Part shown: piece after piece, positions 1 to 64,000 of the stretch | How positions within the stretch are numbered: the stretch's first letter is position 1 | How the letters are laid out: each line of letters starts with the position of its first letter | NCBI GenBank assembly: GCA_036522415.1 | Contig: DATDFV010000230.1 | Span: forward strand, 43,783-107,782 | DNA from: Pyrinomonadaceae bacterium | GTDB lineage: Bacteria > Acidobacteriota > Blastocatellia > Pyrinomonadales > Pyrinomonadaceae | Reading direction: 5' to 3' | Length of the DNA stretch: 64,000 nt | Program-made: the position numbers and the translations under genes | The notes under the pieces: model-generated | What the model was told of the DNA's origin: nothing | Databases searched by the model: none | Seen by the model: only the letters and a program-made list of their open reading frames with translations

Positions 1-1134
1 GAGGTCGCGCCGCACATCAAGGAGTGGGATGAGAAGCAGCAGTTTGACCCTTCCGTTTTGCGAAAGATGGCGGAACTCAACCTGTTAGGAGTTTGTATTC
101 CAGAGGAATACGGAGGCGCTGGGTTTGACTACATTTCGTTGGGACTCGTGTGTGAAGAGTTGGAAGCTATCGATACGTTCCTGCGTGTTGTGATGTCGGT
201 CCATACCGGTCTGAATTCGTTAACGCTTTTGACCTGGGGAACTGAGGAGCAAAAGCAGAAGTATCTGGTCCCGCAGGCAAGGGGAGAGAAATTTGCGACG
301 TATGGCTTAACGGAACCCGGTGCTGGATCGGATGTGGTCGGAGCGCGGTCGACAGCTCGGCGTGATGGCGACGAATGGATTTTGAACGGCGAAAAAATGT
401 GGATCAGTCTTGCCGACGTAGCCGACAACTTCTTGTTCTTTTGTTGGACTGACGAAGAGAAGAGGCGCAAACGTGATCACAGCGGAATGTCATGCTTCAT
501 TGTCGAACGCACGATGAAAGGATTTTCATCAGGCACAATTCACGGCAAATTGGGAATTAGAGCAGGGAACACCGGTTACTTTTCGCTTCAGGACGTTCGT
601 GTTCCGCAGGCAAACATGGTTGGCGAGGAGGGTGAGGGGTTCAAGATCGCGATGTTCGCCCTGGAACAAGGACGCTACACGGTTGCTTCGGGCGCCACCG
701 GTGTTATTCGCGCTTCGAGAGACGCGGCGGTTGCCTATGCAAATACTCGCGAGACGTTTGGAACGAAGATCGCAAATCATCAACTTGTCAAACAGAAGAT
801 CGCTGAGATGGAAGCTGATTACCAGATGAGCCATCTGCTATGGCTACATGCCGGCTATTTAAAAAATGAGGGCAAGTCAAACGCGAAGGCGACGAGTTTA
901 GCGAAATGGCAGGCCACAACGCGCAGTGAAAAAGCGGCGTCGATGGCCATCGAAGTTCACGGAGCGAATGGCTATTCGAACGACTACCCGGTTGAACGCT
1001 ATTTGAGGAATTGCAAGGCAGCGATCATTTACGAAGGAACGCGTGACATACATACATTGATGCAGGCTGATTGGGCGTTGGGATTGAAGAAAGAGAAACC
1101 TGCGCGAAAGACGCTGCCAGCATGGAAAAAGTAG
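1..1134 (+). CDS. acyl-CoA dehydrogenase (5'-partial, continues upstream of window)
   Basis: Frame 1 is open from position 1 (EVAPHIKEWDEKQQF...). The translation shows the ACAD fold: LTEPGAGSD, a catalytic-region YEGT motif and a C-terminal helical domain. Stop at 1132-1134. Confidence 0.85.
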   Translation, partial: EVAPHIKEWDEKQQFDPSVLRKMAELNLLGVCIPEEYGGAGFDYISLGLVCEELEAIDTFLRVVMSVHTGLNSLTLLTWGTEEQKQKYLVPQARGEKFATYGLTEPGAGSDVVGARSTARRDGDEWILNGEKMWISLADVADNFLFFCWTDEEKRRKRDHSGMSCFIVERTMKGFSSGTIHGKLGIRAGNTGYFSLQDVRVPQANMVGEEGEGFKIAMFALEQGRYTVASGATGVIRASRDAAVAYANTRETFGTKIANHQLVKQKIAEMEADYQMSHLLWLHAGYLKNEGKSNAKATSLAKWQATTRSEKAASMAIEVHGANGYSNDYPVERYLRNCKAAIIYEGTRDIHTLMQADWALGLKKEKPARKTLPAWKK

Positions 1135-1191
1135 ACGCGGCAGACGCGGCTGCAGCGACATCGTAACGCGTATCCATGATCGAATGATTGC

Positions 1192-1765
1192 ATGCAAATA
1201 TCGACGGCTTTAAGCAGAGCTATCGTAGCGTTTGCCGCAACAAACCTGGACGATATTTTTGTCCTCACTTTTTTCTTCGCGCAAAGAATCTCCAAGTCTG
1301 GCGAGTTGTCTTAGGTCAGTATCTGGGAATCGCCGGCCTGGTTCTTGTCAGTCTTGTAGGTTTTTTGCAAGTCTGATTATTCCTTACAAGTGGATTAGTC
1401 TTTTAGGGTTGATTCCAATAGCGATTGGCGTAAGAAAGCTAATTGCGTTGAAAGGAGAGCAGGCGGAGAAAATTGGAGTAAGGCGTGTTGAATCGTCCCT
1501 GACTGTAGCCGCGATAACCTTTGCGAACGGTGGAGACAATGTCGCGATTTATACACCGCTATTTGCAAGCAGCACATGGGCCGCCTTGATTCTTACATTG
1601 ATTACGTTTTCGGTAATGATTGGTTTATGGTGCGTAGCAGGTTATGCGATTGGTAATCACTTCGTTGTGATTCGATTGATAGATCGATATGGCCACATCC
1701 TCGTGCCGTTCATTTTTATTGGACTCGGCGCCTACATTCTTGTCGGCTCTCAAACCCATTTATGA
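1192..1765 (+). pseudogene. cadD: CadD-family cadmium resistance transporter, disrupted by two single-base frameshifts
   Basis: ATG at 1192 gives MQISTALSRAIVAFAATNLDDIFVLTFFFAQRISKSGELS, ending at TAG 1312-1314. CadD-like sequence continues in a second frame (LGQYLGIAGLVLVSLVGF, ending at TGA). It then moves to a third frame (FFASLIIPYKWISLLGLIPIAIGVRKL... to 1765). The second shift sits in a T6 run at 1361-1366 where T7 would restore the frame. Confidence 0.6.
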
Positions 1766-1834
1766 TCAAGACACCAGGAGCTTCCCACCTGCGACAAACA
1801 TCTGTGAAGCTCCTGTAAAACAAGTGTCTGAAGA

Positions 1835-3775
1835 TCAGTTGTGTGAGAGAAAGACGTCCCAGGCCCACCGCGCAATTTTGCCCTCTTGAGTGTCTTTGAC
1901 TTTTGCTCGATACCGAAACTCATTTCCAAACTGATCAGTACGTTTCGATTCCTTAAAATCAAATTCCAACTCTTTGATGTTTTGTGATGCGAGTGTGTGG
2001 AGCTCGCCGGTGTCAACCATTCCGTTGTGATTTGAATCCTGCCACAGCCGTAATCGTGAAAACACAGCATCCTGGCCATTAATTACTCCATCGCCATTTC
2101 CACCGTTCGCATCTGTGTCAAATTCAGCGAGAGCCAGAAATCCATTCTTGTTTGGACTGTCCGGCTGTGGGGTAAAATTTCCGAAAAGCTCAGAACCATC
2201 GTCGATATTTCCATTTCCGTTTCGATCGAGCGCGAGCCAGGCATCGTCTGAGTTAGCACGCGTCCATCCCAATCGATCTCTTGTGCCATTGCCGTTAAGA
2301 TCGAAATCAACGCCGTTAGCTGGATCAGTCAGAGCGATTCCATCTCCGTTCACGTCAATGATCACTGGAGACCCACCGATACACTTACATGTCAAAAAAT
2401 CGAAATCGCCGTCAAGCATCAAGCACTTACTGATTGCCGTTGCGCTGCAAGAACTGGTTGTTGAGAAGCAACATAGTCCCGTTCCATTCGGAGTGCTGCC
2501 CGGCGGACAACTGCCGTCAAAACCTGGAGTGGTGCAGCTACCCCCTGCTGTCGAGCCACCGCTGCAAGTGTGGTTCAGTATTACTTCTCCATTCCATACA
2601 TCGCCACCTACCAGGTGAATGCTGGAACCTGAACCCGACCAGGTTACCGTGAAGCCGCATCCGAGCACAGAACAATTACCCGTGCCAACGCCCCTTGCGC
2701 CGAAGCAAGAGATCTGCGTTGCTTTACTTCCCGTTGCGGTCTGAACTTTGTCCAATACTTTATTAGCGTGGTAGAAGAATAAGTTCGATATCTCTCCGTT
2801 CTCATAGGTGTATACGTCCGTAATACTAACCTGACAGCGCTGCTGGTTATTTGCTTCATCAAAACAAACTCCCTGCATGCCGACGGTTTCTCCATGTGCC
2901 CCGGAGATATGCTCTCTTCTGTCTTCGACTGTTCTCCTAACTATTGGGCCCGAGGTGGTCGCAGATGGGGAATAGTCCCCACCGGAGTTGATTCCGGAAT
3001 CGACACCATCACCATCTCCGCTTGCCATAGCCGAGCTATATGCAGCCACCGGGGGGCTAAAAGGATCGGGATCATTTTGTGACTCCATGACGGGACCCGG
3101 TTCGTTCCACACGTCCGTCACGGTTCCACCCGAGCCAACTATGCTGTCCCAAAACGTTGGTTTCAATGCGCCCTGAAACTTGTAAGGATTGTGAAACAGA
3201 GCCAAAGCCTTGTACGTCTTAGTCTTGCCTTGATAAGTAACGGTGACGACGTAAGCGGCGTACTCGCCGATATCAAAATCTTTGTGAGACTGAAAGCTCA
3301 TCACGTCGGCTATCGTCCATTGCGGTTCAAAGATTGCGGCATACTGTCCTGCGGTCCACTCCGCTTTGTACGAGACTGCAGGTTTGTCTTCATTTTCGCT
3401 TGTTTCTGATCTGATTAAGAGTAGGATCTCGCCAGTTGGCAGAGACACAAGCTCTTCTGCGCGCGTCAATGCAATTTCCTTAATAGGACCCACACGAAAA
3501 TTGGTTAGTTCAAACTTCAATACAGAATTTTCATCTAAAGGTGCCGATTTGGTCCTATCGGAAGTCTGAGCAGCACCATTCAACTTGGTGAGTTTTTCAT
3601 ACGTCGAACGCACAACCATTTCTTCGGGTGTGGGCGCCGTCGCTTTCTGTATTGAAATAGGTGATTTAGTTCGGCGACTCTCTGTTCCAGCAGTTTCCGT
3701 TTGCGCAAACAAAGCTCTGCAACCGATGACGCAAAGGAGTAAAGTGAGACTGAGCAGGCAGGCTTTTTTCTTCAT
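1835..3775 (-). CDS. secreted or lipoprotein, Cys-rich central region with C-terminal EF-hand-like Ca-binding repeats
   Basis: The ORF starts at 3823, but the likely start is MKKKACLLSLTLLLCVIGC (signal/lipobox) with AAGGGA 9-13 nt upstream. The C-terminal 150 aa carries DxNxNG loops (DSNHNGMVDTGE, DRNGNGNIDDGSE, DVNGDGIALTD). Confidence 0.7.
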   Translation of the reverse strand: MKKKACLLSLTLLLCVIGCRALFAQTETAGTESRRTKSPISIQKATAPTPEEMVVRSTYEKLTKLNGAAQTSDRTKSAPLDENSVLKFELTNFRVGPIKEIALTRAEELVSLPTGEILLLIRSETSENEDKPAVSYKAEWTAGQYAAIFEPQWTIADVMSFQSHKDFDIGEYAAYVVTVTYQGKTKTYKALALFHNPYKFQGALKPTFWDSIVGSGGTVTDVWNEPGPVMESQNDPDPFSPPVAAYSSAMASGDGDGVDSGINSGGDYSPSATTSGPIVRRTVEDRREHISGAHGETVGMQGVCFDEANNQQRCQVSITDVYTYENGEISNLFFYHANKVLDKVQTATGSKATQISCFGARGVGTGNCSVLGCGFTVTWSGSGSSIHLVGGDVWNGEVILNHTCSGGSTAGGSCTTPGFDGSCPPGSTPNGTGLCCFSTTSSCSATAISKCLMLDGDFDFLTCKCIGGSPVIIDVNGDGIALTDPANGVDFDLNGNGTRDRLGWTRANSDDAWLALDRNGNGNIDDGSELFGNFTPQPDSPNKNGFLALAEFDTDANGGNGDGVINGQDAVFSRLRLWQDSNHNGMVDTGELHTLASQNIKELEFDFKESKRTDQFGNEFRYRAKVKDTQEGKIARWAWDVFLSHN

Positions 3776-3788
3776 AAATTCCATCCCT

Positions 3789-4871
3789 TCAATTTTGCGA
3801 GGTTGAGGATTTGACTTGAGCACTCTTCAATTCGTGCTCAATCACTTCACTGAATTCTTCAAAGGTAACCGCGCCGCGGAGAACTTTTCCGTTGATTATG
3901 AAAGTTGGGGTTCCTTCAATACCAAGTCTTCGAGCTTCTGCTAGATCGGCCATTACCGCAGTCTGCGATTCCATTGAGGACAGACATTCATTGAACAGTT
4001 CAGAATTAAGCCTCAAGTCACGTCCAATTTGGTTGATGGTGGATTGAGATAGTTCCGCAGCTGCGAATAACGCGTCGTGAACTTGCCAGAAGGCTCCTTG
4101 TTTCCCTCCACAAAAAGCAGCTTTAGCAGCGGGAAAAGCAAATGGATGTGTCTCGATAGGTAGTGATTTGAACTGAAGTTTGACTTGAGGTGCGTAGCCC
4201 TGCATTACACGGCTTATGGTTAGTTGCGCTTCCTTGCAGTAAGGACACTGGAAATCTGAGAACTCCGTGATCACCACTCTTGCGCTTGCTGGACCTTTTG
4301 TTGCCGCGGGATCCTCATTTCTTGAAACGATCAGTCGAGGTTCCTCAAGTAAGACATCTATCTTGGTCTTTTGCCGAAGTGCGGAGATCTCATCACGGTA
4401 TCGTTTGAGACGAACTTGCGACTCGAGATCCATGCGTAATTTTTCCTTTGCTTCGTCCGGATTCATTAGCCCAAACGCGGAGCGATTTTTCAGGTACAGC
4501 TCGTTGACTTGTGCCTCGTCGACCACTACTGGTCCAGACATCCACTTATTCTTAAGCTCATTAACAGATAGCCTTTGCCGGCCTGCCTCTCCTTCTACAA
4601 TTTTTTTTGCTATCAGGTTAGTTAGTGTGGCCCGTCGCAGCGCAAATAATTGTTGTTGGAGGGCATAGATCTGCCCGCTGGCAACCTGATCGATCTCTTG
4701 TTCTGTGATGATCTGCTCTCCCACTCTTGCGACGATGGTTTGCTGGTCCTGTCCTTTGACAGTGGCTGTAACAATGAATAGACCGAGAAATACGATCGAT
4801 GTAGCTCGCACTCGTCGCGATTTCAGAAGAGATTTTTTATTACGCTGAGGGGTCGATGAGGATTTGTACAT
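3789..4871 (-). CDS. DsbA-family thiol:disulfide oxidoreductase with N-terminal membrane anchor and coiled-coil extension
   Basis: CPYC active-site motif (FSDFQCPYCKEAQ) in a thioredoxin fold. N-terminal TM segment LGLFIVTATV. Confidence 0.8.
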   Translation of the reverse strand: MYKSSSTPQRNKKSLLKSRRVRATSIVFLGLFIVTATVKGQDQQTIVARVGEQIITEQEIDQVASGQIYALQQQLFALRRATLTNLIAKKIVEGEAGRQRLSVNELKNKWMSGPVVVDEAQVNELYLKNRSAFGLMNPDEAKEKLRMDLESQVRLKRYRDEISALRQKTKIDVLLEEPRLIVSRNEDPAATKGPASARVVITEFSDFQCPYCKEAQLTISRVMQGYAPQVKLQFKSLPIETHPFAFPAAKAAFCGGKQGAFWQVHDALFAAAELSQSTINQIGRDLRLNSELFNECLSSMESQTAVMADLAEARRLGIEGTPTFIINGKVLRGAVTFEEFSEVIEHELKSAQVKSSTSQN

Positions 4872-5042
4872 TTATCAGGTCTCCAAAACTTGTTGCCACG
4901 CGAAGTAGTACTGATGGCAATTGAGTTTGATTTATTGAAGCCCTGGTGAGGCGACGCGCGACACGATATTTCATGTCCGTTAGTTCGTCAACAATTCTTT
5001 GTTGTCTAAAACGGCTAATTCTTGCCTAATCTGGCTATGCAT

Positions 5043-5390
5043 TCACTTCTTTCGCTTTCCGCTCTTCTTTGGCCCACGGTTCATCAATCGATAAGCGGTG
5101 GGCGACACGCCGTACGTCTTCTTAAAAGCACGTGCAAAATTGCTGCTTGAAGTCATGCCCAGTTGCATGACGATCTCTTTAATCGAAAAGAAAGTTGTTC
5201 TCAGCAAGCCCTCTGCCGCTCGTAATCGTACAGACTTCAAGTACTGGCTCAATGCCGTACCGGTTTCATGTCTGAAGAGGTGACGAAGGCGTGACGGTGA
5301 TAGATGAACCAGTTGCGCTAACTCTGACGGACAACACGTGCCCGGATCACTCTCGATTCGGGAGATAACAAGTATGATTCTTCGATCCAT
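5043..5390 (-). CDS. AraC-type HTH domain protein (stand-alone HTH, 115 aa)
   Basis: Tandem HTH motif typical of the AraC/XylS family (ELAQLVHLSPSRLRHLFR...FFSIKEIVMQLGMTSSSNFARAFKKTYGVSPTAYR). Confidence 0.65.
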   Translation of the reverse strand: MDRRIILVISRIESDPGTCCPSELAQLVHLSPSRLRHLFRHETGTALSQYLKSVRLRAAEGLLRTTFFSIKEIVMQLGMTSSSNFARAFKKTYGVSPTAYRLMNRGPKKSGKRKK

Positions 5391-5508
5391 GGATGAGGAC
5401 TCGGAGCCGAAGACGACTGAGTAGGAGACTGCGTGAGATTACGCGTCCAATTTTCGTTTGTCTACAAAAAACAAGGGCGAGACTAGCTCGCCCTAAGACT
5501 AACAAAAT

Positions 5509-6585
5509 CTACTTTCGGGCTTCGAAGATACGATTGAATGGAGTTTCTGCTGTTCGTCGAAAATCTTTGAAGCCACCTCTCAACACCGTGTCACGAAGAG
5601 CGGCCTCAGTCGCCACTGCGCCCAACGCAGGTCCATTTGAAGCAAGCGAGTTAGATGTGCAACACAGAGTAGAAGCGCCTGCGAACGTTCGTCCAATCGG
5701 ATTGAAGTTCTCCTCCACGCTATTGCCAGCCATCGGTTCAACAATCAACAGTGAGCCATCGGAAGCAAGAACCTCGGCCGCGCGTTTGCATGCACCAACC
5801 GGATCGCCCATGTCGTGCAAACAGTCAAAGAAGGTAATCAAGTCGTATTGATTGTCTGGTACTGATTGAGCGTCGGAGATTTCGAAGTGAATTCGATCGT
5901 TCACACCTGCGCCGGCTGCACGCTCTTTGGCGGAGTTGATCGAAGGTTCGTGATTATCGAAAGCCCAAAACTCTGAATTCGGATAAACCTGGGCCATGAT
6001 GATTGTTGATGCTCCATGCCCGCATCCGACATCAGCGACTCTCGCTCCGGCTTTCAATTTACTTTCAACTCCGGTAAGCGATGGGATCCACGATGCAGTC
6101 AGGTGGGCGGCGTACCCAGGACGGAAGAAACGTTCCGTGCCGACAAAGAGATCGGGATGATGTTCACCCCAAAACATGCCGCCTCCGCTGCGAAAGTGGT
6201 TTTCAATTCGTTCCACAGCTTGAGTCATGGCTTTAATGACATAAAAGCCGCCGCCTACATAGAACGGGCTGTTTTGATCAGTCAGTGCGACGGTCTGCTC
6301 GGCCGAAAGACTGTAGTGACCATTTTCGGCATCGTAATCAACGTAGCCGCCTGCGGCCTGATTTATTAGCCACTCTCTGATGTAACGTTCGTTGGTATTT
6401 GTCTGCCGGGCGAGTTCCTCGGGGGAGATGTGGCCAGCCTTTGCAATGGCCTCGTACAGACCAAGCTTTTGACCGATGTAGGCAAGAGAAGAACTAAGCG
6501 ATGCACCAAAATCGCTTACGACCTTGCCGAGAAACGCGTTCATTTTGTCTTCATTGATTTCTCTGTACTGAATTGTTGATGACAT
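5509..6585 (-). CDS. class I SAM-dependent methyltransferase
   Basis: VADVGCGHGAS SAM-binding motif I. Start chosen at MSSTIQY (ATG 6585) with GGAGG 5 nt upstream. The ORF track extends to 6732 through a His-rich stretch (HPHHNHHHPY) that lacks an RBS. Confidence 0.8.
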   Translation of the reverse strand: MSSTIQYREINEDKMNAFLGKVVSDFGASLSSSLAYIGQKLGLYEAIAKAGHISPEELARQTNTNERYIREWLINQAAGGYVDYDAENGHYSLSAEQTVALTDQNSPFYVGGGFYVIKAMTQAVERIENHFRSGGGMFWGEHHPDLFVGTERFFRPGYAAHLTASWIPSLTGVESKLKAGARVADVGCGHGASTIIMAQVYPNSEFWAFDNHEPSINSAKERAAGAGVNDRIHFEISDAQSVPDNQYDLITFFDCLHDMGDPVGACKRAAEVLASDGSLLIVEPMAGNSVEENFNPIGRTFAGASTLCCTSNSLASNGPALGAVATEAALRDTVLRGGFKDFRRTAETPFNRIFEARK

Positions 6586-6855
6586 AAGACCTCCGGGTGA
6601 ATATGGATGATGATGATTATGATGGGGATGGCTAAGAGTTTCTCCAGAGGACGTTTCGGCGGTCAAGTCGAATGAAGGATTTTTGCTTTGACGATTACTG
6701 AGGCGTTTTTGCAGAGATAAGACCGGGGTCATAGATAAGCAGAGGCTACAAATTTGTAGGTCGCTCTGTTAGTATGGCGCGAGCATTCTTCATCAGTGAG
6801 CGAGCGGCGATTAATCCCGTCTGGCGGCTGACATTTCCCAATCAGGAGCTAATCT

Positions 6856-7905
6856 ATGGGTCACGAGCTTAGGACAGAGCGCGAGCTATCTCTCGACTTC
6901 TTGCGTGTATGCGAGGCGGCGGCGATTGCTGCTGCCAGGACGATGGGCCAGGGCGATCGCAAGTACTCCGACCATGTTGCTGTAGAAGCAATGCGCGAAG
7001 TGATGGACACTGTTCCAATGCGTGGCCGCGTGGTGATCGGCGAGGGTGAACGTGATGAAGCACCCATGCTCTACATCGGTGAAGAGGTTGGTGGCGGATT
7101 CGGCGTTGGTGAGGAAATGGCTGACTCGTGTCCTGAAGTTGATATCGCAGTTGATCCGCTCGAAGGAACCAACCTCTGCGCGCTCGGCGCTAATAATGCA
7201 ATTGCGGTCTTGGCTGCGGCTGAGCGTGGTGGTTTGCTCAACGCGCCTGATATCTATATGGACAAGATCGTCGTGGGTCCATCGTCACGAGGTGTTGTTG
7301 ACATTGATGCGCCAGTCAAAGACAACCTCAAAAATGTTGCGCGTCGTCTGGGACGAGATGTTGAAGATTTGACAGTGATCGTCCTGGATCGCTCTCGTCA
7401 TAAGAAATTGATTGCTGATGTGCGTGAGACAGGTGCGCGTATCCGTTTGATTTCCGACGGTGACTTATCGGCGGGTATATCCGCCGCAGTTGCCGGCACG
7501 AACATTCACGCGTTGATGGGAATTGGCGGAGCGCCGGAAGGCGTCATTACTGCGGCAGCTATGAAGTGTTTGAACGGGGAGATTCAGGCTCGACTCGTTT
7601 TCGATGCTGAAAAGCTTGGCGTTGACAAGGCCAAGGTTCCATCGCATGAAGAAGTGATGGAGAGGCTCGAGTCGATGGGAATTAGAGATCCAAACAAAGT
7701 TTACGATACGGACGACCTGGCGCCCGGAAAGAAGATTATTTTTGCAGCGACGGGTGTGACCGATGGAGCACTCTTAAAAGGCGTACGTTTCTTCGGGGCC
7801 GGCAAACGTACACATTCAATGGTTATGACGACCGAGTCTCGTCATATTCGATTTGTTGATACGTTGCACATCGAAGGTGGTCCGGACACGGTCATAAGGT
7901 TTTGA
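6856..7905 (+). CDS. glpX: fructose-1,6-bisphosphatase class II (GlpX)
   Basis: Full-length GlpX family signature (DxxxVEAMREV, metal-binding [14 protein letters not shown]...DPLEGT). AGGAG RBS upstream. Confidence 0.9.
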
Positions 7906-7994
7906 AGATCTCAGATCTCAGATCCCAGATCTCAGATTTGTTTTTGAGGTTCGTAGTGCCGTTTAGATCTCAGATCTGGGATCTGTGATCTGGG
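7906..7994. repeat. family A palindromic element: inverted tandem AGATCYC heptamer arrays
   Basis: agatctc agatctc agatccc agatctc agat, a 30-nt spacer, then gagatct gggatct gtgatct ggg. It starts 1 nt after the glpX stop. Confidence 0.85.
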
Positions 7995-8008
7995 CATCCG
8001 GATTACAC

Positions 8009-8614
8009 ATGCCGCTTTCACCAACTGAGTATCAATCACAGACTCAACGCTCTGTCGTACCGTTTCTCTTTTGGCTAGGGTGCGTTGCGATTGCTCTCTG
8101 TGTCATTAGTTTGATCGTCGGTGCGCCGTTAGCGGCAGCCTCCAACCATCAGCAATTCGCTGTCGCGATCTACCATTCGTTCAAGACGCTTTGTCATCAA
8201 CTTCCAGAACGATCGTTTTTTATTGCCGGCCACCAGCTTGCGGTCTGTGCTCGATGTACAGGATTGTACGGCGGATTTACCCTGGTATTGTTTCTCTATC
8301 CGTTGCTTCGGAGCTTACATTCCACGGATGTGCCCAAGGTGAAGTGGCTTTTTCTCGCCGCAACCCCGTTAGCAATAGATTTTAGTTTGACGTTGTTTGG
8401 TCTTTGGGAAAACACGCACACCTCACGTTTGTTGACCGGAATGTTGTTGGGTGGCGTTACGGTGTTTTACGTAATGCCTGGAATCCTGGAGCTGGCGCAG
8501 CGTGCTACCCGGGTTAGCCCGCAATCCACGATCGAGGGAACGTTCACGCTGGTTTCTCCCGAGGCGATTGCAGCCGCTCCGAGTGATTACAGCGCACCGC
8601 AGCGGAGAATTTGA
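8009..8614 (+). CDS. DUF2085-like membrane protein
   Basis: CHQLPERSFFIAGHQLAVCARCTGLYGG motif with 4 TM helices. Start moved to MPLSP because the ORF's first 8 codons lie inside the family A repeat. Confidence 0.6.
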   Translation: MPLSPTEYQSQTQRSVVPFLFWLGCVAIALCVISLIVGAPLAAASNHQQFAVAIYHSFKTLCHQLPERSFFIAGHQLAVCARCTGLYGGFTLVLFLYPLLRSLHSTDVPKVKWLFLAATPLAIDFSLTLFGLWENTHTSRLLTGMLLGGVTVFYVMPGILELAQRATRVSPQSTIEGTFTLVSPEAIAAAPSDYSAPQRRI

Positions 8615-8767
8615 ACAGGCTACTGAGTACGACAGGTTAGCCTGTCGTGGTTCGGTTTGGGATGACAGGCTGACAGCGTGTCGTACGTTTCGTGGTTTGG
8701 AGCGGTTAGGTTAGAATCACTGCCGCAATCGAGCGGTCGAAGTGACCAATCAGAGCATTATCTGAGG

Positions 8768-8796
8768 CGCCGTCGGGCAGTAGCTGACGGCGTTTT
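8768..8796 (+). terminator. hairpin + T5 (terminator/attenuator-like) 38 nt upstream of the GT2 gene
   Basis: CGCCGTC, a 10-nt loop, GACGGCG, then TTTTT. Confidence 0.35.
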
Positions 8797-8833
8797 TGGG
8801 TGTAAAGCCTAAGATTCTTGTAGTTAGTTACTT

Positions 8834-10468
8834 ATGATTTTTCAAAGCCCAGCCGCAACCCCCTGGCCAACGCCGATAGGGCCAGGTCCGGACGCCGTTT
8901 TTGCAAAGTACTATCACGACCTCGTTAACAAAACCTGGGCGAACATCAGCCCGCTCTATCAACTCGACACCTTCGACTACATCATTCTCTTTTCCTACTT
9001 TTCCATTCTCTTTCTTTTGGCAGTCTACGGTGCGTACCGCATCAAACAGGTCATTGACTTCTGGCGTTATCGAAACTTTGTTCCCGAGCCTGCCGGACAT
9101 TTCGCTGAGGAAGAACTGCCCGTAATCACGGTTCAACTACCGCTCTTTAACGAGTTGTACGTAGTGGACCGTTTGCTCAAGGCAGTCACAGCTTTCGACT
9201 ATCCGCGCGAGAAGTTGGAGATTCAGGTTCTCGATGATTCAACGGACGAAACCGTAAAAGTGGCTGAAGCCGTAGTTGCGAAATATGCCGCGCAGGGTTT
9301 CGACATTCATTACATCCATCGAACCGACCGCACCGGATTTAAGGCGGGTGCACTCGAAAACGGAAATAGAACCGCAAAAGGCGAGTTGCTCGCGATCTTT
9401 GATGCCGATTTTGTTCCGAAGCCTGATTGCCTGAGAAAGTTAGTTCATTTCTTTACTGATCCTCTAGTCGGCTGCGCCCAAATGCGCTGGGCCCACATCA
9501 ACGGCAATTACAATCTGCTAACTCGCCTGCAGACGATCATGCTTGACGGCCACTTTGTGGTTGAACAAACTACGCGCAACCGGACTGGAGGCTTCTTCAA
9601 CTTCAACGGTACCGCAGGCATCTGGCGCCGGCAGGCGATTGAGATGAGTGGAGGTTGGCAGCACGATACCTTGACCGAAGACACCGACCTCAGCTTCCGG
9701 GCGCAATTGATGGGATGGAGATTCATCTATCTCCTCGATGAGGAAGCTCCGGCCGAAATACCCGTTGAGATTAACGCATTCAAGGCTCAGCAACGGCGTT
9801 GGGCCAAGGGCGTGATGCAGGTTGGCCTGAAGCTATATCCTCGCATTTGGCGCGTGCCACTTCCTTTTCGAGTGAAGCTCGAGATGTTTTTCCGTCTAAC
9901 CGGAAACATCAGTTATCCGCTGATGATTGTGGCAAGTTTTCTGCAGTTTCCACTGTTGCTTGTTCGTTACAACCAACCGTTTTACCACTTAATGATCTTA
10001 GATTTGCCGCTGCTGTTCTTCTCATCGATTTCTGTTGTTTTGTTTTATGGAACCGCTGTCTGGTATCTCGATGATCGACGCACTCCACGTCTATTGCACT
10101 TGCCACTGGTAATGGCGTTGGGTATTGGCCTGGCTTTCTCAAATGCACGTGCTGTCCTCGAGGCGCTCTTAGGTGTTAAGACGGATTTTATTCGCACACC
10201 GAAATATCGTGTTGAAGACACCACTGATGCGACGTGGAAACGAAAGAAGTACAGAAGGAAGCGCGGTCTTTTGCCGTTACTTGAACTCAGCTTCGCGATT
10301 TACTTCCTCTTAGCCATTCTTTACTCGGTTCGGTTACACATGTGGGGAACGATTCCATTTCTCACGCTGTTCTTCTTTGGCTTTGGTTACATGGGTGTGA
10401 TGAGCTTGTTGCAAACTGCCAGTGGGAAGCGGATCGCAGCATTCTGGAAACCGATAAAAGCCCGATAG
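8834..10468 (+). CDS. family 2 glycosyltransferase, processive type
   Basis: DDSTDET, DAD, TED and QQRRW (QxxRW) motifs. Multiple TM helices at both ends. Confidence 0.85.
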   Translation: MIFQSPAATPWPTPIGPGPDAVFAKYYHDLVNKTWANISPLYQLDTFDYIILFSYFSILFLLAVYGAYRIKQVIDFWRYRNFVPEPAGHFAEEELPVITVQLPLFNELYVVDRLLKAVTAFDYPREKLEIQVLDDSTDETVKVAEAVVAKYAAQGFDIHYIHRTDRTGFKAGALENGNRTAKGELLAIFDADFVPKPDCLRKLVHFFTDPLVGCAQMRWAHINGNYNLLTRLQTIMLDGHFVVEQTTRNRTGGFFNFNGTAGIWRRQAIEMSGGWQHDTLTEDTDLSFRAQLMGWRFIYLLDEEAPAEIPVEINAFKAQQRRWAKGVMQVGLKLYPRIWRVPLPFRVKLEMFFRLTGNISYPLMIVASFLQFPLLLVRYNQPFYHLMILDLPLLFFSSISVVLFYGTAVWYLDDRRTPRLLHLPLVMALGIGLAFSNARAVLEALLGVKTDFIRTPKYRVEDTTDATWKRKKYRRKRGLLPLLELSFAIYFLLAILYSVRLHMWGTIPFLTLFFFGFGYMGVMSLLQTASGKRIAAFWKPIKAR

Positions 10469-10591
10469 ATCACAGATCTCAGATCCCAAATCCCAGATCT
10501 CAGAAATGGGTCCTATAGGTCCAATAAGTCCTATCTGTAATTTGAGATCTGGGATCTGGCATATGGCATCTGGGATCTGAGATCTGAGATC
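10467..10591. repeat. family A heptamer-array palindrome with an embedded family G unit
   Basis: agatcac agatctc agatccc aaatccc agatctc, then gggtcctataggtccaataagtcctat, then gagatct gggatct...gggatct gagatct gagatc. It overlaps the GT2 stop. Confidence 0.85.
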
Positions 10592-11495
10592 ATCTTTCCA
10601 GTTCTTTTCGAGGCCAGCCGCCGAGATTCGCACCTGCCTCATAAGTGCTTTCCAGGAACTCCATCAATGCACCATCAGGATCGCTCGCAGCTCTCACGTC
10701 GTCGTACAAGAACAAAAACTCAGCCATATCGGTACTGTAGAAAGCTTTCTCGGGGCGAATCTTCGCCTGACCTAAACCTTCGGGAGCAGGGGCTGTGTAA
10801 GAATAAAAAGCCGGTTTGCCCAATGGACCTTGTCCCGGCCACCAACCATGACTGATCACTTCGTGTGAATACGCTTCGCGAGTAATCGGGTCTGCATCCG
10901 GCCGTGTCGGCGCCGGACGTCCTGAGAAGCGTGTGACTGCAAGATCGAAACTACCCCAAAAGAAATGAACGGGACTGCATTTGCCGATAAATCGCGATCG
11001 AAACTCTTGCAGAACTCGATCGGCATGTTTGAGTACCTGCCAACACTTGTTTGCATATTCAGGATCATAAGATTTATGAACCTCGTCCTGATCGAACGGG
11101 ATCGGATCTGGAATTTCCACCGGCATCTTCCAGATCCGAACAGTCAGGCCAAGGTCATCGAGGGCCGACATGGTTTCTCTGCAGAAAGCAGCGACTGACA
11201 TTGGTCTTAGCGCGATCTTCCGCGAAGCGCCGTCACTACATCTGATCTCAAGATTGTGATCGATAAAGTCAAACTCCATTTCAAAGAACGTCGATCCGTA
11301 CGGCATTGCGGTGGTAGTCAATCCTCTCGCAGAGACGTAGAGAGGAACATTCCACCAATGGTTGACCAGCGGTGTTTGGGCCAGTCTGACTTTACCAACG
11401 ATCTGCGTCCACATGTGCAGCGTCGCTCGTGTGTCTTCCCATGCTTCGAGTGGCAACGTTGGCCATGGTTCTGGAGTTTGGATAGGTTGTGACAT
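10590..11495 (-). CDS. conserved hypothetical protein (DUF5996-like by recollection)
   Basis: 301-aa ORF with good codon usage. N-terminus WPTLPLEAWEDTRATLHMWTQIVGKVRLA resembles the Ava_C0101/DUF5996 family (assigned from memory, unverified). Confidence 0.7.
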   Translation of the reverse strand: MSQPIQTPEPWPTLPLEAWEDTRATLHMWTQIVGKVRLAQTPLVNHWWNVPLYVSARGLTTTAMPYGSTFFEMEFDFIDHNLEIRCSDGASRKIALRPMSVAAFCRETMSALDDLGLTVRIWKMPVEIPDPIPFDQDEVHKSYDPEYANKCWQVLKHADRVLQEFRSRFIGKCSPVHFFWGSFDLAVTRFSGRPAPTRPDADPITREAYSHEVISHGWWPGQGPLGKPAFYSYTAPAPEGLGQAKIRPEKAFYSTDMAEFLFLYDDVRAASDPDGALMEFLESTYEAGANLGGWPRKELER

Positions 11496-11639
11496 GGTTG
11501 GCTCTCTCCTCTATCTGGAAATCTCTGTGTATCTCTTATATATCTGCGTGTCTGTGGTTGGAGAATACGATATCACCACAGAGGCACGGAGACACAGATC
11601 AACTTAGTCCGCAACCAAACCATCCTGAAAGGATGACAG

Positions 11640-11807
11640 TTAATAGCCGTGGGCGAGCGGCTTTGCGCGAAGCCCACGGAAGCAGGCGGTTACTGTCCGA
11701 CCCTGAAGGGGTCAAACCGGGCGGATGTTTGACCCTTTCAGGGTCTTCAATCTTTGCTTGATAACTCCCGTGGGCTTCGCGCAAAACCGCTCGCCCCCGG
11801 CTATTAA
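11640..11807. repeat. 168-bp imperfect long palindrome (candidate structured RNA or MITE)
   Basis: Left arm ttaatagccgtgggcgagcggctttgcgcgaagcccacgg...ccctgaaggggtcaaa. It is the reverse complement, at about 85% identity, of right arm tttgaccctttcagggtc...cccgtgggcttcgcgcaaaaccgctcgcccccggctattaa. Confidence 0.7.
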
Positions 11808-11889
11808 CTTCGGTCCCTTCGGGACGAGAATCTTGCTCAAAAAAACAAGAACTTGTTGGGTAGTTTCACAGAGAGAATCCTGACCCACC

Positions 11890-11919
11890 TTGACACCTGT
11901 TTCAGTTAGCACCTATAGT
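11890..11919 (+). promoter_or_regulatory. sigma70-like promoter (TTGACA-18-TATAGT)
   Basis: TTGACA at 11890-11895 and TATAGT at 11914-11919. It lies upstream of the leader ORF and cysM operon. Confidence 0.5.
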
Positions 11920-11952
11920 TTCGACGTACTAAATCCAGCCCAATTCAGAACC

Positions 11953-12054
11953 ATGAAACTGAAGGCTTGCGCATGTTGTTATTACTGCCCCTGGTGCTGC
12001 TATTTGCAGCGCGACCGGAAGGCCGTGTGCAGGCGTGAGGGGCGGGAGACGTAG
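11953..12054 (+). CDS. candidate Cys-codon-rich leader peptide (33 aa)
   Basis: MKLKACACCYYCPWCCYLQRDRKAVCRREGRET. It has 7 Cys codons including two tandem pairs. It sits between the promoter-like element and the terminator preceding cysM. No clear SD. An overlapping 21-codon ORF starts at 11973. Confidence 0.35.
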   Translation: MKLKACACCYYCPWCCYLQRDRKAVCRREGRET

Positions 12055-12084
12055 CCAAACACCAGCACTAATAAACGGCAGATA

Positions 12085-12118
12085 CCGGTTGCGCTATTTC
12101 GATAGCCGACCGGTTTTT
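12085..12118 (+). terminator. intrinsic terminator (attenuator arm) 18 nt upstream of the cysM start
   Basis: CCGGTTG, a 15-nt loop, CGACCGG, then TTTTT. The 5' arm can alternatively pair with GCGCGACCGG at 12010-12019 inside the leader ORF. Confidence 0.6.
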
Positions 12119-12135
12119 AGTTTTCAACGGTCTTT

Positions 12136-13068
12136 ATGTCACTTAGTGTTTTAGAAGAATGCGGAGTTGCTGCTCCTGGCAGTATCGAATCACGCATCGG
12201 GCATACGCCTCTCTTGCGCTTGCCGCACCTGAATCGCGATTTGCCGGTTGATGTGGAAATTCTCGTCAAAGCCGAACACCTCAACCCGGGCGGTTCTGTA
12301 AAAGACCGACCTGCGCTGTCGATGATCCTCGAGGGTGAACGCAGCGGAAGGCTGCGACCCGGCATGACTATTGTCGATGCGACCAGCGGTAACACTGGAA
12401 TTGCTTACGCTATGATCGGCGCTGCTCGGGGTTATCCAGTCACCGTCTGTTTACCAAAAAACGCAAGTATCCAGCGCAAAAACATCCTGCGAGCGTATGG
12501 CGTTGAGATCATTGAGACTGACCAGATGTTGTCAACCGACGGCGCTCAACGCATCGCGCGCGAGCTTCACGCGGCCGAACCCGACAAATACTTCTACCCC
12601 GATCAATACAACAACGACGCCAACTGGCTGGCGCACTACGAAACGACGGCAAACGAGATCTGGACACAAACCGAAGGACGTGTTACGCACTTCCTGACAG
12701 GTCTCGGCACCTCTGGAACCTTCACGGGTGTTGTTCGCCGCCTGCGTGAGTTAAAACCTGAGCTGAACGCGTTGTCTGTTCAACCGGAATCTCCCTTGCA
12801 CGGGCTCGAAGGTCTGAAACATATGGCAACAGCTTCGCATCCCGGAATTTATGATGAAACTTTGGTGGATCGCGTTATCGAAGTGTCAACAGAAGATGCC
12901 TTTGACATGTCCAGGCGCCTGGCGCGTGAACAAGGTTTATTGGTTGGGCCAAGTTCAGGAGCGAACGTATTTGCCGCCCGAAAACTCGCGCACTCATTGA
13001 GCGTTGACGCAGTAATTGTCACAATACTCTGCGACGGCGGTGAAAGATACTTAAGCGAGATGCTTTGA
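12136..13068 (+). CDS. cysM: cysteine synthase, CysM/CysK family (PLP-dependent)
   Basis: PLP-lysine motif SVKDRPA, glycine-rich loops GNTG and GTSGT. It is the first gene of the operon containing mec and cysO-moeZ. Confidence 0.9.
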   Translation: MSLSVLEECGVAAPGSIESRIGHTPLLRLPHLNRDLPVDVEILVKAEHLNPGGSVKDRPALSMILEGERSGRLRPGMTIVDATSGNTGIAYAMIGAARGYPVTVCLPKNASIQRKNILRAYGVEIIETDQMLSTDGAQRIARELHAAEPDKYFYPDQYNNDANWLAHYETTANEIWTQTEGRVTHFLTGLGTSGTFTGVVRRLRELKPELNALSVQPESPLHGLEGLKHMATASHPGIYDETLVDRVIEVSTEDAFDMSRRLAREQGLLVGPSSGANVFAARKLAHSLSVDAVIVTILCDGGERYLSEML

Positions 13069-14267
13069 TGGCTGACAAGGAACCCACATTCGATATCGCG
13101 ACGAAGCTGGTTCATAGCGGCGAGCGGCAGACCGCATCCGACGCTCAGTCAGTTGCGACGCCGATCTATGCCACTGCCACGTTCACCTACGAATCGATGG
13201 AGGAGATCGATCGCGTGTTCAGCGGCGAAAAGCAGGGCTTTATCTACACGCGCTATGGAAATCCAACTATCGGTGCCCTTGAGAATGCGATTAAAACTAT
13301 CGAGGAAGGTGCAACTGCGTGTGCATATTCCACCGGCATGGCCGCGCTGCACGCAGCGCTATTTGCGTGTGATTTGAAACCCGGTGCCACAATCGTCGCT
13401 TCTCAAGATCTATACGGTGCGACTACTGGCCTTTTGAATACGGTGTTTGGCTCGTTCGGCATCAAGACTGTTGCTACGGATTTCAGTAATCTTGAACAAT
13501 TACGAGCAGCAGTGCTGGAGGCAAAGCCGGCGGTTCTGGTTGCAGAAACTATCTCAAATCCACTACTGAAAGTTTGCGACATCGAGGCCTGCGCTGAAAT
13601 CGCCCGCGAAGTCGGAGCGCGGTTAATCGTGGATAACACGTTTGCTTCGCCATACCTCTGCCAACCTCTAAAGTTCGGAGCTGACCTCGTTGTTCACAGC
13701 GCAACAAAATACCTGGGGGGCCACGCTGATGCGATGGGCGGCCTGGTTGTCTCGCGGGATGAGTTTGATAGCCTGGCACTGGTCGGCGTAATGAAACTGG
13801 TTGGCGGAGTTCTAAGTGTCTGGGACGCGCACCAAATTTCGCGTGGGATTAAAACGCTTGGTGTTCGGCTCGATCGTCAATGTGAGAATGCCAGAGTGCT
13901 GGCGGAACACCTGCGAAAAGACGAACGAATAGATGAGGTTTATTATCCGGGATTTCAGTCGGCAGTTGATTTAGTAGTTACTCGGCGAATGCTGAGAAAG
14001 CCGCACTCGGGTGCGTTGGTATCGATCAAACTGAAGAACGACACCCGCGAAGCTGCGTTTCGATTCATGAATGCTTTGCGGTTGTGTGTGCGTTCGACGA
14101 GTTTAGGAGATGTTTTTACCAGCGTGCTGCACCCATCAACTGCTTCGCACAGAGATTTGACACCAGCTCGAAGGGCGGAGCTTGGGATCGCGGATGGACT
14201 GATTCGGATTTCGGTGGGAATTGAGAGTGTTGATGACATAATTGCAGATATTACACAGGCATTGTGA
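13065..14267 (+). CDS. Cys/Met-metabolism PLP-dependent enzyme (MetB/MetZ/MetY family sulfhydrylase or gamma-synthase)
   Basis: SATKYLGGHAD PLP-lysine motif. Its start overlaps the cysM stop (ATGA). Confidence 0.85.
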   Translation: MMADKEPTFDIATKLVHSGERQTASDAQSVATPIYATATFTYESMEEIDRVFSGEKQGFIYTRYGNPTIGALENAIKTIEEGATACAYSTGMAALHAALFACDLKPGATIVASQDLYGATTGLLNTVFGSFGIKTVATDFSNLEQLRAAVLEAKPAVLVAETISNPLLKVCDIEACAEIAREVGARLIVDNTFASPYLCQPLKFGADLVVHSATKYLGGHADAMGGLVVSRDEFDSLALVGVMKLVGGVLSVWDAHQISRGIKTLGVRLDRQCENARVLAEHLRKDERIDEVYYPGFQSAVDLVVTRRMLRKPHSGALVSIKLKNDTREAAFRFMNALRLCVRSTSLGDVFTSVLHPSTASHRDLTPARRAELGIADGLIRISVGIESVDDIIADITQAL

Positions 14268-14294
14268 ATTGAGCTTTGTGCTTTGGTTCGTGAG

Positions 14295-14323
14295 ATAGGT
14301 CCAATATGTCCTACAGGTCCTAT
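14295..14323. repeat. family G element (ATAGGNCCT-type 9-mer units)
   Basis: ataggtccaatatgtcctacaggtcctat, 17 nt upstream of the mec start. Confidence 0.7.
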
Positions 14324-14339
14324 TCACTGATCACTAAGA

Positions 14340-14771
14340 ATGCTAACACTGACGCCAACACATCTCGCGGAAATCTCAAGTCATGGGGAGCGTGACTACC
14401 CTTATGAATGCTGCGGACTGCTCATCGGCCGATTTGATTCAGTCGAGGAAAAGGTGGTCTTGGAGACATATCCGATCTCAAATGCGCGTGAGGAGAGTGC
14501 GAAACGGAATAGGTTTTTAATTGAACCTGAAGAGTTAATGAAAGGAGAGCGGTACGCGCGAACCAACGATCGTGAGGTCGTCGGTTTCTACCATTCGCAT
14601 CCTGAATCACCTGCGGTGCCGTCGCAGTACGATCTGGAACATGCATGGCCGACGTACTCCTATATTATTGTGTCAGTTATTAAAGAGAGGGCCGGCGACC
14701 TGTTTTCATGGGAACAGGAACCTGACAGATCGAAGTTTACGAAGGAAGATATTAAGATTGCGGGGCTTTGA
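14340..14771 (+). CDS. mec: JAMM/MPN+ metalloprotease, Mec (CysO-Cys hydrolase) type
   Basis: JAMM motif HSHPESPAVPSQYD plus upstream E and CCGLLIG. 143 aa. Confidence 0.85.
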   Translation: MLTLTPTHLAEISSHGERDYPYECCGLLIGRFDSVEEKVVLETYPISNAREESAKRNRFLIEPEELMKGERYARTNDREVVGFYHSHPESPAVPSQYDLEHAWPTYSYIIVSVIKERAGDLFSWEQEPDRSKFTKEDIKIAGL

Positions 14772-14862
14772 TTTTTGTACTTTGTTCTTCGTGCTTTGTT
14801 CTTTGCATATCTACCGCCTTAACATAAAACAAAGCACAAAGCACCAAGTACAAAGCACAAAC
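14772..14862. repeat. family E heptamer-array hairpin (TTTGTNC arms) inside the operon
   Basis: tttgtac tttgttc ttcgtgc tttgttc tttg, then a loop, then caaagcacaaagcaccaagtacaaagcacaaa. Confidence 0.8.
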
Positions 14863-14893
14863 GTAAAAGTATTAAGTTGTTGAGAGGATTGTT

Positions 14894-16345
14894 ATGCCAA
14901 TCAAAATTGCCATTCCAGCTCCATTGCGGCAGTTTGCCAGTGGACATTCCCAAATCGAAGTCGAGGCAAAGACGGCGGGCGAAGCGCTCGATCTCCTAAC
15001 TTCAACGCACGCTCCATTACGCAAGCATCTTTTCAACGAGCAGAACAGGCTCCGCAACTTCGTGAATGTTTACCTGAACGATGAGGACATTCGTCATGCT
15101 TCGGGACCTGACACTCCGTTAAAAGACGGCGATACGCTCATGATTGTGCCGTCGATTGCTGGAGGTGCGGTGATCGAAGAAGAAGTTGGACAAGCGCTTC
15201 CGGAGTTGTCCAACGAAGAGATCCTCCGTTACAGCCGGCATTTGATCATGCCTGAAGTTGGAATGCAGGGTCAGCGAAAGATGAAAGCCTCGAGCGTGTT
15301 GATGATTGGTACTGGTGGACTCGGCGCGCCCGTAGGCATGTATCTGGCAGCGGCCGGCGTCGGTCGAATCGGAATTGTGGATTTCGATGTGGTTGAGGAA
15401 TCGAACCTGCAACGTCAGATTATTCACGGGACCAAAGACCTCGGTCGCCGCAAAATCGAATCGGCCCGTGATCGGTTGCGCGACATCAACCCGCACATTG
15501 AGATCGAGACTCACGAATCGAGACTGACAAGTCAGAACGCGATGGCCCTGTTTCGAAACTACGACATCATAGTCGACGGTACAGACAATTTCCCGACTCG
15601 TTATCTCGTAAACGATGCTTGCGTGTTAACGGGTAAACCGAATGTCTACGGATCGATCTTCAGATTTGAGGGACAGGCCAGTGTGTTCTGGGCCGAGAAG
15701 GGTGCTTGTTATCGCTGTCTTTATCCGGAACCGCCGCCGCCTGGCCTGGTTCCATCATGCGCCGAGGGAGGCGTACTCGGAGTTCTGCCTGGCATTGTTG
15801 GTGCGATTCAGGCAAACGAAACGATCAAGATCATTCTCGGCTCAGAAGATATTCTCGTGAATCGTTTGTTGTTGTTTGATGCCTGGACGATGAAGTTTCG
15901 AGAGTTCAAGTTGCGGAAAGATCCGAAGTGTCCGGTTTGCGGCGAACAACCAACAATTAAAGGTTTGATTGATTACGAAGAGTTCTGCGGTTTGCGAGCG
16001 CAGCCGCCTGTTCCCGAATCAAAGTTGGAACAGATCTCTGCTATGGAACTGAATGCCCGCCGCCTGCGTGGCGACAAGATCCAGATCATCGATGTGCGCG
16101 AACCGCACGAGTTTGAGATCGCTCGTATACCGGGAACAAAACTAATTCCGCTGGGACACGTAGTGAGCAGGATGAATGAAATCGATCAGGAAGTGGACAC
16201 GATTGTTCATTGCAAGGGCGGTGTGCGCAGTGCCAAGGCAATTGAGGCATTGAAACGCGCCGGCTTCAATGGGAAGTTGATCAATCTGAAAGGTGGAATC
16301 ACCGCGTGGTCGGAAGAGGTTGACCCGCGGGTGGCGAAATACTGA
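14894..16345 (+). CDS. in-frame fusion: CysO/ThiS/MoaD-like sulfur carrier (aa 1-91, ending GG) + MoeZ/MoeB E1-like adenylyltransferase + rhodanese
   Basis: N-terminus FVNVYLNDEDIRH...MIVPSIAGG is a CysO-like beta-grasp domain. It then reads without a stop into RYSRHLIMPEVG, GTGGLGAP, CYRC/CPVC and the rhodanese HCKGGVRS. GGA GGT (15161-15166) doubles as an SD for GTG 15170. Confidence 0.8.
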   Translation: MPIKIAIPAPLRQFASGHSQIEVEAKTAGEALDLLTSTHAPLRKHLFNEQNRLRNFVNVYLNDEDIRHASGPDTPLKDGDTLMIVPSIAGGAVIEEEVGQALPELSNEEILRYSRHLIMPEVGMQGQRKMKASSVLMIGTGGLGAPVGMYLAAAGVGRIGIVDFDVVEESNLQRQIIHGTKDLGRRKIESARDRLRDINPHIEIETHESRLTSQNAMALFRNYDIIVDGTDNFPTRYLVNDACVLTGKPNVYGSIFRFEGQASVFWAEKGACYRCLYPEPPPPGLVPSCAEGGVLGVLPGIVGAIQANETIKIILGSEDILVNRLLLFDAWTMKFREFKLRKDPKCPVCGEQPTIKGLIDYEEFCGLRAQPPVPESKLEQISAMELNARRLRGDKIQIIDVREPHEFEIARIPGTKLIPLGHVVSRMNEIDQEVDTIVHCKGGVRSAKAIEALKRAGFNGKLINLKGGITAWSEEVDPRVAKY

Positions 16346-16349
16346 TCAT

Positions 16350-16376
16350 TGGTCTTTGGACTTTGGTCTTAGGCCT
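16350..16376. repeat. family F heptamer array (GGYCTTY), single arm
   Basis: ggtcttt ggacttt ggtctta ggcctt. Confidence 0.5.
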
Positions 16377-16418
16377 TGATGAGATCTAAACCTGCAAAGC
16401 AGGTGAAAGCATAAAGCT

Positions 16419-16605
16419 TGGGGCGCCAGCCCCAGGGTAGAAGTGCGATACGAGCATCGAGCCCGCGGAGCGGGCGAAAGCGGATTGGTTGATGAGGCAT
16501 AACCTCGACCCGCTGTCGCCCGCTTCGCGGGCTCGGTATTTTAATCCATCGTGTCCTGGGGCTAACGCCCCAGGGTTTACGCTTGTCGCCCGCTCCGCGG
16601 GCTAG
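16419..16605. repeat. array of 5 GC-rich hairpins between convergent genes
   Basis: ggggcgccagcccc and ggggctaacgcccc, alternating with three copies of gcccgcKKMgcgggc (gagcccgcggagcgggcga, gtcgcccgcttcgcgggctc, gtcgcccgctccgcgggcta). Confidence 0.7.
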
Positions 16606-18089
16606 TCCACACTGATCCCCAATCGATCAGCACATTTGAAGAGCGATAGACCAAGCACACACGCAATCACGAGGTTGAAGTAGAAGGTGATTGAGCCGTT
16701 GATGAAGTTCGCCACCAGATTGCCTACAAAAGGCAGTGTCAGTGGAGAAAGAATAAGCGCCACGACACCTCCGACTATGAAAGCCGCAATTTGAACGAGC
16801 AACACCATCCCGAACGCTTTGAAGTAGGTCGAGCGCATACGGCGAATGGTGTCCAGTCCAACCAGGGGATTTAGGACTGACAAAAAGCTTTGCGTGTAGC
16901 CGGCGACCGTGAGCGCCATTGGGTAATAGAAAACTCCCCAGGCAATGCCGAGCAACAGGAGAAGAATCAAAAGAATTCCGGCTCCCAGCAAAGGCAACAA
17001 TTGGCCCATCATGCCGGTTGGATCACTGCGAGCAGCTTTTGATCGCTCCGCCTCTTCAGCAATCTGCGAACCCGGTCGCAGTTTTTGATTCATCTTACGG
17101 TCGACTTCCGCCACCTTCTGCGGATCTGCGTTGGGATCGGTCAGCACACTGAGGTCTTCATTGTTCAGGGTCTCTTGCTGATGAGCTGCCTCAACCTGAC
17201 CCATGGGATCCAGCGACGCCCTGCCGCTGTGGATAGCGCCAAACAGCAACGCGACAACCAATACAATCACCGGCCCCCACGAAACGATTGTGATTCCAAC
17301 GCCCAGAAAGATCGGAACAATCAAATCGTCCCATAAAGAGAATGCGCTGAAGTCAGGCATGAAACTGCGATTGAGTCGTCCCCACGCAACTTGACTTATC
17401 ACGTGCGAGATACAACCAAACATAATCATCCAGGCGATAAGGCTTCCACGAAAACCGCCGAGCAGCAGAAAACCATATATCAGAGCACCGCCCAGCAATG
17501 CTGCTTTGTGTTGGAACGGATACTTCACCGCTCTCACAAAATCATCTATGCCAAACCCGGAGCCCTGAAACTCGGCACGTGCTGTTTTTGACGTAACCTC
17601 TTGATATGAGCGGCACAGGTCGCCGCATAGTGGGCACACCGGAATCTTGCTGCTACCCACGAAGCGAGGACAGTCTTCACACAATGCGACTGCACACATA
17701 CGGCAAAGGTACTTCGCGGGAACATCCGTATGGTTGTGACAAACATTGGGTGGTGGGCCTTCTCGAAAAGCCTGACTGTTCGTGGTATTTGGTTCAAAGT
17801 CGGGAGATTCAAACGGTTCTGTACTTCCGAACGGAGGCGGCATTTGCCATGCGTTGGTTGATGACGACGCGTCGGTTGACTCTTCAGGTGGAGGAACTTC
17901 AATTTCGCCATTGAAGGCACTTTTTAGCTTTGGAACACGGCCAGCTTCAATCCAGTTGAGTTTGCCTTTACAAACTTTGTCGGTTGGCAAGACGCAGCCT
18001 TCAACGATCCACTGCTGTAAAGTTTGGAAGTCGGTTTCAAAGACTCCTTCGTAAGTCGAAACACGCCATATTTCTGGTTGTGCACTCAT
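16602..18089 (-). CDS. membrane protein: N-terminal soluble domain, Cys-rich zinc-ribbon/B-box-like segment, C-terminal Yip1-like multi-TM domain
   Basis: CHNHTDVPAKYLCRMCAVALCEDCP...CPLCGDLC plus 5-6 TM helices. Start chosen at MSAQPEIW (the ORF track extends to 18173). Confidence 0.65.
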   Translation of the reverse strand: MSAQPEIWRVSTYEGVFETDFQTLQQWIVEGCVLPTDKVCKGKLNWIEAGRVPKLKSAFNGEIEVPPPEESTDASSSTNAWQMPPPFGSTEPFESPDFEPNTTNSQAFREGPPPNVCHNHTDVPAKYLCRMCAVALCEDCPRFVGSSKIPVCPLCGDLCRSYQEVTSKTARAEFQGSGFGIDDFVRAVKYPFQHKAALLGGALIYGFLLLGGFRGSLIAWMIMFGCISHVISQVAWGRLNRSFMPDFSAFSLWDDLIVPIFLGVGITIVSWGPVIVLVVALLFGAIHSGRASLDPMGQVEAAHQQETLNNEDLSVLTDPNADPQKVAEVDRKMNQKLRPGSQIAEEAERSKAARSDPTGMMGQLLPLLGAGILLILLLLLGIAWGVFYYPMALTVAGYTQSFLSVLNPLVGLDTIRRMRSTYFKAFGMVLLVQIAAFIVGGVVALILSPLTLPFVGNLVANFINGSITFYFNLVIACVLGLSLFKCADRLGISVD

Positions 18090-18265
18090 AGAGGTTGATT
18101 CCTGAAGGCGAACTTCTGTAGGGGCGTTCGCGAAGTGTGGCGACTGTCGCTTGGGACGTGAGGTTGGCGTCAATTGGACAGCTGGGCCAGACGCCTTAGG
18201 AATACTAGACTGTGGCTTTTGGCAGCGTCAATAGTTTGTTTTGACCGAATAGGCGGCCCGACATT

Positions 18266-18394
18266 CCCGGGACCGCAGGCGTCCCCGCCTGCCTCCGTCC
18301 AGCGGAACCAAACCGCGTGCCCTTGTCCGCTTGTTACTTGAACCCGGCTTGGTTCTGCTGGATGTGGGCAGGCGGGGACGCCTGCGCTCCCAGG
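18266..18394. repeat. family C REPIN (inverted REP doublet)
   Basis: cccgggaccgcaggcgtccccgcctgcc...gggcaggcggggacgcctgcgctcccagg. Each REP has a GCAGGCG-TCCC-CGCCTGC hairpin. Confidence 0.85.
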
Positions 18395-18506
18395 ACCAAC
18401 TATATTGAAATACTTAGGTTTATCGCCCTTGACTTCGTCTCGTCCAAAGTTGAGACTTAGGGCCCTCGTCTTTGTACCAAGCACTTCGAAAACAGAGAGG
18501 TATCCC

Positions 18507-21500
18507 ATGCGCGTCGCAAAAGTGCCTACGACCCCGCCTAAACTGCGTTCAGTGGCTGTGGCTTTGACCATAGCTATGCTGCTGACATCGTCGTTTCCAG
18601 CGACGTTTGGGCAGACTGCCGTACAACAACAGCGTGCTCCTGCCAGTACCAAACGGCCGCTGACCCACAAAGACTACGACGCGTGGCGATCAATTCAGGC
18701 AGCCCAAATCTCTCGAGATGGTAAGTTCATCGCGTACGCGTTCATGCCGCAGGATGGTGACGGTGAAATCGTCGTGCGAAACATCGCGGCGGGTACCGAA
18801 TGGCGAGCACCTCGCGGCTATCGACCACCAGTCCCGCCGCCGGATGATCCGGGCGCAAACCTCGTGGAGTTTCAAGCGGGTCAGACACGTTTATTACGTC
18901 CCGTTTTCACTTACGACACGCACTATGTTGTGTTTGGCACCGAGCCGGACAAGGCTGACCTAACGAAGGCGAAGAAGCAGAAGAAGAAACCGGAAGAGAT
19001 GCCAAAGAACGGGTTGGCAATCATGGATCTTGCGAATGGCTCCGTTACCCGCATTGAAAGAGTGAAGAGTTTTCAGGTACCTGAGGAAGGCGCTGGCTTC
19101 ATCGCTTATCTGCGGGAGGCGCCACTTCCAGACAAGTCCACGGAGCCTGCAAAGGATACTGCCGCATCAACTAATCCAGAGACCACATCAGCTCCAAATG
19201 CCAAACCACAAACAGGACCATCCGCTAAGAAGAAGGAATATGGCACCGACCTGGTCTTGCGAGACACGAACACAGGAATCGAGCGAAAATTCGAAGACGT
19301 GCTGGACTTCACCTTCAGTAAAGACGCGAAGTCTCTTGTCTTTGCCACATCGTCAAAAAAAGAGGAAACAAATGGAGTCTTTGCCTTAACTCCCGGAAGT
19401 GATAGTGCGGCAGCTGTGTTGCTGACCGGCAAAGGCAAGTATCAACGATTGACCTGGGACGAAGACAATACGCAGCTGGCATTCATCAGTGATCGAGACG
19501 ATGCAGAAGCGAAACAACCAAAGTTCAAGCTCTATCATTGGAATCGAAAGGATCCTCAAGCAGCTGAAATTGTTTCCTGGCAGACAGAAGGTTTTAGACA
19601 AGACTTTGTGATCAGCGATAAAGGTAATCTGAGCTTTTCACTGGACGGCAGTCGATTGTTCTTTGGAACTGCGCCACCACAGGAACCGGAAAGGAGTGCT
19701 GATGACGAGATCCCGGCGGACGAAAAGGTCCTGGTTGATCTTTGGCACTGGAAGGACGACTACATCCAACCTATTCAGAAGATCCGCGCTGAACAAGACA
19801 GAAACAAGTCATATCGATCGGTGTATAACTTCAATGACAAAAAGTTTGTGCAATTGGCGGACGAGACGATGGAGTCTGTTAGTCCATCGAACGATGGCAG
19901 CTATGCGATCGGTTCTGACAATCGCAAGTATCGCGTTATCTCTGATTACGATCCCGGCTTTGCAGACTATTACCTCGTTAACACTTCCGACGGTTCACGA
20001 AAGCCGTTGTTAGCCAAACAACGAGCAACCTATTCCCTGTCGCCGAAAGCAAAATACGCGATCTACTTTGACGGCAAGGACTGGAATTCCTATTCGGTTG
20101 CCGACGGTCGGGTCGCAAATCTGACGGCGAATATTAAGGCGCAGTTCTTTAACGAAGAAAACGACCTTCCTCAAAGTCCCGGTTCTTATGGAATAGCAGG
20201 CTGGACCAAAGACGATCGTGACGTATTGATCTATGACCGTTATGACATTTGGCAAATCTCACCCGACGGCACTCAAGTCAAAATCCTGACTGACGGCGTC
20301 GGGAGAAAACAGAAGATAGTGCTTCGTTACGTCCGATTGGATCCGAAGGAGCGATTCATCGATCCTGACAAACCGATGCTGTTACAAGCCGACAACGAAG
20401 ATACTCACGACAGTGGATTCTTTCGGGATAAGGTCAACAGTAACGAATGGCCACAGAAACTGCTGATGGCTGCGAAGGACTTCGGAAATCCAACCAAGGC
20501 GCATGACGCGGACGTGCTGATGTTGACCGCGTCTCGTTTTGATCAGTTTCCTGACTTGTGGGTTACGAACGGAGACTTTCGTGAGTTGAAGCGAATGAGT
20601 AACGGAGATGCGCAAAGAGCGCAATTCAACTGGGGAACCGCGGAACTCGTCGCTTACAAAAACACTGACGGTGTGCCGTTGAAAGGTTTGCTTCTCAAGC
20701 CTGACAACTTCGATCCAAAGAAGAAGTATCCGATGATCGTTTACATCTATGAACGCCTAACACAGGGACTTCATACTTTCCGTCCACCTGCGCCGGGTAC
20801 GTCGATCAATCCTACGTTCTACGTAAGCAATGGTTACCTGATCTACATGCCGGACATTGTCTACACCGTTGGTTATCCCGGTCCAAGTGCTCTGAAGTGT
20901 GTCTTGCCTGCTATTCAAGCTGTAGTCGATCGTGGTTTTGTTGATGAGAATGCGATTGGTATTCAAGGGCACAGCTGGGGTGGTTATCAGATCGCCTACA
21001 TGGTGACGCAAACAAATAGGTTTAAAGCAGCGGCTCCAGGCGCGCTTGTCTCGAATATGACGAGCGCATACAGCGGTATTCGATGGGGAACGGGCCTGGC
21101 TCGGCAGTTTCAATACGAGCGGACGCAGTCGCGGATTGGCGGCAGTCTTTGGGATTACCCGCTACGTTTTCTTGATAACTCGCCTCTCTTCCGAGCAGAT
21201 CGTGTGCAGACACCGCTGTTAATGATTGCTAACGACGAAGATGATGCGGTGCCATGGCAGCAGGGAATCGAGTTCTATCTCGCGCTGCGTCGATTGAATA
21301 AAGAAGTCTACATGTTTAGCTACAATGGTGAAAAACATGGACTCCGAAAGCGGATTAACCAGAAAGACTACACGCGACGTCTACAGGAATTCTTCGATCA
21401 TTTCCTGAAAGGAGCGCCGTCTCCCGAATGGATGGAGAAAGGCATTCCGTATTTGCAACGTGAAAAGGAGAAGGAGAAGTATAGAGCGACGGACCAGTGA
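18507..21500 (+). CDS. S9-family serine peptidase (prolyl oligopeptidase/DPP type) with N-terminal beta-propeller, secreted
   Basis: GHSWGG catalytic Ser motif with D and H downstream. Signal peptide from MRVAKV (GAGAGG RBS). The ORF track starts upstream at 18405. Confidence 0.85.
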   Translation: MRVAKVPTTPPKLRSVAVALTIAMLLTSSFPATFGQTAVQQQRAPASTKRPLTHKDYDAWRSIQAAQISRDGKFIAYAFMPQDGDGEIVVRNIAAGTEWRAPRGYRPPVPPPDDPGANLVEFQAGQTRLLRPVFTYDTHYVVFGTEPDKADLTKAKKQKKKPEEMPKNGLAIMDLANGSVTRIERVKSFQVPEEGAGFIAYLREAPLPDKSTEPAKDTAASTNPETTSAPNAKPQTGPSAKKKEYGTDLVLRDTNTGIERKFEDVLDFTFSKDAKSLVFATSSKKEETNGVFALTPGSDSAAAVLLTGKGKYQRLTWDEDNTQLAFISDRDDAEAKQPKFKLYHWNRKDPQAAEIVSWQTEGFRQDFVISDKGNLSFSLDGSRLFFGTAPPQEPERSADDEIPADEKVLVDLWHWKDDYIQPIQKIRAEQDRNKSYRSVYNFNDKKFVQLADETMESVSPSNDGSYAIGSDNRKYRVISDYDPGFADYYLVNTSDGSRKPLLAKQRATYSLSPKAKYAIYFDGKDWNSYSVADGRVANLTANIKAQFFNEENDLPQSPGSYGIAGWTKDDRDVLIYDRYDIWQISPDGTQVKILTDGVGRKQKIVLRYVRLDPKERFIDPDKPMLLQADNEDTHDSGFFRDKVNSNEWPQKLLMAAKDFGNPTKAHDADVLMLTASRFDQFPDLWVTNGDFRELKRMSNGDAQRAQFNWGTAELVAYKNTDGVPLKGLLLKPDNFDPKKKYPMIVYIYERLTQGLHTFRPPAPGTSINPTFYVSNGYLIYMPDIVYTVGYPGPSALKCVLPAIQAVVDRGFVDENAIGIQGHSWGGYQIAYMVTQTNRFKAAAPGALVSNMTSAYSGIRWGTGLARQFQYERTQSRIGGSLWDYPLRFLDNSPLFRADRVQTPLLMIANDEDDAVPWQQGIEFYLALRRLNKEVYMFSYNGEKHGLRKRINQKDYTRRLQEFFDHFLKGAPSPEWMEKGIPYLQREKEKEKYRATDQ

Positions 21501-21545
21501 AACAGACGATTGCCAATTTCCGATTGCCAAGTGCCGATTTGCTTG

Positions 21546-21649
21546 AATGTCCGACGAACTTTAGTTTGTCGTCTGCGGCCAACGAGGTACTCGGAATAAC
21601 ACGAAGTCCGCAAATCCAACGAACGACAAACTAAAGTTCGTCGGACATT
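21546..21649. mobile_element. family B MITE-like element (24-bp perfect TIRs), nested inside an older palindrome 21508-21690
   Basis: TIR ATGTCCGACGAACTTTAGTTTGTCGT ... ACGACAAACTAAAGTTCGTCGGACAT. It is flanked on both sides by TTGAA. The outer arms gattgccaatttccgattgccaagtgccgatttgc and gcaaatcggcaat...cggaaatcggcaatc are inverted. Confidence 0.75.
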
Positions 21650-21685
21650 GAAGCAAATCGGCAATAGACAATCGGAAATCGGCAA

Positions 21686-22480
21686 TCACCTTACCGCTCT
21701 CAATCTCGACTCCAAATTCTCCCGACGGCTGCGGCTGAGCTTCAATTGAATGCCATCTTCGAGCACGACAATGTAGTCGCCGTTGAAATGTGGGTGGAGC
21801 TCTTTGATTCGCTCGAGGTTGACGATGATTGAACGGTGAATTCGAACGAACCGTTGTGGATCGAGTTGTGATTCGAGCTCCTGCATCTTCTCGCGGAGTA
21901 GATGAGCTTTCTTTCCGACATGCAGTTTTGCGTAATTGCCGTCAGCCTCAATCCAATCAATCTGGTCAACACGAAGAAGTATTACCCGGCTGGCAAGCTT
22001 GATCATCACTCGACTTAGATAGGGCTTAGAGCCGGTTGATAGGCCTTTGTGGCTCTCGCGTTCTTCAAGTAGCGCCAAGAGTCGCTTACTCACTTTGTTA
22101 ATTTCGCGACTCTCGATTTGCGACTTAGCGCGCTGGAGTGCTTGTGTAAACCGCAAATCGTCATAGGGCTTGAGAAGATAATCGAGAGCATGGACCTCAA
22201 AAGCCTTGAGCGCATATTGATCAAACGCAGTGACAAAAACGATCGCCTGAACCAGTTCGGGACCAACGCTTTCAAGTACATCAAAGCCATCCATCTCGGG
22301 CATTTGAATATCGAGAAAGATTAAATCTGGTCGAGACGTTTCAATTGCTTTGATAGCTTCTTTACCATTCCGGCACTCACCAAGTATTTCGATTTGTGGA
22401 TCACGCTCGAGCAGCAGACGAAGATTGCGCCGCGCCAGCGGCTCATCATCGACGATTAGTGTTTTGATTCGGTCTGGCAA
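21686..22480 (-). CDS. LytTR-family response regulator
   Basis: REC domain (LIVDDEPLAR...DLIFLDIQMP) plus a C-terminal LytTR DNA-binding domain. Confidence 0.9.
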   Translation of the reverse strand: MPDRIKTLIVDDEPLARRNLRLLLERDPQIEILGECRNGKEAIKAIETSRPDLIFLDIQMPEMDGFDVLESVGPELVQAIVFVTAFDQYALKAFEVHALDYLLKPYDDLRFTQALQRAKSQIESREINKVSKRLLALLEERESHKGLSTGSKPYLSRVMIKLASRVILLRVDQIDWIEADGNYAKLHVGKKAHLLREKMQELESQLDPQRFVRIHRSIIVNLERIKELHPHFNGDYIVVLEDGIQLKLSRSRRENLESRLRAVR

Positions 22481-22527
22481 AGAATTTAAGAGTTAAGATT
22501 TCAGATTGAAGATTGGTTGGGGAAACA

Positions 22528-22555
22528 GGACCTATATGATCTATTGGACCTATAG
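22528..22555. repeat. family G element between the kinase and regulator genes
   Basis: aggacctatatgatctattggacctatag. Confidence 0.7.
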
Positions 22556-23695
22556 TCTTTTGAGGGGCATTACCACCTCCACCTCCACCCCTCCTTGGTC
22601 ACGATTTCTAATATCGAACCGATAATTTTCGCCGTAAAGTTGTTGTAGGCGCGCAATGGTGTTTGCCAGCCCGATTCCACTACTCGTCTTGAGTTGCCAA
22701 TTATTTGGCAACCCGGCGCCGTTGTCTGCGACTGTGATAGACAGTCGGCCATCGCACTTAATGGCGATGATTTTTATCGAACCCGCTTCAGCACTGCGTC
22801 CGACTCCGTGTTTCAAAGCGTTTTCGAGGAGAGGTTGTAACAGAAGATTTGGTACGAGAGCCTGAGTGGTGGACGGGTCGATATCAAAGTCAACCTGCAG
22901 TCGATCTGAGAAGCGCATTTGCTGGATGCTCAAGTAGAGTTTTATGAAATTCAACTCTTCTTTGAGTTCGACCTCTTGTTGATCGGAGTGCTCCAGGGCA
23001 TGGCGCAGCAGATCGCTTAGACCTACGAGCATTGTGACTGCTGCCTGGTTGTTGTTGTCGCGAACCAGTCCAACTATTCCGTTCAGCGTGTTGAACAGAA
23101 AATGCGGATGCAGTTGCATTCGTAAAGAGTCTAACTGTGCTTGGGCCAGCTGTGTTTCCAGTTGCGCAGCTACAAATTCGCGCTCGCGGTATTTACGGTA
23201 GTAGTCGATCGCATAACAGATGCCTACGACTCCGCCGTAGATCAAGAGGTCGGCACCGAGTGAACCTTTGAAGCGCGCGACAAAGCGCGGCCAAAAAGCG
23301 GTTGGGCTCGAGCCCATGTTGTCCCAGGGTTGAACGGTTAAGACGATTGCAACTGCGGCGGCACTATGAAGTGCGGAGAAGAGAACGAATGCCGGGATGT
23401 GAACTGCAAGACCACTTTTCCATGAGCCACCAACGAGCGGAACGCGGCGCGCGAGACTGATCATGGCTGGAGTTAACGGTGCCCACACTAGCCACGTAAG
23501 TATTCCCCATGCAAACACTCTGACAAGTGAATGCACCATCCCCTCTGCTCGGACTTCGAGGTAAATCGGAATCACATAGATGATGCCGAGCAGAAGCCAC
23601 GCGCCGCTAATGACCGACCACTTTAGAAATGAATTGCGTTGCAGCGGACTGGATTGAGGTTGAAATGCGTAGACCGGTGATTCGAAGGTTTCCAT
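22550..23695 (-). CDS. sensor histidine kinase, LytS/YehU-like (5-6 TM + His_kinase + HATPase)
   Basis: HPHFLFNTLN H-box and a GxGL ATPase motif. Confidence 0.85.
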   Translation of the reverse strand: METFESPVYAFQPQSSPLQRNSFLKWSVISGAWLLLGIIYVIPIYLEVRAEGMVHSLVRVFAWGILTWLVWAPLTPAMISLARRVPLVGGSWKSGLAVHIPAFVLFSALHSAAAVAIVLTVQPWDNMGSSPTAFWPRFVARFKGSLGADLLIYGGVVGICYAIDYYRKYREREFVAAQLETQLAQAQLDSLRMQLHPHFLFNTLNGIVGLVRDNNNQAAVTMLVGLSDLLRHALEHSDQQEVELKEELNFIKLYLSIQQMRFSDRLQVDFDIDPSTTQALVPNLLLQPLLENALKHGVGRSAEAGSIKIIAIKCDGRLSITVADNGAGLPNNWQLKTSSGIGLANTIARLQQLYGENYRFDIRNRDQGGVEVEVVMPLKRL

Positions 23696-23744
23696 TTGAC
23701 AGTCTTGGAGTGCGTCAATACCTACCGCACTCCATAATTGTACT

Positions 23745-23846
23745 ATGTCCGACGAACTTTAGTTTGTCGTGGTGATTGCCAGTCCCTCTGATACACGGCA
23801 AAGGTCTGAAATCGCACGCACGACAAACTAAAGTTCGTCGGACATT
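23745..23846. mobile_element. family B MITE-like element
   Basis: ATGTCCGACGAACTTTAGTTTGTCG ... CGACAAACTAAAGTTCGTCGGACAT. Confidence 0.8.
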
Positions 23847-23866
23847 GCTAACATTACGCCCAGGGT

Positions 23867-24946
23867 TCACATGCTGGACGTAGAGTTTCCTGCTGACTTT
23901 CGTTCGACCTTAACGCTCAACGTGTACTGGTTCTTCTGCCCGGCAACGGGACGAACATTCACGACGCCAGTCCACGATCCACCCTTTTCATCATTAAATG
24001 TCCACCACGTTTGTAGTGGGTTCCTGGTGGAGTCCGCAGTTACTCTCGTCCATTTTGCGATGGGCGGTCCGTACGTTCGATTTGAAGCGATAGCGTTGTT
24101 GACTGCTTCGAGCAGATCGGTAGCTGTGGATTCTGTGGTTATGGCCCAGCTGTTCTCCCAGTTATCAACAGAACCAGATCTGGTAAGCGGGCGCCAGCCA
24201 CCTTCAGCGACTTTCACGTCGTAGTTGAATCGCAGGTACTTATCGGCGAGCATTGCACGCACAAACTTGGAGTCAGGATCCCAGTTGTATTCCATACCAA
24301 GAGCGGCCATTTGTGCAGTGCCTCTACCGTAGAGCCGTTCAATCACGTGCAGAGCACCATCGATCCCAGACGACAGACCAGCGGTTGTGATGATGTGGCC
24401 GTTGTCGACGAAGCGTCTGTCGTCAACAACTTTTACTTTTGGTGCTTCTTGTCTCAGCAAGGGTATGAGACCAGCTGTCGTTGTTGCTTCCATTCCATCA
24501 AGCAGACCGGCTTTTGCAAGTATGAAAGCGCCATTACATACGGACATCACAATCTCAGCATTCTTTGACATGTCCTGAACCCACTTCAACACAGTTGGAC
24601 TGTCTACCTGGCTGCGTACATCGCCTCCCGGCACGAGCAGAACGTCGGGCTTAGGCGCGTTTTCGAAACTGAATTTTGGATTCACACTCATGCCCATCGA
24701 AGTTGTGATGGCATTTGTCTTTTCGGAGACGGTGTAAATGTTGAATGCCTGCCCATCGTTACTGTAGGTGTGACCAAATGTTTCATACGGGCCGGTGTAA
24801 TCGATGATTTGCACGCCATCGAAGATCAGAATCGCGAGATTGCGTGGCGGCTTTGATGACTTTGCAGGCGTTTGCGCACATGCAGTTATAACCAACAGAG
24901 CGATTGCCACAATCGCCAACGAGAGACTTAGTTTGATGTGTTTCAT
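23867..24946 (-). CDS. DJ-1/PfpI-family protein with C-terminal extension, lipoprotein signal
   Basis: DJ-1/PfpI fold (ILIFDGVQIIDYTGPYE...SVCNGAFILAKAGLLDG). Start at MKHIKLSL...ITAC (lipobox). The ORF track extends to 25006. Confidence 0.75.
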   Translation of the reverse strand: MKHIKLSLSLAIVAIALLVITACAQTPAKSSKPPRNLAILIFDGVQIIDYTGPYETFGHTYSNDGQAFNIYTVSEKTNAITTSMGMSVNPKFSFENAPKPDVLLVPGGDVRSQVDSPTVLKWVQDMSKNAEIVMSVCNGAFILAKAGLLDGMEATTTAGLIPLLRQEAPKVKVVDDRRFVDNGHIITTAGLSSGIDGALHVIERLYGRGTAQMAALGMEYNWDPDSKFVRAMLADKYLRFNYDVKVAEGGWRPLTRSGSVDNWENSWAITTESTATDLLEAVNNAIASNRTYGPPIAKWTRVTADSTRNPLQTWWTFNDEKGGSWTGVVNVRPVAGQKNQYTLSVKVERKSAGNSTSSM

Positions 24947-24962
24947 AACAACTCCTTTGAAT

Positions 24963-25050
24963 GTTCTCTCTGCGTCTCTGCATCTCTGCGGTGCCATTTG
25001 GCTCAAGGATGATTAACCGCAGAGACGCAGAGAACGCAGAGACGCAGAGG
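24963..25050. repeat. family E hairpin (TCTCTGC-type arms) in the 5' region of the DJ-1 gene
   Basis: gttctctctgcgtctctgcatctctgcgg...ccgcagagacgcagagaacgcagagacgcagagg. Confidence 0.8.
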
Positions 25051-25333
25051 CGTTACCTGCCGCGGATTTGGCGATAAGAAAATTTAGAATTGCGCGCATT
25101 TAAAGGATTGACGACCTGCTCTGTGCGCCTGGTGACCTGGTTAATCATGTGATCAATTTCCGAGCGGAGAAAATGACCGCGAACAACAGGCGCACAGAGA
25201 CCTTTGATATCCAGAGTCTAAGCGCACATCGTTTCGCCGCCATTCACATTGTCACGGGGTGGGCGAATGAGTGTGTAGAATGCGGGTTTGGTGTGACGAA
25301 CCGCAGTTTGGGCAGTTGTCAGTCAAGTGAGCT

Positions 25334-25360
25334 ATAGGACCTATTCGACTCATGGGACCT
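25334..25360. repeat. family G element
   Basis: ataggacctattcgactcatgggacct. Confidence 0.55.
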
Positions 25361-25459
25361 GTTCCAACGACCATTGACCACTGACCCTTTTGCTTGTCCC
25401 TGAATCGGATGCTAACATCAAAAATCAACCCAATATCACTTGCCAAAAGAGCAAAAACC

Positions 25460-25981
25460 ATGCAGGACGAACAACCAACTTTTAAGGTCACTGATCGACG
25501 GCTCTTTAACGCTGACGGAACGCCTCGAGACTTGCCACCGGAAGAGAGCGCCGAGACTGCCGCCGCGGTTCCCGCAAGTGCTCCGGAGCCCGCAAAGGCT
25601 GCAACATCTTCGGCTGAGCACCAGGTCGAAGCTCCTCCGCAACCTAGCGAAGAGTTAGACGATGATGAGGAACTCGAAGGCGCACAAGATCCTGCCAGCT
25701 TCGTAAACTTCCTGATGTCAATCGCCTCAAACGCTGCCTCAGCATTAGGCATGATGGAAAATCCGGTTACTCATCAACGCGAGGTGGATCTTCAGTTGGG
25801 CAAGCAGTGGATTGACGTGCTCGGAATGCTGCAGAAAAAGACGCAAGGGAATCTGACGAAGCAAGAGCAGCAGTTGGTAGAAGGCCTGCTTTCAGATCTG
25901 CGAATGCAGTACGTGTCACTCGCAAACGCGCCGCAAAAAGCCCGGACGTTTTCCGGCAAGGATATTACTGGTGGGAAATAG
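25460..25981 (+). CDS. DUF1844-like protein
   Basis: PASFVNFLMSIASNAASALG...LGKQWIDVLGMLQKKTQGNLT. Start chosen at MQDEQPTF. Confidence 0.6.
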   Translation: MQDEQPTFKVTDRRLFNADGTPRDLPPEESAETAAAVPASAPEPAKAATSSAEHQVEAPPQPSEELDDDEELEGAQDPASFVNFLMSIASNAASALGMMENPVTHQREVDLQLGKQWIDVLGMLQKKTQGNLTKQEQQLVEGLLSDLRMQYVSLANAPQKARTFSGKDITGGK

Positions 25982-26007
25982 AATCTGTTTTTTGGAGGGA
26001 TCGAATC

Positions 26008-26121
26008 ATTTGTCATTTCTCATTTGACATTTTTCAGTTGGTCATTTCTTCAGGATTGAACTCGAAATCAAATTCGTTCAAATGACCAACTGAAAAATGT
26101 CAAATGAGAAATGACAAATGG
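26008..26121. repeat. family H heptamer-array palindrome (TCATTTS)
   Basis: tcatttg tcatttc tcatttg acatttt tcagttg gtcattt, then a 32-nt loop, then the exact inverted array. Confidence 0.85.
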
Positions 26122-26154
26122 CTTCTTAGTTCCCACCCATAAATACCCCATCTT

Positions 26155-26919
26155 ATGAAACTGACCTTTTTAGGCACCGGCACATCCACAGGCGTTCCTT
26201 CAATCGGTTGTGAATGTGAAACCTGCCTTTCGACCGATCCTCATGACAAGCGGCTGCGCGTTTCGGTCATTGTTGAACATGCTGGACGAACGGTTCTGGT
26301 TGATACGTCGTCGGACTTTCGTCAGCAAGCATTGCGCTTTGGTCTGAAGCAACTCGACGCGGTCCTGATCACTCATTGTCATGCAGATCATATCTTTGGA
26401 CTCGACGATATTCGTCCACTCAACTTTCGGTTTGGTGCACTTGGGGTGTATGCAAACGAACGCGCCTGGATCGATATCAAGCGGATCTTCAAATACATCT
26501 TCGAACCGTCACACTTTGGTGGCGGACTGCCACAAGTAATCCCCAACGTGGTCACACCGGGCGCGGCCTTTTGCATAGGAAGGGATTTGGAGATTACTCC
26601 ACTTGAAGTCATTCACGGGCGATTGCCAGTGATGGCTTATCGCTTTAACGACTTCGCATATCTGACAGACCTCAGCGAGATTCCAGTGACCACGATGAAC
26701 GCTCTTCGCGATCTTGATGTCCTTGTTTTGGATTGTCTGCGCTTCAAAGAACATCCAACACATCTTTGGGTTGAGAAGGCCCTGGAGTATGTTGAGCAAT
26801 TACGGCCACGACGAACATTTTTCACGCATATCGCGCACGACATAAAACACGAACGCGATTCGAAGCGACTACCGGCTGGAGTTGAGTTTGCCTACGACGG
26901 AGAAGTGATTTCAGATTGA
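26155..26919 (+). CDS. MBL-fold metallo-hydrolase (PhnP/ElaC-like)
   Basis: HCHADH metal-binding motif and N-terminus MKLTFLGTGTSTGVPS. Confidence 0.8.
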   Translation: MKLTFLGTGTSTGVPSIGCECETCLSTDPHDKRLRVSVIVEHAGRTVLVDTSSDFRQQALRFGLKQLDAVLITHCHADHIFGLDDIRPLNFRFGALGVYANERAWIDIKRIFKYIFEPSHFGGGLPQVIPNVVTPGAAFCIGRDLEITPLEVIHGRLPVMAYRFNDFAYLTDLSEIPVTTMNALRDLDVLVLDCLRFKEHPTHLWVEKALEYVEQLRPRRTFFTHIAHDIKHERDSKRLPAGVEFAYDGEVISD

Positions 26920-26925
26920 AGAAGC

Positions 26926-27009
26926 GGTCTTTGGTCTTTGGTTTTTGGTCTTTGACCTTGGGAAGATCAGAGGCCAAAGACCAAAGGCCAAAGACCAAAG
27001 TCCAAAGAC
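26926..27009. repeat. family F heptamer-array palindrome (GGYCTTY)
   Basis: ggtcttt ggtcttt ggttttt ggtcttt gaccttg...caaagac caaaggc caaagac caaagtc caaagac. Confidence 0.85.
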
Positions 27010-27011
27010 CC

Positions 27012-27965
27012 ATGCGTTTATTCCACGGAACCGATAACGCTGAAATCCAACGACCGACCGTTCTGACCCTCGGTGTGTTTGATGGTCTGCACCTGGGACA
27101 TCAACTGATCATGCGAACGGTCGTTGACAGAGCGCGTGCAGTTGGTGCCATCCCAACAGTAATTACGTTTGATCCGCATCCGCGCGCTGTTCTTCATCCA
27201 GAGTCAGCTCCACCGCTTCTGCAAACATTCGATCAGAAGATCGAAGCCTTTGGAGTGCTCGGTATCGAACAGACAATCGTGGTTCGGTTCACAAAACAGT
27301 TTGCTTCCATTCAGGCCGATCAATTCCTGCGAGACGTCGTGAAGGATCGATTGCATGCAAAAGAGGTTTACCTCGGCAAAGGCTTCGCATTTGGGCACGA
27401 CCGCGAAGGAAACATCGACTTATTGCGCAAGCTTGGGGATGAACTCGGCTTTGTGGCCGGTGAAGTGCCCGAGGTTTGTCTTCGAGGCAAACGTGTCAGC
27501 TCGAGCAAAATCCGTGAGCTGCTGACGCGCGGTCAAGTGAATCTGGCGAGGCGCATGTTAGGTCGCCCCTACGGCGTGGAAGGCCTTGTGGAAAGAGGGG
27601 CGGAGCGCGGCCATAAACTGGGGTTTCCGACAGCCAACCTGCACCCGCATAACCGCGTCATACCCAGGAACGGTGTTTACGTGACGGGAACGTTAATTGA
27701 AGGACAATGGCGGCGCAGCGTGACAAATGTTGGGCTGCGACCAACGTTTGGCGAAGCGACGGAACCTTCGGTTGAGACATACGTAATGAAATGGGACGGG
27801 GATTTGTACGGTGACGTCGTCCGCGTCCGTTTTTTGTATAGGCTCCGCGACGAGCGTAAGTTTGCTTCGATTGACGAGCTGAAAAGTCAGATTGAGCGAG
27901 ACGTCGATCGCGCGAACAGTTATTTTGAGAGGGCCGGCACAAAACATATGCTGGCCGTGATTTGA
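27012..27965 (+). CDS. ribF: bifunctional riboflavin kinase / FAD synthetase
   Basis: VFDGLHLGHQ nucleotidyltransferase motif plus a C-terminal riboflavin-kinase domain. The ORF track starts at 26916 inside the repeat. The ATG at 27012 is preferred. Confidence 0.85.
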   Translation: MRLFHGTDNAEIQRPTVLTLGVFDGLHLGHQLIMRTVVDRARAVGAIPTVITFDPHPRAVLHPESAPPLLQTFDQKIEAFGVLGIEQTIVVRFTKQFASIQADQFLRDVVKDRLHAKEVYLGKGFAFGHDREGNIDLLRKLGDELGFVAGEVPEVCLRGKRVSSSKIRELLTRGQVNLARRMLGRPYGVEGLVERGAERGHKLGFPTANLHPHNRVIPRNGVYVTGTLIEGQWRRSVTNVGLRPTFGEATEPSVETYVMKWDGDLYGDVVRVRFLYRLRDERKFASIDELKSQIERDVDRANSYFERAGTKHMLAVI

Positions 27966-28023
27966 TAATACAAAGAAAAAAGCAAGAGCGATTTTGAACA
28001 AGTACTGTCGACTAGAACAAGTA

Positions 28024-28122
28024 ACGAAGGGCGGTTTACCTCCGCTGGTGCTAAAAGATCAGTTGGGGTTCAATTGGACCAGCTGGGGTAAACCGCCCTT
28101 CGTACTTGTTCTAATTGAGAAG
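28024..28122. repeat. about 100-bp near-perfect palindrome
   Basis: agaacaagtaacgaagggcggtttacc...ggtaaaccgcccttcgtacttgttct. Confidence 0.8.
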
Positions 28123-28157
28123 GCTCTAAAATATTTCTCTGGCAACTGATTCTGTAA

Positions 28158-29855
28158 ATGGAAACAACACAAGCATTAGTAAAACTCGAAAGCAGTAACG
28201 GGCAAAAGGTCCTTGCTCCAGTGGTAAGCAGCCCGAAACAAGTACAGGCACCTCCACCATTAACCGACGAATTAGTCGATCAACTTCTCGATGGTCGCGG
28301 TTTGCATGGCTGGTTACGTGCTGCGCGCGTCTCAATAGTGCTTGGACTTCTGTCGTTGTATCTATTTCTCGACTCCTACGACATCCGAGCAGATTTCAAC
28401 CGCCGGACAATTCAAAGACTTCGCGAGCAGGCGCGTCAAACTAACCGTCGCGAACGCTTGAATCTGTGGATGCGCAGTTGGGTTTATGAGGGCCTCGATC
28501 GGTTCATCAGAATTCTGCGCTATATAACCTTCAGAGGTGCCGAAGGATCAGCACGAAAAGATGCGAGACTTCAGAAACAAGCTGTCTGGTTACGCCAGAG
28601 TCTCATCAACCTTGGTCCCACGTTCATAAAGATCGGCCAGGCACTAGGTACTCGTGCTGATTTGTTACCGCTTCCGTATGTGAAAGAGCTGGCGCTGCTT
28701 CAGGATCAAGTTCCCGCTTATTCAACCGCTGAGGCTTTCGCACGAATCGAATCGGAACTCGGCCGTCCAGTGCACGAAGCCTATACGGAGATTGATAGTG
28801 AGCCTATTGCTTCCGCTTCACTCGGCCAGGTATATCGCGCTCGGCTTTCAAGTGGCGAAGAAGTGGCGGTGAAGGTGCAGCGTCCGGCATTAGCCGAAAC
28901 CATCAGCATCGATGTCGCGATTCTGTATCGCCTGGTGAAGTTGACCAATCGGTTCATGCCGAAGGCAAACGAGAACGCTGATTGGGAAGGGATGCTCCAC
29001 GAGTTTTACTCGACTATCTTTGAAGAGCTTGATTACGTGAAGGAGGGCCGAAACGCCGACAGATTCCGTTATAACTTTCGCACCTGGCGCCCGATTCGAG
29101 TGCCGAAAGTTTTCTGGTCACATACTACTGCGCGCGTTTTGACACTTGAGTTTATTCACGGCACGAAGGTCGTCGACATCGAAGGTCTTCGAGCGCGTCG
29201 TATTTCAGCAGTGAAAGTCAATCGGCTCCTGGTTCGAACGTATCTGAAACAGTTGCTCGAAGATGGTTTCTTTCACGCTGACCCACACCCGGGGAATCTG
29301 CTCGTGATGGACAGTGGTCATCTCGCTTTTTTCGACTTCGGAATGGTCGGACGAATTTCACCTAAGCTCCAATCGCAGATGATCGACGCGTTTTTCCATG
29401 TCGTGGGTCGGGATGTGCAAGGCCTGGGTCAGGACATTATTAATCTCGACTTTTTGAAACCCGGAGTCGATCCGGAAACGGTGCGACCCGTTGTCGAGCG
29501 GCTTTTCAAGAGTTATTTGAATCTCAAACTCGGCGACGTCAACTTCAAAGAACTCACGTACGATCTCGCGGAAGTGATTTATGAGTATCCTTTCCGCTTG
29601 CCGGCTAATTTCACTTACGTGATGCGAGCCTTGATGACTCTCGAGGGTATAGCGATCGTGACAGATCCGGGATTCAGTTTCTTTGAGACCGCGAAGCCTT
29701 ACGCAAAGGAATTCATGCTGCGACGCGAAGGTCGCATCTTTGGTAGGTTGGTGTTGGACAAACTAACCGGACGCGAAAACGGCGATAACAAGATTGCCTG
29801 GTCGCGTGTGTGGAAATTGACAAAGATGGCGGCACAAATGTACCTCGAGAAATGA
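28158..29855 (+). CDS. ubiB: ABC1/UbiB-family atypical kinase
   Basis: ASASLGQVYRARL, the kinase core and the HADPHPGN motif. Confidence 0.85.
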   Translation: METTQALVKLESSNGQKVLAPVVSSPKQVQAPPPLTDELVDQLLDGRGLHGWLRAARVSIVLGLLSLYLFLDSYDIRADFNRRTIQRLREQARQTNRRERLNLWMRSWVYEGLDRFIRILRYITFRGAEGSARKDARLQKQAVWLRQSLINLGPTFIKIGQALGTRADLLPLPYVKELALLQDQVPAYSTAEAFARIESELGRPVHEAYTEIDSEPIASASLGQVYRARLSSGEEVAVKVQRPALAETISIDVAILYRLVKLTNRFMPKANENADWEGMLHEFYSTIFEELDYVKEGRNADRFRYNFRTWRPIRVPKVFWSHTTARVLTLEFIHGTKVVDIEGLRARRISAVKVNRLLVRTYLKQLLEDGFFHADPHPGNLLVMDSGHLAFFDFGMVGRISPKLQSQMIDAFFHVVGRDVQGLGQDIINLDFLKPGVDPETVRPVVERLFKSYLNLKLGDVNFKELTYDLAEVIYEYPFRLPANFTYVMRALMTLEGIAIVTDPGFSFFETAKPYAKEFMLRREGRIFGRLVLDKLTGRENGDNKIAWSRVWKLTKMAAQMYLEK

Positions 29856-29903
29856 TCCCAGATCCCAGATCGCAGATCTCAGAAGAATGATCACAGATTT
29901 CAG
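29854..29903. repeat. family A heptamer array, left arm (AGATCYC orientation)
   Basis: gatccca gatccca gatcgca gatctca g.... Confidence 0.7.
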
Positions 29904-29912
29904 GTTACAGTC

Positions 29913-30116
29913 GTGGCTAACAAATACGAGTTCTCAAAAGGTGAGTCAGTACGCATTAAGGTTGGTGTCTTCCGCGCATTCATAGGTAAGGTCTCAGAAA
30001 TTCACAAAAAGAAAAGTACGCTATCGGTTATTGTTGAAGTGTTCGGGAAATCGCAGCCAATTGAACTTACCTTCCTGGAAGTCGAGAAACTCGACAGACA
30101 ATTATTAAGGCATTAA
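29913..30116 (+). CDS. stand-alone KOW-domain protein (NusG C-terminal-domain-like), 67 aa
   Basis: KGESVRIKVGVFRAFIGKVSEI...LSVIVEVFGKSQPIELTFLEVEKL resembles the NusG KOW domain. It lies between two opposed family A arms. Confidence 0.55.
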   Translation: MANKYEFSKGESVRIKVGVFRAFIGKVSEIHKKKSTLSVIVEVFGKSQPIELTFLEVEKLDRQLLRH

Positions 30117-30148
30117 CTAGCACTGCGGGACTACAGAAGTTCAAATGC

Positions 30149-30186
30149 TATCTGAGATCTGAATCTAGAATCTGAGATCATCTCAG
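30149..30186. repeat. family A heptamer array, right arm (inverted), overlapping the CHRD gene stop
   Basis: atctgagatctgaatctagaatctgagatcatctcag. Confidence 0.7.
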
Positions 30187-30615
30187 TTGTCCCCGAATCG
30201 CACCATTCGGAAACTCTGCATTCGTTACATTAACGTAATAGCGACTCGGGTCTGCGGCTATGTCTGCAATTGTTTGGGCGTCGGCGGAAACACATCCTTG
30301 TGATTGTCCTCTCGTGGGAGCTTCGAGAGCTATAACGACGTTTCCGGTTGAAGAGCTATCGCCGGCATTTATTGTTGCAGCTGTCGCTTCTGTGATACTC
30401 GACGTCGATAATTCATAACATAGCTGGCGCCCCTGACTCTTCACGCTGAATCTAAAGACACCACCACCATCCGCGTCACCGAGATGGTTCACTTCGTTTG
30501 CGCCAGATAAGTTCGTAGTAACAACGCCACTATTCTTAGCTTCCTGCGATGCGACTACAAAGCTGATCACAAGTACAAAACCGATTAGGAGTACCAGAAC
30601 ACCTGGTTGTTTCAT
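30178..30615 (-). CDS. CHRD-domain secreted protein
   Basis: Signal peptide. C-terminal FPNGAIRGQL is a typical CHRD motif. Confidence 0.75.
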   Translation of the reverse strand: MKQPGVLVLLIGFVLVISFVVASQEAKNSGVVTTNLSGANEVNHLGDADGGGVFRFSVKSQGRQLCYELSTSSITEATAATINAGDSSSTGNVVIALEAPTRGQSQGCVSADAQTIADIAADPSRYYVNVTNAEFPNGAIRGQLR

Positions 30616-30732
30616 TGAATCCCCTTGCTCCTGATGGAATAAGCAGGTTGAGAGTTAATGCTGGGCCATTATCATCGATTTGCCGGAAATCAGCTCTTGT
30701 GATTCTTTGTCTTTTTTGTAACGGCTGCCGAG

Positions 30733-30849
30733 TGTCCGACGAACTTTAGTTTGTCGTGGTGGTCCTTACTTGAGTCAGTAGGCATCGGACTTCTGTAATC
30801 ATTTGGATCATAGTTTGGAGACGTCGACAAACTAAAGTTCGTCGGACAT
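30733..30849. mobile_element. family B MITE-like element
   Basis: GTGTCCGACGAACTTTAGTTTGTCG ... CGACAAACTAAAGTTCGTCGGACAT. Confidence 0.8.
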
Positions 30850-30880
30850 CAAAAAAAGAGGCGGACAGAGTGCCCGCCTC
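30850..30880 (-). terminator. intrinsic terminator of the flotillin-like gene
   Basis: On the minus strand: GAGGCGG, a 9-nt loop, CCGCCTC, followed by a T8 run. It lies 25 nt past the stop. Confidence 0.7.
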
Positions 30881-30904
30881 TTCCTTTCAGTAATGTAAAC
30901 GAGT

Positions 30905-33097
30905 CTACTTCAATTGTGCCTTCTCTCCATTTGGTCCGGGCAGGTTTAGTTTTTCGCGGAACAGATTCAGCAACAACAGTGTTCCGATTCCCCCACCACC
31001 TTCTGCTCCGCCTCCTGAAGCCATCACATCCGGTGTAATGCGAACGCCCTTCTCGCCGATAACCTTCAAAGTTTCAACGAGTGCGACGCCTTGCGCACCC
31101 AGCGCGTTCACTTGTTCGTGATAAGCAACACCCTGCGCTTCACCCATTAAGCGCACCTTCTCGGCTTCGGCCTTGCCAGTTTGCAGAATGTAATGAGCTT
31201 CGCCCTCACCCTCAGCCTTGCGCTGTTCGGCGCGTTTGCCGGCGATCTCGACACCAACTGTAGCGGCCATGAGATCTTTCTGATTATCGGCTTGTGACTT
31301 GGTCTTCTCGAATAGAATGCGCTTCTCTTCGGATTCCCGCTGAGCGTTATACATATTCTGCCGCTGTTCCGCGAGAATCTTCTCCGTCTGCGTCTTCATT
31401 AACTCTTCCGGCAAGTGAATGTGACAGATAAGCACGTTAACCACATCCACGTGGTATTTCAACAAGTGCGCGCGCACGCGAGCTTCAGCACGTTCCTGCT
31501 CTTCGTGTCGATTTTGCAAGTAAGCCATGGCTGACGATTCAGAAGCTTGATTGCGGAAAATCGAGTCGATCAGTGGATGCATCACGTTTTGGATCAAACG
31601 TTCGATGCCGCCGATTTTTGCGACCATGAATGGTGCGTCTTCAGGCTTGACACGGAAAACTACACGTACCTCCAACTGCATGGTGAAGCCATCTTTCGAA
31701 ATCACTTCAAATGGATTGAAGGTATTAGTGACCTCACCTGCCGTCCATTCCACTGTCTGGTTTGTGGTTGGAATAATAATGGGCGACACAGCCAGCGTAT
31801 TCACGTAGTAGCGACCCGGACCGACGACACTTTCCTGAATACCACGATAGCCTTCTGGCACAACATAAGCTTCGTGTGCACCCTCGTCGAGACGCCGGTC
31901 CGCGGGATCGCCGCTCATTAACTCGGCTTTTATTTCATCGACCGTGCGGTCGTCGTCAATCTTATCGAGACGAGCCGCCGATTCTTCGGCTTGTTCTCGC
32001 TCTTCACGCTCCATTCTTTGACGAACCTTCGCAGCCATTTCGCGACGAACTTCATCTGATGGATCCTTGCCCACGTTTGAAACAACGACCGCAACCTCGC
32101 CCGGTTTCACTTCCTTTGCAGTCTCCGGAATCACTTTGAAGAGCAGCGGATTGATGTAGTAGGTACCAGGCAAGAGGATGTCCTTCTGTGGTCCACGCTG
32201 ACCACCCTTGCCAATGAACTCGTGACCGTCCTGGAAGTTGTCATGGCCCGCGACTGACTCGGCAACGTAATCTTTTGGATTAAGCGGTGCGCCATCGAGA
32301 GCTTCGACCAGGCCGATCTGGTTCTCATTGATTACCGTCGCATCGAAAAGTCGAACCGTCAAAAGGCCAGGCTTTGCTTCAGTGCCGCCTTCAATCGGTC
32401 CTGACTGAGTCAGGATGCGATAAACACCCGGAGTTAAAATGTCGACTTGTGGACCTTTCTGACCACCGGACGCAATAAACTGTTCTGCATCCTGAAAGTT
32501 TCTATGATCAGAAATCGCTTTACCGAGCAATCGACCTGGATCCAGTGGATCGCCGTCAGCTGCTGTGATCACTCCTACTTTACCCTGAGGAACCATCGTC
32601 GTTTTCGCAACTGAGACGCGGAAGAGATACGGGTGAATTGGCCAGAGTCCCGGAGGCAGTGTGCGTAACTGAATACCTTTCACTCCGCCACGCTTAATGA
32701 ACGCAATTGGATCCTGAAAGTTGTTATGTGCATTCTGTGCGCGATCTGGAGCGAAGATGCGACCCGGCGGCATCGGCTCACCATCGACTGCTTCGATGAT
32801 ACCCATTTCGTCGGCGCCAATTTCGATCAGTGGAACTTTGCGCACAACTTTTTCGAACGGCCATTTGATCAGATGCAAGCCAGGCTTGAGAACGTCTGCC
32901 TGAATCCCGACTTCGCCTTCAGTAGCAACGACGCGTCCTGGCGGCATCTTCGCGCCGAGGTAACGTCGCTCCTTAATGGCAATCTCTCGTGCCCCGACGT
33001 TGACAAAAATCCGTCGCACGATCACGAGGAAGACGATCAATACAACGAATGCCCCAAACAGGATTGGCAGTAAGGTAGTGATATCCAGATTTTGCAT
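30905..33097 (-). CDS. SPFH/band-7 (flotillin-like) membrane protein with N-terminal repeated domains and C-terminal coiled coil
   Basis: N-terminal TM, repeated ...DNFQD... modules, a band-7 core and an EQ-rich coiled coil. Confidence 0.8.
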   Translation of the reverse strand: MQNLDITTLLPILFGAFVVLIVFLVIVRRIFVNVGAREIAIKERRYLGAKMPPGRVVATEGEVGIQADVLKPGLHLIKWPFEKVVRKVPLIEIGADEMGIIEAVDGEPMPPGRIFAPDRAQNAHNNFQDPIAFIKRGGVKGIQLRTLPPGLWPIHPYLFRVSVAKTTMVPQGKVGVITAADGDPLDPGRLLGKAISDHRNFQDAEQFIASGGQKGPQVDILTPGVYRILTQSGPIEGGTEAKPGLLTVRLFDATVINENQIGLVEALDGAPLNPKDYVAESVAGHDNFQDGHEFIGKGGQRGPQKDILLPGTYYINPLLFKVIPETAKEVKPGEVAVVVSNVGKDPSDEVRREMAAKVRQRMEREEREQAEESAARLDKIDDDRTVDEIKAELMSGDPADRRLDEGAHEAYVVPEGYRGIQESVVGPGRYYVNTLAVSPIIIPTTNQTVEWTAGEVTNTFNPFEVISKDGFTMQLEVRVVFRVKPEDAPFMVAKIGGIERLIQNVMHPLIDSIFRNQASESSAMAYLQNRHEEQERAEARVRAHLLKYHVDVVNVLICHIHLPEELMKTQTEKILAEQRQNMYNAQRESEEKRILFEKTKSQADNQKDLMAATVGVEIAGKRAEQRKAEGEGEAHYILQTGKAEAEKVRLMGEAQGVAYHEQVNALGAQGVALVETLKVIGEKGVRITPDVMASGGGAEGGGGIGTLLLLNLFREKLNLPGPNGEKAQLK

Positions 33098-33137
33098 GGT
33101 ATGTCTCTTTCAGAAATTCAAGTGACCAGGTTGATAG

Positions 33138-33797
33138 TTATTCAGTTGTGGGTGGTACGCCTTCAAGTTCGCGCCGCGCAGATGAGAGGGTACGTTTCAG
33201 TACGAAGCCAGTGCCTGAGTTGCGTTCTCCCGAGGAGAGTAACCAGTATTCGCCATTTAATAAAGCCTGAAGTTCCGCTGCAGAAGTATTAGCGAGTTTT
33301 CCCTCTTTAAAGAGTCGAAGCGCGAGCTCAACTACACGATTGAAGAGCTCAGCATTATTTGCCAATGCCGCGAAGTGTATTGCTTTTGCGGTTGTTTGGC
33401 GGTTTGGCGAGTTTTGCCATGAATCAATCATCGCCTCCGCCAATGCGCGGTTTACGGGCAGATCCTTTTGCGAAACATATGACGCGAGTTTTAGCAATTT
33501 CGCTTCAGAGTTCGCTTCAGCAACCGCCGCATTAAGGACATCGGAATAAACATCCGTGTCTCTCGCTTCAAGAACAGCATGTAAGTCGCCATCTGTGGCA
33601 CGAGCTATCAAGTCTCGATGTCCGTTTTCCGCCGGCTGGCTTGCAACAAATTCCTGAGTCTCAGAAAACAAGGCACGCGGTGGAGTCTGTGGCGGAAGCG
33701 AGAGATGTTCGTTTGTGCTTCTCGGTTTTTGCCAAAGGTAAATCGCTATAGCGAATAAGGCTACGAAAACAGCGGAAGTAATGAGAAAGGTGACCAT
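33138..33797 (-). CDS. hypothetical membrane-anchored protein (likely co-transcribed with the flotillin gene)
   Basis: N-terminal TM MVTFLITSAVFVALFAIAIYLW. No recognisable domain. Confidence 0.5.
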   Translation of the reverse strand: MVTFLITSAVFVALFAIAIYLWQKPRSTNEHLSLPPQTPPRALFSETQEFVASQPAENGHRDLIARATDGDLHAVLEARDTDVYSDVLNAAVAEANSEAKLLKLASYVSQKDLPVNRALAEAMIDSWQNSPNRQTTAKAIHFAALANNAELFNRVVELALRLFKEGKLANTSAAELQALLNGEYWLLSSGERNSGTGFVLKRTLSSARRELEGVPPTTE

Positions 33798-33892
33798 TTG
33801 GTCCGGCTAACGGGAAGTTTTGTTGATATCCGTTGCCGCGTATCTGTTTATACGAGAACGGCAGGGAAAAGTTCAAGGGGTTCAATCAGGCC

Positions 33893-34012
33893 CCGTCGTC
33901 CTGGGACCGCAGGCGTCCTCGCCTGCCCGTGTCCCACCTAACACTCTAGGATTAAATCAGAATTGGTTCTTTTCGCCGCGGGCGGCGGGGACGCCTGCGG
34001 TCCCAGCACTAC
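33893..34012. repeat. family C REPIN immediately 3' of the RAYT gene
   Basis: cgtcgtcctgggaccgcaggcgtcctcgcctgcccgtgtccc...gcgggcggcggggacgcctgcggtcccagcactacg. Confidence 0.85.
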
Positions 34013-34015
34013 GAT

Positions 34016-34657
34016 TCACTTTTCAACGATCCACGCGCCTGGCTTGCCGCCGCGCTCTCGGAACCAGGCACTGCTAAAAGGCCAATCCCTTGGATTCGCG
34101 CAGAGTTTTGCCTTGACCGGATTGTTTTCAATGTAGCGAAGAGCTTTATAGAAATGTTCTTCATTGCGAATCTCACGATCGTAATACTCTGCCATCCAAA
34201 ACGAACCTTTGCGATGAAGCAGTTTGTTTGCCTCATGAGCAGTGAATGACTTATGTGCCTGCATGATCGTTTCGAGATCGGTGTTTTCGAAACGAGTCAT
34301 CAACGAATGTTCATGATTAGGCATCACGCACCAGGCGAACAGCGTGTAACGAACGTCATCGTATTTGAGCAACGAGTCTTGCACTAACTTCGCCATGCGT
34401 TGATCGCGTAGATAGCATTCACCATATCCCTGATCGAGATACTTATCGATTCGCTGTCGCATTATCACGCGTCGATGTTCGTCGGTTAAGTGTTGCAGTT
34501 CGTTTTCCCAACGTTCCCTAACCTTTACCGGGATGCTGCCCGCGAGATGAAGATTGATTGTTTGTGGTTTTATTCGACCATCAAAATGAGGTAAGTAGCC
34601 ACGTGTATGCCAGCCTGCTTCATGCAGTACATGTTGGGGATAATCTTTTAGACTCAT
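34016..34657 (-). CDS. REP-associated tyrosine transposase (RAYT, IS200/IS605 Y1 HUH family)
   Basis: RGYLPHFDG, HUH motif VMPNHEHSL, and Y motif YIENNPVKA...DWPFSS. It is flanked on both sides by family C REPINs. Start at MSLKDY (AAGGAAG upstream). The ORF track extends to 34843 through a REP. Confidence 0.85.
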   Translation of the reverse strand: MSLKDYPQHVLHEAGWHTRGYLPHFDGRIKPQTINLHLAGSIPVKVRERWENELQHLTDEHRRVIMRQRIDKYLDQGYGECYLRDQRMAKLVQDSLLKYDDVRYTLFAWCVMPNHEHSLMTRFENTDLETIMQAHKSFTAHEANKLLHRKGSFWMAEYYDREIRNEEHFYKALRYIENNPVKAKLCANPRDWPFSSAWFRERGGKPGAWIVEK

Positions 34658-34726
34658 GTGAGGTATTCGACTTCCTTGTGAGGTTGATAAAGCTGGCCCG
34701 AGTATAACACGAGCGATCCTCCTGGA

Positions 34727-34839
34727 ACCGCAGGCGTCCTCGCCTGCCCGCGTCAAGAAGAACCAACTCCATCTGCAAATAATCCTGGTTAGGTTGGACA
34801 CGGGCAGGCGGAGACGCCTGCGGTCCCAGGACGATGGGG
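34727..34839. repeat. family C REPIN 5' of the RAYT gene
   Basis: cctcctggaaccgcaggcgtcctcgcctgcccgcgtc...ggacacgggcaggcggagacgcctgcggtcccaggacgatgggg. Confidence 0.85.
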
Positions 34840-34846
34840 CCAAATT

Positions 34847-37210
34847 TTATTTGGGAGTTAGGGAATTAAGGAACAGAGGATAAGTTGCGAGTGACTGGCC
34901 GCGGTATTGTGGGCGGAAGCCGAAGAGGATGATGCGGCCTTTGCCCATTGTGACTTCGACGAGGGCCGCTTTGCCTTTGATGCGTTCGCCGCCAAGGAGC
35001 CAGCCGGAAAGGAGTGGATCTTTGTCACGTGGATACCAGCCTATGACCTTGACGTTTGCAGCCGGAACCGCGCTGTTGGAGTTGTTAATAATTTCGAAGA
35101 CTGGAGACTCCTCAGCCCAGGCGATCGATTCCTTCGACATTCCTTTGGCGATGGGATTCGTTGTGTCGAGTTCCAGACGGAGGATTGAACCGGGAACGTA
35201 GAATTGAGTTCGCGGAAGTCCTGCGACGACATTGCGCAACGGGAGTTTGAGTTGATCGATCGCGAATTCGGATGCGCGGTTGAGACAGACGAGAGTGCCA
35301 CCTTCTTCGATGAATTGGCGAATCGCTTTAACACCTTCTTCGCCGAGTCCGCCGGTGAGTTCTGGAGGCATTGTGCCCGCACGGTAGCCGTTCAAGATCA
35401 TGCCCGGTGGTTGATCAGGGATAAGGATTGCTTTTGCATTGGCAGGGAACTTTCCTTCGCGCACTTCGACATCCCCCACAGCGGAATAGTTGTATTGTTG
35501 GTTTCTGAGGACCCACCGGGTCCAGCCTTCGTCATTTGTTGGAACAGACGAACGGAACAGAATGAGATGAATCTCGGTATTGTCGCGCTGACTAGAAGAT
35601 GGGCCTCCGATTTTCATGCGTTGATATCGGATGGGTTCGTAAAAAGGTATTGGCTTAACTCCCATCAACATTGACAAGTTATGTGCTGTCACATCGTACG
35701 GAGCGATAGGATGACCGCTTGAATCACGCAAATCGGGATAATGTTGCGGCTCGAGCAAGGCCTTTGCGAATGCACCGTAAGGTTGATTGAGATTTATTAC
35801 AGCCGAGAGTGCGTCAAGTTTTTGCCCACGATAATTCAAACTAGTTGCCAAACGATCGACTTCCACTCCGGCCGTTTGAAGAATAGCTAGAAATCGTGAC
35901 TCGTCCGTATGGGCTGGCATTATTCCATTTGATGAAGGAATCGGAACAATGAAACCTCTCAACTCTCCGTTCTTACGTGTTCGAACTGCTTGTTTACTGA
36001 TGGCATAGAACTGCTTCAACCAGTGTTGACGATTTTCCGCCGCATTCTTCAATAACAAGAACGCACATGTAGTCATCGTGTTAGTAATGTTTCGCAGTTT
36101 CCATTCACCACCCTTCCACAGTGGCCCAAAGTTCGCCGACTCTTTCTTCGGGTCGTAACCTTCGCGCGAAGTGAGATCGTCAAACTTCACATTGATTGGT
36201 GATGCAAGTCGGGCAGAAGCCGTTTCAGAAAGGATTCGCACGCCGCCGTGATAGTGCGAATACGCACGGGATGGAGACCAGGCGTCGTAAGTTGAGTTTG
36301 TAGTGATTCCCTGGAAACCCTTTGCTCTCATTTCGCGAGCGAGGTAATTGCCGAGCTCTGTGTAACCCTCGACGATCTGTTTTGGAACATTCGGTTCCAC
36401 GGGCTGCATGTAAGGTGGAAGAAAAAGACGCGAGCCAAAGGAACCCTGCTGATGAATGTCGTGCACGATCTGTGGGTGCCAGACGTTGTGAATCTTATCG
36501 ACTGTGATCTGGGTCTCTACTTGAGTGAATGCATACCAATCGCGGTTGTCGTCGTGGCCTGTGTACTTGTGATAAAGCTCCGGTGGATCGGTTCCTTCGT
36601 ATGGAGTACCGAGTGTTTTGTCATACCAGTTCTTAACGATATCAACGCCATCCGGATTCAGAGAAGGAACCAGCAGAATGATTGTGTTGTCGAGAATGTT
36701 TTGAATCTCGGGATCATTCGATGAGGCGAGTCGATGAGCAATCAACATACTCGAAAGATATGAACCCACCTCAGTCGAATGAATTCCACAGGTGATCAGA
36801 ACGATTGTCTTGCCGCGCGCGATTAACTCTGCTGCTTTCTTATCGCGCAGTCCTGGAGGCCCCAACTTACGTGGGTCAGCGAGTTGTTCCTGGATCTTCT
36901 TGTATTCATCCAGCTTCGATAGGTTATCTGGTGAACTGATGGTTGCCATGACGAATGGCTTACCCATCGTTGATTTACCCAACTCTTCAAATACGACTCG
37001 GTCGCTGGCTTGGTCGAGTCGTTTGAAGTAATCGATCACTTGATCCCACGAAGCGAGTTTGCGATCGTCACCCGGCGTGAAGCCGAGAACGTCGGCGAGT
37101 GAGGGAACTGCGAGTTGATTCGCGTGAGTTGGTGGATGTGCGTTGAAAGCGATAGGCGCAGCACTTGCGATTATCGCAAGACAAACCAACGCAAAAGTTC
37201 GGGAACGCAT
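34847..37210 (-). CDS. M14-family zinc carboxypeptidase, secreted, with large C-terminal domain
   Basis: HSTE and NPDG motifs, Zn ligands. Signal peptide from MRSRTFALVCLAIIASAAP. Confidence 0.8.
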   Translation of the reverse strand: MRSRTFALVCLAIIASAAPIAFNAHPPTHANQLAVPSLADVLGFTPGDDRKLASWDQVIDYFKRLDQASDRVVFEELGKSTMGKPFVMATISSPDNLSKLDEYKKIQEQLADPRKLGPPGLRDKKAAELIARGKTIVLITCGIHSTEVGSYLSSMLIAHRLASSNDPEIQNILDNTIILLVPSLNPDGVDIVKNWYDKTLGTPYEGTDPPELYHKYTGHDDNRDWYAFTQVETQITVDKIHNVWHPQIVHDIHQQGSFGSRLFLPPYMQPVEPNVPKQIVEGYTELGNYLAREMRAKGFQGITTNSTYDAWSPSRAYSHYHGGVRILSETASARLASPINVKFDDLTSREGYDPKKESANFGPLWKGGEWKLRNITNTMTTCAFLLLKNAAENRQHWLKQFYAISKQAVRTRKNGELRGFIVPIPSSNGIMPAHTDESRFLAILQTAGVEVDRLATSLNYRGQKLDALSAVINLNQPYGAFAKALLEPQHYPDLRDSSGHPIAPYDVTAHNLSMLMGVKPIPFYEPIRYQRMKIGGPSSSQRDNTEIHLILFRSSVPTNDEGWTRWVLRNQQYNYSAVGDVEVREGKFPANAKAILIPDQPPGMILNGYRAGTMPPELTGGLGEEGVKAIRQFIEEGGTLVCLNRASEFAIDQLKLPLRNVVAGLPRTQFYVPGSILRLELDTTNPIAKGMSKESIAWAEESPVFEIINNSNSAVPAANVKVIGWYPRDKDPLLSGWLLGGERIKGKAALVEVTMGKGRIILFGFRPQYRGQSLATYPLFLNSLTPK

Positions 37211-37320
37211 TGTTGATGCTTCGTAAGAACAGGTTGGTGGAACGAGAGTGAGTTTAAAGGAATTCTGTGCGAAGTCGAAGATAGAAATTATGGACAGCGG
37301 TTGGAATCGAATGAGAACTC

Positions 37321-37662
37321 CCGTCGAACAGAAGGCACTATCCCCTAGCACACGAAAGCTCTTTTGTCGGAGCGCGTCCGTCCTCGGCCGCCCCCGTCCA
37401 ACAGAACCATCACGTAATCCTCATCACTAATGCTGAGATTGATGGAAAAAGAACTCGAGCATCTGAATTTGTACAGAAAAGGAGATCCGAATGTTAACGA
37501 GATGGTTCTGTTGGACGGGGGCGGCCGAGGACGGACGCGCTCCGACTGAAGAGCTTTCGTGTGTTAAGGGATGGGGCTTCTGATCGATGGGGGCGGCCGA
37601 GGACGACCGCGCTCCGACAGGAGAGCTTTCGTGCGTTAGTGGATGGTGCCTTCTAGTCGACG
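37321..37662. repeat. family D REPIN-like composite (one REP unit, spacer, two inverted units)
   Basis: ccgtcgaacagaag...ctcttttgtcggagcgcgtccgtcctcggccgcccccgtccaacag, followed by two inverted units. REP core hairpin GCGGCCG-TCCTC-GGCCGC. Confidence 0.8.
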
Positions 37663-37867
37663 GTAATTTCACAGTACTAACCGAAGATGCAGAGACGAAC
37701 CAAATCTGGGATCTGAAATACTTTGGCAAGCAACCTATCATCCACAAATCACGCTCAAACACTCCAGAATCCAGGCCCACGGCCCTGATAACCTGCTTGC
37801 CGAAGCAGGGGTGCCCGTGTAAAGTAACGAGCGTTTCAAACCCCGCTCTCCCTGTAAACAAAACCTG

Positions 37868-40267
37868 TTGGAGGTCATCCGGATGTCCAGTGAAAGCATC
37901 CCAGCAAACGAGTACCCAGACCGCGTAGGATTCAAACCCGACAACCCATATCTGGCGACATTTCGACCTTACATACCGGCTGGCGTTCGGTTGCGCGAAT
38001 TGACTCCGATACCGCTGGTGATGGGCACCGTACTTGGAATCATCTTCGGAGCCTCGTCACTTTACCTTGTCTTGAAAGTTGGATTAACCGTCAGCGCGTC
38101 GATTCCCGTCGCCGTCATTTCGATCACACTCTTTCGCGTACTTTCGAAGCTCGGACTGCGCGACGCCACGATTCTCGAAAACAACATCGTTCAGACCGCT
38201 GGGTCTGCCGGGGAATCAATTGCATTTGGTATCGGTGTAACTATGCCGGCCATTCTAATCCTCGGCTTCGATCTTGAATTCACGAGAGTGATGCTCGTTG
38301 CAGTGCTCGGCGGATTGCTCGGAATCCTCATGATGATCCCGTTGAGAAGAGCGCTGATAGTTGCTCAGCATGGTTACTTGAAATATCCGGAAGGAACCGC
38401 ATGCGCCGAAGTGCTAAAAGCCGGCGCTTCTGATGAGTCACGGGCTGCCGCTGCGGAGGGTGCAAAAGAGAGCGGAATCATTGATGAAGCCACGACGGGC
38501 GGCAAGACCATAATTACTGGCTTTGGCATCGGGTTTTTATATTACGGCATCGAGCAAATCTGGAAGACGTGGAAAGAATACCCCACGAAAGTTTTCGGTA
38601 AGCCGTTCGAAGGCGGCTCGATTTCGATTGAGAACAATCCCGCACTTCTTGGTGTCGGCTACATCATTGGCCCACGAATCGCCTCTATTATGGTCGGCGG
38701 CGGTGTTCTTGCCTACCTCGTTTTGATTCCGGCGATTAAATACTTCGGCGGCGGTTGGATGACTCCACTTGCTCCCGAAACCACTCACCTGATCAAAGAC
38801 ATGAGCGTCACTCAAATCCAAAAGGGCTACATCCTTTACATCGGTGCAGGCGCTGTCGCTGCGGGTGGAATTATTAGCCTGTTCAGATCGCTGCCAGTTA
38901 TCTGGAGTGGATTGAAAGGTGGATTGGCTGACTTAAGAACTTCTGGTAGTGCCTCAACGGCAAACGCTCCTCGAACAGATCAGGATCTGTCGATGAAGTT
39001 CGTTTTGGGCGGAATCGTCGCATTGATTCTCGTGATCATGGCGGTGCCGCAGCTGAATCTGCGCTTCAACATACTAGGCGCGCTCCTGATCATCGCGTTT
39101 GGTTTCTTGTTCGTGACGGTCTCCTCTCGGTTAACAGGCGAAGTTGGATCGTCTTCAAACCCAATTTCCGGAATGACGGTGGCGACGTTGCTGCTGACAT
39201 GTTTGGTGTTCCTCATCATTAAGTGGACAGCACCTCCGTATTTTGTCACTGCGTTGTCGATTGGAGGAATCGTTTGTATTGCCGCCTCGAACGGTGGAAC
39301 GACGTCGCAGGATCTGAAAACAGGTTTCCTGGTTGGCTCCACTCCGAAGTTTCAGCAAATTGCAATCCTGGTTGGAGCATTAACATCGGCAATTGCTCTG
39401 GGCCCCATTTTGTTGGCGATGAACCAATCGGGCAGTGTTTATGTGCCCGTCGCGCAGAATAAAGATTTTTCGTTCCCCGCTGGTTTCCACTTCAATTCAG
39501 ACGAGTATGTACAGAGTGGCGGGGCTGCCAAGCGAGAAGCGTTGCAAGGTGGTCAGGCAAGTTCCGACAGCAATCAGTATTACGTAGTTCACAAGACCTC
39601 GACAGCATATGGTCCGCCGGGACGCTACCTCGTAAACGATCAGGGCGTGCCGGTGTATCTCGCCGATCCCGGAATAAATGGTATTTACGACAAAGTGCCC
39701 GGCACGAATCAAACAGTCGCGAAGTTTACGGCTCCCAAAGCGACTCTGATGTCTTACATCATCAAAGGCATTTTGAGTCGAGAGCTTCCATGGGGTCTCG
39801 TGCTCCTTGGAGTGTTCATTACGATCGTTTTAGAGCTGAGTGGTGTGCCCTCGCTTGCGTTTGCAGTCGGGGTTTATTTGCCAATTTCAACTTCTGCGCC
39901 GATCTTCGTGGGTGGTGTTGTGCGGTGGTTAGTCGATAAATACCTGCGAAAGAAACCAGAGAACGCTCGCCTTACTGAAGAAGAAATGGCCGCCGAGACT
40001 GATAAAAGTCCGGGAGTGTTGCTCGCATCAGGTTACATTGCCGGCGCAACCTTGGCAGGTGTCATCTATGCTTTCCTGAATTTAAACGAGAAGATCGTTA
40101 CGAAGCTGAAAGGCTATGAAGACTGGGCCACCAATAACAACCCATTCTTTGAAGGACCGCATTCAGACTGGATGGGACTAATTCCGTTTCTGATATTGAC
40201 TGTCTTACTTTACTTTGTTGGCCGGGAATTGTTGCTGACACCGAAACCCTACCGGAGAGAAGAGTGA
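37868..40267 (+). CDS. OPT-family oligopeptide transporter
   Basis: About 16 TM helices with an OPT-superfamily architecture and a large periplasmic insert. Confidence 0.85.
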   Translation: MEVIRMSSESIPANEYPDRVGFKPDNPYLATFRPYIPAGVRLRELTPIPLVMGTVLGIIFGASSLYLVLKVGLTVSASIPVAVISITLFRVLSKLGLRDATILENNIVQTAGSAGESIAFGIGVTMPAILILGFDLEFTRVMLVAVLGGLLGILMMIPLRRALIVAQHGYLKYPEGTACAEVLKAGASDESRAAAAEGAKESGIIDEATTGGKTIITGFGIGFLYYGIEQIWKTWKEYPTKVFGKPFEGGSISIENNPALLGVGYIIGPRIASIMVGGGVLAYLVLIPAIKYFGGGWMTPLAPETTHLIKDMSVTQIQKGYILYIGAGAVAAGGIISLFRSLPVIWSGLKGGLADLRTSGSASTANAPRTDQDLSMKFVLGGIVALILVIMAVPQLNLRFNILGALLIIAFGFLFVTVSSRLTGEVGSSSNPISGMTVATLLLTCLVFLIIKWTAPPYFVTALSIGGIVCIAASNGGTTSQDLKTGFLVGSTPKFQQIAILVGALTSAIALGPILLAMNQSGSVYVPVAQNKDFSFPAGFHFNSDEYVQSGGAAKREALQGGQASSDSNQYYVVHKTSTAYGPPGRYLVNDQGVPVYLADPGINGIYDKVPGTNQTVAKFTAPKATLMSYIIKGILSRELPWGLVLLGVFITIVLELSGVPSLAFAVGVYLPISTSAPIFVGGVVRWLVDKYLRKKPENARLTEEEMAAETDKSPGVLLASGYIAGATLAGVIYAFLNLNEKIVTKLKGYEDWATNNNPFFEGPHSDWMGLIPFLILTVLLYFVGRELLLTPKPYRREE

Positions 40268-40278
40268 GTGCCCGGACC

Positions 40279-40336
40279 TCAGATCGCAGATCCCAGATCT
40301 CAGAATCAGGTTCCCTTGGATCTGAGATCTGAGATC
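40279..40336. repeat. family A heptamer-array palindrome
   Basis: agatcgc agatccc agatctc agaatc...ggatctgagatctgagatc. Confidence 0.8.
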
Positions 40337-40361
40337 AAGTAATAAATCAGCTTCATTCTTT

Positions 40362-41138
40362 ATGTCGCACCGAACTCAAATCTCAGTTTGCCTTCTGCTG
40401 CTTCTAACTTTGGTCGTGACGCCAAGTGTGTTTGGTCAAAACACGCCGCGTTCGCCTAGTGAAACGATGCGTATGTTCTATCAGTTGATGCGCGAGAAGA
40501 AGTTTCGCGAAGCGTTTGCGCTCTCGATCTATCGTTCATCGATCGAAGGCCTGTCGCCGCGGGAGTTTGAAGATCTTCGACCCGATTTCGAGAAAATGGC
40601 CGCCGCCGTTAGTGAAAGGATTCCTGATAAGATCGACATTTCGGGCGAGCAGATCAGCGGTGATCTGGCTACCGTATTTGTGAAAACGGTCGACGCCGAC
40701 GGCAAGGAGACAGTCGAACCTGCCGCCTTAATGAAGATCGATAACAACTGGGTCGTCGGCGATAAAGAAAGCCTCGAAGTGGTGAAGAAGGCGGGGAAGC
40801 AGTTCTTCTTTGAGGCTCGTATAAACGCACATCACAGCGATGTGCAAGACATGCTGACACGGATCTCGCTTGCGGAAGTGGCATACAGCCAGGGTCACAA
40901 CGGACAGTTTGGCAACACGGCTGAGCTGATCACGGGTGGTTTTATTCCGAAAGACCTCGAAAGCACGGAATCTACCGGTTATCGTTTTCAAGTTAACCGG
41001 GCCGTCGACGCCAAAACCTGGTACGCCACGGCTGAGCCTGCGCAGTATGGCCGCACTGGAAGACTGTCGTTCTACCTCGACGCCTCTGGAGTTAGAAGTG
41101 GGGATGTCGGCGGAAAGCCCCTAATCGTTAAGAATTGA
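40362..41138 (+). CDS. hypothetical secreted protein
   Basis: Signal peptide MSHRTQISVCLLLLLTLVVTPSVFGQ. The C-terminal region is pseudopilin-like (TGYRFQV...WYATAEP). Confidence 0.55.
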   Translation: MSHRTQISVCLLLLLTLVVTPSVFGQNTPRSPSETMRMFYQLMREKKFREAFALSIYRSSIEGLSPREFEDLRPDFEKMAAAVSERIPDKIDISGEQISGDLATVFVKTVDADGKETVEPAALMKIDNNWVVGDKESLEVVKKAGKQFFFEARINAHHSDVQDMLTRISLAEVAYSQGHNGQFGNTAELITGGFIPKDLESTESTGYRFQVNRAVDAKTWYATAEPAQYGRTGRLSFYLDASGVRSGDVGGKPLIVKN

Positions 41139-41147
41139 AGCCCTCTT

Positions 41148-41238
41148 ATCCTGGGACCGCAGGCGTCCCCGCCTGCCCGCGTCCAACCTAAGCCCATATT
41201 GGTAACGGGGGCAGGCGGGGACGCCTGCGGTCCCAGCA
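41148..41238. repeat. family C REPIN
   Basis: cctgggaccgcaggcgtccccgcctgcccgcgtcc...gggggcaggcggggacgcctgcggtcccagc. Confidence 0.85.
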
Positions 41239-41372
41239 CGACAGTCGCCTCACATCTCCGATATTTCTATTGCGTCACTCAAGCCCGTTTTCTAGAATGG
41301 ACTTGCGGCCAAATCCCCCATCGCTGCTCATTGCCCTTCCTCAACGGTCCGAGAAAACTTCTTGGTACCTAA

Positions 41373-41816
41373 ATGTCGGGACTTTCGCGCAGGCTTGTAT
41401 CTCATTTACGCCGTTACATTGCTAACCGGCGACGAACTAAACGTGCGCGCGCGAGATTGGACTTTACGCTCAGTTTTGAAGATCCCCGGACAAGCTCAAA
41501 CGGCTGGCGACGTCTGCCATCGTTGAATGGCCACACCCTGGATTTGAGCACGAGTGGGGTTGGTCTGGTCGTGTCTGCCATTCGAATTGGTGAACACTAC
41601 CTGGTTGGTGGAGAACGTCGGTTACACTTGAAACTGAACCTGCCTGATGGCCCGGTGGAATTGAACGTTGTGCCTGTTCGATATGAAAGTCTTGAGGAGG
41701 ATCCGGAGGAAAGCGGTTACTTAATCGGCGCGAGGATCGCTGACGTAAATGAACAGGATCGATCGCGTTTCATTGAATACGTTCAGAAACTGTTACGTAA
41801 ACAGGGTGGAAGCTAA
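41373..41816 (+). CDS. PilZ-domain protein
   Basis: RxxxR...D/NxSxxG pattern (LDLSTSGVGL). Confidence 0.6.
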   Translation: MSGLSRRLVSHLRRYIANRRRTKRARARLDFTLSFEDPRTSSNGWRRLPSLNGHTLDLSTSGVGLVVSAIRIGEHYLVGGERRLHLKLNLPDGPVELNVVPVRYESLEEDPEESGYLIGARIADVNEQDRSRFIEYVQKLLRKQGGS

Positions 41817-41817
41817 G

Positions 41818-42459
41818 TTACTTGAATCTGAGTCGGCCAAACGCTGACGGCACGTGAAAATTTGGTTGCGGCGTTCTCGTCGGTTGCCAGGCGAGATATC
41901 GAGTTTCTTCGTCAGGGCCAACACAGCGAAAGAGATTTATTCCCCAGTAGTCACCGCTTTTGGGTTTTGGGATTTCGTCGCTCCAGGGAATAGTAATACC
42001 AACTCTAATTTGCCGCTCTCCGATTTCAGCGATTGCCGTCATTCCTGATTTGTAGTGCCAATCCGTTTTTCTATCCTGGTCAGTAAGCTCTATTCCCAGG
42101 TCAACCCACTCGCCCGTCGGCGCCGCTTCGAATTCGTAGTACCGCTGCGGTTCTTTGAGATCTGGCGCTAAGAAAACTTCGCAAACATCTCGGTCCCACA
42201 GTCCGATTGTCTTTACGTTTGTCTGAGGATGTTCCGAAATAACAAGCGGCTCATTTTGTTCACAGACAAAACGGATGTGCAATGATTCCTCACTCCAGCA
42301 CGTTCGCACCTCAGCATGACGCGTGGCCGAAGCAAGATCACCTGACCAGTAGCGTTCAATTCGAACAGGCTCACAAGATTCCCAAACGAGATTATTCAGG
42401 ATCGACCCGGCAAGCTCCTTCGCGTAAGAGGCGACAACTATGTTGTTTGAATTAGTCAT
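41818..42459 (-). CDS. hypothetical protein, CBM9-like/DOMON-like fold suggested
   Basis: 213-aa ORF with no clear catalytic motif. Confidence 0.5.
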   Translation of the reverse strand: MTNSNNIVVASYAKELAGSILNNLVWESCEPVRIERYWSGDLASATRHAEVRTCWSEESLHIRFVCEQNEPLVISEHPQTNVKTIGLWDRDVCEVFLAPDLKEPQRYYEFEAAPTGEWVDLGIELTDQDRKTDWHYKSGMTAIAEIGERQIRVGITIPWSDEIPKPKSGDYWGINLFRCVGPDEETRYLAWQPTRTPQPNFHVPSAFGRLRFK

Positions 42460-43007
42460 CCGTTCTTGAGGGCCTCGAAGCAGAGATCGAGTAACTGCTT
42501 TGGATCATCGTTCGTAAATACTCGAGCACCCGTAAGCTTCCCAAATTTCTGTACCAGTGCGTCGGTCTCATCCGCAACTCCTCCTGTGCCGGACAGACTG
42601 CCAATGATCTTTCCTTCGTCGTGAGCAATCGTGAATTCGTTGAGTGAACCCATCTTGCCAGAGATAACCAAAACGATGTCGCACGAGCGTACGAGAACAA
42701 CATTTCTGCCCTTCAGTCCGAAGCCTGTATAGACAATTGCGTCACAAGCATCGAGAGGAAGTTTGTACCTTTCGACATGTTCCTGTTCGTTACTTCCCGG
42801 GGAGATGCCGATATGAAACGTGCCCTCATCGTGTGCGGTTTTGCCCACGATATAAACTACTCCGGTTGTGGCTCCCGTCAACAAAATGGCGTCGCGCTTC
42901 GCGATTGCCCGCGCCAGTGCTTCAGCTTTTTCGGTCAGGGTTTGCGCAGCTTCTGGTCGAGCAGCATCGATAGCGGAACCCCCGATCACTCCAATTTTTG
43001 TTTTCAT
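42456..43007 (-). CDS. LOG/TIGR00725-family Rossmann-fold protein
   Basis: IGVIGGS...GATTGVV...ISGKMGSLNEF motifs. Confidence 0.65.
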   Translation of the reverse strand: MKTKIGVIGGSAIDAARPEAAQTLTEKAEALARAIAKRDAILLTGATTGVVYIVGKTAHDEGTFHIGISPGSNEQEHVERYKLPLDACDAIVYTGFGLKGRNVVLVRSCDIVLVISGKMGSLNEFTIAHDEGKIIGSLSGTGGVADETDALVQKFGKLTGARVFTNDDPKQLLDLCFEALKNG

Positions 43008-43058
43008 AGGTTAACGTCGAGCAATTATGCCGTTCATTTGAAAATGAAACAGCGAGCC

Positions 43059-43268
43059 ACCCGTCGAACAGAAGTCAGTGTCCCTCACACACGAAGACCT
43101 CTTCTGTCGGAGGGCGGCCGTCCTCGGCCGCCCTGTCGAATAGAACTCAGGTACAACGGCAGTGGTTGCTCCGTTTCGGTCTCGCTATTCGGTGGGGGCG
43201 GCCGAGGACGGCCGCGCTCCGACAGAAGAGCTTTCGTGTGATAGGGAGAGTGGCTTCTGTTCGACGGG
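43059..43268. repeat. family D REPIN-like doublet
   Basis: cccgtcgaacagaag...ctcttctgtcggagggcggccgtcctcggccgccctgtcgaatag and inverted ggtgggggcggccgaggacggccgcgctccgacagaagag...tctgttcgacggg. Confidence 0.8.
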
Positions 43269-44552
43269 CGCTCGCACCATCGCTTCGCGGTCCCACAACG
43301 ACCTCGTTAGGAACCAAATGATCCCGGGCAATAAAAAGAAACTGCCAATTCCAATGGTTACTATTCGTGGTGAAATGCTGAACCGATCGAGTAATTCGCC
43401 CGTGACGTAATTCGAAGCCGCCATTGTCAACGTCAGTAGAGCTAACTCCGCGGCGAACACGCGACCTCTGAAATTGTCCTCAACACTTCGCTGCAATAAC
43501 ACTGTGGAAAACACCCAGAGAATACTGCCGCCCATATGCGCAATTCCAAGGACAATCAAAGCAAAAACAAAACTAGTTGCCGCACCGAACGCGATATAAC
43601 CAACGCCGCCGATCAGGAACGCAATCCCTATCGAAACCGTCAGGCTACTCTTTCCCTCGCCGGCCAGGCGCCGCGCTGCAATTGGCCCCACAGCAGTGCC
43701 TATTCCTCTCGCAGCGAAAAGAACACCGATTCCAGTGGCCGCACTTTTACCGACCGGAAAAATGCGTTCCCCGAAAACTGCCAGTAACGTCATTATTCCT
43801 CCGCCCAGGCCCCACGCTGGTTTCACCAGGAGCAGGGCGAGGACGCCAGGGCGTCGTTTGACGTAGCGCGCGCCCTCCAGCGTTTCGGTAATACCCAGTG
43901 CCTGTAAAAGGCTTAACTTGCGTCGTTCACGCTTCGGTCTCTTTGGCAAGCGCACATTGAAAATCAACACCGCTGAGAGCACATAACTTAACGCGTCAAG
44001 AATGAATGCAGCGTTGGTACCGAACCAGCCGGTGATTATTCCACCAATTGCCGCGCCTAAAGTCAGCATCACTGACCATGTCACCGACGATATTGAGTTG
44101 GCAGCTACCAACTCGCGATCGGCAACGAGAGAAGGTACGGCAGCAGTCTTCGCTGGTTCAAAGAATGTGGAGAGCGCAAGTTGGAGGACTGTTAAGACGT
44201 AGATAATCCAAAGTTGATCTGCCCGCCTGACAAACAGGAACCCAAGCACAACCAGTGCGCGCAACAGGTCCGACCAGATCATGATGGTACGCCGACTGAA
44301 CCGGTCGGCGACCACACCGGAAACAGGGCCGAATAGAAAGCTCGGCACGAACCGAGCGACGAGGAGTAATCCCACGTCGCGCCCGGAGCCGGTCAGATTG
44401 AGGATGATCGTGTAGAGCGCAATCGTGTCGAACCAGTCGCCCATCTGGCTGACGACTTGACCCAGCCACAACTGTCTAAAGTTACGATTGCGGCGAAGCA
44501 GATCGATATAGCCGACCGTGTACTCCGGAGTTTTGAAAGGTTTGATTGCCAA
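43185..44552 (-). CDS. MFS transporter, C-terminal tail encoded by a family D REP
   Basis: 12 TM helices. The last ~25 codons (...VEQKPLSLSHESSSVGARPSSAAPTE) read into repeat D2. Confidence 0.75.
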   Translation of the reverse strand: MAIKPFKTPEYTVGYIDLLRRNRNFRQLWLGQVVSQMGDWFDTIALYTIILNLTGSGRDVGLLLVARFVPSFLFGPVSGVVADRFSRRTIMIWSDLLRALVVLGFLFVRRADQLWIIYVLTVLQLALSTFFEPAKTAAVPSLVADRELVAANSISSVTWSVMLTLGAAIGGIITGWFGTNAAFILDALSYVLSAVLIFNVRLPKRPKRERRKLSLLQALGITETLEGARYVKRRPGVLALLLVKPAWGLGGGIMTLLAVFGERIFPVGKSAATGIGVLFAARGIGTAVGPIAARRLAGEGKSSLTVSIGIAFLIGGVGYIAFGAATSFVFALIVLGIAHMGGSILWVFSTVLLQRSVEDNFRGRVFAAELALLTLTMAASNYVTGELLDRFSISPRIVTIGIGSFFLLPGIIWFLTRSLWDREAMVRAPVEQKPLSLSHESSSVGARPSSAAPTE

Positions 44553-44566
44553 CAGTCAAAGTCCCA

Positions 44567-44685
44567 ATGTCCGACGAACTTTAGTTTGTCGTTGCGACCA
44601 ACTCAGATCGATGATTGATATGGGAACGCAGAAAACTCACGCCGTGTGATTCGCGCACCACGACAAACTAAAGTTCGTCGGACAC
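44567..44685. mobile_element. family B MITE-like element
   Basis: ATGTCCGACGAACTTTAGTTTGTCG ... CGACAAACTAAAGTTCGTCGGACAC. Confidence 0.8.
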
Positions 44686-45076
44686 CTTGTCAAACCGTTG
44701 TTCACAACCACCTTGACCGAAATTATCAATCTGACCTGTCAACTCGCTCAGACTGACCAGCAATGATGAATCAGTCCGCTGAAAAACGAGTTTTCACTCG
44801 CATTTCTCGCCTTATCTCAACGGCACACCACTTGAGAATAAGAAAAGGGCGGCTCAGAGGCTTCCGAGCCTCGCGGGCTCTCCGCACGGAGCTCGTAGCC
44901 GCCAAGTTTCAAATGTCTTGTCATCTCACCCAGCGCGGCGGCTCGAAACAAAAGGGCCGCCACCTTGCCCAATTCGCCGGAGGCGCATCTGAGTTGCTCC
45001 CAGATCGTCTCCGGCAACCTACGTTGAGATGACTTGCTGGAGTTGAGAACAGAAGGTCGAGTTCGCAGGAGAACAA

Positions 45077-47089
45077 ATGCTGCTATCCCCCTCCCAACAC
45101 AACCGCTCAGGGGTGGTTAATGCCTCTCTGCGTGACTCTTTGCTTGTTTGGTGGCAGAAATATCAACTTGCTGTTTCGTGGACATTACTGGTTGTACCGC
45201 TAGCTGCCGCCATGTTCTACAGCACTACTCTTCAGCCTCTCTTGCCCTATCTCTTCATTTCTCCAGTATCGATATTCGCAGGCTACCTGATTTATCGCGG
45301 CACTGTTTCACGATTAAAGATAAAAACAAGCGAGGTTGAAGCGCTAAGCAAACTTCATCTCGCAACCGCCGAGGCGCTTGCGACAGCAATCGACGCAAAG
45401 GATCAGATTACACATTGTCACGTTCGCCGCGTGCAGGTTTACGCCGCGCGGATGGGCGAGGTTTTTGGCCTGTCAGATAACGAAATCTCAGCCTTGAAAG
45501 CTGGTGCGGTGCTGCACGACATCGGCAAGCTCGCCGTGCCTCCACATATTTTGAACAAACCGGGGCGGCTGACCCCCGCAGAGTTTGAGAAGATGAAGAT
45601 TCATACGGTTGTGGGTGCGCAAATCCTGAGTCGGGTGGACTTTCCTTATCCCATCGTACCGATAATCCGTCATCATCACGAACGCTGGGACGGCCGCGGA
45701 TATCCGGATCGCCTGAAGGGTGAACAGATCCCAATAACGGCAAGAATCATTTCTGTCGTTGATTGCTTTGATTCGGTTCGTGAAGACCGGCCGTTTCGTC
45801 GTGGTATGACAATCGACGAGGCCACTGCATTGCTGCGACGTGGCTCGGGGATTCATTTCGACCCTCACGTCGTGGATCAATTTCTGAGACATCTGTCCGA
45901 GTTTGACGCGGAAATAGCAGCTCTTGGTCTACAGCCTGCATCGACCGGCTCAGTTCATGATCAGCCAATGCATCTCAGTGACGTGGATATGACACAGACG
46001 CGAGAACGCGGCTCTTACATGGCCTACGATCAGATCAAGAAAGCACACGGCGAGGTCTACGCCCTGTATGAGATTGCGCGAACCTTCGGAACGTCGCTGG
46101 ATCTTGAACACACGCTCGAGAGTATGGTCGATAAGGTTGGACACGTCGTTCCCTTTGATAGCTGCGTCGTTTATTTCTACGATGAACTAAAGGGTTACGC
46201 GACTGCACGTCACGCTGTGGGCAAATACTCAGACCTGCTTAAAGGTCGATGTATTGCTCCAGGCGAGGGCGTGACAGGTTTTGCTCTCGCAAATCGTAGT
46301 GCTGTCAATCAACTTCATCCCAGCCTCGACTTTACCGATCTAAACCCGGCCGCCGGAATCAAATTCCAGGCAATGGCTTCATTGCCGTTGTTCAAAGATG
46401 ATTTGTTGCTCGGTGCCCTGTCAGTCTATTCGAACGATCTCGAGCAATATACTCACGATCACATGCGCCTGCTCGAGACCGTCACGAGACTCGCATCGGA
46501 TGCTCTTGCCAACGCAATGCAACACGCCGAAGCCGAGTCGCATGCGCTTACCGATGCGATAACCGGCTTGCCAAACTCTCGTTCTCTGTCAGTTCGCTTT
46601 GAGGAAGAGGCTGCGCGTGCACGACGAACGGGACGTAGCTTCCAGGTTGTGATGCTCGATCTGGACGAGTTCAAGAACGTCAACGACAGCTATGGCCACA
46701 AGCTTGGCGACAAGATGCTTCGAGAAGTTGCCTCATTGATTCAAAATCAACTTCGCGAATACGACTTTCTATGTCGTTATGCGGGTGATGAATTCGTTGC
46801 GCTTGTGCAGGAAGTTGTCGGTCTGCAAGTGGACGAACTCTGTCTGCGCATCGAAAATGTGGTTTCAAAGTTCTCTTTATCTGTTGGTCGCAATAAGCAG
46901 GCGCGCGTCGGCATCAGCATTGGAACCGCCACGTTTGGCACCGACGGCGACACGTTGGATCAGCTACTCAACGCCGCGGACGATAAGATGTACAGAATGA
47001 AGTCGATCCATCGCCTTGAGCGGAGTATGCCACCATTGCCACCGGCGTCAGATCCGAAGGAAGTATTGCCAGGAGCGGCGAGTAGTTAA
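45077..47089 (+). CDS. membrane-anchored HD-GYP phosphodiesterase + GAF + GGDEF (AGDEF variant) c-di-GMP signalling protein
   Basis: HD motif (HDIGK) and HHERWDGRGYP (GYP motif), a GAF segment, and RYAGDEFVAL in the GGDEF domain. Confidence 0.8.
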   Translation: MLLSPSQHNRSGVVNASLRDSLLVWWQKYQLAVSWTLLVVPLAAAMFYSTTLQPLLPYLFISPVSIFAGYLIYRGTVSRLKIKTSEVEALSKLHLATAEALATAIDAKDQITHCHVRRVQVYAARMGEVFGLSDNEISALKAGAVLHDIGKLAVPPHILNKPGRLTPAEFEKMKIHTVVGAQILSRVDFPYPIVPIIRHHHERWDGRGYPDRLKGEQIPITARIISVVDCFDSVREDRPFRRGMTIDEATALLRRGSGIHFDPHVVDQFLRHLSEFDAEIAALGLQPASTGSVHDQPMHLSDVDMTQTRERGSYMAYDQIKKAHGEVYALYEIARTFGTSLDLEHTLESMVDKVGHVVPFDSCVVYFYDELKGYATARHAVGKYSDLLKGRCIAPGEGVTGFALANRSAVNQLHPSLDFTDLNPAAGIKFQAMASLPLFKDDLLLGALSVYSNDLEQYTHDHMRLLETVTRLASDALANAMQHAEAESHALTDAITGLPNSRSLSVRFEEEAARARRTGRSFQVVMLDLDEFKNVNDSYGHKLGDKMLREVASLIQNQLREYDFLCRYAGDEFVALVQEVVGLQVDELCLRIENVVSKFSLSVGRNKQARVGISIGTATFGTDGDTLDQLLNAADDKMYRMKSIHRLERSMPPLPPASDPKEVLPGAASS

Positions 47090-47127
47090 TAGGACCTATA
47101 TGACCAATAGGACCCATATGACCTATT
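47088..47127. repeat. family G element (9-mer period)
   Basis: aataggacct atatgacca ataggaccc atatgacct att. Confidence 0.75.
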
Positions 47128-47268
47128 GCCGCTGAGACTGACCAGTGCCACCCCCGATCATTCATCTTGACACAATCCGTCCTCATCGCTTTCAATCGAG
47201 CCTGAGCACTCTTCCAAGTGCTTGCCCCGTAGGGATCCTGCAACTTGTTAGTTCCGGCCCGTTGAAGC

Positions 47269-49305
47269 ATGGCAGCTCCTGCCGAAAATCAAAGCGCCAC
47301 TCTCCTAATTGTTGACGACGACCAATCGACTCGGGAGAGGCTGCGCGAAATCTTCGAAAATGCCGATTATCGCGTCGTAACCGCGACCGAGGCGTCGTCT
47401 GCCCTGCGGGTCTTGAAAGGCGTTCGGTGTGATCTTGTAGCTCTTGACCTCGAAATGCCTGGAGTAGACGGCCTCGCACTGTGCAAGTTACTCCGTGCGC
47501 AACCCATCACTGGCAAACTGCCGATCATCGCCCTATCAGAAAGTGATGACGAGACTCGCAAAGTGCAGGCATTTACCGCCGGAGCCGACGACTACATCAC
47601 TAAACCCTCAACCCCCGGTGAACTCCTCTCCCGCGTTAGCCTGCACGTTCGGACCTCGCAACGAGAGTGGGCACTGATTGGAAGCAATCGTGAATTGCGC
47701 TTTCTGTCCGATCTTGGTCGTGGACTATTGCGCGCGTTGGAACCCGAACAACTTGTGAGACGAGTCGCCGGGGCTACGTACGATGCGATGGACGCATCGC
47801 TATGTGCGGCCTATGTAAATGTCGGTCGCGACAAACACGTGGTTTGTGTTTTCGATCGAGAGGGAAGCGCCGACGATCCTTCTCTACTGAACGACGGGAG
47901 CTTGCATGACTGGCTGAGGTCTTCAAGTTCGGCGAGCTCATTAATGTTAACCGAAAAGAATGAGCTGCTACTTCAGGATGATCTGCATGCGATCGAGTAT
48001 GTCGCGCCGTTTCGGTTCGCGGGTCGCGCAAAGGGAGCATTGATTGTTGCCTTCGATCGTCGTGAAGACTGCAATGAAATAGAGCGGCGATTGATTGATG
48101 CGGCCGCTCAACAGACTTCACTTGCCGCGCATATCTGTTCGCTGTATCAGGCAGCGCGCGACACATCGTTCAGTCTGGCGAAAGAAGTTGAAAGACGAAC
48201 TGCTGAGAGTGAAGCGCAGAAGAGATTCATTGAAGCAATTATCGACAGCCTTCCCCTGTCGCTCTATGCAGTCGATCGTGATTACCGTGTAGTCGCGTGG
48301 AACCGCAACCGCGAACTTGGTGAACTCGGTATACCTCGCGGTTCAGCGATCGGCCAAAACGTTTTCAAAGTCTTGACGCGCCAACCGCGAGACGTTTTGG
48401 AACAGGAATTTTGTCGTGTCTTTGAGAGTGGCGAAATCGAACGCATCGAGCAGGAAACTATAACGGCGAAAGGCGAAGTAAGGTACTGGCTGATTAGTAA
48501 GATACCGATGTGGGCGGATACAAGCGGCGAAGTTACTCACGTGATAACCGTTGGCGAAGAAGTAACGGATCGGGTCGAAGCGAATCGCGCCGTTGCCCGC
48601 GCGGAAAAACTGGCGGCCGTTGGCCGTCTGGCTGCGGGCGTGGTCCACGAAATCAATAATCCACTAGCCACAATCTCAGCCTGTGCTGAATCGCTCGAGG
48701 CTCGTTTGAATGAGGGTGCATTTGATAACTCGCCGGAGGTGGAGGATCTGCGTGAATATCTCGGTTTGATTCGCAGTGAAGCCTTTCGTTGCAAGTCGAT
48801 CACCAATGGACTTCTTGACTTCAGTCGCACTCGTGCGTCCGATCATTCCTTCGTCAACCTCGGTGAAGTAATTACCTCTGCAATTCGACTCCTATCGCAT
48901 CAGAAACGTAGTTCAGCCGTCGAGTTCAAAGTCGAAATCGCTGAGAATCTGTTACCCGTATCCGGTGATCCGGGCCAATTGCAACAAGCGATCATCGCGC
49001 TCGCGACCAATGCGCTTGATGCGATGGTCATCAATGGCGTGCTGACCATCGTCGCAAAGAACAGTGCTAACAAAGTCGTGGTTGAAGTAATCGACAATGG
49101 CGTGGGCATAGAGGCAGAAAACCTTACTAAGATCTTCGAGCCCTTCTTTACGACGAAAGAGATTGGAAAGGGAACTGGTCTCGGCCTCGCAGTGTGTTAT
49201 GGTATCTTAACTGAGCATGGCGGTACGTTGGACGTGCAATCGACCCAGGGTGTTGGAACCACATTCACGATTACTCTTCCCGCAATTGGTCTAAACGAGG
49301 AATAG
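47269..49305 (+). CDS. hybrid sensor: N-terminal receiver + GAF + PAS + histidine kinase
   Basis: REC ([14 protein letters not shown]...DLEMPGVDG), H-box [11 protein letters not shown], and G-box GTGLGL. Confidence 0.85.
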
Positions 49306-49310
49306 AAGGC

Positions 49311-50711
49311 TTGAGTGAACAACAACAGCCGCGAATTTTGATTGCCGAAGACGAAGCCAACCTCAGGCTGGTGCTGCAGAAGGAACTCGAACGATTAGGT
49401 TATCGAGTTCAAGCGGCGGCGGACGGTGAGGCAGCTCTTAGAAAGCTCGAGGAAAGTAACGTTGATGTGCTGTTATGTGATATCAACATGCCTCGTATGG
49501 ACGGCATGGAACTTCTACGACGAGTCCATGAGCGGCCAAATCCCCCTGAAGTAATTATGCTCACTGGCCAGGCCACTGTTGAAACAGCAGTGGAAGCCAT
49601 GAAGTTGGGAGCTTACGACTACCTCACAAAACCATATCGAATTACTGAGCTCGACGTTCGAGTCAAGCAGGCAGCTGACAAGCGTAAGCTTCGCGTTGAT
49701 AACGTGAGGCTACGTGAACAACTCGCCCGGCAATCAGCGTTACCGGAAATCGTTTCTGTTTCGGAAGTCATGAAAGAAGCGATCCGACTGATTGAGCGAG
49801 TTGCTCCCTCTGAGGCGTCGGTGTTGATTACGGGAGAGTCAGGAACTGGTAAAGAACTGGTGGCGCATGCCATTCACCGTCTGTCCAGTCGTTCCGATGC
49901 TTCCTTCGTGGATTTGAACTGCGCTGCGTTTCAGGAATCGTTGCTTGAATCGGAATTGTTTGGCTACGAAGCAGGCGCCTTTTCCGGAGCGAAAGGAAGA
50001 AAGCTTGGTCTTATTGAGCTTGCGGATGGTGGCACATTATTCCTGGACGAAGTTACTGAACTGCCCGCTCAGCTTCAGGCAAAACTCTTGCGGGCCATTG
50101 AAACCCGCACATTCTTTCGTGTAGGTGGAGTTCGGAAAGTTGAAGTGAATGTACGGATTGTTGCGGCCACGAATCGCAATCTGGAAGCGGTTGTTAACGA
50201 TGGTATCTTTCGATCCGATCTGCTTTACCGCGTCAATGGATTTCAGATCAGCCTTGCGCCTTTACGTGAGCGTCCCGAAGACATCGAACCACTTGCTCGC
50301 CATCTTCTTAAGCAAGTCGGCGGCACCAATCCGCCGGAGCTTACGCCGGACGCATTCGCGGCGTTGCGAGCCTATAATTGGCCGGGTAACGTTCGACAGT
50401 TGAAGAACTGTTTGGAGCGTGCGGTGATTCTTTCAAACAACGGCAGGATTACTGTCTCAGAATTGCCACCGGAAGTTCTCAGACCGGTTGTAGCAACACC
50501 GGGAGCAATTGCTGTTTCGGTTAGTGCGGAAGTTCCTGTCGCCCCTGGTTCCGCTTCTCCAGGTTCTCTCCGCGAAGTTGAGCGTCAGCAGATCCTTGCT
50601 GCTCTCGAACAAACTGGCTGGCACCGGGGCAAGACCGCTGAAATCTTAGGTATCTCTCCTTCAACACTCTACCGCCGACTGCGCGACTACGATCTGGAGC
50701 GGAGAAGATAG
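49311..50711 (+). CDS. sigma-54-dependent response regulator (NtrC family)
   Basis: REC + AAA+ (GESGTGKE, GAFSGA, ESELFG) + C-terminal Fis-type HTH. Confidence 0.9.
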   Translation: MSEQQQPRILIAEDEANLRLVLQKELERLGYRVQAAADGEAALRKLEESNVDVLLCDINMPRMDGMELLRRVHERPNPPEVIMLTGQATVETAVEAMKLGAYDYLTKPYRITELDVRVKQAADKRKLRVDNVRLREQLARQSALPEIVSVSEVMKEAIRLIERVAPSEASVLITGESGTGKELVAHAIHRLSSRSDASFVDLNCAAFQESLLESELFGYEAGAFSGAKGRKLGLIELADGGTLFLDEVTELPAQLQAKLLRAIETRTFFRVGGVRKVEVNVRIVAATNRNLEAVVNDGIFRSDLLYRVNGFQISLAPLRERPEDIEPLARHLLKQVGGTNPPELTPDAFAALRAYNWPGNVRQLKNCLERAVILSNNGRITVSELPPEVLRPVVATPGAIAVSVSAEVPVAPGSASPGSLREVERQQILAALEQTGWHRGKTAEILGISPSTLYRRLRDYDLERRR

Positions 50712-50831
50712 AGCGTCCACAGATTACACAGATTTCTTTTATTGAATTCAGGGTAAAGTTCTTGTCGGTGAGAATGAAGGCGTCGAAGTCTGAGTAAAAG
50801 AATCTGCGTAATCTGCGTAATCTGCGGATAG

Positions 50832-52400
50832 CTAGTCTTGCTTGAGTTTTTTGCGATCTGTCTTGCCGCGATCGTTTTTAGGAATGCTGTCAATGAACTC
50901 GATCCAACGCGGATATTTGTATGCGGCAATCCTCGTCTTAACGAAGAGCTTTATTTCCTCAGCTAGTTGCTCATCAGCAGCATACCCTTCCCTCGGAACA
51001 ACGAACGCCTTCGGTTTGGTCAATCCGTCTACTTCATGACCCACTACTGCACACTCAAGAACAGCTGCATGCTGTAGCAAACAGTTCTCAATTTCGGCGG
51101 GAGCGACGTAAATTCCCGAAACCTTCAGCATGTCGTCGGTACGACCGTGATACCAGTAATATCCATCCTGGTCCACGTGAAATTGATCACCACTTGTGCA
51201 CCAGTCACCAGCGAACGTCTCTTTTGATTTTTCATGGGCCTGCCAGTAACAAAGCGCCGCTGAGTCACCCTTTATCTTCAACGTGCCCATCTCTCCCACA
51301 CCGACTTCCGTTCCGTCGCCGTCCACTATCTTTGCCTCATAACCCTCGACGATTCTTCCGAGGCTGCCCGGCTTTATGTCGCCTGGCCTGTTCGTTATGT
51401 AGATATGAAACATCTCCGCTGAACCAATGCCATCACAAATCTCTACGCCGAACGTCCTGGTCCAACGTTCATACAACTCAATCGGTAGTGCTTCGCCGGC
51501 TGAGTAACAGAAACGCAAGCTCTTAACGTCATCAGCCGATGCGTCATCTACATTCAGCATCGAATTGATCATCGTCGGTACGGTCGTAAGGATGGTGGGT
51601 CTGTAACGTTTGATAACTTCAAACATCTTCTCGGGGGTAGAACGCTCTGCAAACAGTGCAGTAGCGCCGCCGACCGCAAACGGAAACAAGAGGTTCGTGC
51701 CTGTTGCGTAACCGAAGAAGAGTTTCGGTACCGACACTGTCAGATCCGCAGCATTAACTCCCATCGTGGCTTTTGCAAACACTTCCGTGTTGTAAGGCAA
51801 ATCGTGTTGTAGATGGACCGCGCCTTTTGGATGACCCGTTGATCCTGAAGTGAAAAGCCATATCGCAATATCGTCGCGGCGGGTATCGGCTCGTGGACAT
51901 CGATCACTCGCGGAAGTCACCAATTCGTCAAACTTCGCCCACTTGATACACGACCGGCTGTCAGCCTGTCGTTTTGCGGTTTCACCCACCACGAGCACAG
52001 CACGCAGATGCCGACTATCTTTCACTGCTTCTGCAAACGTTTCGGCGATTGAATGATGCACAACAGCGACTCGTGCGCGCGTGTAGTCGAGATAGTATTG
52101 ATAATCGCTCGCCGGAAGCATTGGGTTCACCATCGTAATAACTGCCCCAATGCGGGCCGCTCCAAACCACGTCCAAACAAATTCGGGACAGTCCGGCAGA
52201 ACCATCAGGATTCGTTCCTCGACGTCAAGTCCGAAATCACGCAGCACGCTTCCGGTCTTGTTTGACAAAGACGCAACTTCACCATAGGTCCATTTGCTAT
52301 CTTCAAAGTACAGGCAGACTTTCTCATTACGACCTTCATCAAGATTGTGATAAAGGAAGTAGTCGGACATGTTGAAATGTTCGGGGAAGGTTAACGGCAT
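50832..52400 (-). CDS. aromatic acid-CoA ligase of the benzoate/2-aminobenzoate-CoA ligase family
   Basis: AMP-binding motif TSGSTGHPKG. N-terminal FLYHNLDEGRNEKVCLYFED...WTYGEV is typical of benzoate-CoA ligases. Co-located with kynA/kynU. Confidence 0.8.
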   Translation of the reverse strand: MPLTFPEHFNMSDYFLYHNLDEGRNEKVCLYFEDSKWTYGEVASLSNKTGSVLRDFGLDVEERILMVLPDCPEFVWTWFGAARIGAVITMVNPMLPASDYQYYLDYTRARVAVVHHSIAETFAEAVKDSRHLRAVLVVGETAKRQADSRSCIKWAKFDELVTSASDRCPRADTRRDDIAIWLFTSGSTGHPKGAVHLQHDLPYNTEVFAKATMGVNAADLTVSVPKLFFGYATGTNLLFPFAVGGATALFAERSTPEKMFEVIKRYRPTILTTVPTMINSMLNVDDASADDVKSLRFCYSAGEALPIELYERWTRTFGVEICDGIGSAEMFHIYITNRPGDIKPGSLGRIVEGYEAKIVDGDGTEVGVGEMGTLKIKGDSAALCYWQAHEKSKETFAGDWCTSGDQFHVDQDGYYWYHGRTDDMLKVSGIYVAPAEIENCLLQHAAVLECAVVGHEVDGLTKPKAFVVPREGYAADEQLAEEIKLFVKTRIAAYKYPRWIEFIDSIPKNDRGKTDRKKLKQD

Positions 52401-52406
52401 AACATT

Positions 52407-52600
52407 CTTTGTATTTTGTGCTTTGTGCCTGGTGTCCCGGGATCAACCGATTCTTCTCTGCGCCACCTCTGCGTTCTCTGAGTCTCTGCGGTAGTAGAAT
52501 GCAGGTGCCCGATCCTTACCGCAGAGACGCAGAGAACGCAGAGGTGGCGCAGAGAAGAATCGGTTGATCCCGGGACACCAAGCACAAGTACAAAGATCAA
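52407..52600. repeat. family E composite nested palindrome (TTTGTNC and TCTCTGC modules) between pilZ and the ligase gene
   Basis: ctttgtattttgtgctttgtgcc...ctctgcgccacctctgcgttctctgagtctctgcgg, a 28-nt loop, then the inverted copy ...ggcacaagtacaaag. Confidence 0.85.
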
Positions 52601-52923
52601 AGCTCACGGGCCGATTGTTGCGCGATGTAATCAACCAGCATTTTTTCATCGTCATCAGAAATGGAATTGAATCTAACCGCGAAACCAATCTCTGATGCGG
52701 CATCAACAACCTCGCACCACATATGAATCCACGGCTGGTTCGGAAGTTGAATCTCCAAAGAAATCAGCTCACGCACCTCAACAGTCCCGCCAGTTAAAAC
52801 GAAACATCCATTAACACTCAGATCCGTAACGGCGGCCTCGGTGCGGTTCAGCACGCCTTCCCAACGGGCAGGCAAATTAACGCGAATCCGCGGTGCGTTT
52901 CTCCTGTCCTTATTCATAGTCAT
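52597..52923 (-). CDS. PilZ-domain protein
   Basis: RIRVNLPARW...DLSVNGCFV (RxxxR and DxSxxG). Confidence 0.7.
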   Translation of the reverse strand: MTMNKDRRNAPRIRVNLPARWEGVLNRTEAAVTDLSVNGCFVLTGGTVEVRELISLEIQLPNQPWIHMWCEVVDAASEIGFAVRFNSISDDDEKMLVDYIAQQSAREL

Positions 52924-52938
52924 TTTCTCGAATCGAAT

Positions 52939-53793
52939 TTACTGACTTGCAAAAGGGCAACCGCTCTTGCCGTGATTGAGGTCGAGGTACGTCCGCGCTT
53001 CCCAAAGTTCGGGAAAAAACTTTTTGTCGAGCGTTGTCTTTAAGTAACCGATACCTTCAGACCCTCCTGTTCCCTTCTTGGCGCCGACCATTCGTTCCAC
53101 CATTTTGATGTGGTGTGATCGCCAGAGCGAAAAGTATTCATCATGTTCCAGGAGCGCTTCCGTTAATTGAAACTCTTCATAGCGTTCCTCGAAGTGTGTG
53201 AGAATCTCGAGTATCGCCTCCGTTCGCTTACCGTAATTGCTCCTTTGCGTATTTGGATCATCTCCGACATCCCGGGGCACATTGAATCCGCGTTTTTCCA
53301 GTGCTGCAAAAAACGCGTCAGCTAGTGAAGGATTAGCCGCACGAACCTTCAGACGTTCGTACGCGAAGCTATCTCGCGCAAACTCTTCGAGAATGTGCTG
53401 GTCCGTTAAACCGGATGAGAACTCGATTTCTCTGAACTGCATTGATTGAAAACCGCTGGCCGGGTTCAGTTGATCTCTAAACGCCAGGAAACTAATCGGC
53501 GTCATACTCTCGAGAATATGAATCTGATTCACAAGCAGCTTTTCAATCTCGACCACTCTTTTTATGGCACGTGTGGCAACAGGAATACGGTCATCGTTGA
53601 GTGAAGCAATTGCTGCATCGAGTTCGTGAAGAATCTGCTTGAACCAGAGTTCGTAGGCCTGATGGACTGTAATGAAAAGCAGTTCGTCATGATGAACCGG
53701 ATCTGAGAGACAGTTCTGGAGGTTAATGAGATCCGGAACGCGCAAGTACTGGTTGTAACTGAGTGGTGGATTATCGCCGTAGTCTTTAGGCAT
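52939..53793 (-). CDS. kynA: tryptophan 2,3-dioxygenase
   Basis: TDO family (LSYNQYLRVPDLINLQ..., heme-pocket motifs). Confidence 0.85.
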   Translation of the reverse strand: MPKDYGDNPPLSYNQYLRVPDLINLQNCLSDPVHHDELLFITVHQAYELWFKQILHELDAAIASLNDDRIPVATRAIKRVVEIEKLLVNQIHILESMTPISFLAFRDQLNPASGFQSMQFREIEFSSGLTDQHILEEFARDSFAYERLKVRAANPSLADAFFAALEKRGFNVPRDVGDDPNTQRSNYGKRTEAILEILTHFEERYEEFQLTEALLEHDEYFSLWRSHHIKMVERMVGAKKGTGGSEGIGYLKTTLDKKFFPELWEARTYLDLNHGKSGCPFASQ

Positions 53794-53813
53794 TTCGTTC
53801 GTGGTCTTGGCTT

Positions 53814-53914
53814 AGATCTCAGATCCCAGATCCCAGATCCCAGATCTCAGATTCCAGATGGACCCGCAGATCTGCGTTCTGAGATCTGGGATCTGTGATC
53901 TGAGATCTGAGATC
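53814..53914. repeat. family A heptamer-array palindrome between kynU and kynA
   Basis: agatctc agatccc agatccc agatccc agatctc agattcc...gagatct gggatct gtgatct gagatct gagatc. Confidence 0.85.
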
Positions 53915-55100
53915 AAAACGCTGCTCCCGCGGTCTCGTGCAGTTCAAATGCTCGAGTTTCTCGAATCTTCTTCATCTCCTCGATCACCAGCTTTAACTCA
54001 TCGTCCGTTGTATAAAAGTGCGGCGAGATTCGAACACCGGCGCCGGGCCGATAGTCAATGACGAATTCGCGCCGTACAAGTTCCTTCGCCATCGACGATG
54101 CATTTTCGTGCGCAACAGTGACGGTGCCTCCACGACGCGCTGACTCTTTTGGACTGGTTACCTCAAAGCCTGCTTCCTCTGCCAGCGCGATTAACAAATC
54201 CGTCTGACGGATACTCTTCTGTCTTATGCGATCTAGGCCTATCTCATTAATGATTTTGTAACCAGATTGGGCTGCGTACAAAGCTGGAATTGCCGGCGAA
54301 CCATGGAGAAAGCGGGTGATGTTTGGGGCATAACGCAGTGAGGTGTCGAATGCGAAAGGTGATTCGTGCGCCATCCATCCAGTTGTTTTAGGCTCAAGCT
54401 TTTGTTGCAGGTCCGGCCTGACGTAAAGATAGCCGGCGCCTGGGCCACCGCAAAGCCACTTAACAGAACCTCCGGTAGCAAAGTCAGCATTCAACTCTTT
54501 GACACTAAATGGAACTGTACCGGCGGACTGATACGTATCCAGGACTACCATCGCTCCAACTTCATGAGCACGATCGATAATCGCTTTTGCGTCCTGAAGG
54601 AACGCGCTCTTGAAGAGAACATGCGAGAACGGAACAAGCAGAGTTGATTCATCAATCGCTTCCAGCATTCGCTCGAGCGGTATCGTAATTCCATCATCCG
54701 ATTTGACTGTTTCAATGCGCATCCTGCCGTCACGAGCATGCGCCTCGTACACGTACATGACTGAAGGGAAGTTTAGTTCTGAATAAACGATCTTGTTCCG
54801 CTGAGGTGTTGGCTCGAGACATGAAATAATCAATGACTCGCAAATAGAAACGTTCTGATGCATCACGACCGTACCCGGATCGGCGCCGATGATCCGAGCG
54901 ACTTCATCACCGACAGTTACTGGCATGTCCCACCAACCTTCAGCCCATGCACGCACACCGCGCGTTGCCCAAATGTCGGCGTATTCGTGTAGTCGATCGT
55001 AGGTTTCCCTGGGCATAGCCCCGAGACTATGCGAAATCAGGTAGACAGTTTTATCGAGGATCGGAAACTCGCGTCGCCAGTGTAAAAGTTCGTCGGTCAA
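53913..55100 (-). CDS. kynU: kynureninase
   Basis: Class V aminotransferase fold with a kynureninase-type N-terminus (WRREFPILDKTVYLISHSLG) and a PLP lysine region. Confidence 0.85.
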   Translation of the reverse strand: MTDELLHWRREFPILDKTVYLISHSLGAMPRETYDRLHEYADIWATRGVRAWAEGWWDMPVTVGDEVARIIGADPGTVVMHQNVSICESLIISCLEPTPQRNKIVYSELNFPSVMYVYEAHARDGRMRIETVKSDDGITIPLERMLEAIDESTLLVPFSHVLFKSAFLQDAKAIIDRAHEVGAMVVLDTYQSAGTVPFSVKELNADFATGGSVKWLCGGPGAGYLYVRPDLQQKLEPKTTGWMAHESPFAFDTSLRYAPNITRFLHGSPAIPALYAAQSGYKIINEIGLDRIRQKSIRQTDLLIALAEEAGFEVTSPKESARRGGTVTVAHENASSMAKELVRREFVIDYRPGAGVRISPHFYTTDDELKLVIEEMKKIRETRAFELHETAGAAF

Positions 55101-55171
55101 AAGAGTCCTCCTGAGCTTTACTTTAGCACAGCGGCAGTTGGGAAGGGTGCAAGCGGCGAATGTCGGATATG

Positions 55172-55344
55172 CTTTAGAGGCTCTTGCAAAAAGGCCCCAC
55201 GGTCCTGGGAGCGCAGGCGTCCTCGCCTGCCCGTGTCCCGTCTAACCAACAACCATTGAAGGAGTTGGTTGCGCTGGACACGGGCAGGCGAGGACGCCTG
55301 CGCTCCCAGGACCGTGGGGCCTTTTTGTAAGAGCCTCTTTAGCT
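55172..55344. repeat. family C REPIN, about 170-bp near-perfect palindrome
   Basis: ctttagaggctcttgcaaaaaggccccacggtcctgggagcgcaggcgtcctcgcctgcccgtgtcc...ggacacgggcaggcgaggacgcctgcgctcccaggaccgtggggcctttttgtaagagcctctttag. Confidence 0.9.
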
Positions 55345-55492
55345 TGTCGTGACTTGAAAGCGGACCCGATCGGTTTCAATGATCGCTCGTGTTGGTCACA
55401 TACCGACAAGACAGACGCATATCGAACACTCGCCGCTTGCCTCCTTCCCGACTGCGCATTCAATTGTGTCGTGGTAAATTGCTTGTGATCCA

Positions 55493-56974
55493 ATGTGGAA
55501 GTTTCCCAAGCCCATTCGTCATTCGATTCCAGATACAGTCTGGCCAACAGCCGATGAGGCAGCCGAGTCGCTACTCTTTCAACCGATTCAGATTGGACCT
55601 CTGACTGCAAGAAGTCGAACCTGGGTTCCAGCGATGGTTCCCTGGCGAGCTACCGAAGATGGCTTTGTAACCCCTCAAAACCTGGACTGGTATCGTCGTT
55701 TCGCTGAAGGCAAACCCGGAGTTCTGGTTGTTGAGGCAACAGGCGTTCGCGATATTCCCAGTGGCCCTTTGCTTCGTATCGGAGATGATCGGTTCCTCCC
55801 TGGATTACGCAAGTTAGTGGAGGTTGTTAAGGAGGCGAGTGATGGAGAAACGTTGCTGTTTATTCAGATCATTGATTTCCTTGCCGTGAAGAGACGTCCC
55901 GAGAAAGACAAGTACTTAGATCGTTTTCTGAAAATCAATGACTCGCATCGAGAAGCGTTGGTCCACCTGAGCGGTAATGAGCAATGGCAAACTGCCTCAG
56001 ACATTCAAGTGCAGGAGTTCCTGAAGAATACGTCCGATGAAATCCTCGACCAGGTTTTGAGTGAACGAGAGATCGAAGCACTGAGATTTGGATATCGAGA
56101 GCGGGTTACGGACATTCATCTCCCACACATTAAGAACCTTCCAAACGAGTTACCCGCGATCTTTTCAGCAGCGGCGGAACGCGCGCGTTTGGCTGGCTTC
56201 GATGGAGTTGAGCTTCATTACGCACACGCTTACACGATGGCTGGGTTTCTCAGTGCGCAAAACGATCGTAATGATGGATATGGCGGTTCTCGAGAGAATC
56301 GAGTTCGGTTACCGATTGAAGTTTATCGCGACGTGCGTAAGTGCGTGGGTGACGATTATGTGGTTGGTGTTCGCTTTCTCGCCGACGAGGTGATCACCGG
56401 AGGCAGTCGGATTGAAGATGCTGCGTTTTATGCGGTCGAGTTTGCGTGTGCGGGGTTTGATTTCCTTTCACTCTCAAAGGGTGGCAAGTTTGAAGACGCT
56501 CAACAGCCGAAAGTCGGACAGGCGGTTTATCCATACACGGGACAAAGTGGTTACGAGTGTATGCCGACGGTGTTGTCAGATGAAAGAGGTCCATTCGGAA
56601 GAACTGTTCCGTTAGTTGAGATCATTAAGACGCGCGTAAACGGTGCGGACTTTAAGACACCCATTGTCGCGACCGGTGGAATAAGTACCTTTGCGCAGGC
56701 TGAGGCAATATTGAGGAACAAGCAAGCTGACATTGTTGGTATGGCAAGGCAAGCGCTCGCTGATCCCGATTGGTTCATAAAAGTGAAACTGGGACGGGGT
56801 GATGAAGTGCGAAGGTGTACTTACACAAACTACTGTGAGGCACTCGATCAAGCGCATCGACCAGTAACGTGCAAGCTATGGGATCGCGTTGATCTGGATG
56901 AAGATGGAATAGCCCTGATTGACGATGGTCGTCGCCGATTGGAACCGCCCAGTTGGAATTCGCTTCGGCGGTGA
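55493..56974 (+). CDS. Old Yellow Enzyme-family FMN oxidoreductase (2,4-dienoyl-CoA-reductase-like, extended)
   Basis: LLFQPIQIGPLTARSRTWVPAMV N-terminus and a TIM-barrel OYE signature (HYAHAYTMAGFLS). Confidence 0.75.
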   Translation: MWKFPKPIRHSIPDTVWPTADEAAESLLFQPIQIGPLTARSRTWVPAMVPWRATEDGFVTPQNLDWYRRFAEGKPGVLVVEATGVRDIPSGPLLRIGDDRFLPGLRKLVEVVKEASDGETLLFIQIIDFLAVKRRPEKDKYLDRFLKINDSHREALVHLSGNEQWQTASDIQVQEFLKNTSDEILDQVLSEREIEALRFGYRERVTDIHLPHIKNLPNELPAIFSAAAERARLAGFDGVELHYAHAYTMAGFLSAQNDRNDGYGGSRENRVRLPIEVYRDVRKCVGDDYVVGVRFLADEVITGGSRIEDAAFYAVEFACAGFDFLSLSKGGKFEDAQQPKVGQAVYPYTGQSGYECMPTVLSDERGPFGRTVPLVEIIKTRVNGADFKTPIVATGGISTFAQAEAILRNKQADIVGMARQALADPDWFIKVKLGRGDEVRRCTYTNYCEALDQAHRPVTCKLWDRVDLDEDGIALIDDGRRRLEPPSWNSLRR

Positions 56975-57046
56975 ATTGTAGTTGTTAACTCGCTGCCAGA
57001 ATAGAACAGTAAGGAAGGGTGGTTACCCCCGCCGTTCCCCGACGAA

Positions 57047-58219
57047 TCACATCGGCAAAAGCGGGGGTAAACCACCCTTCCTCACTTGTTCTTCGTCCAA
57101 GTTGACTTCATACGCAGCAACGAATTCGGGATCTCGCTTCTTCAATTCCTCGAAACTGACTCGCCCACTCCTCATCATCACAGAAAGTGCGAGTTCGTAC
57201 GGGGAAAGGTGCATATAGCTTCCGGCATTTTCAAACCAGATCATGCTGTCAAACGCAGCGGCTTGATAGTCTTCAATGACAGGTTTTCGTTTCTGCTCAA
57301 AGCTCCTCAATGCGTCTTTGACGATCGGAGTTTCGGCGAAGCATTGCGCAAGCTCGATCGAGTCTTCCATAGCCAGCTTCGTTCCCGAGCCAATTGAAAA
57401 GTGTGCGGTGTGAAGAGCGTCGCCGAGAAGTACGACGTTCTCAAACCACCACGCGCGGTTCTTAACTAACAGGAAATTGAGCCACTTCGAATTATTTGAA
57501 AGGAGAGGTTCTCCTTCAAGATCCTTTCCGAAAACACCAGCCAGGTATGCACGAGCGTCATCATCGGTCATCTCTGCGAAACGCGCGTTGTTCCATGTCT
57601 GCGGATCGCATTCAACAATGAACGTGCTGGTATCGTGGTTGAATTTGTAAGAGTGCGCGGCGAATGTTCCCGCTGCGTTTTGACGAAAGGTCAGTGTCAG
57701 ACCGTGAAACAAATGACGAGTGCCATACCAGATGTAACGGTGAGCACGGAGATCGAGTGTCGGGTTGAACTCATCCGCGTGGCGATTTCGAATGAGGCTG
57801 TTTACACCGTCGGCGCCCACCAACAGATCGCAGTCTTGTCTCAAAGTGTCAAAGTCGCTGATTTCACTGCGAAAGTTAATTTCAACACCCAGGTCGAGCG
57901 CTCGCTGCTGGAGAATTTTCAGAAGGCGGAGACGTGCAATGCCAGAGAAACTGTTTCCGTGAATCGAGATCTTGCTGTCGTGGTGAACGACATCAACGTT
58001 GTCCCAGGCCTCGAACTCTCTCGTGATAGCTGCATGTGATTCCTCATCGGCAGCACGCAGGTTCGCCAGCGTTTTACCTGAAAAGACAACACCCCAACCA
58101 AATGTGTCGTCAGCACCATTACGTTCGAAGATACTGATCTCCTGAGCCGGCTGCGCCTTCTTCATGAGGATCGCGAAGTACAAACCTGCCGGCCCACCAC
58201 CGATGATGTTGATTTTCAT
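57047..58219 (-). CDS. class A FAD-dependent monooxygenase (aromatic hydroxylase type)
   Basis: GGGPAGL dinucleotide fold, DG motif (LVGADGVNS), GD motif (LLGDALH). Confidence 0.85.
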   Translation of the reverse strand: MKINIIGGGPAGLYFAILMKKAQPAQEISIFERNGADDTFGWGVVFSGKTLANLRAADEESHAAITREFEAWDNVDVVHHDSKISIHGNSFSGIARLRLLKILQQRALDLGVEINFRSEISDFDTLRQDCDLLVGADGVNSLIRNRHADEFNPTLDLRAHRYIWYGTRHLFHGLTLTFRQNAAGTFAAHSYKFNHDTSTFIVECDPQTWNNARFAEMTDDDARAYLAGVFGKDLEGEPLLSNNSKWLNFLLVKNRAWWFENVVLLGDALHTAHFSIGSGTKLAMEDSIELAQCFAETPIVKDALRSFEQKRKPVIEDYQAAAFDSMIWFENAGSYMHLSPYELALSVMMRSGRVSFEELKKRDPEFVAAYEVNLDEEQVRKGGLPPLLPM

Positions 58220-58225
58220 CTCTTT

Positions 58226-58795
58226 TCAAGTCGCTTCCCGAATTGCCTTCAGGAGGAGGTCGTTTAGTCCTAACTTATTGGCCCAACTCGTCATGTAGGA
58301 CAGATCTAACTGATTACGGTTAATAGCAAGGACACCTACAACGTCAGTCCATTGAGTATTTGACGTTTCATTCCCGACACGATACCAGTTGAGCTTTGCG
58401 AGCACTGTGTCCTCTGCGCTTATGACGAAGATCTTATGTTCCGTGCCTGGTATCTCCCTCAATTGTCTTCGTTGCAACTGGGCAGTCGAAAAGTCATCAC
58501 GAGGAGAGATGAAGATGTCTACTTTGAAAACAGCCTCATAATGGATGGCATTAAAAGATCGTCGCTGAGCGATTGCCTCGCGAATTACTCGCTCATCCAC
58601 ATAGAACTCGTCGCGAAGTGTGATAAACAAACTCGTTGCTTGCGACATTTCAACATCTGCAAGAAGATCGATGTCAGCGGTTGATCGATACAGTCCGTGG
58701 ATTGAACTGGCGAGCGACCCAACGAGTGCATAGGTGATTCCCTGTCCTTCCAGGGCTGAAGTTACCTGGGCCAGCACTGATATTGCCAACCCCAT
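58226..58795 (-). CDS. minimal nucleotidyltransferase (Pol-beta superfamily) domain protein
   Basis: GS...DID motif (LVGSLASSIHGLYRSTADIDLL). 189 aa. Its start overlaps the upstream gene's stop by 1 nt. Confidence 0.6.
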   Translation of the reverse strand: MGLAISVLAQVTSALEGQGITYALVGSLASSIHGLYRSTADIDLLADVEMSQATSLFITLRDEFYVDERVIREAIAQRRSFNAIHYEAVFKVDIFISPRDDFSTAQLQRRQLREIPGTEHKIFVISAEDTVLAKLNWYRVGNETSNTQWTDVVGVLAINRNQLDLSYMTSWANKLGLNDLLLKAIREAT

Positions 58796-59055
58796 CAGCG
58801 ATCCTCGGTGTCCGGATCGAAGCCAAACACATGAATAACTTCCTCGCGAGATAAAACGCGCGCAATGAATTTGCGTCGGAGTGTTGCCTCATCCGCGTTA
58901 GGATTTCGGTACTGAAGATCAGCCATAATAAGTGCACGCGTCGCTTCAGTGAGATCCAGTGCTAGTTTGAGGCGTTGTGCAGGAGAGAGACTGCGCATCA
59001 TTTCATAATGCTTCAGCTGAGCCTCTGGTGATGTGTCCGGTGAGAGTGGTTTCAT
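58795..59055 (-). CDS. small helical protein (86 aa), translationally coupled partner of the nucleotidyltransferase
   Basis: TGATG overlap with the downstream nucleotidyltransferase gene. No recognisable domain. Confidence 0.45.
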   Translation of the reverse strand: MKPLSPDTSPEAQLKHYEMMRSLSPAQRLKLALDLTEATRALIMADLQYRNPNADEATLRRKFIARVLSREEVIHVFGFDPDTEDR

Positions 59056-59067
59056 AAAGCACCGTGT

Positions 59068-60216
59068 TTACGGACTCTTTTCTTTCAGCAACTGGCTCGC
59101 AATCACAATCTTCTGAATCTCGGAAGTGCCTTCGTAGATCCGAAGCGCGCGCACGTCGCGATAAAGGCGTTCAACAACACTGCCACGCACTAAGCCGGAG
59201 CCACCATGGATTTGCACCGCGCTATCAATAATTCGACCAGCCGCTTCGGTCGCAAATAATTTCGCCTCGCTTGCCTCGCGTGTCACTCTTTGCGAGCCAG
59301 TGTCTTTCTGATAAGCGGCGCGATAGACGAGCAGACGAGCGGCATCCAGTTCAGTAATCATGTCAGCCAGCTTTTCCTGAACCAGCTGATGTTCCGCGAG
59401 TAAACGTCCGAATTGTTTTCGTGACGATGCGTAACGGACGGCTTCGTCGAGTGCACGTTGCGCCATTCCGCACGCTGCTGCTCCCACGCTGGGACGAAAC
59501 ACATCGAGCGTCTCCATCGCCAAAGCAAATCCGTCGCCTTCGTTACCAATCATATCTTCCATTGGCACCCGGCAATTCTCGAATTGAATTTCGCCGATTG
59601 GATGAGGTGACATTAAGGCGGTACGTTCGACCACTGTTACACCCGGCACCTTCGCACCGACAACAAACGCGGACAAAGCTGCGCGTCCACCTTCACGAGT
59701 TCCGGTTCGCGCAAACACCGTGTAGAAGTCGGCAATGCCTGCGTTTGAAATAAACCGCTTGCGGCCATTGATAACGTAAGTATCACCGTCAGCTTGGGCC
59801 GTGGTTTGTATTGCGGACACGTCTGAGCCTGCTTCCGGCTCCGTTAATGCAAAGGCTGCGATTGCCCGACCACCAGAGGCGCGGGTAAGCCAAAATTCTC
59901 GGATGTGATCGTGCGCTGCCTGACTAATTGCATACGTGCCGAGTCCCTGCATGACGAAAGCCAGATCCGCCAGCGACGATGAAGAGGCCAGTTTTTCGCG
60001 TATCAAGCAGACCGTGCGACTGTCGATCTTGGTTTCGAGTGGGACACAGCAGCCGAGCAAACCAGCTTTCGCCAATACTTCGACGAAATGACGTGCAAGC
60101 TCCTCAATGTCTTGTTCGTCATTAGCATGTGGTTCGATCTCGCGCTTTACAAACTCGTCGACATCCTTTGCGAGCTTTCGATGTTCGGGAGTGAAAAAGG
60201 GTAGTGTTTCGATCAT
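59068..60216 (-). CDS. acyl-CoA dehydrogenase
   Basis: ACAD motifs (LTEPEAGSD, catalytic region YEGTSEIQ). Confidence 0.9.
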
Positions 60217-60237
60217 AATTCTTCGTCAGTTGCTGAT

Positions 60238-60360
60238 TTGGCCTTTGGCCTTCGGTCTTCGGTCTTTGGCCTTCGGTCTTCGGTCTCGACCTGAAGCAGG
60301 TTTCAAATCTGGGAAAGACCGACGAGCAAGACCGAAGGCCAAAGACCGAAGGCCAAAAGC
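60238..60360. repeat. family F heptamer-array palindrome (GGYCTTY)
   Basis: ggccttt ggccttc ggtcttc ggtcttt ggccttc ggtcttc ggtctcg, then a loop, then the inverted array. Confidence 0.85.
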
Positions 60361-60362
60361 CA

Positions 60363-61157
60363 TCATTGAAATCTCGGTTTCCGCTTCTCAACAAACGCTT
60401 GGTAGGCTTCGCGATAATCCGGGTGCTGCATACAAATAGCTTGAGCGAGCGCCTCCGCTTCCAGTGCTGTATCGAGACTGCTGAAGAGCTCACGGTTCAG
60501 CATCTCTTTCGTCTTCGCCAAAGCGAACGCCGGACCCTCTGCCAGTCGTTCGGCAAATTCGCGCGTTGTACTTGCTAGCTGATCGATGGAAACCACGCGA
60601 TTGTAAAGACCAACTCGTTCGGCTTCGACTGCGGAAATGAATTCGCCCATGTAGAGAAGTTCGGTCGCCTTTGCAAGTCCAATCACCCTTGGTAGCAGAT
60701 AAGCCGCACCCATATCCGCACCAGACAATCCTACTTTTACAAACAGGAACGCGATCTTGGCCTCTTCGCTCGCAATGCGAATGTCTGAAGCTAATGCGAT
60801 GCACGCACCTGCTCCTGCTGTTGTGCCGTTCAAGCTCGCGATGACGGGTTGGGGCGCAGCACGAATGTTATGAACTAGCTCGCAAGTCATTCGTGTGAAC
60901 TCGAGCAAGCCTTCCATATCGCGATTGAAGAGTTCACCAATGATGTCATGAACGTCTCCACCTGAGCAGAACGCTCGCCCGGCTCCGGTGATCACGGTTA
61001 CCCGGATGTTCGTTTCAGTGCGAAGATCCGCGAAGAAAGCTGTCAATTCACGGTACACGTCAAACGTCAGCGCGTTCAAACGCTCTGGTCGATTGAGCGT
61101 TATCGTTGCGATGCCTTTCGAGTCTACTTCGAACTGGAAATGCAAAGGCTGCTTCAT
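60363..61157 (-). CDS. enoyl-CoA hydratase/isomerase (crotonase family)
   Basis: ITLNRPERLNAL, oxyanion-hole GAGRAFCSGGD. Confidence 0.9.
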   Translation of the reverse strand: MKQPLHFQFEVDSKGIATITLNRPERLNALTFDVYRELTAFFADLRTETNIRVTVITGAGRAFCSGGDVHDIIGELFNRDMEGLLEFTRMTCELVHNIRAAPQPVIASLNGTTAGAGACIALASDIRIASEEAKIAFLFVKVGLSGADMGAAYLLPRVIGLAKATELLYMGEFISAVEAERVGLYNRVVSIDQLASTTREFAERLAEGPAFALAKTKEMLNRELFSSLDTALEAEALAQAICMQHPDYREAYQAFVEKRKPRFQ

Positions 61158-61180
61158 GTTTTTTTTGGTTTGGCAGACAG

Positions 61181-61582
61181 TTAGCTCAACACAGCAATAG
61201 CTTCAATTTCAACCTTCGCAGCTCCGTCTAACAGGCCTTTCACTTCCAGCAAGACCATTGCGGGGTAATGTTTGCCCATGTGTTTTCGATAACGTTGACC
61301 GACCTCTTTTGTGCTTGCCAGGTATTCTGCTTTATTAGTCACGTAGATCCCGAGACGCGTGATGTTGGTTGGATTGCCGCCCGCTTCAGTTAAAACAGAA
61401 ATCACATTAGCGAGAGCTTGGTCAAACTGTTCGACGAAATTATCGCTCACGATCTGCTGGTCCTCATTCCAGGCAATCTGGCCGGCAATGAACAGCAACT
61501 TACCACTCCCATTAACCAGAATTCCGTTTGAGTAACCCCGCGGAAAACCGAGCGCGGTGGGGTTTATTGTTTTGGATGACAT
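61181..61582 (-). CDS. ridA: RidA/YjgF-family reactive-intermediate deaminase
   Basis: 133 aa, full RidA fold (GKLLFIAGQIAW...). Confidence 0.85.
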   Translation of the reverse strand: MSSKTINPTALGFPRGYSNGILVNGSGKLLFIAGQIAWNEDQQIVSDNFVEQFDQALANVISVLTEAGGNPTNITRLGIYVTNKAEYLASTKEVGQRYRKHMGKHYPAMVLLEVKGLLDGAAKVEIEAIAVLS

Positions 61583-61635
61583 CGGCCCTGAAGGTTAAAG
61601 GTTGAGAGATGAATAGTAAATAGGGCTTTGAGGTT

Positions 61636-61693
61636 GGTCAGTGGTTATGGTGTTATAGGTCCTATGCGTCCTATAGGTCCTATCCACTGACCG
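61636..61693. repeat. family G element flanked by a 9-bp inverted repeat
   Basis: ggtcagtgg...ttataggtcct atgcgtcct ataggtcct at...ccactgacc. Confidence 0.75.
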
Positions 61694-61694
61694 T

Positions 61695-61727
61695 CAAAAC
61701 AAAAGAGCTGCCCGGTTGGCAGCTCTT
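61695..61727 (-). terminator. intrinsic terminator of the TlpA-like gene
   Basis: Minus strand: AAGAGCTGCC-ACCG-GGCAGCTCTT followed by TTTTGTTTT. Confidence 0.65.
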
Positions 61728-61750
61728 TAGTTTCGAACAATGCGCCCGCT

Positions 61751-62278
61751 TCACAGAATCCGATCGAGTCGGGAAGCTAACTGAGTGGTCAAGTTGCCAT
61801 TTGGATCCAGACCGCCAATTGGACCGCCAACAATATTGCCTTGCTTGTCCAGAATGATTATTGACGGCAATTGATCCACACCCATGCGTTTCGATACCAC
61901 ACCGTCAGGGTCACGCAGCACGGTGACCTTCAAACCATATTTCTGTGCGAAGCCGCGCAATTGATCGTCACTCGCGTAATTCTTTGACTTTGAATCTTCT
62001 GATTCAGTGCTGACCCAATAAACCACCACGCCGCGTTCGCTGTAGTCATCGGCCAACTTCCGAACACCCTGGAGCTGTGTCTTTGATAACGGTAACCAGG
62101 ACGCGCCAAAGGCCATAACTACAACCTCGCCACGCAAGCTATCTGAGGTTACAGTCTGGCCATCGATAGACCGCAGCGAAAAATCCGCTGGAGCGTGGTT
62201 CTGTGCACCCAAAGCGAGGCATCCAGCCAACAACAGTAGCGAGCCCGCGATAAAGTGATTTCGTTTGCTCAGAAGCAT
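61751..62278 (-). CDS. TlpA/redoxin-like thioredoxin-fold protein lacking both active-site cysteines
   Basis: AFGASWLPLS aligns with the canonical FWASWCGPC (C to L and C to S). Signal peptide from MLLSKRNHFIAGSLLLLAGC, GGAGA RBS. The ORF track extends to 62443. Confidence 0.7.
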   Translation of the reverse strand: MLLSKRNHFIAGSLLLLAGCLALGAQNHAPADFSLRSIDGQTVTSDSLRGEVVVMAFGASWLPLSKTQLQGVRKLADDYSERGVVVYWVSTESEDSKSKNYASDDQLRGFAQKYGLKVTVLRDPDGVVSKRMGVDQLPSIIILDKQGNIVGGPIGGLDPNGNLTTQLASRLDRIL

Positions 62279-62345
62279 TCTCGTCTCCTCTGCCGAAAGC
62301 TTTGTTGAGTCTTTCGGCAATGCTTTAGATGAGCCCGCGCGACTT

Positions 62346-62987
62346 TTAGTTGGAATTGGGCCCACTGCGAGCCGGCGCGCATACACCGAAGATTTCCGAG
62401 TGAAGACGGTCGTAATCATCCCACGTATCGAGGTCTCGGGCAACGTAGGGGGAATCTACCTCGACGCGTCGAACGTCAGCCTTGTGACGTTCAAACAAAC
62501 CTTTCAAACCGGTTGCAGGTTCAAGCTCCAGCAGGTCAGCCCGAAAACTAAGATCGACGAGCACCGGGTGTCCGCCATCGCCTTGCCACGTAGGCTTTAC
62601 CAGGCGATAACCTCTTGACCATTCACTCAAAATGGAGGCGATTACCGCCGGCGGAATTGCCGGGTAATCAGCAGGCGAGATCAAGACAGCGCCGGTAGAG
62701 GCTGGAAGCTGTCGGACTCCAGCTGCAATAGAAGCCGCCATTTCACTTGCAGGATCGGAATTGACTGCAAACAGAACTGGATAGTTGGAGAGTTGTTTGC
62801 GAATGTCATCAGCGCGATAGCCAACAACGACTACCACGGAATCAACGCCGCCGGTTGTCAGGTAATTGATGCAGGACTCAATGACAGTGGTTTTGCCAAA
62901 AGGAAGAAGCGGCTTGAACGCACCCATCCGACGCGATTGTCCGGCAGCGAGAAGAATGGCTGAGACAGAACCAAGATCAGGTGACAT
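62346..62987 (-). CDS. MobA/MocA-like molybdenum cofactor nucleotidyltransferase
   Basis: LLAAGQSRRMG...KPLLPF nucleotidyltransferase motif. Start at MSPDLG. The upstream ORF-track extension is a translated family D repeat. Confidence 0.75.
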   Translation of the reverse strand: MSPDLGSVSAILLAAGQSRRMGAFKPLLPFGKTTVIESCINYLTTGGVDSVVVVVGYRADDIRKQLSNYPVLFAVNSDPASEMAASIAAGVRQLPASTGAVLISPADYPAIPPAVIASILSEWSRGYRLVKPTWQGDGGHPVLVDLSFRADLLELEPATGLKGLFERHKADVRRVEVDSPYVARDLDTWDDYDRLHSEIFGVCAPARSGPNSN

Positions 62988-63059
62988 TTTGCTTTGGGTG
63001 TTTGGTCTTTGAACCGGGGCCTCTGTCTTGGATGAAGTCTCGCGTCCATCCTCGGGTAC

Positions 63060-63296
63060 TCCGTCGAACAGAAGCACCCAAATTGGATATACGCAAGCTC
63101 CTCTGTCGGAGCGCGGCCGTCCTCGGACGCCCCCGTCGAACAGAACCACCAAAATCGGATCGCGTAAGTCAGCGGCTGAGAGAAAGTTGAACAGTGTATT
63201 CCAGTTCAAGTGGTTTTGTTCGACGGGGGCGGCCGAGGACGGCCGCGCTCCGACAGAAGAGCTTGCGCGTATCCGATTCCGATGCTTCTGTTCGAC
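63060..63296. repeat. family D REPIN-like doublet
   Basis: ccgtcgaacagaag...ctcctctgtcggagcgcggccgtcctcggacgcccccgtcgaacag and inverted cgacgggggcggccgaggacggccgcgctccgacagaagag...ttctgttcgacg. Confidence 0.8.
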
Positions 63297-63378
63297 GCGG
63301 TGCCTCGAGAAACGCACGCCGAAGTAGCACACCGTCAAAATGCTCAAAAATCCAGGGCCAAACGCCCAAAGTCAAGAC

Positions 63379-64000
63379 CTAGCCCCCAACCAACTCATTA
63401 AGTGCCTTGATCGTGTACTGTCGCGCCATCTGTTTTCGCCATTGATACACGAAGTCAGTGTTATCCAGTGGGCGTGCTTTGACGTACGCAGCCTCGGCTG
63501 CCGCTTGAATGTTGTCGTTGTCGAGTGGCTTGCCGATAAGTGCGGTTGCCGCTTCCTTAACCTCGATTGGTGAAGGGGCGATGCCACCCAGCACAACCCT
63601 TGCCTCACTTACAGCATGTCGATCGTGTTTGACATAAGCAGCCACACCAAGGACCGGAAAATCGAAGGCGCCGCGACGTCTCAGTTTTTGATACGAGGCA
63701 CGCCAACCATTCGTCGCAGGTAATTCGATACTGACGAGCAGTTCGTCAGGACGCTTACTCAAGTAGTCGATACCGTCGTCGTTGTATAGCCCTGCGGCAT
63801 GAACAACACGATCTCCGAGAGTCGACGTGAACCGGAGCTTGGCACCGATTGCGACCATTACCGGAACAAGATCGGATGACTGAACCGCCCAACACTTGGA
63901 ACTACCAGGCGCGACCCAACAGACGTCGCCATCTTTCTTCAGACAGAAGTTAATGCCTTTGCGCCACTCGAAGTTTTGATCGTAATAATTACATCTCGTG
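63379..64000 (-). CDS. xanthine dehydrogenase/CO dehydrogenase-family FAD-binding subunit (CoxM-like), N-terminally truncated by the window end
   Basis: FAD-binding-domain motif (VLGGIAPSPI) and CO-DH flavoprotein C-terminal domain. The reading frame stays open to position 64000. Confidence 0.7.
   Translation of the reverse strand, partial: TRCNYYDQNFEWRKGINFCLKKDGDVCWVAPGSSKCWAVQSSDLVPVMVAIGAKLRFTSTLGDRVVHAAGLYNDDGIDYLSKRPDELLVSIELPATNGWRASYQKLRRRGAFDFPVLGVAAYVKHDRHAVSEARVVLGGIAPSPIEVKEAATALIGKPLDNDNIQAAAEAAYVKARPLDNTDFVYQWRKQMARQYTIKALNELVGG

Follow-up and report, generated by a model that had tools for sequence, protein, structure and literature searches.

Inverted pairs of heptanucleotide tandem arrays in the intergenic spacers of an uncultured Pyrinomonadaceae bacterium, probably grown by slippage and acting as RNA hairpins

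The REP and BIME sequences of enterobacteria and pseudomonads are abundant intergenic and intra-operon palindromes that follow stop codons. REPs are fixed, imperfect palindromes of 20–40 nt whose sequence is conserved and which RAYT transposases disseminate; although not true terminators, they shield the mRNA lying upstream against 3′ exonucleases. The heptamers of cyanobacteria known as STRRs were reportedly described by Mazel and colleagues in 1990. Hairpins made of such 7-bp STRRs have been called “not unusual in filamentous cyanobacteria” (PMC2670836), with examples between hupS and hupL and in the upstream region of hoxW (PMC2670836, PMC2408588), and roles in transcript stability, translational coupling, or termination have been proposed for them (PMC2670836). 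Heptanucleotides are an over-represented unit among long simple sequence repeats (SSRs) in bacteria (PMC4692102), and the genomes of Xanthomonas campestris and X. axonopodis each carry 70–75 inverted pairs of GGGAATC arrays that are capable of forming stem-loops (Rehm et al. 2015, PMC4692102). The Xanthomonas arrays are mostly intergenic, with 2–26 copies of the unit; their length varies between related species and their type, single or inverted pair, tends to persist (PMC4692102). In Haemophilus influenzae, an (ATCTTTC)n hairpin in the 5′-UTR of hmw1A is cut by RNase III, which changes expression, and changes in the repeat number require transcription, the hairpin, and RNase III (PMC12721329). 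TAACTGA repeats in Beggiatoaceae, cyanobacteria, and Bacteroidetes are almost all direct and oriented, lying just upstream of start codons, with one inverted case (PMC4679880), and Geobacter metallireducens has heptanucleotide sites of MTYCTGA ×5, “mostly found in pairs,” and of GGACCGG ×4 (PMC2700814).

Here, we analyzed 64 kb of DNA (this whole stretch is called the window below) from an uncultured soil member of the Pyrinomonadaceae (Acidobacteriota); the nearest named relatives of its glpX gene were also Pyrinomonadaceae. Heptamer arrays with inverted arms were confirmed as a real pattern in the spacers of the window, where Tandem Repeats Finder detected period-7 arrays at every site named in the original prediction. 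When the window was scanned for periods of 4–15, eight strong arrays had a period of 7, two a period of 14, and one a period of 9, with none at the other periods, and 20 dinucleotide-preserving shuffles of the window gave no strong array at any period scanned. Across 748 kb, comprising the window and 80 related contigs, 88 arrays of at least three copies had a period of 7, followed by periods of 9 (20 arrays), 8 (7 arrays), and 6 (6 arrays), and the unit was usually 7 nt per arm, occasionally 8–9 nt. Rfam 15 gave no match anywhere in the window at the gathering threshold. Inverted pairs held 16 of the 22 arrays in the window, but only 54 of the 298 period-7 arrays in the mixed-phylum loci found with an AGATCYC probe were in detected inverted pairs. 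The window and its relatives contained 45 distinct heptamer units, and 62 of their 88 arrays fell into one single-linkage group of units one base apart; the families, each originally described with its own heptamer, are therefore not discrete. In family A, a single base extends the palindrome AGATCT to the heptamer, this base being C/Y in left-arm units and G/R in right-arm units, and therefore even a direct-only (AGATCTC)n array is 6/7 self-complementary.

The family A hairpin at 7906–7994, (AGATCYC)×4.6 and (GRGATCT)×3–4 around a 28–35-nt loop (arms starting at 7906 and 7973), spans the spacer between the glpX stop codon (7903–7905) and the start of a DUF2085 gene (8009); its predicted RNA fold is −46.5 kcal/mol (z −5.7), and an identical copy occurs in four other assemblies. 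A second copy at 10467–10591 (arms starting at 10467 and 10546; −62.6 kcal/mol, z −6.6) lies between convergent genes and overlaps two stop codons, at 10466–10468 on the plus strand and 10590–10592 on the minus strand, and its loop holds a 9-mer array (GTCCTATAG-like) at 10510–10531. The longest family A hairpin, (AGATCYC)×6.6 and (AGATCTG)×6.7 at 53814–53914 (arms starting at 53814 and 53868; −72.8 kcal/mol, z −9.8), is located between two minus-strand genes, overlaps the stop codon at 53913, and is identical in a related contig (L207), whereas a short one at 40280–40336 (arms starting at 40280 and 40319; −28.1 kcal/mol, z −3.9) lies between the stop codon of an OPT transporter gene (40267) and the next start codon (40362). 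In the remaining case, a left array of GATCYCA ×4.3 at 29854–29883, overlapping the stop codon of an ABC1/UbiB kinase gene, pairs over a long range with a degenerate right array of ATCTGAG ×4.4 at 30150–30179, which overlaps the stop codon (30178) of a minus-strand CHRD gene; the 266 nt between the two arms contain a KOW-like ORF of 67 aa (29913–30116).

The family H hairpin at 26006–26120, (TCATTTS)×5.9 and (SAAATGA)×5.9 (arms starting at 26006 and 26079), has 41-nt arms with 100% complementarity and a predicted fold of −66 kcal/mol (z −13.6), and is located between a DUF1844 stop codon (25981) and the start of an MBL-fold gene (26155). The stop codon of the MBL-fold gene (26917–26919) is followed by the family F hairpin at 26926–27010, (GGTCTTT)×4 and (AAAGRCC)×7 (arms starting at 26926 and 26963; −52.7 kcal/mol, z −9.2), which occupies the entire gap to the ribF ATG (27012), 1 nt past its arm. 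A family F-like hairpin at 60237–60362 (arms starting at 60243 and 60328; −80.3 kcal/mol, z −10.9) has a 14/21-nt super-unit, TTTGGCC TTCGGTC TTCGGTC, and separates an enoyl-CoA hydratase stop codon (60363) from an acyl-CoA dehydrogenase start codon (60216), both on the minus strand. At 16349–16376, approximately four TTGGTCT-like units lie just 3′ of the stop codon of the gene at 14894–16345, and no inverted partner was found within 300 nt; this site has a single arm. Inverted arms were confirmed at eight pairs among the sites first named, as given with each element. The heptads ascribed to family E likewise held in part. They are present in the hairpin of (CTTTGTT)×5.7 and (ACAAAGC)×4.7 at 14766–14869 (arms starting at 14766 and 14829; −32.7 kcal/mol, z −5.8), between a JAB/Mec-like gene (stop 14771) and a ThiS-ThiF-rhodanese gene (start 14894), and in the outer arms of a nested composite hairpin at 52407–52590. 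This composite, whose 71-nt arms are 97% complementary, consists of outer CTTTGTR heptamers, a unique segment, and inner CTCTGCG modules with an irregular spacing of 8–11 nt; it folds at −156 to −160 kcal/mol between the stop codon of a PilZ gene (52597) and the start codon of an AMP-binding gene (52400), both on the minus strand. The hairpin at 24967–25049 proved to be built from octamers, (TCTCTGCG)×3 and (CGCAGAGA)×3.9 (arms starting at 24967 and 25018; −53.6 kcal/mol, z −8.2), in a divergent spacer 20 nt upstream of the start of a DJ-1/PfpI gene (24946).

Two further elements had not been noted before. A composite hairpin at 21507–21687, whose 65-nt arms show 92% complementarity, occupies the whole spacer between convergent stop codons at 21500 and 21686; its outer heptamer arms (CGATTGC.. 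and ..AATCGGC) surround a different palindrome (ATGTCCGACGAACTTTAGTTTGTCGT), and the predicted fold is −106 to −118 kcal/mol. A lone degenerate array of 4.4 ATTTAAG-like copies at 22484–22514 lies between two minus-strand genes and is followed by a 9-mer array at 22527–22555.

The predicted fold energies ranged from −28 to −160 kcal/mol over all folded elements, and each of the nine elements tested as RNA folded better than all of its 200 shuffles (z −3.9 to −13.6), in agreement with the hairpin folding proposed originally. The elements also form a real class, separate from the REP-like, GC-rich palindromes that the window contains as well. Most arm pairs can zip up in more than one register, slipping along each other in steps of 7 nt: when the register was shifted by 7–21 nt, the arms of families A and F still paired at 0.74–0.89 identity, compared with 0.83–0.86 in the best register. 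Only the 26006 hairpin has a unique pairing register, its arms carrying perfectly mirrored unit variants, to which inverted duplication or compensatory selection is a better fit than independent slippage. There was no consistent difference in stability between the sense and antisense RNA folds (about 12 vs 6 elements), which gives no indication that selection acts on the transcribed strand. The 5′ arm was pyrimidine-rich (T-rich) in all seven non-A hairpins of the window; this polarity was 17 vs 5 in relatives and 7 vs 13 in other phyla.

The elements take up the spacer between a stop codon and whichever start or stop codon follows it. In the window, arrays begin between 6 nt inside and 24 nt beyond the stop codon, mostly within 12 nt, and as had been proposed, they are found between ORFs, either adjoining a stop codon or overlapping it. 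In the window and its relatives together, at least 66 of the 88 arrays were outside long ORFs, although non-long-ORF DNA makes up 12.5% of the sequence. Four of the 14 elements in the window (10467, 21507, 29854/30150, and the single arm at 16349) lie between convergent genes, and nine lie between co-directional genes, where the next start codon follows the stem by 1–34 nt and several of the neighboring pairs are functionally linked. Hairpins separate Mec/JAB from ThiS-MoeZ, enoyl-CoA hydratase from acyl-CoA dehydrogenase, and MBL from ribF at likely operon junctions, and from these positions we infer that the hairpins are transcribed through. A phage contig shows a stop-hairpin-(SD)-ATG layout between co-directional genes in a region with portal and terminase genes. 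A scan of positions 7001–27000 found no stem followed by a T-run at any element, with 24 terminator-like sites observed vs 22.9 in shuffles, and no T-runs were seen in the element tails that were read directly. Lacking T-tracts and placed inside likely operons, the elements are therefore not canonical terminators.

Comparison of strains that are 99–99.9% identical showed single arms differing by exactly +7, −7, or 14 nt. The right arm at 10467 is 7 nt longer in L002 and 7 nt shorter in L003 (contigs 99.6–99.7% identical to the window), and in L208 (contig 99.1% identical), an indel of two units (14 nt) affects one arm of the 60237 element; therefore, the arrays change by whole-unit slippage, as the original prediction had suggested. 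Judged from these sequence comparisons, the independent gain and loss of whole units in each arm is the signature of slipped-strand mispairing. In L123, the 10467 element is shorter and has a different loop. The presence/absence polymorphism raised in the original prediction was also found when the glpX-DUF2085 spacer was compared across the 80 related contigs. In the closest relatives, L123 and L124 (glpX identity 99–100%), this spacer is 27 nt long and has a single GAGATCT and no hairpin. Other relatives have hairpins of GGTCTTW, GTCAGTT (GTCAGTT/ACTGACA in L137), CCAATTG, GCGGAAT, ACTTTGT, CCATTTG, GCAGTAA, or GGATGAA at this site, with GATTGCG as the unit in L162 and L188, and still others have direct-only arrays or nothing. 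Because the nearest relatives are hairpin-free and others carry different heptamers, turnover must be fast, and because many orthologous spacers have no hairpin, that site can do without the element. The orthologs of convergent spacers in relatives contain unrelated hairpins.

We propose, with a probability of about 60%, that these elements are inverted pairs of STRR-type heptamer SSRs that have grown by slippage and form intercistronic or 3′-end RNA hairpins other than canonical terminators. Slippage would amplify, on both arms, a short palindrome or one seed unit already present in a spacer, and intrastrand pairing in shifted registers would stabilize the misaligned intermediates, so that both arms would lengthen up to the limit set by coding sequence. 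Once transcribed, the arm pair would form a long imperfect stem of 20–85 bp, which may block 3′ exonucleases and/or offer a processing site for a double-strand-specific RNase (RNase III-type), and which would influence how stable the neighboring cistrons are and how strongly they are expressed relative to each other rather than act as a canonical Rho-independent terminator. An effect on RNA processing or stability is the most likely role that can be inferred from sequence and position, and the selective effect of each element is probably small. Slippage alone accounts neither for the preferred unit of 7 nt nor for the inverted pairing.

The elements might instead have no function, arising from a bias in replication or repair that is specific to the lineage and being tolerated wherever coding sequence permits. 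The rapid turnover and loss at orthologous sites, the absence of strand asymmetry in RNA stability, and the dominance of period 7 in unrelated phyla and on phage DNA are all compatible with this idea, as are arrays that reach exactly to stop or start codons, which would be expected if only coding constraint limited growth. However, neutrality leaves the excess of inverted pairs in the window, the perfect mirroring of the two arms at 26006 and likewise at 52423, and the regular stop-hairpin-SD-ATG layout of the phage unexplained, and long mRNA stems are unlikely to be without effect; we regard it as possible but doubtful. Bidirectional terminators, which the original prediction named among other roles, would in this lineage have to work without a U-tract. 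Long stable stems directly 3′ of stop codons, convergent-gene elements that reach both stop codons, the unrelated hairpins in orthologous convergent spacers, and the termination role proposed for one STRR hairpin (PMC2670836) would suit them, but such a function is unlikely given the lack of T-runs behind the stems, the terminator-like sites no more frequent than in shuffles, the nine elements between co-directional genes, several of them inside likely operons, the same layout among the co-directional genes of the phage contig, and the loss of an element at the same site in close relatives.

It is about as improbable that the arrays serve to bind a protein, for example one with a cold-shock domain, whose footprint on single-stranded nucleic acid is 7 nt and which would tune hairpin formation and thereby control antitermination, translation, or stability, so that the heptad would reflect the protein rather than a polymerase. 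The heptanucleotide site of Bacillus subtilis CspB has the consensus GTCTTTG/T (PMC1904285), which corresponds exactly to (GGTCTTT)n of family F, the unit seen most often in the related loci (10 arrays); the motifs xTCTTTG or CTTTGNN recur in many further units, the T-rich arm is 5′ in all seven non-A window hairpins, and the same idea was raised for the TAACTGA repeats (MacGregor 2015, PMC4679880). Over the 45 units, however, the match is modest (summed score p = 0.024 against letter-permuted units; six units with at least 6/7 matches vs 3.8 expected, p = 0.13) and refers to a B. subtilis consensus that may not be that of the host; AGATCYC (family A), GATTGCG, GCAGTAA, and GGATGAA do not fit it, and the 5′ pyrimidine polarity does not extend to other phyla. 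Least credible are non-autonomous MITE- or REPIN-like elements inserted by a transposase, with the heptads being a property of the element family. Family A is dispersed over six sites, an element may be present or absent between close relatives, and nested composites carry other repeats in their loops (the 9-mer array in 10467 and a family B palindrome in 21507). Nevertheless, copies within a family share no common loop, fixed length, or conserved termini, and the loops of different copies are unrelated; no target-site duplication was found between L123/L124 and the window, whose spacer was remodeled rather than cleanly interrupted; the number of units shifts arm by arm in 7-nt steps; at least eight unit types occur at one orthologous site; and the same units commonly occur in arrays that are direct only.

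These heptamer hairpins can be placed among the systems described at the outset. The repeat type is already described in cyanobacteria, Xanthomonas, and Geobacter, so the original claim that no known class has this heptad periodicity did not stand (PMC4692102, PMC2670836, PMC2700814, PMC12721329). The elements resemble REP/BIME in that they likely share their mode of action, by analogy, but unlike REP/REPIN, they are tandem units with no fixed sequence or length, and family copies differ in unit number, loop, and length. As in Xanthomonas, two arrays of the same unit lie close together on opposite strands and can form a stem-loop; the Xanthomonas unit, however, is a single G-rich one that is capable of forming G-quadruplexes, whereas the window has many units, none with a G3 tract or of the G-rich GGGNATC type, units are replaced at orthologous sites, and the host phylum differs. 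As with hmw1A, a heptamer array is predicted to be the arm of a long RNA hairpin and the number of units slips; hmw1A, however, is one phase-variable 5′-UTR locus with a G-rich, non-repeat second arm, whereas here both arms are arrays and occur at many housekeeping gene junctions. The TAACTGA repeats and the Geobacter sites are likewise intergenic tandem heptamers near start codons or gene ends, spread across phyla, and the L137 unit CAACTGA is one base from TAACTGA. The window shows the features of heptanucleotide SSR/STRR-type repeats, namely a period-7 excess, whole-unit changes between strains, an intergenic location, and several unit families, and it shares with the STRRs the 7-bp units, the several families per genome, the intergenic and intra-operon sites, and the predicted hairpins. 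The Nostoc units TTGTCAG/ACTGAC and ATTGCGA (PMC2408588) are nearly identical to GTCAGTT/ACTGACA of L137 and GATTGCG of L162 and L188. The stems here reach 85 bp and −50 to −160 kcal/mol, compared with roughly −10 kcal/mol for the cyanobacterial hoxW example. STRRs are defined in filamentous cyanobacteria and the host here is an acidobacterium; therefore, these elements are the same kind of repeat, but not STRRs in the strict sense.

Tandem Repeats Finder, an independent periodicity scan, an inverted-repeat search, and folding together confirmed, with corrections, the original prediction of hairpins built from inverted tandem heptanucleotide arrays. At the named sites, the sequence reads as a run of 7-nt units, a short unrelated loop, and a run of the reverse-complement units; Tandem Repeats Finder called period 7 at every one of them, and the arm pairs were recovered by the inverted-repeat search of the window. 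The periodicity scan detected eight strong arrays in the window at period 7, two at period 14, and one at period 9; the remaining periods in the 4–15 range yielded no array, and neither did any scanned period in 20 dinucleotide-preserving shuffles of the window. When nine elements were folded as RNA, the energies ranged from −28 to −80 kcal/mol (z −3.9 to −13.6), and 0 of 200 shuffles reached the native fold energy; the two composites, at 21507 and 52407, folded at −106 to −160 kcal/mol. At individual sites, the element at 16349 is a single arm, that at 24967 is an octamer hairpin (unit TCTCTGCG), the 52407 composite has irregularly spaced inner modules, and two elements, at 21507–21687 and 22484–22514, had been overlooked. 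The arms of family A (unit AGATCYC) at 29854 and 30150 lie 266 nt apart, flanking a KOW-like ORF of 67 aa, and were still paired in the minimum-energy fold. Six independent assemblies call this ORF (29913–30116, + strand, between arms 29854–29883 and 30150–30179) a gene, and it matches the KOW motif weakly (E = 0.0019, which does not reach the Pfam cut-off); the sequences on its 5′ and 3′ sides pair in the minimum-energy fold with a z of −2.4.

The family A unit consists of the palindrome AGATCT and one further base, which is C/Y in the left arm and G/R in the right arm. In families A and F (unit GGYCTTY), arms slid by 7, 14, or 21 nt paired almost as well as in the best register, and among the elements compared, only that at 26006 (family H, unit TCATTTS) had a unique pairing register. 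The mirror-image arms were considered as a sign of templated copying, but this was rejected because the arms of families A and F are nearly equivalent when shifted by multiples of 7. A Dam/GATC connection was also set aside, since GATC occurs in the window at the Markov expectation (459 observed versus 456 expected).

The closest named relatives of the glpX product (class II fructose-bisphosphatase) of the window were found in Pyrinomonadaceae MAGs, and contigs 99–99.9% identical to the window were present in independent ENA, JGI, and Logan soil assemblies. The elements at 7906 and 53814 were unchanged in these contigs. Because the same elements occur within long, independently assembled contigs, the possibility of an assembly artefact was rejected.

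In a rough, Pfam-supported gene map of the window, approximately 39 spacers were at least 40 nt long and 14 of these held an element. The element-bearing spacers comprised nine co-directional, four convergent, and one divergent, from 26, 7, and 6 available, respectively, and neither the convergent excess nor the divergent avoidance in the window was significant. The elements are placed between the stop codon of one gene and the next start or stop codon: the array started from 6 nt inside to 24 nt beyond the stop codon, mostly within 12 nt, and where a gene followed, the arm ended 1–34 nt ahead of its start. The hairpin at 26926–27010 occupies the entire gap from the stop of an MBL-fold gene to the ATG of ribF. 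Functionally linked genes are also separated by elements, namely the enoyl-CoA hydratase and acyl-CoA dehydrogenase genes, and a JAB/Mec-like gene and a ThiS-ThiF-rhodanese gene. The latter two are the last genes of an apparent sulfur-carrier cysteine-biosynthesis cluster (12136–16345, + strand) that encodes a PALP enzyme, a Cys/Met PLP enzyme, the JAB/Mec-like protease, and the fused ThiS-ThiF-rhodanese protein, with the hairpin between them at 14766. The suggestion that the elements are bidirectional terminators was not borne out: the terminator scan, which covered 7001–27000, detected a T-run signature at no element, the tails read directly had no T-runs, and terminator-like sites were no more frequent than in shuffles. 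The elements are therefore probably not canonical terminators. A search of the whole window against Rfam gave zero matches.

Whole-unit slippage was observed between near-identical strains (numbers with the prefix L denote contigs or loci from other assemblies compared with the window). Three indel differences fell inside elements, and each consisted of whole units in one arm: the right arm of the element at 10467 was 7 nt longer in L002 and 7 nt shorter in L003, and the element at 60237 differed by 14 nt in L208. In a fourth difference, the stem at 52407 was made perfect by a substitution in L207. These single-arm differences support the slippage origin that had been proposed. The elements also turn over rapidly. 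A metagenome scan with glpX yielded 80 loci with 85–100% protein identity, and the glpX–DUF2085 spacer, from stop to start, varied widely among them. This orthologous spacer shows presence/absence polymorphism: in the closest relatives, L123 and L124, the spacer is only 27 nt long and contains a single GAGATCT, whereas in the window it holds a family A hairpin. Other loci carry hairpins of GGTCTTW, GTCAGTT, CCAATTG, GCGGAAT/GATTGCG, ACTTTGT, CCATTTG, GCAGTAA, or GGATGAA; some have nested composites (GAGATCT with GGTCTTT), others have direct-only arrays, and many are empty. In L123, the convergent spacer at 10467 likewise contains a shorter family A hairpin with another loop; the hairpins that L126 and L147 carry there are unrelated. 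No target-site duplication was present at the filled sites when the window was compared with the relatives. Across 748 kb of the window and its relatives, 88 arrays of at least three copies had period 7, compared with 20 for period 9, 7 for period 8, and 6 for period 6; at least 66 of the 88 period-7 arrays lay outside long ORFs. Units differing by single bases linked 62 of the 88 into one chain; judging from these sequences, mutation followed by renewed amplification is the probable source of new "families".

An exact scan for (AGATCYC)3 in one genome per species returned more than 117 loci. Among the 80 matches listed, approximately 40% were from Acidobacteriota, mostly Pyrinomonadaceae; further groups among the matches listed included Planctomycetota, Verrucomicrobiota, Bacteroidota, Gemmatimonadota, Actinomycetota, Hydrogenedentes, Patescibacteria, and others. 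Period 7 also dominated, among the matches listed, when only arrays with no relation to the probe were counted: Acidobacteriota had 39 of them and the other phyla 60, compared with at most 10 for any other period. Inverted pairs were detected for only 54 of the 298 period-7 arrays among these matches, indicating that the high share of inverted pairs is a feature of the lineage and not of heptamer arrays generally. A count of 9 of 117 AGATCYC arrays elsewhere with an inverted partner, among the matches listed, is misleading as a measure of pairing because AGATCT is palindromic and direct arrays are 6/7 self-complementary. Very long direct AGATCTC arrays, of 15–25 units or more, were observed in Pirellulales, Pyrinomonadaceae, and Planctomycetota MAGs (L013:3587–3900, L027:5166–5249, and L030:3265–3362); some such arrays lie immediately upstream of a start codon, and some are followed by other heptamer arrays (L071 and L072). 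In two viral IMG/VR contigs with a GC content of 62%, L226 (3300033755_000068) and L227 (3300035696_000253), hepta- or octamer arrays numbered approximately 22 and 29 per 14–15 kb, a density far above that of the window. Genes for a portal protein and a large terminase are present on L227. Where read (for example, 262–362, 2495–2595, and 4122–4232), its arrays lie between co-directional genes in the order stop codon, inverted-array hairpin, Shine-Dalgarno sequence (optional), and ATG.

Other repeats occur nearby. A second periodic class has 9-nt tandem units of the TATAGGTCC / AGGACCTAT type (window 10510–10531, 14297–14322, 22527–22555, 47088–47123, and 61654–61683; L147:17205–17234), and one such array sits within the 10467 hairpin loop; the orthologous element of L123 lacks it. 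A perfect 9-mer array of AATCTGCGT with 2.9 copies (window 50801–50826) recurs in relatives (L161:1866–1889 and 2086–2111; L195:5755–5789 and 6197–6222; L198:8405–8428), sometimes with a nearby reverse-complement array, CGCAGATTA, so the inverted-array habit is not strictly heptad. A hairpin family with the arm ATGTCCGACGAACTTTAGTTTGTCGT (21540–21655 and 44568–44684) occurs once nested in heptamer arms (21507–21687) and once alone, with a related copy just downstream of glpX in the L126 spacer (about 11060–11145). GC-rich REP-like palindromes sharing GGGACCGCAGGCGTCCCCGCCTGC (18265–18395, 34716–34835, and 41151–41236) have arms of 32–54 nt that are 80–97% complementary, and an intergenic family of long inverted and tandem repeats sharing CTCTTCTGTCGGAGGGCGGCCG (37316–37668 and 43060–43268) has a 72-nt period and arms of 81–91 nt. 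Of two large intergenic inverted repeats (63055–63304 and 55134–55455), one has 95-nt arms, 87% complementary, with a 60-nt loop, and the other has 85-nt arms, 89% complementary, with a 13-nt loop, within a 39-nt outer pair.

The arrays probably grow from a seed by slippage, aided by out-of-register intrastrand pairing, and the most likely role of the elements is in RNA, where they would form intercistronic or 3′-end stems that act as exonuclease barriers or as cleavage sites for a double-strand RNase. The fitness effect of each element is probably small, and a purely neutral origin is a serious rival. It is also attractive to suppose that the heptad is the binding footprint of a protein, as tandem copies of GTCTTTG, the consensus of the Bacillus subtilis cold-shock protein CspB (PMC1904285), make up family F; however, statistical support for a match to this consensus across all units was weak. 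The 5′ pyrimidine polarity predicted by a footprint is not general either: the pyrimidine-rich arm was 5′ in all seven non-A hairpins of the window and in 17 versus 5 cases in relatives, but the counts were reversed in other phyla (7 versus 13, among the matches listed), and a general rule was rejected. RNA stability by strand (G·U versus A·C mismatches), compared within the hairpins only, as the 260 nt after glpX include G/T-rich DUF2085 coding sequence, showed no consistent preference (about 12 versus 6 from the per-element output), and the transcribed strand was favoured in six of eight window elements.

More broadly, a conserved cellular machine might both read and make the arrays, the heptad being its footprint and not a polymerase quirk, although we consider this quite unlikely. 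With cold-shock-domain proteins as the machine, each protein would take one 7-nt unit and tune the formation of the intercistronic hairpin; alternatively, the machine would couple transcription, an RNA hairpin, and RNase III, as drives expansion of the Haemophilus hmw repeats. Such a machine would imply a cross-phylum, phage-borrowed, self-building system of adjustable intercistronic valves.

To our knowledge, the 7-nt preference and frequent inverted pairing of long simple repeats in bacteria have been without an explanation since the 1990s, and this lineage is unusually good material for the question. More than a third of the window spacers bear an element, elements with different units have arisen independently dozens of times at one orthologous spacer, polymorphism in unit number can be measured between strains that occur together, and a phage has the same layout between its genes; slippage versus templated growth, and a role at the RNA level, are therefore amenable to comparative and experimental tests. 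For annotation, the elements account for much of the intergenic DNA of Pyrinomonadaceae, and the labels terminator, MITE, and CRISPR-like array are unsuitable for them.

The original prediction took this heptad class to be undescribed, a claim that earlier reports from Xanthomonas, cyanobacteria, Geobacter, and Haemophilus overturn; the architecture has been described before in other bacteria. Heptameric repeats are reported to be over-represented among long bacterial SSRs, with polymerase slippage proposed as the cause, and Xanthomonas has approximately 185 GGGAATC arrays, of which 70–75 pairs are inverted and close together (PMC4692102). Hairpin-forming 7-bp STRRs are "not unusual in filamentous cyanobacteria", with suggested roles in transcript stability, translational coupling, or termination (PMC2670836), and the TTGTCAG, ACTGAC, and ATTGCGA arrays of Nostoc spacers (PMC2408588) have units near-identical to those at some loci here. 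Tandem heptanucleotide sites in Geobacter metallireducens are "mostly found in pairs" (PMC2700814), and TAACTGA repeats occur in Beggiatoaceae, cyanobacteria, and Bacteroidetes (PMC4679880). In Haemophilus influenzae, RNase III cleaves a long 5′-UTR hairpin in which one arm is the (ATCTTTC)n array upstream of hmw1A, and change in repeat number requires the hairpin, transcription, and RNase III (PMC12721329). The literature searches of this analysis returned no description of such arrays for Acidobacteria. The elements belong to a kind of repeat that is already known, though poorly understood, and what is new here is the host lineage, the many units, and the very high density.

Follow-up and report, generated by a model that had tools for sequence, protein, structure and literature searches.

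A probable cysteine-codon leader attenuator in front of a cysM operon in Pyrinomonadaceae (Acidobacteriota)

The window analysed here, a stretch of 64,000 nt from a metagenome contig of an uncultured soil bacterium of the Pyrinomonadaceae, carries on its forward strand a run of genes that make cysteine. The first, at 12136-13068, encodes a cysM-like cysteine synthase; because its match to TIGR01138 cysM (E 2.9e-105) scores under the equivalog cutoff, we assign the product to the CysM/CysK family. The next gene (13065-14267), whose start overlaps the cysM stop, encodes a PLP enzyme of the cystathionine gamma-synthase/methionine gamma-lyase family. It is followed by a JAMM/desampylase-like (Mec-like) gene (14340-14771; NF041370, E 2.7e-22, under the curated cutoff) and by a gene (14894-16345) that fuses a MoaD/SAMP-like sulfur carrier (CysO-like, residues 9-91) to a MoeZ/MoeB adenylyltransferase and a rhodanese. 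These profile hits match the order cysM, MetB-like, mec and cysO-moeZ read from the letters alone in the first-pass annotation, and add a rhodanese domain to the cysO-moeZ fusion.

A promoter scan of positions 11400-12400 returned a sole promoter-like site, the near-consensus sigma-70-type promoter reported earlier at 11890-11919 on the forward strand. Its -35 box TTGACA (11890-11895) is separated by an 18-nt spacer from the -10 box TATAGT (11914-11919), and 11 of the 12 consensus positions match. Since such sites are expected by chance at about 0.8 per kb, so that one site in this kilobase is close to the chance rate, the weight of this promoter comes from its conserved position: TTGACA...TATAGT is present at the homologous location in related loci. 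Transcription would start near 11926, which would leave a 5' UTR of about 27 nt. The -10 box and the leader ATG are 33 nt apart in the window, and the leader transcript is therefore probably not leaderless; the same distance is 9-11 nt in eight close lineages, which would make them nearly leaderless.

Between this promoter and cysM lies a 33-codon leader ORF, MKLKACACCYYCPWCCYLQRDRKAVCRREGRET, running on the forward strand from the ATG at 11953 to a TAG that ends at 12054. Seven of its codons specify Cys, as had been noted. Six of them, starting at 11968, 11974, 11977, 11986, 11995 and 11998, form the putative regulatory tract (11968-12000, codons 6-16), which is long and interrupted, with six Cys codons in 11; the seventh lies at 12028-12030. 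This density is unique in the window, where the leader ORF is the only one of 587 ATG-started small ORFs (sORFs; 10-70 aa, six frames) with at least five Cys within a 12-residue stretch. The same density is reached by 27 of 4004 sORFs across about 500 kb of related loci, and 22 of these are immediately 5' of cysM in the same orientation. Two further polyCys sORFs were set aside as chance occurrences, one at 45344-45415 on the minus strand of the window, antisense inside a 670-aa ORF, and one at 113-169 on the minus strand of locus L016, within coding-looking sequence. The caution that no clear Shine-Dalgarno sequence precedes the leader ATG holds for the window and equally for all 25 genome-locus leaders inspected.

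To place the leader among its relatives, 160 related cysM loci were surveyed (80 species-representative genome loci and 80 metagenome loci). An ATG-started Cys-rich upstream ORF was found in 50 of them, 25 from each set. It is present in nearly all related loci with at least 68% CysM identity, and in every metagenome locus at this identity that retains enough upstream DNA. In the 38 leaders that could be aligned, the ORF has 25-37 codons and 5-9 Cys (median 7.5; 23.5% Cys codons), the Cys tract is in frame with the ATG without exception, and an intrinsic terminator follows. Individual Cys positions and the use of TGT or TGC turn over among relatives and the Cys count is kept; the ATG and the in-frame Cys codons persist even where the nucleotides no longer align (L015, L019-L029, L040 and L044). 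Because positions and codon choice vary at a constant count, and because the overlapping +2 Leu frame has no conserved start, the comparison argues that selection acts on Cys codons in the translated frame.

The N-terminus of the ORF is variable and the spacing of the Cys residues is not conserved, and the conserved sequence 3' of the tract (GCGAYCG...GCCGTnTGC) is read in all three frames, as RDR..., ATE... or RRPD... according to lineage; in locus L083 (90% CysM identity), a 1-nt deletion immediately 3' of the tract sets the leader apart from that of the window. Since the same nucleotides are conserved in three frames, we take the constraint on the 3' half of the ORF to act on the RNA. Rfam gave no gathering-score match in the whole window, and at E up to 10 returned no riboswitch, T-box or known leader family in 11800-12200. 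The sole sub-threshold Rfam matches, to Acido-Lenti-1, occur further upstream.

Downstream of the ORF, direct folding yielded a terminator hairpin at 12085-12113, with the stem CCGGUUG-(C bulge)-GCUAU, the loop UUCG and the returning strand AUAGC-CGACCGG. Its 5' arm (12085-12097; segment 3) can pair either with an upstream segment of the leader ORF (segment 2, below) or with its own 3' arm (12102-12113), which together with the adjoining U-tract TTTTTAGTTTT makes up segment 4 (12102-12124). The canonical intrinsic terminator that had been placed at 12085-12118 is thus present and conserved, but its stem is a bulged one of 12 bp (dG about -16 to -19 kcal/mol) closed by UUCG, not one of 7 bp with a 15-nt loop. 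A simple terminator scan of the region gave no match because of the 1-nt bulge. A hairpin of about -16 to -30 kcal/mol with a T-run lies downstream of the ORF in essentially all 50 loci, and the terminator stem is 94% paired in the 38 aligned sequences versus 23-43% in slid controls. The T-run ends 17 nt, and the hairpin 22 nt, before the cysM ATG at 12136. With the terminator this close and no other promoter-like site in the region, cysM could be transcribed solely through read-through.

RNAalifold applied to the whole leader returned the terminator only, and the alternative helices were for this reason tested as named structures. The antiterminator box, GCGCGACCGG, lies within the leader ORF and is a copy of the terminator 3' arm. 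The 10-bp pairing with 12085-12094 proposed in the first-pass annotation is real, but the box occupies 12009-12018, not 12010-12019; in silico the pairing extends to 11 bp (12008-12018 with 12085-12095). The stretch that forms the best duplex with the terminator 5' arm begins between -2 and +10 nt after the last Cys codon of the tract in about 21 of 25 genome loci and in 23 of 25 metagenome loci, about 44 of the 50 in all, and this position just after the tract is kept even in lineages with quite different terminator sequences. A 7-bp antiterminator core is formed in 36-38 of the 38 aligned sequences; in the most divergent lineages the duplex z-scores are individually weak.

Folding also predicted a third helix, a protector (anti-antiterminator) whose 5' strand, segment 1 (11965-12000), overlaps the Cys tract and whose 3' strand, segment 2 (12006-12034), contains the box at 12008-12018 (AGCGCGACCGG) and consists of nucleotides conserved across reading frames. 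For every transcript whose end falls from 12036 to 12084, the minimum-free-energy structure is the protector, which in isolation has a dG of -34.2 kcal/mol. Across 16 relatives its outer helix is 79% paired, versus 31-50% with a slid partner. In transcripts that end before segment 3, the box-to-tract pairing averaged 0.66 versus 0.37 with shuffled tracts, a comparison whose shuffle statistics overstate significance, the sequences being related. In locus L082, which is near-identical to the window, the equilibrium value is just 0.06, and the protector is therefore not robustly predicted in every sequence. Support for the helices is mostly conservation; true compensatory changes are few, at 4 of 10 pairs in each of two helices.

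Mutually exclusive protector, antiterminator and terminator folds were recovered when the leader region was folded, the check that had been suggested for it. The antiterminator is the minimum-free-energy fold at transcript ends 12090-12108, and the protector together with the terminator is that fold from 12113 on. These two end states are nearly iso-energetic, and the barrier from protector to antiterminator is estimated at 14-22 kcal/mol. Masking the tract lets the antiterminator prevail even in the full-length transcript (-46.4 kcal/mol). When ribosome masks were applied in equilibrium folding of transcripts still lacking the terminator 3' arm, the antiterminator formed at any ribosome position; equilibrium folding on its own thus does not tell these positions apart, and the co-transcriptional series had to be drawn on together with the estimated barrier. 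In these models the energetics of the window act like a switch, with a trp-like 1:2 / 2:3 / 3:4 design in which the box is predicted to pair with the Cys tract as long as transcription has not reached the terminator.

The earlier observation that the spacing between the leader stop and the antiterminator segment is not that of the trp textbook case is correct, and the protector accounts for it, since the Cys tract pairs with 12006-12034, including the antiterminator box. The leader stop at 12052 lies 34 nt past the box; the corresponding distance in relatives is 13-42 nt. In trp, segment 2 is covered by a ribosome that has reached the stop codon. That geometry is absent here; such masking by the terminating ribosome is a trp-specific trait and not a class-wide one. 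The terminating ribosome would leave segment 2 unmasked, and the model relies on fast refolding of the protector.

We consider it likely, from the comparison with relatives and the folding models, that the region is a ribosome-mediated transcription attenuator that senses charged tRNA-Cys and controls the cysM / metB-like / mec-like / cysO-moeZ operon. The proposal of a Cys-sensing leader-peptide attenuator before the cysM operon is supported mainly by these relatives, in which both the Cys codons and the hairpins proved to be strongly conserved. In the proposed sequence of events, transcription would begin from the promoter at 11890-11919 and the 33-codon leader would be translated. When Cys-tRNA is plentiful, the ribosome would pass the six-codon tract and reach the stop at 12052, segment 1 (11965-12000) would re-pair behind it with segment 2 (12006-12034), segment 3 (12085-12097) would be left free to pair with segment 4 (12102-12113), and RNA polymerase would terminate in the U-tract, 17 nt short of cysM. 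Under a shortage of Cys-tRNA, a ribosome stalled on the tract would cover segment 1, and segment 2, still single-stranded, would capture segment 3 as it emerges; the resulting antiterminator, 11 bp long and stacked on an inner helix, would block the terminator, and the polymerase would continue into the operon. The start site, leader translation, stalling and dependence on Cys are what we infer. The locus shares with this class of regulators a short ORF that follows the promoter and precedes the first gene, enrichment in the cognate codon and a terminator before the first gene, and in silico it has an antiterminator that uses the terminator 5' arm and a protector that overlaps the regulatory codons.

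The same elements could be read in other ways. The Cys-rich sORF might regulate cysM mainly through translation, by unmasking of a ribosome-binding site or by coupling or reinitiation, with the hairpin as a stability element or leaky terminator. The one experimentally proven Cys sORF attenuator, from mycobacteria, is translational, other Acidobacteriota loci have polyCys sORFs without a terminator, and the sORF overlaps the cysM start in L041 and L055 and sits between cysO and moeZ in L053 and L076. In the window, however, the hairpin and U-tract form a canonical intrinsic terminator that stops 22 nt short of the cysM ATG and leaves it uncovered, no Shine-Dalgarno sequence is there to be sequestered, and the leader stop, 81 nt upstream of cysM, is too far away for coupling. 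Moreover, terminator control alone explains why the ORF should contain a conserved copy of the terminator 3' arm, and we regard a mainly translational role as unlikely here. This duplicated arm also bears on the idea that the sORF is a gene in its own right, whose product would be a functional Cys-rich micro-protein (a metal- or redox-related one, for example) and whose adjacency to cysM reflects coincidence or co-function. Conservation of the ORF, with its own promoter and terminator, would fit such a gene, and some leader peptides, such as peTrpL, are described as acting in trans; but relatives differ in Cys spacing and in the N-terminus, they use three different frames for the C-terminal half, and there is no space for a separate cysM promoter, which makes a micro-protein gene very improbable.

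The strong conservation of 12006-12034 and of the terminator nucleotides, irrespective of reading frame, would suit an attenuator that binds a ligand or protein (riboswitch-like or regulator-bound) and in which the ORF is incidental. Against this stand the lack of any relevant Rfam match in 11800-12200 even at E up to 10, the retention of the ATG and in-frame Cys codons in the non-alignable lineages listed above, and a structure that consists of three mutually exclusive hairpins without an aptamer-like core; we give this reading as little credence as the micro-protein. A leucine leader read from the +2 frame can be dismissed almost entirely. The overlapping Leu-rich ORF that had been pointed out does exist (11973-12038), and the +2 frame of the window reads MLLLLPLVLLFAARPEGRVQA, but TGY-TGY in that frame inevitably gives YTG (Leu), so the Leu-rich frame is an arithmetic by-product. 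An ATG precedes the tract in that frame in just 8 of 25 loci, and the product of the operon is cysteine, not leucine.

Classical leader-peptide attenuators are known for trp, his, leu, thr, pheA and ilv in Proteobacteria and for trp and ilvB in Actinobacteria. The attenuator proposed here shares with them a promoter-proximal short ORF rich in codons for the end product of the operon, segments 1-4 arranged as mutually exclusive protector, antiterminator and terminator, and a terminator just before the first structural gene. It differs in its regulatory amino acid, cysteine, in its phylum, Acidobacteriota, in its tract of six Cys in 11 codons and in having no Shine-Dalgarno sequence, with nearly leaderless relatives. 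The ORF also runs 34 nt past the box, leaving segment 2 unmasked by the terminating ribosome, and the tract itself serves as the protector strand.

The earlier remark that Cys-codon leaders are rare is fair, but such leaders are already documented, as translational attenuators in mycobacteria and as a prediction upstream of cysS in Rhodobacterales. The mycobacterial polycysteine leaderless sORF attenuators (Canestrari et al. 2020, 10.1101/834739) were predicted earlier by Seliverstov et al. (2005, PMC1262725). Like the window ORF, they are unannotated, contain consecutive Cys codons, lead a cysteine-metabolism operon and have no Shine-Dalgarno sequence, and they take Cys-codon stalling as the signal, as the window ORF is predicted to do; relatives of the window, with an ATG 9-11 nt after the -10 box, come close to their leaderless arrangement. 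In the characterised case, Ms5788A, control is translational, and a duplex sequesters the downstream ribosome-binding site without a terminator (Canestrari et al. 2020, 10.1101/834739), whereas the conserved parts in the window are an intrinsic terminator, ending 22 nt before an ATG that offers no Shine-Dalgarno sequence to sequester, and an antiterminator. Because there is no sequence relationship, the origin of the acidobacterial leader appears to be independent of the mycobacterial sORFs.

The uORFC-8-2 motif, found upstream of cysS in Rhodobacterales, is predicted to attenuate transcription through a ribosome-mediated mechanism (Brewer et al. 2021, PMC8632094); as in the window, its first stem contains Cys codons and its terminator carries a U-run. 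It controls a tRNA synthetase gene, cysS, rather than a biosynthetic operon (cysM), and it has two tandem Cys codons at about codons 14-15, in contrast to six at codons 6-16; it belongs to Alphaproteobacteria, not Acidobacteriota, and has no detectable sequence similarity to the window. A literature search, with subscription journals outside its coverage, found no acidobacterial Cys leader. The mechanism is textbook, and its cysteine version in Acidobacteriota appears to be undescribed.

At the level of annotation, the locus draws attention to unannotated sORFs of a class for which the label 'hypothetical protein' should be avoided. Its relatives provide about 50 natural variants for the evolution of such switches, including frame shifts within the leader, Cys positions that turn over, and both leadered and nearly leaderless starts. 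The locus offers a clear, testable design, and the models suggest that a full terminator switch of the trp type can be driven by cysteine, an amino acid rarely used for regulation; here the switch is tied to the CysO/CysM thiocarboxylate route of cysteine synthesis. We tentatively raise the possibility, which we hold with less than even confidence, that a family of sORFs acting as polycysteine sensors evolved independently in Acidobacteriota around the CysO-thiocarboxylate / CysM pathway, forming a 'Cys ribulon' as Canestrari et al. use the term. It may comprise at least three architectures: a classical terminator type in Pyrinomonadaceae/Blastocatellia, often with nearly leaderless transcripts; a type in which the sORF overlaps the cysM start (L041, L055); and an intra-operon type in Terriglobia, with the sORF between cysO and moeZ (L053, L076). 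If this is true, the sensing of cysteine by ribosomes would recur as a solution beyond Actinobacteria, and the window would hold the first cysteine biosynthetic operon with a Cys attenuator of the classical transcription-termination type.

The cysM gene, which encodes a CysM/CysK-family synthase, starts at position 12136 on the forward strand and is followed by genes for a MetB-family PLP enzyme, a JAMM/desampylase-like protein and a MoaD/SAMP-like domain fused to MoeZ with a rhodanese domain; these assignments agree with the cysM, MetB-like, mec and cysO-moeZ genes named in the first-pass annotation. The nearest relatives of this CysM (60-76% identity) come from Pyrinomonadaceae/Blastocatellia (Acidobacteriota) MAGs, and an identical protein has been recorded from a JGI metagenome contig. 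Reading of positions 11700-12300 showed that the promoter and the Cys-rich leader ORF earlier described upstream of cysM are both present on the forward strand. The promoter (TTGACA at 11890, an 18-nt spacer and TATAGT ending at 11919) matches the sigma-70 consensus at 11 of 12 positions and is the only sigma-70-like site within 11400-12400. The leader ORF extends from ATG at 11953 to TAG at 12054 and encodes MKLKACACCYYCPWCCYLQRDRKAVCRREGRET; six of its seven Cys codons form a tract within 11968-12000, and the seventh lies at 12028.

Inspection of 25 genome loci revealed no Shine-Dalgarno sequence before the leader ATG. The distance from the -10 box to this ATG is 33 nt in the window and 19-27 nt in other loci; in eight close lineages (L001-L006, L008 and L009), a TATAGT -10 box ends 9-11 nt upstream of the ATG, and their leader mRNA, with about 2-4 nt of 5' UTR, would be nearly leaderless, a parallel to the leaderless polyCys sORFs known from mycobacteria. 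Upstream of the promoter, the intergenic region contains two sub-threshold matches to the Acido-Lenti-1 RNA motif (RF01687; gathering score, 37) in inverted orientation, at 11768-11826 (forward strand, 29.3 bits) and 11621-11660 (reverse strand, 23.5 bits), both of which contain GGCTATTAAC. A long near-perfect hairpin between them at 11700-11745 (ACCCTGAAGGGGTCAAAC...GTTTGACCCTTTCAGGGT) could be the terminator of the divergent DUF5996 gene or a repeat element.

The Cys density of the leader ORF was compared with that of all ATG-started sORFs of 10-70 codons in six frames, using at least five Cys in any 12 residues as the criterion. Only 1 of 587 sORFs in the window passed, namely the leader ORF; in the related loci, about 500 kb in total, 27 of 4004 passed, and 22 of these are located immediately 5' of cysM in the same orientation. 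Conservation across related genomes, proposed in the first-pass annotation as a check, was evident for the Cys codons and, as described below, for the hairpins. A Cys-rich ATG-started sORF precedes cysM in 50 of 160 loci (25 of 80 from genomes and 25 of 80 from metagenomes), including all metagenome loci in which CysM identity is 68% or more and the upstream DNA is long enough. Example leader peptides of relatives are MMMKACACCLYCQWCYC..., MNHACYYCCCHCTCCAWC..., MKKSQSKKQICCRCCGCVC... and MSIETSVKCTCCCCITCACC..., and a Rhodothermales MAG encodes MMRSLSFAGCACCPPCCC... before cysM. At four other genome loci (L024, L027, L030 and L039), cysM has no Cys leader and is preceded by a conserved small ORF of approximately 70-85 aa, which is seemingly part of the operon as an upstream gene.

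Leader length in the 38 alignable sequences is 25-37 codons, of which 5-9 (median, 7.5; 23.5% overall) are Cys codons, either TGC (155) or TGT (125). Their Cys count is kept while the positions turn over; two metagenome loci (L084 and L086) lack the first three Cys of the window tract and have gained others. The nucleotides 3' of the tract are conserved (GCAGCGCGAYCGnGAnGCCGTnTGCrGGC) and are read as ...RDRxAVC... in about half of the lineages, as ...ATERPFAG... in about half and as ...RRPDG... in one. A metagenome locus with 90% CysM identity (L083) has a 1-nt deletion relative to the window directly after the tract, and its leader ends in ...CSATGRPCAGVRGG. Every frame is represented among these readings; the leader ORF is thus conserved as Cys codons in the ATG frame over its 5' half and as RNA over its 3' half.

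The hairpin and T-run previously described before cysM are present; however, instead of a 7-bp stem closing a 15-nt loop, the hairpin has a bulged stem with a UUCG loop (CCGGUUG, bulged C, GCUAU, UUCG, AUAGC and CGACCGG) at 12085-12113 on the forward strand, followed by TTTTTAGTTTT. Its dG is about -16 to -19 kcal/mol, and a simple terminator scan missed it because of the bulged C. In essentially all of the 50 loci, a strong hairpin and a following T-run are found between the leader stop codon and cysM, and the terminator is the RNAalifold consensus, 94% paired in 38 sequences versus 23-43% when the partner columns were slid. Two genome loci (L010 and L011) contain a second partial terminator-arm copy, GGAATCGCGACGGGTCGCGACCGGC, 3' of the attenuator terminator, then a longer spacer to cysM; this copy may reflect duplication or decay.

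A conserved copy of the terminator 3' arm lies inside the leader ORF. This antiterminator box, GCGCGACCGG, pairs with 12085-12094 as proposed, and the pairing extends to 11 bp, although the box is located at 12009-12018 on the forward strand, one base earlier than the 12010-12019 initially given. Pairing of the box with the terminator 5' arm retains its 7-bp core in 36-38 of the 38 sequences, and 86% of cells in the helix are paired overall, versus 22-34% in slid controls. In an alignment-free search for the sequence that forms the best duplex with each terminator 5' arm, the partner's start fell between -2 and +10 nt past the last Cys codon of the tract in approximately 21 of 25 genome and 23 of 25 metagenome loci, including lineages with different terminator sequences (L019-L029, L044 and L128). 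The GC-richness of the arms keeps individual duplex z-scores modest, and we take the cross-lineage positional regularity to be the stronger signal. Support for the terminator and antiterminator helices comes mainly from conservation; two-sided changes occur in only 4 of 10 pairs in each.

The earlier caveat that the geometry departs from that of trp was borne out: the stop codon lies 34 nt past the box, which a ribosome located at the leader stop would therefore leave uncovered; the corresponding distance in relatives is 13-42 nt. We determined minimum-free-energy (MFE) folds for successively longer window transcripts. At 3' ends of 12036-12084, the MFE fold was a long imperfect protector hairpin (-34.2 kcal/mol in isolation) pairing 11965-12000, the tract plus the preceding codon, with 12006-12034, a segment containing the box. 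The antiterminator was the MFE fold for transcripts to 12090-12108, and the protector plus terminator returned at 12113 or later, when the terminator 3' arm was complete. When the tract was masked to mimic a stalled ribosome, the antiterminator was still the MFE fold of the full-length leader (-46.4 kcal/mol). Box pairing with the tract region in the pre-terminator transcript averaged 0.66 in 25 genome loci, versus 0.37 with shuffled tracts, and 0.70 in the metagenome set, although it was only 0.06 at equilibrium in L082, a metagenome locus almost identical to the window; the outer protector helix was 79% paired in 16 sequences, versus 31-50% in slid controls. The protector-plus-terminator and antiterminator states are nearly iso-energetic, and findpath gives a barrier of 14-22 kcal/mol for the protector-to-antiterminator transition. 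Because equilibrium folding before the terminator 3' arm exists yields the antiterminator at any ribosome position, discrimination would be kinetic, by folding order.

The reading we consider likely is that this region before cysM acts as a trp-style attenuator of transcription, ribosome-mediated, built from four segments and sensing charged tRNA-Cys. With cysteine replete, the ribosome would clear the tract, the protector would re-form behind it, and the terminator would form, ending transcription 17 nt upstream of cysM. Under cysteine scarcity, the ribosome would stall on the tract (segment 1), leaving the box free to capture the terminator 5' arm, and the polymerase would read through. As the 17-nt gap between terminator and cysM contains no promoter-like site, the operon would be expressible only by read-through.

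Other explanations of the locus have much lower probability. Translational control of cysM by the leader is very unlikely; in the window a canonical intrinsic terminator precedes the gene. We regard as highly improbable both an independent Cys-rich micro-protein, with the 3' half of the ORF drifting among frames, and a ligand- or protein-binding RNA in which the ORF is incidental; the leader/terminator region has no Rfam match. The overlapping Leu-rich ORF raised in the first-pass annotation arises because runs of TGY codons necessarily read YTG (Leu) in the +2 frame. An ATG precedes the tract in that frame in just 8 of 25 loci, compared with 25 of 25 in the Cys frame, and a Leu leader was rejected as having next to no probability.

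Other polyCys sORF arrangements were found in Acidobacteriota. In two Terriglobia MAGs (L053, 5830-5909; L076, 4767-4832), intra-operon sORFs ending in ...SCCRCCCCCR and ...ARCCCCCL, respectively, lie between a cysO-like gene ending in ...SIAGGR* and moeZ, 47-52 nt upstream of the moeZ ATG. No obvious terminator was seen at these sORFs, which may represent a different, translational Cys-sensing arrangement. In two Blastocatellia MAGs (L041, 2934-3002; L055, 2906-2971), the polyCys sORFs MIQTRNNCCCCYACLAKHCCCC and MNRKASMNNYAITDTRCCCCF, respectively, run in a different frame from cysM and overlap its predicted start codon by about 35 nt, without a terminator; a ribosome stalled on them would be positioned over the cysM initiation region.

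Cys-codon leaders without terminators have been predicted upstream of actinobacterial cys operons (Seliverstov et al. 2005; PMC1262725). Mycobacterial polycysteine leaderless sORFs are cysteine-responsive, and the characterised case is translational, with a duplex sequestering the ribosome-binding site (Canestrari et al. 2020; 10.1101/834739); the window locus, with its terminator, is not a member of that class. Nor does it belong to the uORFC-8-2 motif upstream of cysS in Rhodobacterales, which has two tandem Cys codons and a terminator (Brewer et al. 2021; PMC8632094), since the gene, lineage and tract all differ. It has the defining features of classical leader-peptide attenuators in silico, except for the trp-specific stop-codon geometry. 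A full-text literature search, with coverage outside subscription journals, found no description of an Acidobacteriota Cys leader. The finding before cysM is real and draws good support from the comparative evidence; the proposed mechanism is that of an ordinary textbook attenuator, and the combination of cysteine, a classical terminator, a CysO/CysM operon and Acidobacteriota is apparently new.

Follow-up and report, generated by a model that had tools for sequence, protein, structure and literature searches.

A CysO-type sulfur carrier encoded in frame with a MoeB/ThiF-type E1 and a rhodanese domain in a Pyrinomonadaceae bacterium, and its probable release by a JAMM protease encoded upstream

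A free C-terminal Gly-Gly carboxylate is a feature of the sulfur-carrier family of beta-grasp proteins. In the 64,000-nucleotide stretch of DNA from a Pyrinomonadaceae bacterium, a soil acidobacterium, that was analysed here (referred to below as the window), a carrier domain that ends with Gly-Gly is followed, after Gly91, by a further 392 residues of the same reading frame, i.e., Gly-Gly is internal as encoded and a free carboxylate is absent from the encoded product. Proteolysis would be needed to obtain the free carboxylate. The locus thus raises the question of whether this carrier is liberated from the protein in which it is encoded and, if so, by which enzyme.

The protein is the product of a single ORF of 483 amino acids on the forward strand (14894-16345), which begins with ATG and encodes, in this order, a CysO-type beta-grasp domain, a linker of ~12 residues, a MoeB/ThiF-type E1 and a rhodanese domain (Table 1). 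This architecture had been proposed from the letters of the DNA and a list of its reading frames (referred to as the sequence-only reading) and is borne out by successive matches to the Pfam models ThiS (PF02597, residues 7-91, 44.6 bits with a cut-off of 22.5), ThiF (PF00899, residues 113-348, 280 bits) and Rhodanese (PF00581, residues 389-475, 55.7 bits). The motifs RYSRH, GTGGLGAP, CYRC, CPVC and HCKGGVRS are all read in the translation, and the frame runs through the Gly-Gly codons and beyond without a stop.

Assignment of the N-terminal domain to the CysO type, also made in the sequence-only reading, agrees with a comparison with solved structures, among which 4N6E_B (1.1e-18) and M. tuberculosis CysO (3DWG_C, 1.3e-13) are the closest. 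Both align with the domain from end to end, and their terminal Gly-Gly falls on Gly90-Gly91. Two NCBIfam models score slightly under their cut-offs with this domain (SAMP1, 56.8 against 60; moaD_arch, 45.7 against 49.5). In an AlphaFold model, the succession of strands and helices over residues 1-85 is that expected (pLDDT 76-92), and residues 86-120 fall below a pLDDT of 50; the model as a whole is of moderate quality (mean pLDDT 67.8), so that the predicted disorder of the linker is weak evidence. The second domain has the glycine-rich ATP loop and the two CxxC zinc motifs of ThiF proteins, and it passes the NCBIfam model PRK08762 for MoeB (453.4 bits with a cut-off of 449). The equivalog cut-offs for MoeZ are missed (PRK07878, 513.5 against 647; PRK07411, 551 against 633): the protein is clearly a relative, but by these models it does not rank as an equivalog. 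The rhodanese Cys440 is invariant in 66 aligned homologues.

Table 1. Features of the fusion gene and of its surroundings (positions are those of the window).
Feature	Position	Strand	Evidence
Promoter-like site TTGACA-18-TATAGT, 11/12 matches, 5' of operon	11890..11919	+	Consensus scan, pattern match only
Cysteine-rich leader ORF MKLKACACCYYCPWCCYLQRDRKAVCRREGRET, candidate Cys-sensing attenuator peptide	11954..12054	+	Sequence
Terminator-like hairpin followed by U run, between leader ORF and cysM	12084..12119	+	RNA fold, sequence
CysM-like cysteine synthase, PLP enzyme, 310 aa	12136..13068	+	Pfam PALP, 247 bits
Cys/Met-metabolism PLP enzyme, MetB/MetZ/methionine-gamma-lyase-like, ~400 aa	13065..14267	+	Pfam Cys_Met_Meta_PP, 393 bits
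JAMM/MPN+ metalloprotease, Mec-like, 143 aa	14340..14771	+	Pfam Prok-JAB PF14464, 87.3 bits
Imperfect inverted repeat with 40-nt arms, 122-nt spacer separating JAMM and fusion genes	14766..14869	+	Sequence
CysO-type beta-grasp sulfur-carrier domain, residues 1-91, ending IAGG	14894..15166	+	Pfam ThiS; PDB 4N6E_B, 3DWG_C
Gly90-Gly91 codons GGA GGT; predicted JAMM cleavage site after G91	15161..15166	+	GG invariance
Hypervariable linker, residues 92-102	15167..15199	+	Homologue comparison, AlphaFold pLDDT
In-frame GTG (Val93) inside GTGA motif	15170..15172	+	Sequence, codon comparison across loci
MoeB/ThiF-type E1 adenylation domain; GTGGLGAP, CYRC and CPVC zinc motifs	15200..15937	+	Pfam ThiF, NCBIfam
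Rhodanese sulfurtransferase domain, active-site Cys440 (HCKGGVRS)	16058..16318	+	Pfam Rhodanese; motif in translation
Terminator-like GC hairpin with T run, 3' of operon	16518..16542	+	Pattern match only

The genes upstream of the fusion are probably those of a cysteine operon. In the sequence-only reading, genes for CysM and for a JAMM protease (mec) were placed directly upstream in the same operon, the latter immediately adjacent to the fusion. Both are indeed found upstream, but neither adjoins its neighbour as described: the gene of a 400-residue PLP enzyme lies between cysM and the JAMM gene, and a spacer of 122 nt with an inverted repeat separates the JAMM gene from the fusion, both of which that reading had missed. 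The spacer and its repeat are absent from the closest relatives, and in five loci (L084-L088) the carrier begins directly at the JAMM gene; no second copy that would mark the spacer as a repeated mobile element was found within the window. The JAMM motif, as read from the translation (E23...H85-S-H87-x7-S95-x2-D98), is intact when compared with the metal-binding and catalytic consensus E-x(n)-H-S/T-H-x7-S-x2-D (PMC8832034), and the best solved relative of the protease is 2KCQ (2e-21).

The CysM-like enzyme scores just under the NCBIfam cut-offs (TIGR01138 cysM, 351.9 against 394.2; TIGR01136 cysKM, 340 against 344.15), with E. coli CysM (2BHS) as its best solved relative; the conserved operon linkage suggests that it would use a protein thiocarboxylate rather than sulfide, with O-phosphoserine or O-acetylserine as candidate substrates. 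The second PLP enzyme, for which ATG at 13068 is the likely start and overlaps the cysM stop, falls under the cut-offs of all NCBIfam equivalogs. It matches methionine gamma-lyase, cystathionine gamma-synthase and O-succinylhomoserine sulfhydrylase best, and methionine gamma-lyases are its best solved relatives. An identity as a thiocarboxylate-dependent MetY (an O-acetylhomoserine sulfhydrylase) of the type found in Wolinella (PMC8191291) was rejected, as models and structures of the MetY class cover the N-terminal half only. Short Cys-rich ORFs comparable to the leader ORF in Table 1 are found 5' of cysM in four other loci (L003, L004, L007 and L064). An Rfam scan at the gathering threshold returned no known RNA or riboswitch in the whole window, and the window holds no tRNAs.

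The fusion proposed in the sequence-only reading is genuine and recurrent, and its conservation extends well beyond the closest relatives. It is common to all of the best 120 database homologues (77-97% identity) and is present in at least 70 of the best 150 cluster representatives at 50% identity, in 76 of 80 metagenome loci and in 23 of 80 species-level genomes, including that of the cultured Pyrinomonas methylaliphatogenes K22. The genome loci were identified in a scan with a carrier-only alignment of seven sequences as query. In a tree of the E1 proteins the fused forms appear in at least five separate places, interleaved with unfused forms. Of the 80 genome loci, 78 keep the order cysM - JAMM - carrier - E1/rhodanese, and each locus has only one carrier gene. 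The carrier is directly preceded by an active-looking JAMM gene in nearly all relatives (78/80 genome loci, 69/71 metagenome loci). This gene is equally present in loci with fused and unfused carriers, such that its presence is not a specific mark of fusion processing.

A further observation comes from the relatives in which carrier and E1 are separate proteins. In all of these loci (56/56) the carrier extends 1-112 residues past IAGG and none stops at Gly-Gly. Precursors blocked at the C-terminus thus form a continuum, of which the fusion is the longest case. Gly-Gly is itself invariant in the best 120 homologues and in 26 distant fused proteins, and 79 of the 80 genome loci keep it, the remaining one being truncated by the end of its contig. 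In the homologue alignments IAGG is invariant, while the linker is free in both length and sequence: the stretch from Gly-Gly to RYSRH, which is not conserved in sequence, spans 10-45 residues. In the present fusion this distance is 20 residues; stand-alone E1 enzymes begin 16-28 residues ahead of RYSRH. By this comparison of sequences, linker residues 92-102 are equivalent to the N-terminal tail of the stand-alone enzymes.

The locus is likely to be a protein-thiocarboxylate cysteine operon of the CysO/MoeZ/CysM/Mec type, in which the carrier is fused to the E1-rhodanese and is cut after Gly-Gly by the JAMM protease. The carrier gene would have been joined in frame to the E1-rhodanese gene located 3' of it, and the 483-residue product would be a precursor. 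The protease encoded upstream would cut the peptide bond following Gly91, which would free a 91-residue carrier with its Gly-Gly carboxylate exposed and, at the same time, an E1-rhodanese that starts ~20 residues ahead of RYSRH, i.e., with the usual stand-alone length and a near-native N-terminus. The E1 would then adenylate the carrier and the rhodanese domain would convert the adenylated carrier to the thiocarboxylate, which CysM would consume to form a carrier-cysteine adduct. Hydrolysis of this adduct, again after Gly-Gly, would be performed by the same JAMM protease. Because each round of catalysis would depend on the protease, the carrier could tolerate any extension beyond Gly-Gly, a whole E1 included, and this tolerance would explain the repeated origin of the fusion. 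Cleavage by the JAMM protease after Gly-Gly is the most economical reading of the extended unfused carriers, the variable linker and the invariant IAGG; like this cleavage, the double task of the protease and the reactions of the pathway are inferred.

Each of the two proposed cleavage reactions has a precedent. In M. tuberculosis the CysO-cysteine adduct is hydrolysed by Mec+, and the CysO/MoeZR/CysM/Mec+ system consists of the same four protein types in a cluster, i.e., a beta-grasp carrier ending with Gly-Gly, an E1 that carries a rhodanese domain at its C-terminus, a PLP enzyme of the CysM type and a JAMM protease (PMC3227635). There, however, CysO is a separate protein of 93 residues that ends exactly at Gly-Gly, and moeZ is unfused, whereas the two are found here in one ORF. 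The gene order also differs, being cysM-(PLP enzyme)-JAMM-carrier::E1 in the present locus, and the CysM found here is nearer to that of E. coli than to that of M. tuberculosis.

Trimming of much shorter extensions by JAMM proteases has also been described. Godert in 2007 reportedly found that P. fluorescens QbsE, which ends with GG-CF, loses the extra residues to the JAMM protease QbsD of its operon before activation by an E1, and Krishnamoorthy and Begley in 2011 are said to have described trimming of W. succinogenes HcyS-Ala by the operon-encoded JAMM protease HcyD. These extensions comprise 1-2 residues and belong to siderophore and homocysteine pathways, whereas the "extension" is here an enzyme of 392 residues; the likeness lies in the unfused carriers of the relatives, every one of which is also extended past Gly-Gly. 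In eukaryotes, polyubiquitin and ubiquitin-ribosomal protein fusions are linear fusions of a ubiquitin-like protein ending with Gly-Gly that is freed by a deubiquitinase-type protease. They differ from the present fusion in their partners (ribosomal proteins or further ubiquitin copies), in the proteases, which are mostly cysteine proteases, and in serving conjugation rather than sulfur transfer.

Linear fusions of a carrier with a protein partner are known from MoaD-MoaE of D. radiodurans and SAMP1-MoaE of H. volcanii, where the JAMM proteases DR0402 and HvJAMM1, respectively, cut after the C-terminal glycine of the carrier (PMC8832034), and mycobacterial MoaX is likewise a JAMM-processed fusion of this kind (PMC3227635). 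In the MoaD-MoaE type the partner is MoaE, which consumes the thiocarboxylate in molybdopterin synthesis, whereas in the present fusion it is the activating E1 of a cysteine pathway and cleavage is predicted. Cleavage of ThiS/MoaD domains in fusions by JAB proteins was a prediction of Iyer et al. (PMC1779556). The fusion is a variation of a known system, as fusions of ubiquitin-like proteins with E1 enzymes and JAMM-mediated release of fused carriers have already been described or predicted; with the concept predicted in 2006 and analogous cleavage demonstrated, the proposal would appear plausible rather than surprising to a specialist.

A different role for the N-terminal domain is unlikely, but survives best among the alternatives. 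According to this explanation the beta-grasp domain is never cleaved and has a regulatory or docking function, in which it fills the carrier-binding site of the E1, while the substrate is a separate carrier encoded elsewhere in the genome. Iyer, Burroughs and Aravind (2006) described ThiF proteins in epsilon-proteobacteria and Firmicutes with a fused N-terminal Ub-like domain, found beside a stand-alone ThiS, and argued for a different role of that domain (PMC1779556); the beta-grasp domain is likewise N-terminal to an E1-like enzyme in the Ubl-E1-TBP fusions of Makarova and Koonin (2010) (PMC2948915). The Ub-like domain of the former, Campylobacter-type fusions was, however, described as distinct from ThiS, a separate ThiS co-occurs and no JAB protein was reported (PMC1779556). 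The domain discussed here is instead of the CysO type and the sole carrier of its operon, with Gly-Gly kept, a JAMM gene as neighbour and a rhodanese on the E1, and it is the orthologue, in both position and sequence, of the stand-alone carrier that occupies this slot of the operon in unfused loci. A search of the six-frame ORFs of the 64-kb window, beyond which a second carrier may be encoded, with a profile of 119 carrier domains identified no carrier other than the fusion, and a second carrier gene is also absent from every fused locus, consistent with the earlier claim that the operon holds no separate carrier gene. In addition, IAGG is strictly invariant in the fused forms, and an uncleaved domain would not need it.

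Marginally less probable is the explanation that two products are made from the ORF, the E1 being translated also from the GTG codon at 15170 with GGAGG of the Gly-Gly codons as ribosome-binding site. GGAGGT followed by GTG is present in the sequence, Val93 is found 19 residues before RYSRH, i.e., inside the range of stand-alone E1 starts, and at this position GTG is kept in 7/10 closest relatives and ATG is found in one locus (L001). The spacing between the putative Shine-Dalgarno sequence and GTG is, however, just 4 nt, and 42% of the Val codons of the fusion gene are GTG in any case. A codon comparison over 23 genome loci and ~57 metagenome loci with fused genes further showed that most fused lineages have ACG, ACC, CCG or a comparable codon at the +2 position. 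GGAGG at the Gly-Gly codons is found in only two of the ten closest relatives and is not commoner in fused loci (6/23) than in unfused ones (10/56). GGAGG being one codon choice for Gly-Gly, it lends no support to an internal start of the E1, and the claim that the E1 is translated independently was not upheld: GTG is restricted to the closest clade, where it is probably the vestige of an E1 start and not an internal start that has been conserved. Moreover, internal initiation would leave the carrier unfreed, and cleavage would still be required.

An artefact, i.e., a stop codon lost or a frame shifted by error between two adjacent genes, might be suggested by the adjacency of carrier and E1 genes in unfused relatives and by TGA at 15171-15173, which a +1 shift would meet, but its probability is negligible and sequencing error is ruled out by conservation, as hundreds of independent assemblies, along with the genome of an isolate, have the same in-frame fusion with linkers that differ in length and sequence. 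Programmed frameshifting at the junction, considered on account of the same TGA codon, was set aside, as conservation is lacking in the DNA of the junction.

With cleavage by the JAMM protease as the preferred reading, a broader and more tentative generalization may be considered, which we regard as possible though doubtful. Throughout the clade (Acidobacteriota, Armatimonadota and others) CysO-type carriers may be obligatorily blocked at the C-terminus, with the JAMM protease acting both as maturase and as the hydrolase of each cycle, a role that would have allowed at least five fusions to the E1. If true, nothing known in bacteria would come closer to the processing of ubiquitin precursors. 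A further possibility within this generalization is that cleavage serves as a regulated, zymogen-like switch by which carrier and E1 are activated jointly upon a need for cysteine.

If the JAMM protease cuts as proposed, the locus would encode a natural bacterial ubiquitin-like protein that is made as a linear precursor with its own activating enzyme and is freed by a metalloprotease of the deubiquitinase type. Such a system would echo the eukaryotic ubiquitin precursors and would extend the MoaD-MoaE precedents to a carrier-E1 pair. It would also explain the constant presence of a JAMM gene in such operons, i.e., maturation of the precursor and release of the product would both depend on a single enzyme. 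In databases the fused proteins are annotated simply as "MoeB", which results in the carrier being missed in metabolic reconstructions, and the thiocarboxylate pathway of cysteine synthesis may thus be wrongly deemed absent from many soil Acidobacteriota.

Pfam places a ThiS domain (residues 7-91), a ThiF domain (113-348) and a rhodanese domain (389-475) in a single frame of the fusion ORF, i.e., the gene in which a carrier is joined to its E1, and full-length MoeB/MoeZ models (NCBIfam) cover residues 103/104-483. The carrier domain ends in ...VPSIAGG. Among solved structures it is closest to a ThiS/MoaD-family carrier (4N6E_B, 1e-18) and, next, to M. tuberculosis CysO (3DWG_C, 1e-13), each a free-standing protein with whose terminal GG G90-G91 is aligned; by homology, the domain is thus assigned to the CysO type, as previously proposed. 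In an AlphaFold model of only moderate quality (mean pLDDT 67.8) the beta-grasp domain is confident while residues 86-120 have a pLDDT <50, which is compatible with an exposed junction.

Features of the operon and of the carrier-E1 junction
Feature	Position	Strand	Remarks
Promoter-like site	11890-11919		upstream of operon
Cys-rich leader ORF	11954-12054	+	33 codons, 8 cysteines, MKLKACACCYYCPWCCYLQ...; between promoter-like site and cysM
Terminator-like hairpin with U run	12084-12119		after leader ORF
CysM-like PLP enzyme	12136-13068	+	upstream of fusion ORF
Cys/Met-metabolism PLP enzyme	13065/13068-14267	+	400 aa; probable ATG overlaps cysM stop
Prok-JAB/JAMM protein	14340-14771	+	143 aa; upstream of fusion ORF
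Imperfect inverted repeat	14766-14869		40-nt arms; -32 kcal/mol, z = -2.4; within JAMM-fusion ORF spacer
Fusion ORF	14894-16345	+	483 aa
Gly-Gly codons GGA GGT	15161-15166	+	frame continues without stop
In-frame GTG	15170	+	read from sequence
+1-frame TGA	15171-15173	+	read from sequence
Terminator-like hairpin	16518		3' of operon

The GTG and the +1-frame TGA are present as the sequence-only reading stated, and it had asked whether a missed stop or indel at the junction could have created the fusion. This explanation is dismissed by a homologue search against 5.8 billion proteins, where all of the best 120 matches (identity 97% to 77%, length near 483) share the three Pfam domains and run from ...IAGG through differing linkers of 10-26 residues to a conserved LPxLSNEEIxRYSRH. 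Several are named Pyrinomonadaceae or Acidobacteriota MAG proteins annotated just as "MoeB". When residues 1-135 were searched exhaustively against 1.84 billion cluster representatives, 5060 matches were obtained; at least 70 of the top 150 (40-60% identity) are continuous from carrier to RYSRH, and the distance from GG to RYSRH varies from ~10 to ~45 residues while P86, A89, G90 and G91 are invariant. Conservation at this level argues that the fusion is not an artefact.

The comparative context is the most informative result of the analysis. To avoid favouring fusions, one genome per species (GTDB) was scanned with an alignment of the carrier alone. Of the 80 loci found, 23 have a carrier-E1 fusion and 56 a separate carrier gene (one was lost at a contig end); each has one carrier gene, and the order cysM - JAMM - carrier - E1/rhodanese is found in 78. 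Fused forms occur, among others, in Pyrinomonadaceae and Blastocatellia, including the cultured Pyrinomonas methylaliphatogenes K22, in Bryobacterales, Terriglobia, Thermoanaerobaculia, Armatimonadota and Chthonomonadia, and in one Elusimicrobia and one Brevinematales MAG. In a neighbour-joining tree built from the E1 domain they occupy at least five separate positions, mixed among unfused forms, a number that is approximate because this is a quick distance tree; within Bryobacterales, L024, L035 and L041 are fused and L010, L078 and L080 are not. None of the 56 unfused carriers ends at GG; their extensions comprise 1-112 residues (median about five), e.g., GG-R, GG-L, GG-ARS, GG-CCC and GG-SxxRCICS. 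A metagenome scan with residues 1-135 also gave 80 loci, where the junction is spanned in 76; of the 71 with sufficient flank, 69 have the JAMM gene directly upstream.

Adenylation by the E1 requires a free C-terminal carboxylate on the carrier. The simplest reading of the data, drawn from gene context and analogy, is that carriers of this clade would always be produced as blocked precursors, and that the operon's JAMM protein, needed to cleave the GG-X amide bond in each catalytic cycle, would also mature the precursor. Read-through into the adjacent E1 gene would then simply be a longer C-terminal extension, which would account for the repeated fusion. A cut after G91 would yield an E1 starting 20 residues before RYSRH; unfused E1s start 16-28 residues before it. 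The JAMM motif is complete (E23, H85-S-H87, S95, D98; definition from PMC8832034) and the best solved relative is 2KCQ. In M. tuberculosis, CysO is thiocarboxylated by MoeZR, CysM makes a CysO-cysteine adduct, and this is hydrolysed by Mec+, a JAMM protease (PMC3227635); in linear fusions of MoaD or SAMP1 to MoaE, JAMM proteases have been shown to cleave behind the terminal glycine of the carrier (PMC8832034). The latter precedent, the extended ends of all unfused carriers and the nearly constant upstream JAMM gene support the proposed release after GG.

Independent translation of the E1 from the GTG at 15170, 4 nt after a GGAGG, is not upheld. The GGAGG occurs in fused and unfused loci alike (6/23 vs 10/56) and therefore reflects ordinary glycine codon choice. 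Two codons past GG, 7 of the 10 closest relatives have GTG, and ACG, ACC, CCG or similar is found elsewhere; GTG makes up 42% of the valine codons in the gene. Internal initiation would in any case leave the carrier unfreed. One may speculate that the GTGA of this gene and the ATGA that locus L001 has in the corresponding position are relics of the overlapping stop and start of once separate genes.

The cysM and JAMM genes do lie upstream in the same operon, but the sequence-only reading overlooked the PLP enzyme between them, and the JAMM gene is separated from the fusion ORF by 122 nt rather than immediately adjacent. The PLP enzyme, closer to methionine gamma-lyase, cystathionine gamma-synthase and O-succinylhomoserine sulfhydrylase than to MetY, precedes cysM in Pyrinomonas K22 (L005, 4350-5510) and is missing from the operon at most other loci; it could form homocysteine from the carrier thiocarboxylate or link Cys and Met by transsulfuration. 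In the closest relatives the JAMM and carrier genes abut and the inverted repeat is absent; no further copy of it was found within the window, and it may represent an insertion specific to this lineage or an element that acts in mRNA processing or stability. As claimed, the operon has no free-standing carrier gene, nor was a second carrier-like ORF found across the 64-kb window. The flanking genes, on the opposite strand, are unrelated (DUF5996, membrane protein); in the neighbouring 523-aa protein (16602-18173, minus strand) a DUF4013 membrane region is joined to a weak match to a B-box zinc finger, an unusual pairing in a bacterium. Nested GC-rich inverted and direct repeats are densely packed 3' of the operon (16407-16603; e.g., the pairs 16458-16483/16510-16535, 92% complementary, and 16460-16477/16586-16603, 100%); they exceed a simple terminator in complexity and may be a REP-like element.

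Judged from its sequence, the leader ORF with its hairpin looks like a cysteine-sensing leader-peptide attenuator. Comparable Cys-rich short ORFs (e.g. MNKSCFCFCCCECCACCWGRDRQSICG...) precede cysM at four further loci, three from Pyrinomonadaceae/Blastocatellia and one from Terracidiphilus (L003 ~269, L004 ~3434, L007 ~5281, L064 ~5316). We know of no polycysteine leader attenuators in Acidobacteriota. Polycysteine short-ORF attenuators have been described in mycobacteria (bioRxiv 10.1101/834739). Many unfused carriers have Cys-rich tails after GG (loci L013, L023, L025, L027, L029, L058, L048 and L053; cluster representatives P0218, P0224, P0237 and P0258): ...RCICS/CCICS/RCICT is conserved within one clade, and others end in GG-CC, GG-CCC, GG-CCALI or GG-CCCCCCL. 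Placed right ahead of the start of the E1, these terminal Cys codons might act as sensors of Cys-tRNA supply or encode metal binding.

Iyer, Burroughs and Aravind (2006) described operons of ThiS/MoaD, E1-rhodanese, JAB and cysteine synthase, one in an acidobacterium, as well as Ub-like domains fused to ThiF alongside a separate ThiS, and suggested that JAB might cut ThiS/MoaD free from fused proteins (PMC1779556); Makarova and Koonin (2010) noted Ubl-E1-TBP fusions in common with bacteria (PMC2948915). In the literature covered, which did not extend to Burroughs et al. (2009), no description or test of a CysO-type carrier fused to its own E1-rhodanese was found. The earlier interpretation is supported in part: as regards the fusion, the assignment to CysO and release by JAMM, but not the internal start. 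The fusion is therefore a real, widespread and uncharacterised architectural variant of a known pathway, and its processing is likely, by analogy, to follow known precedent.
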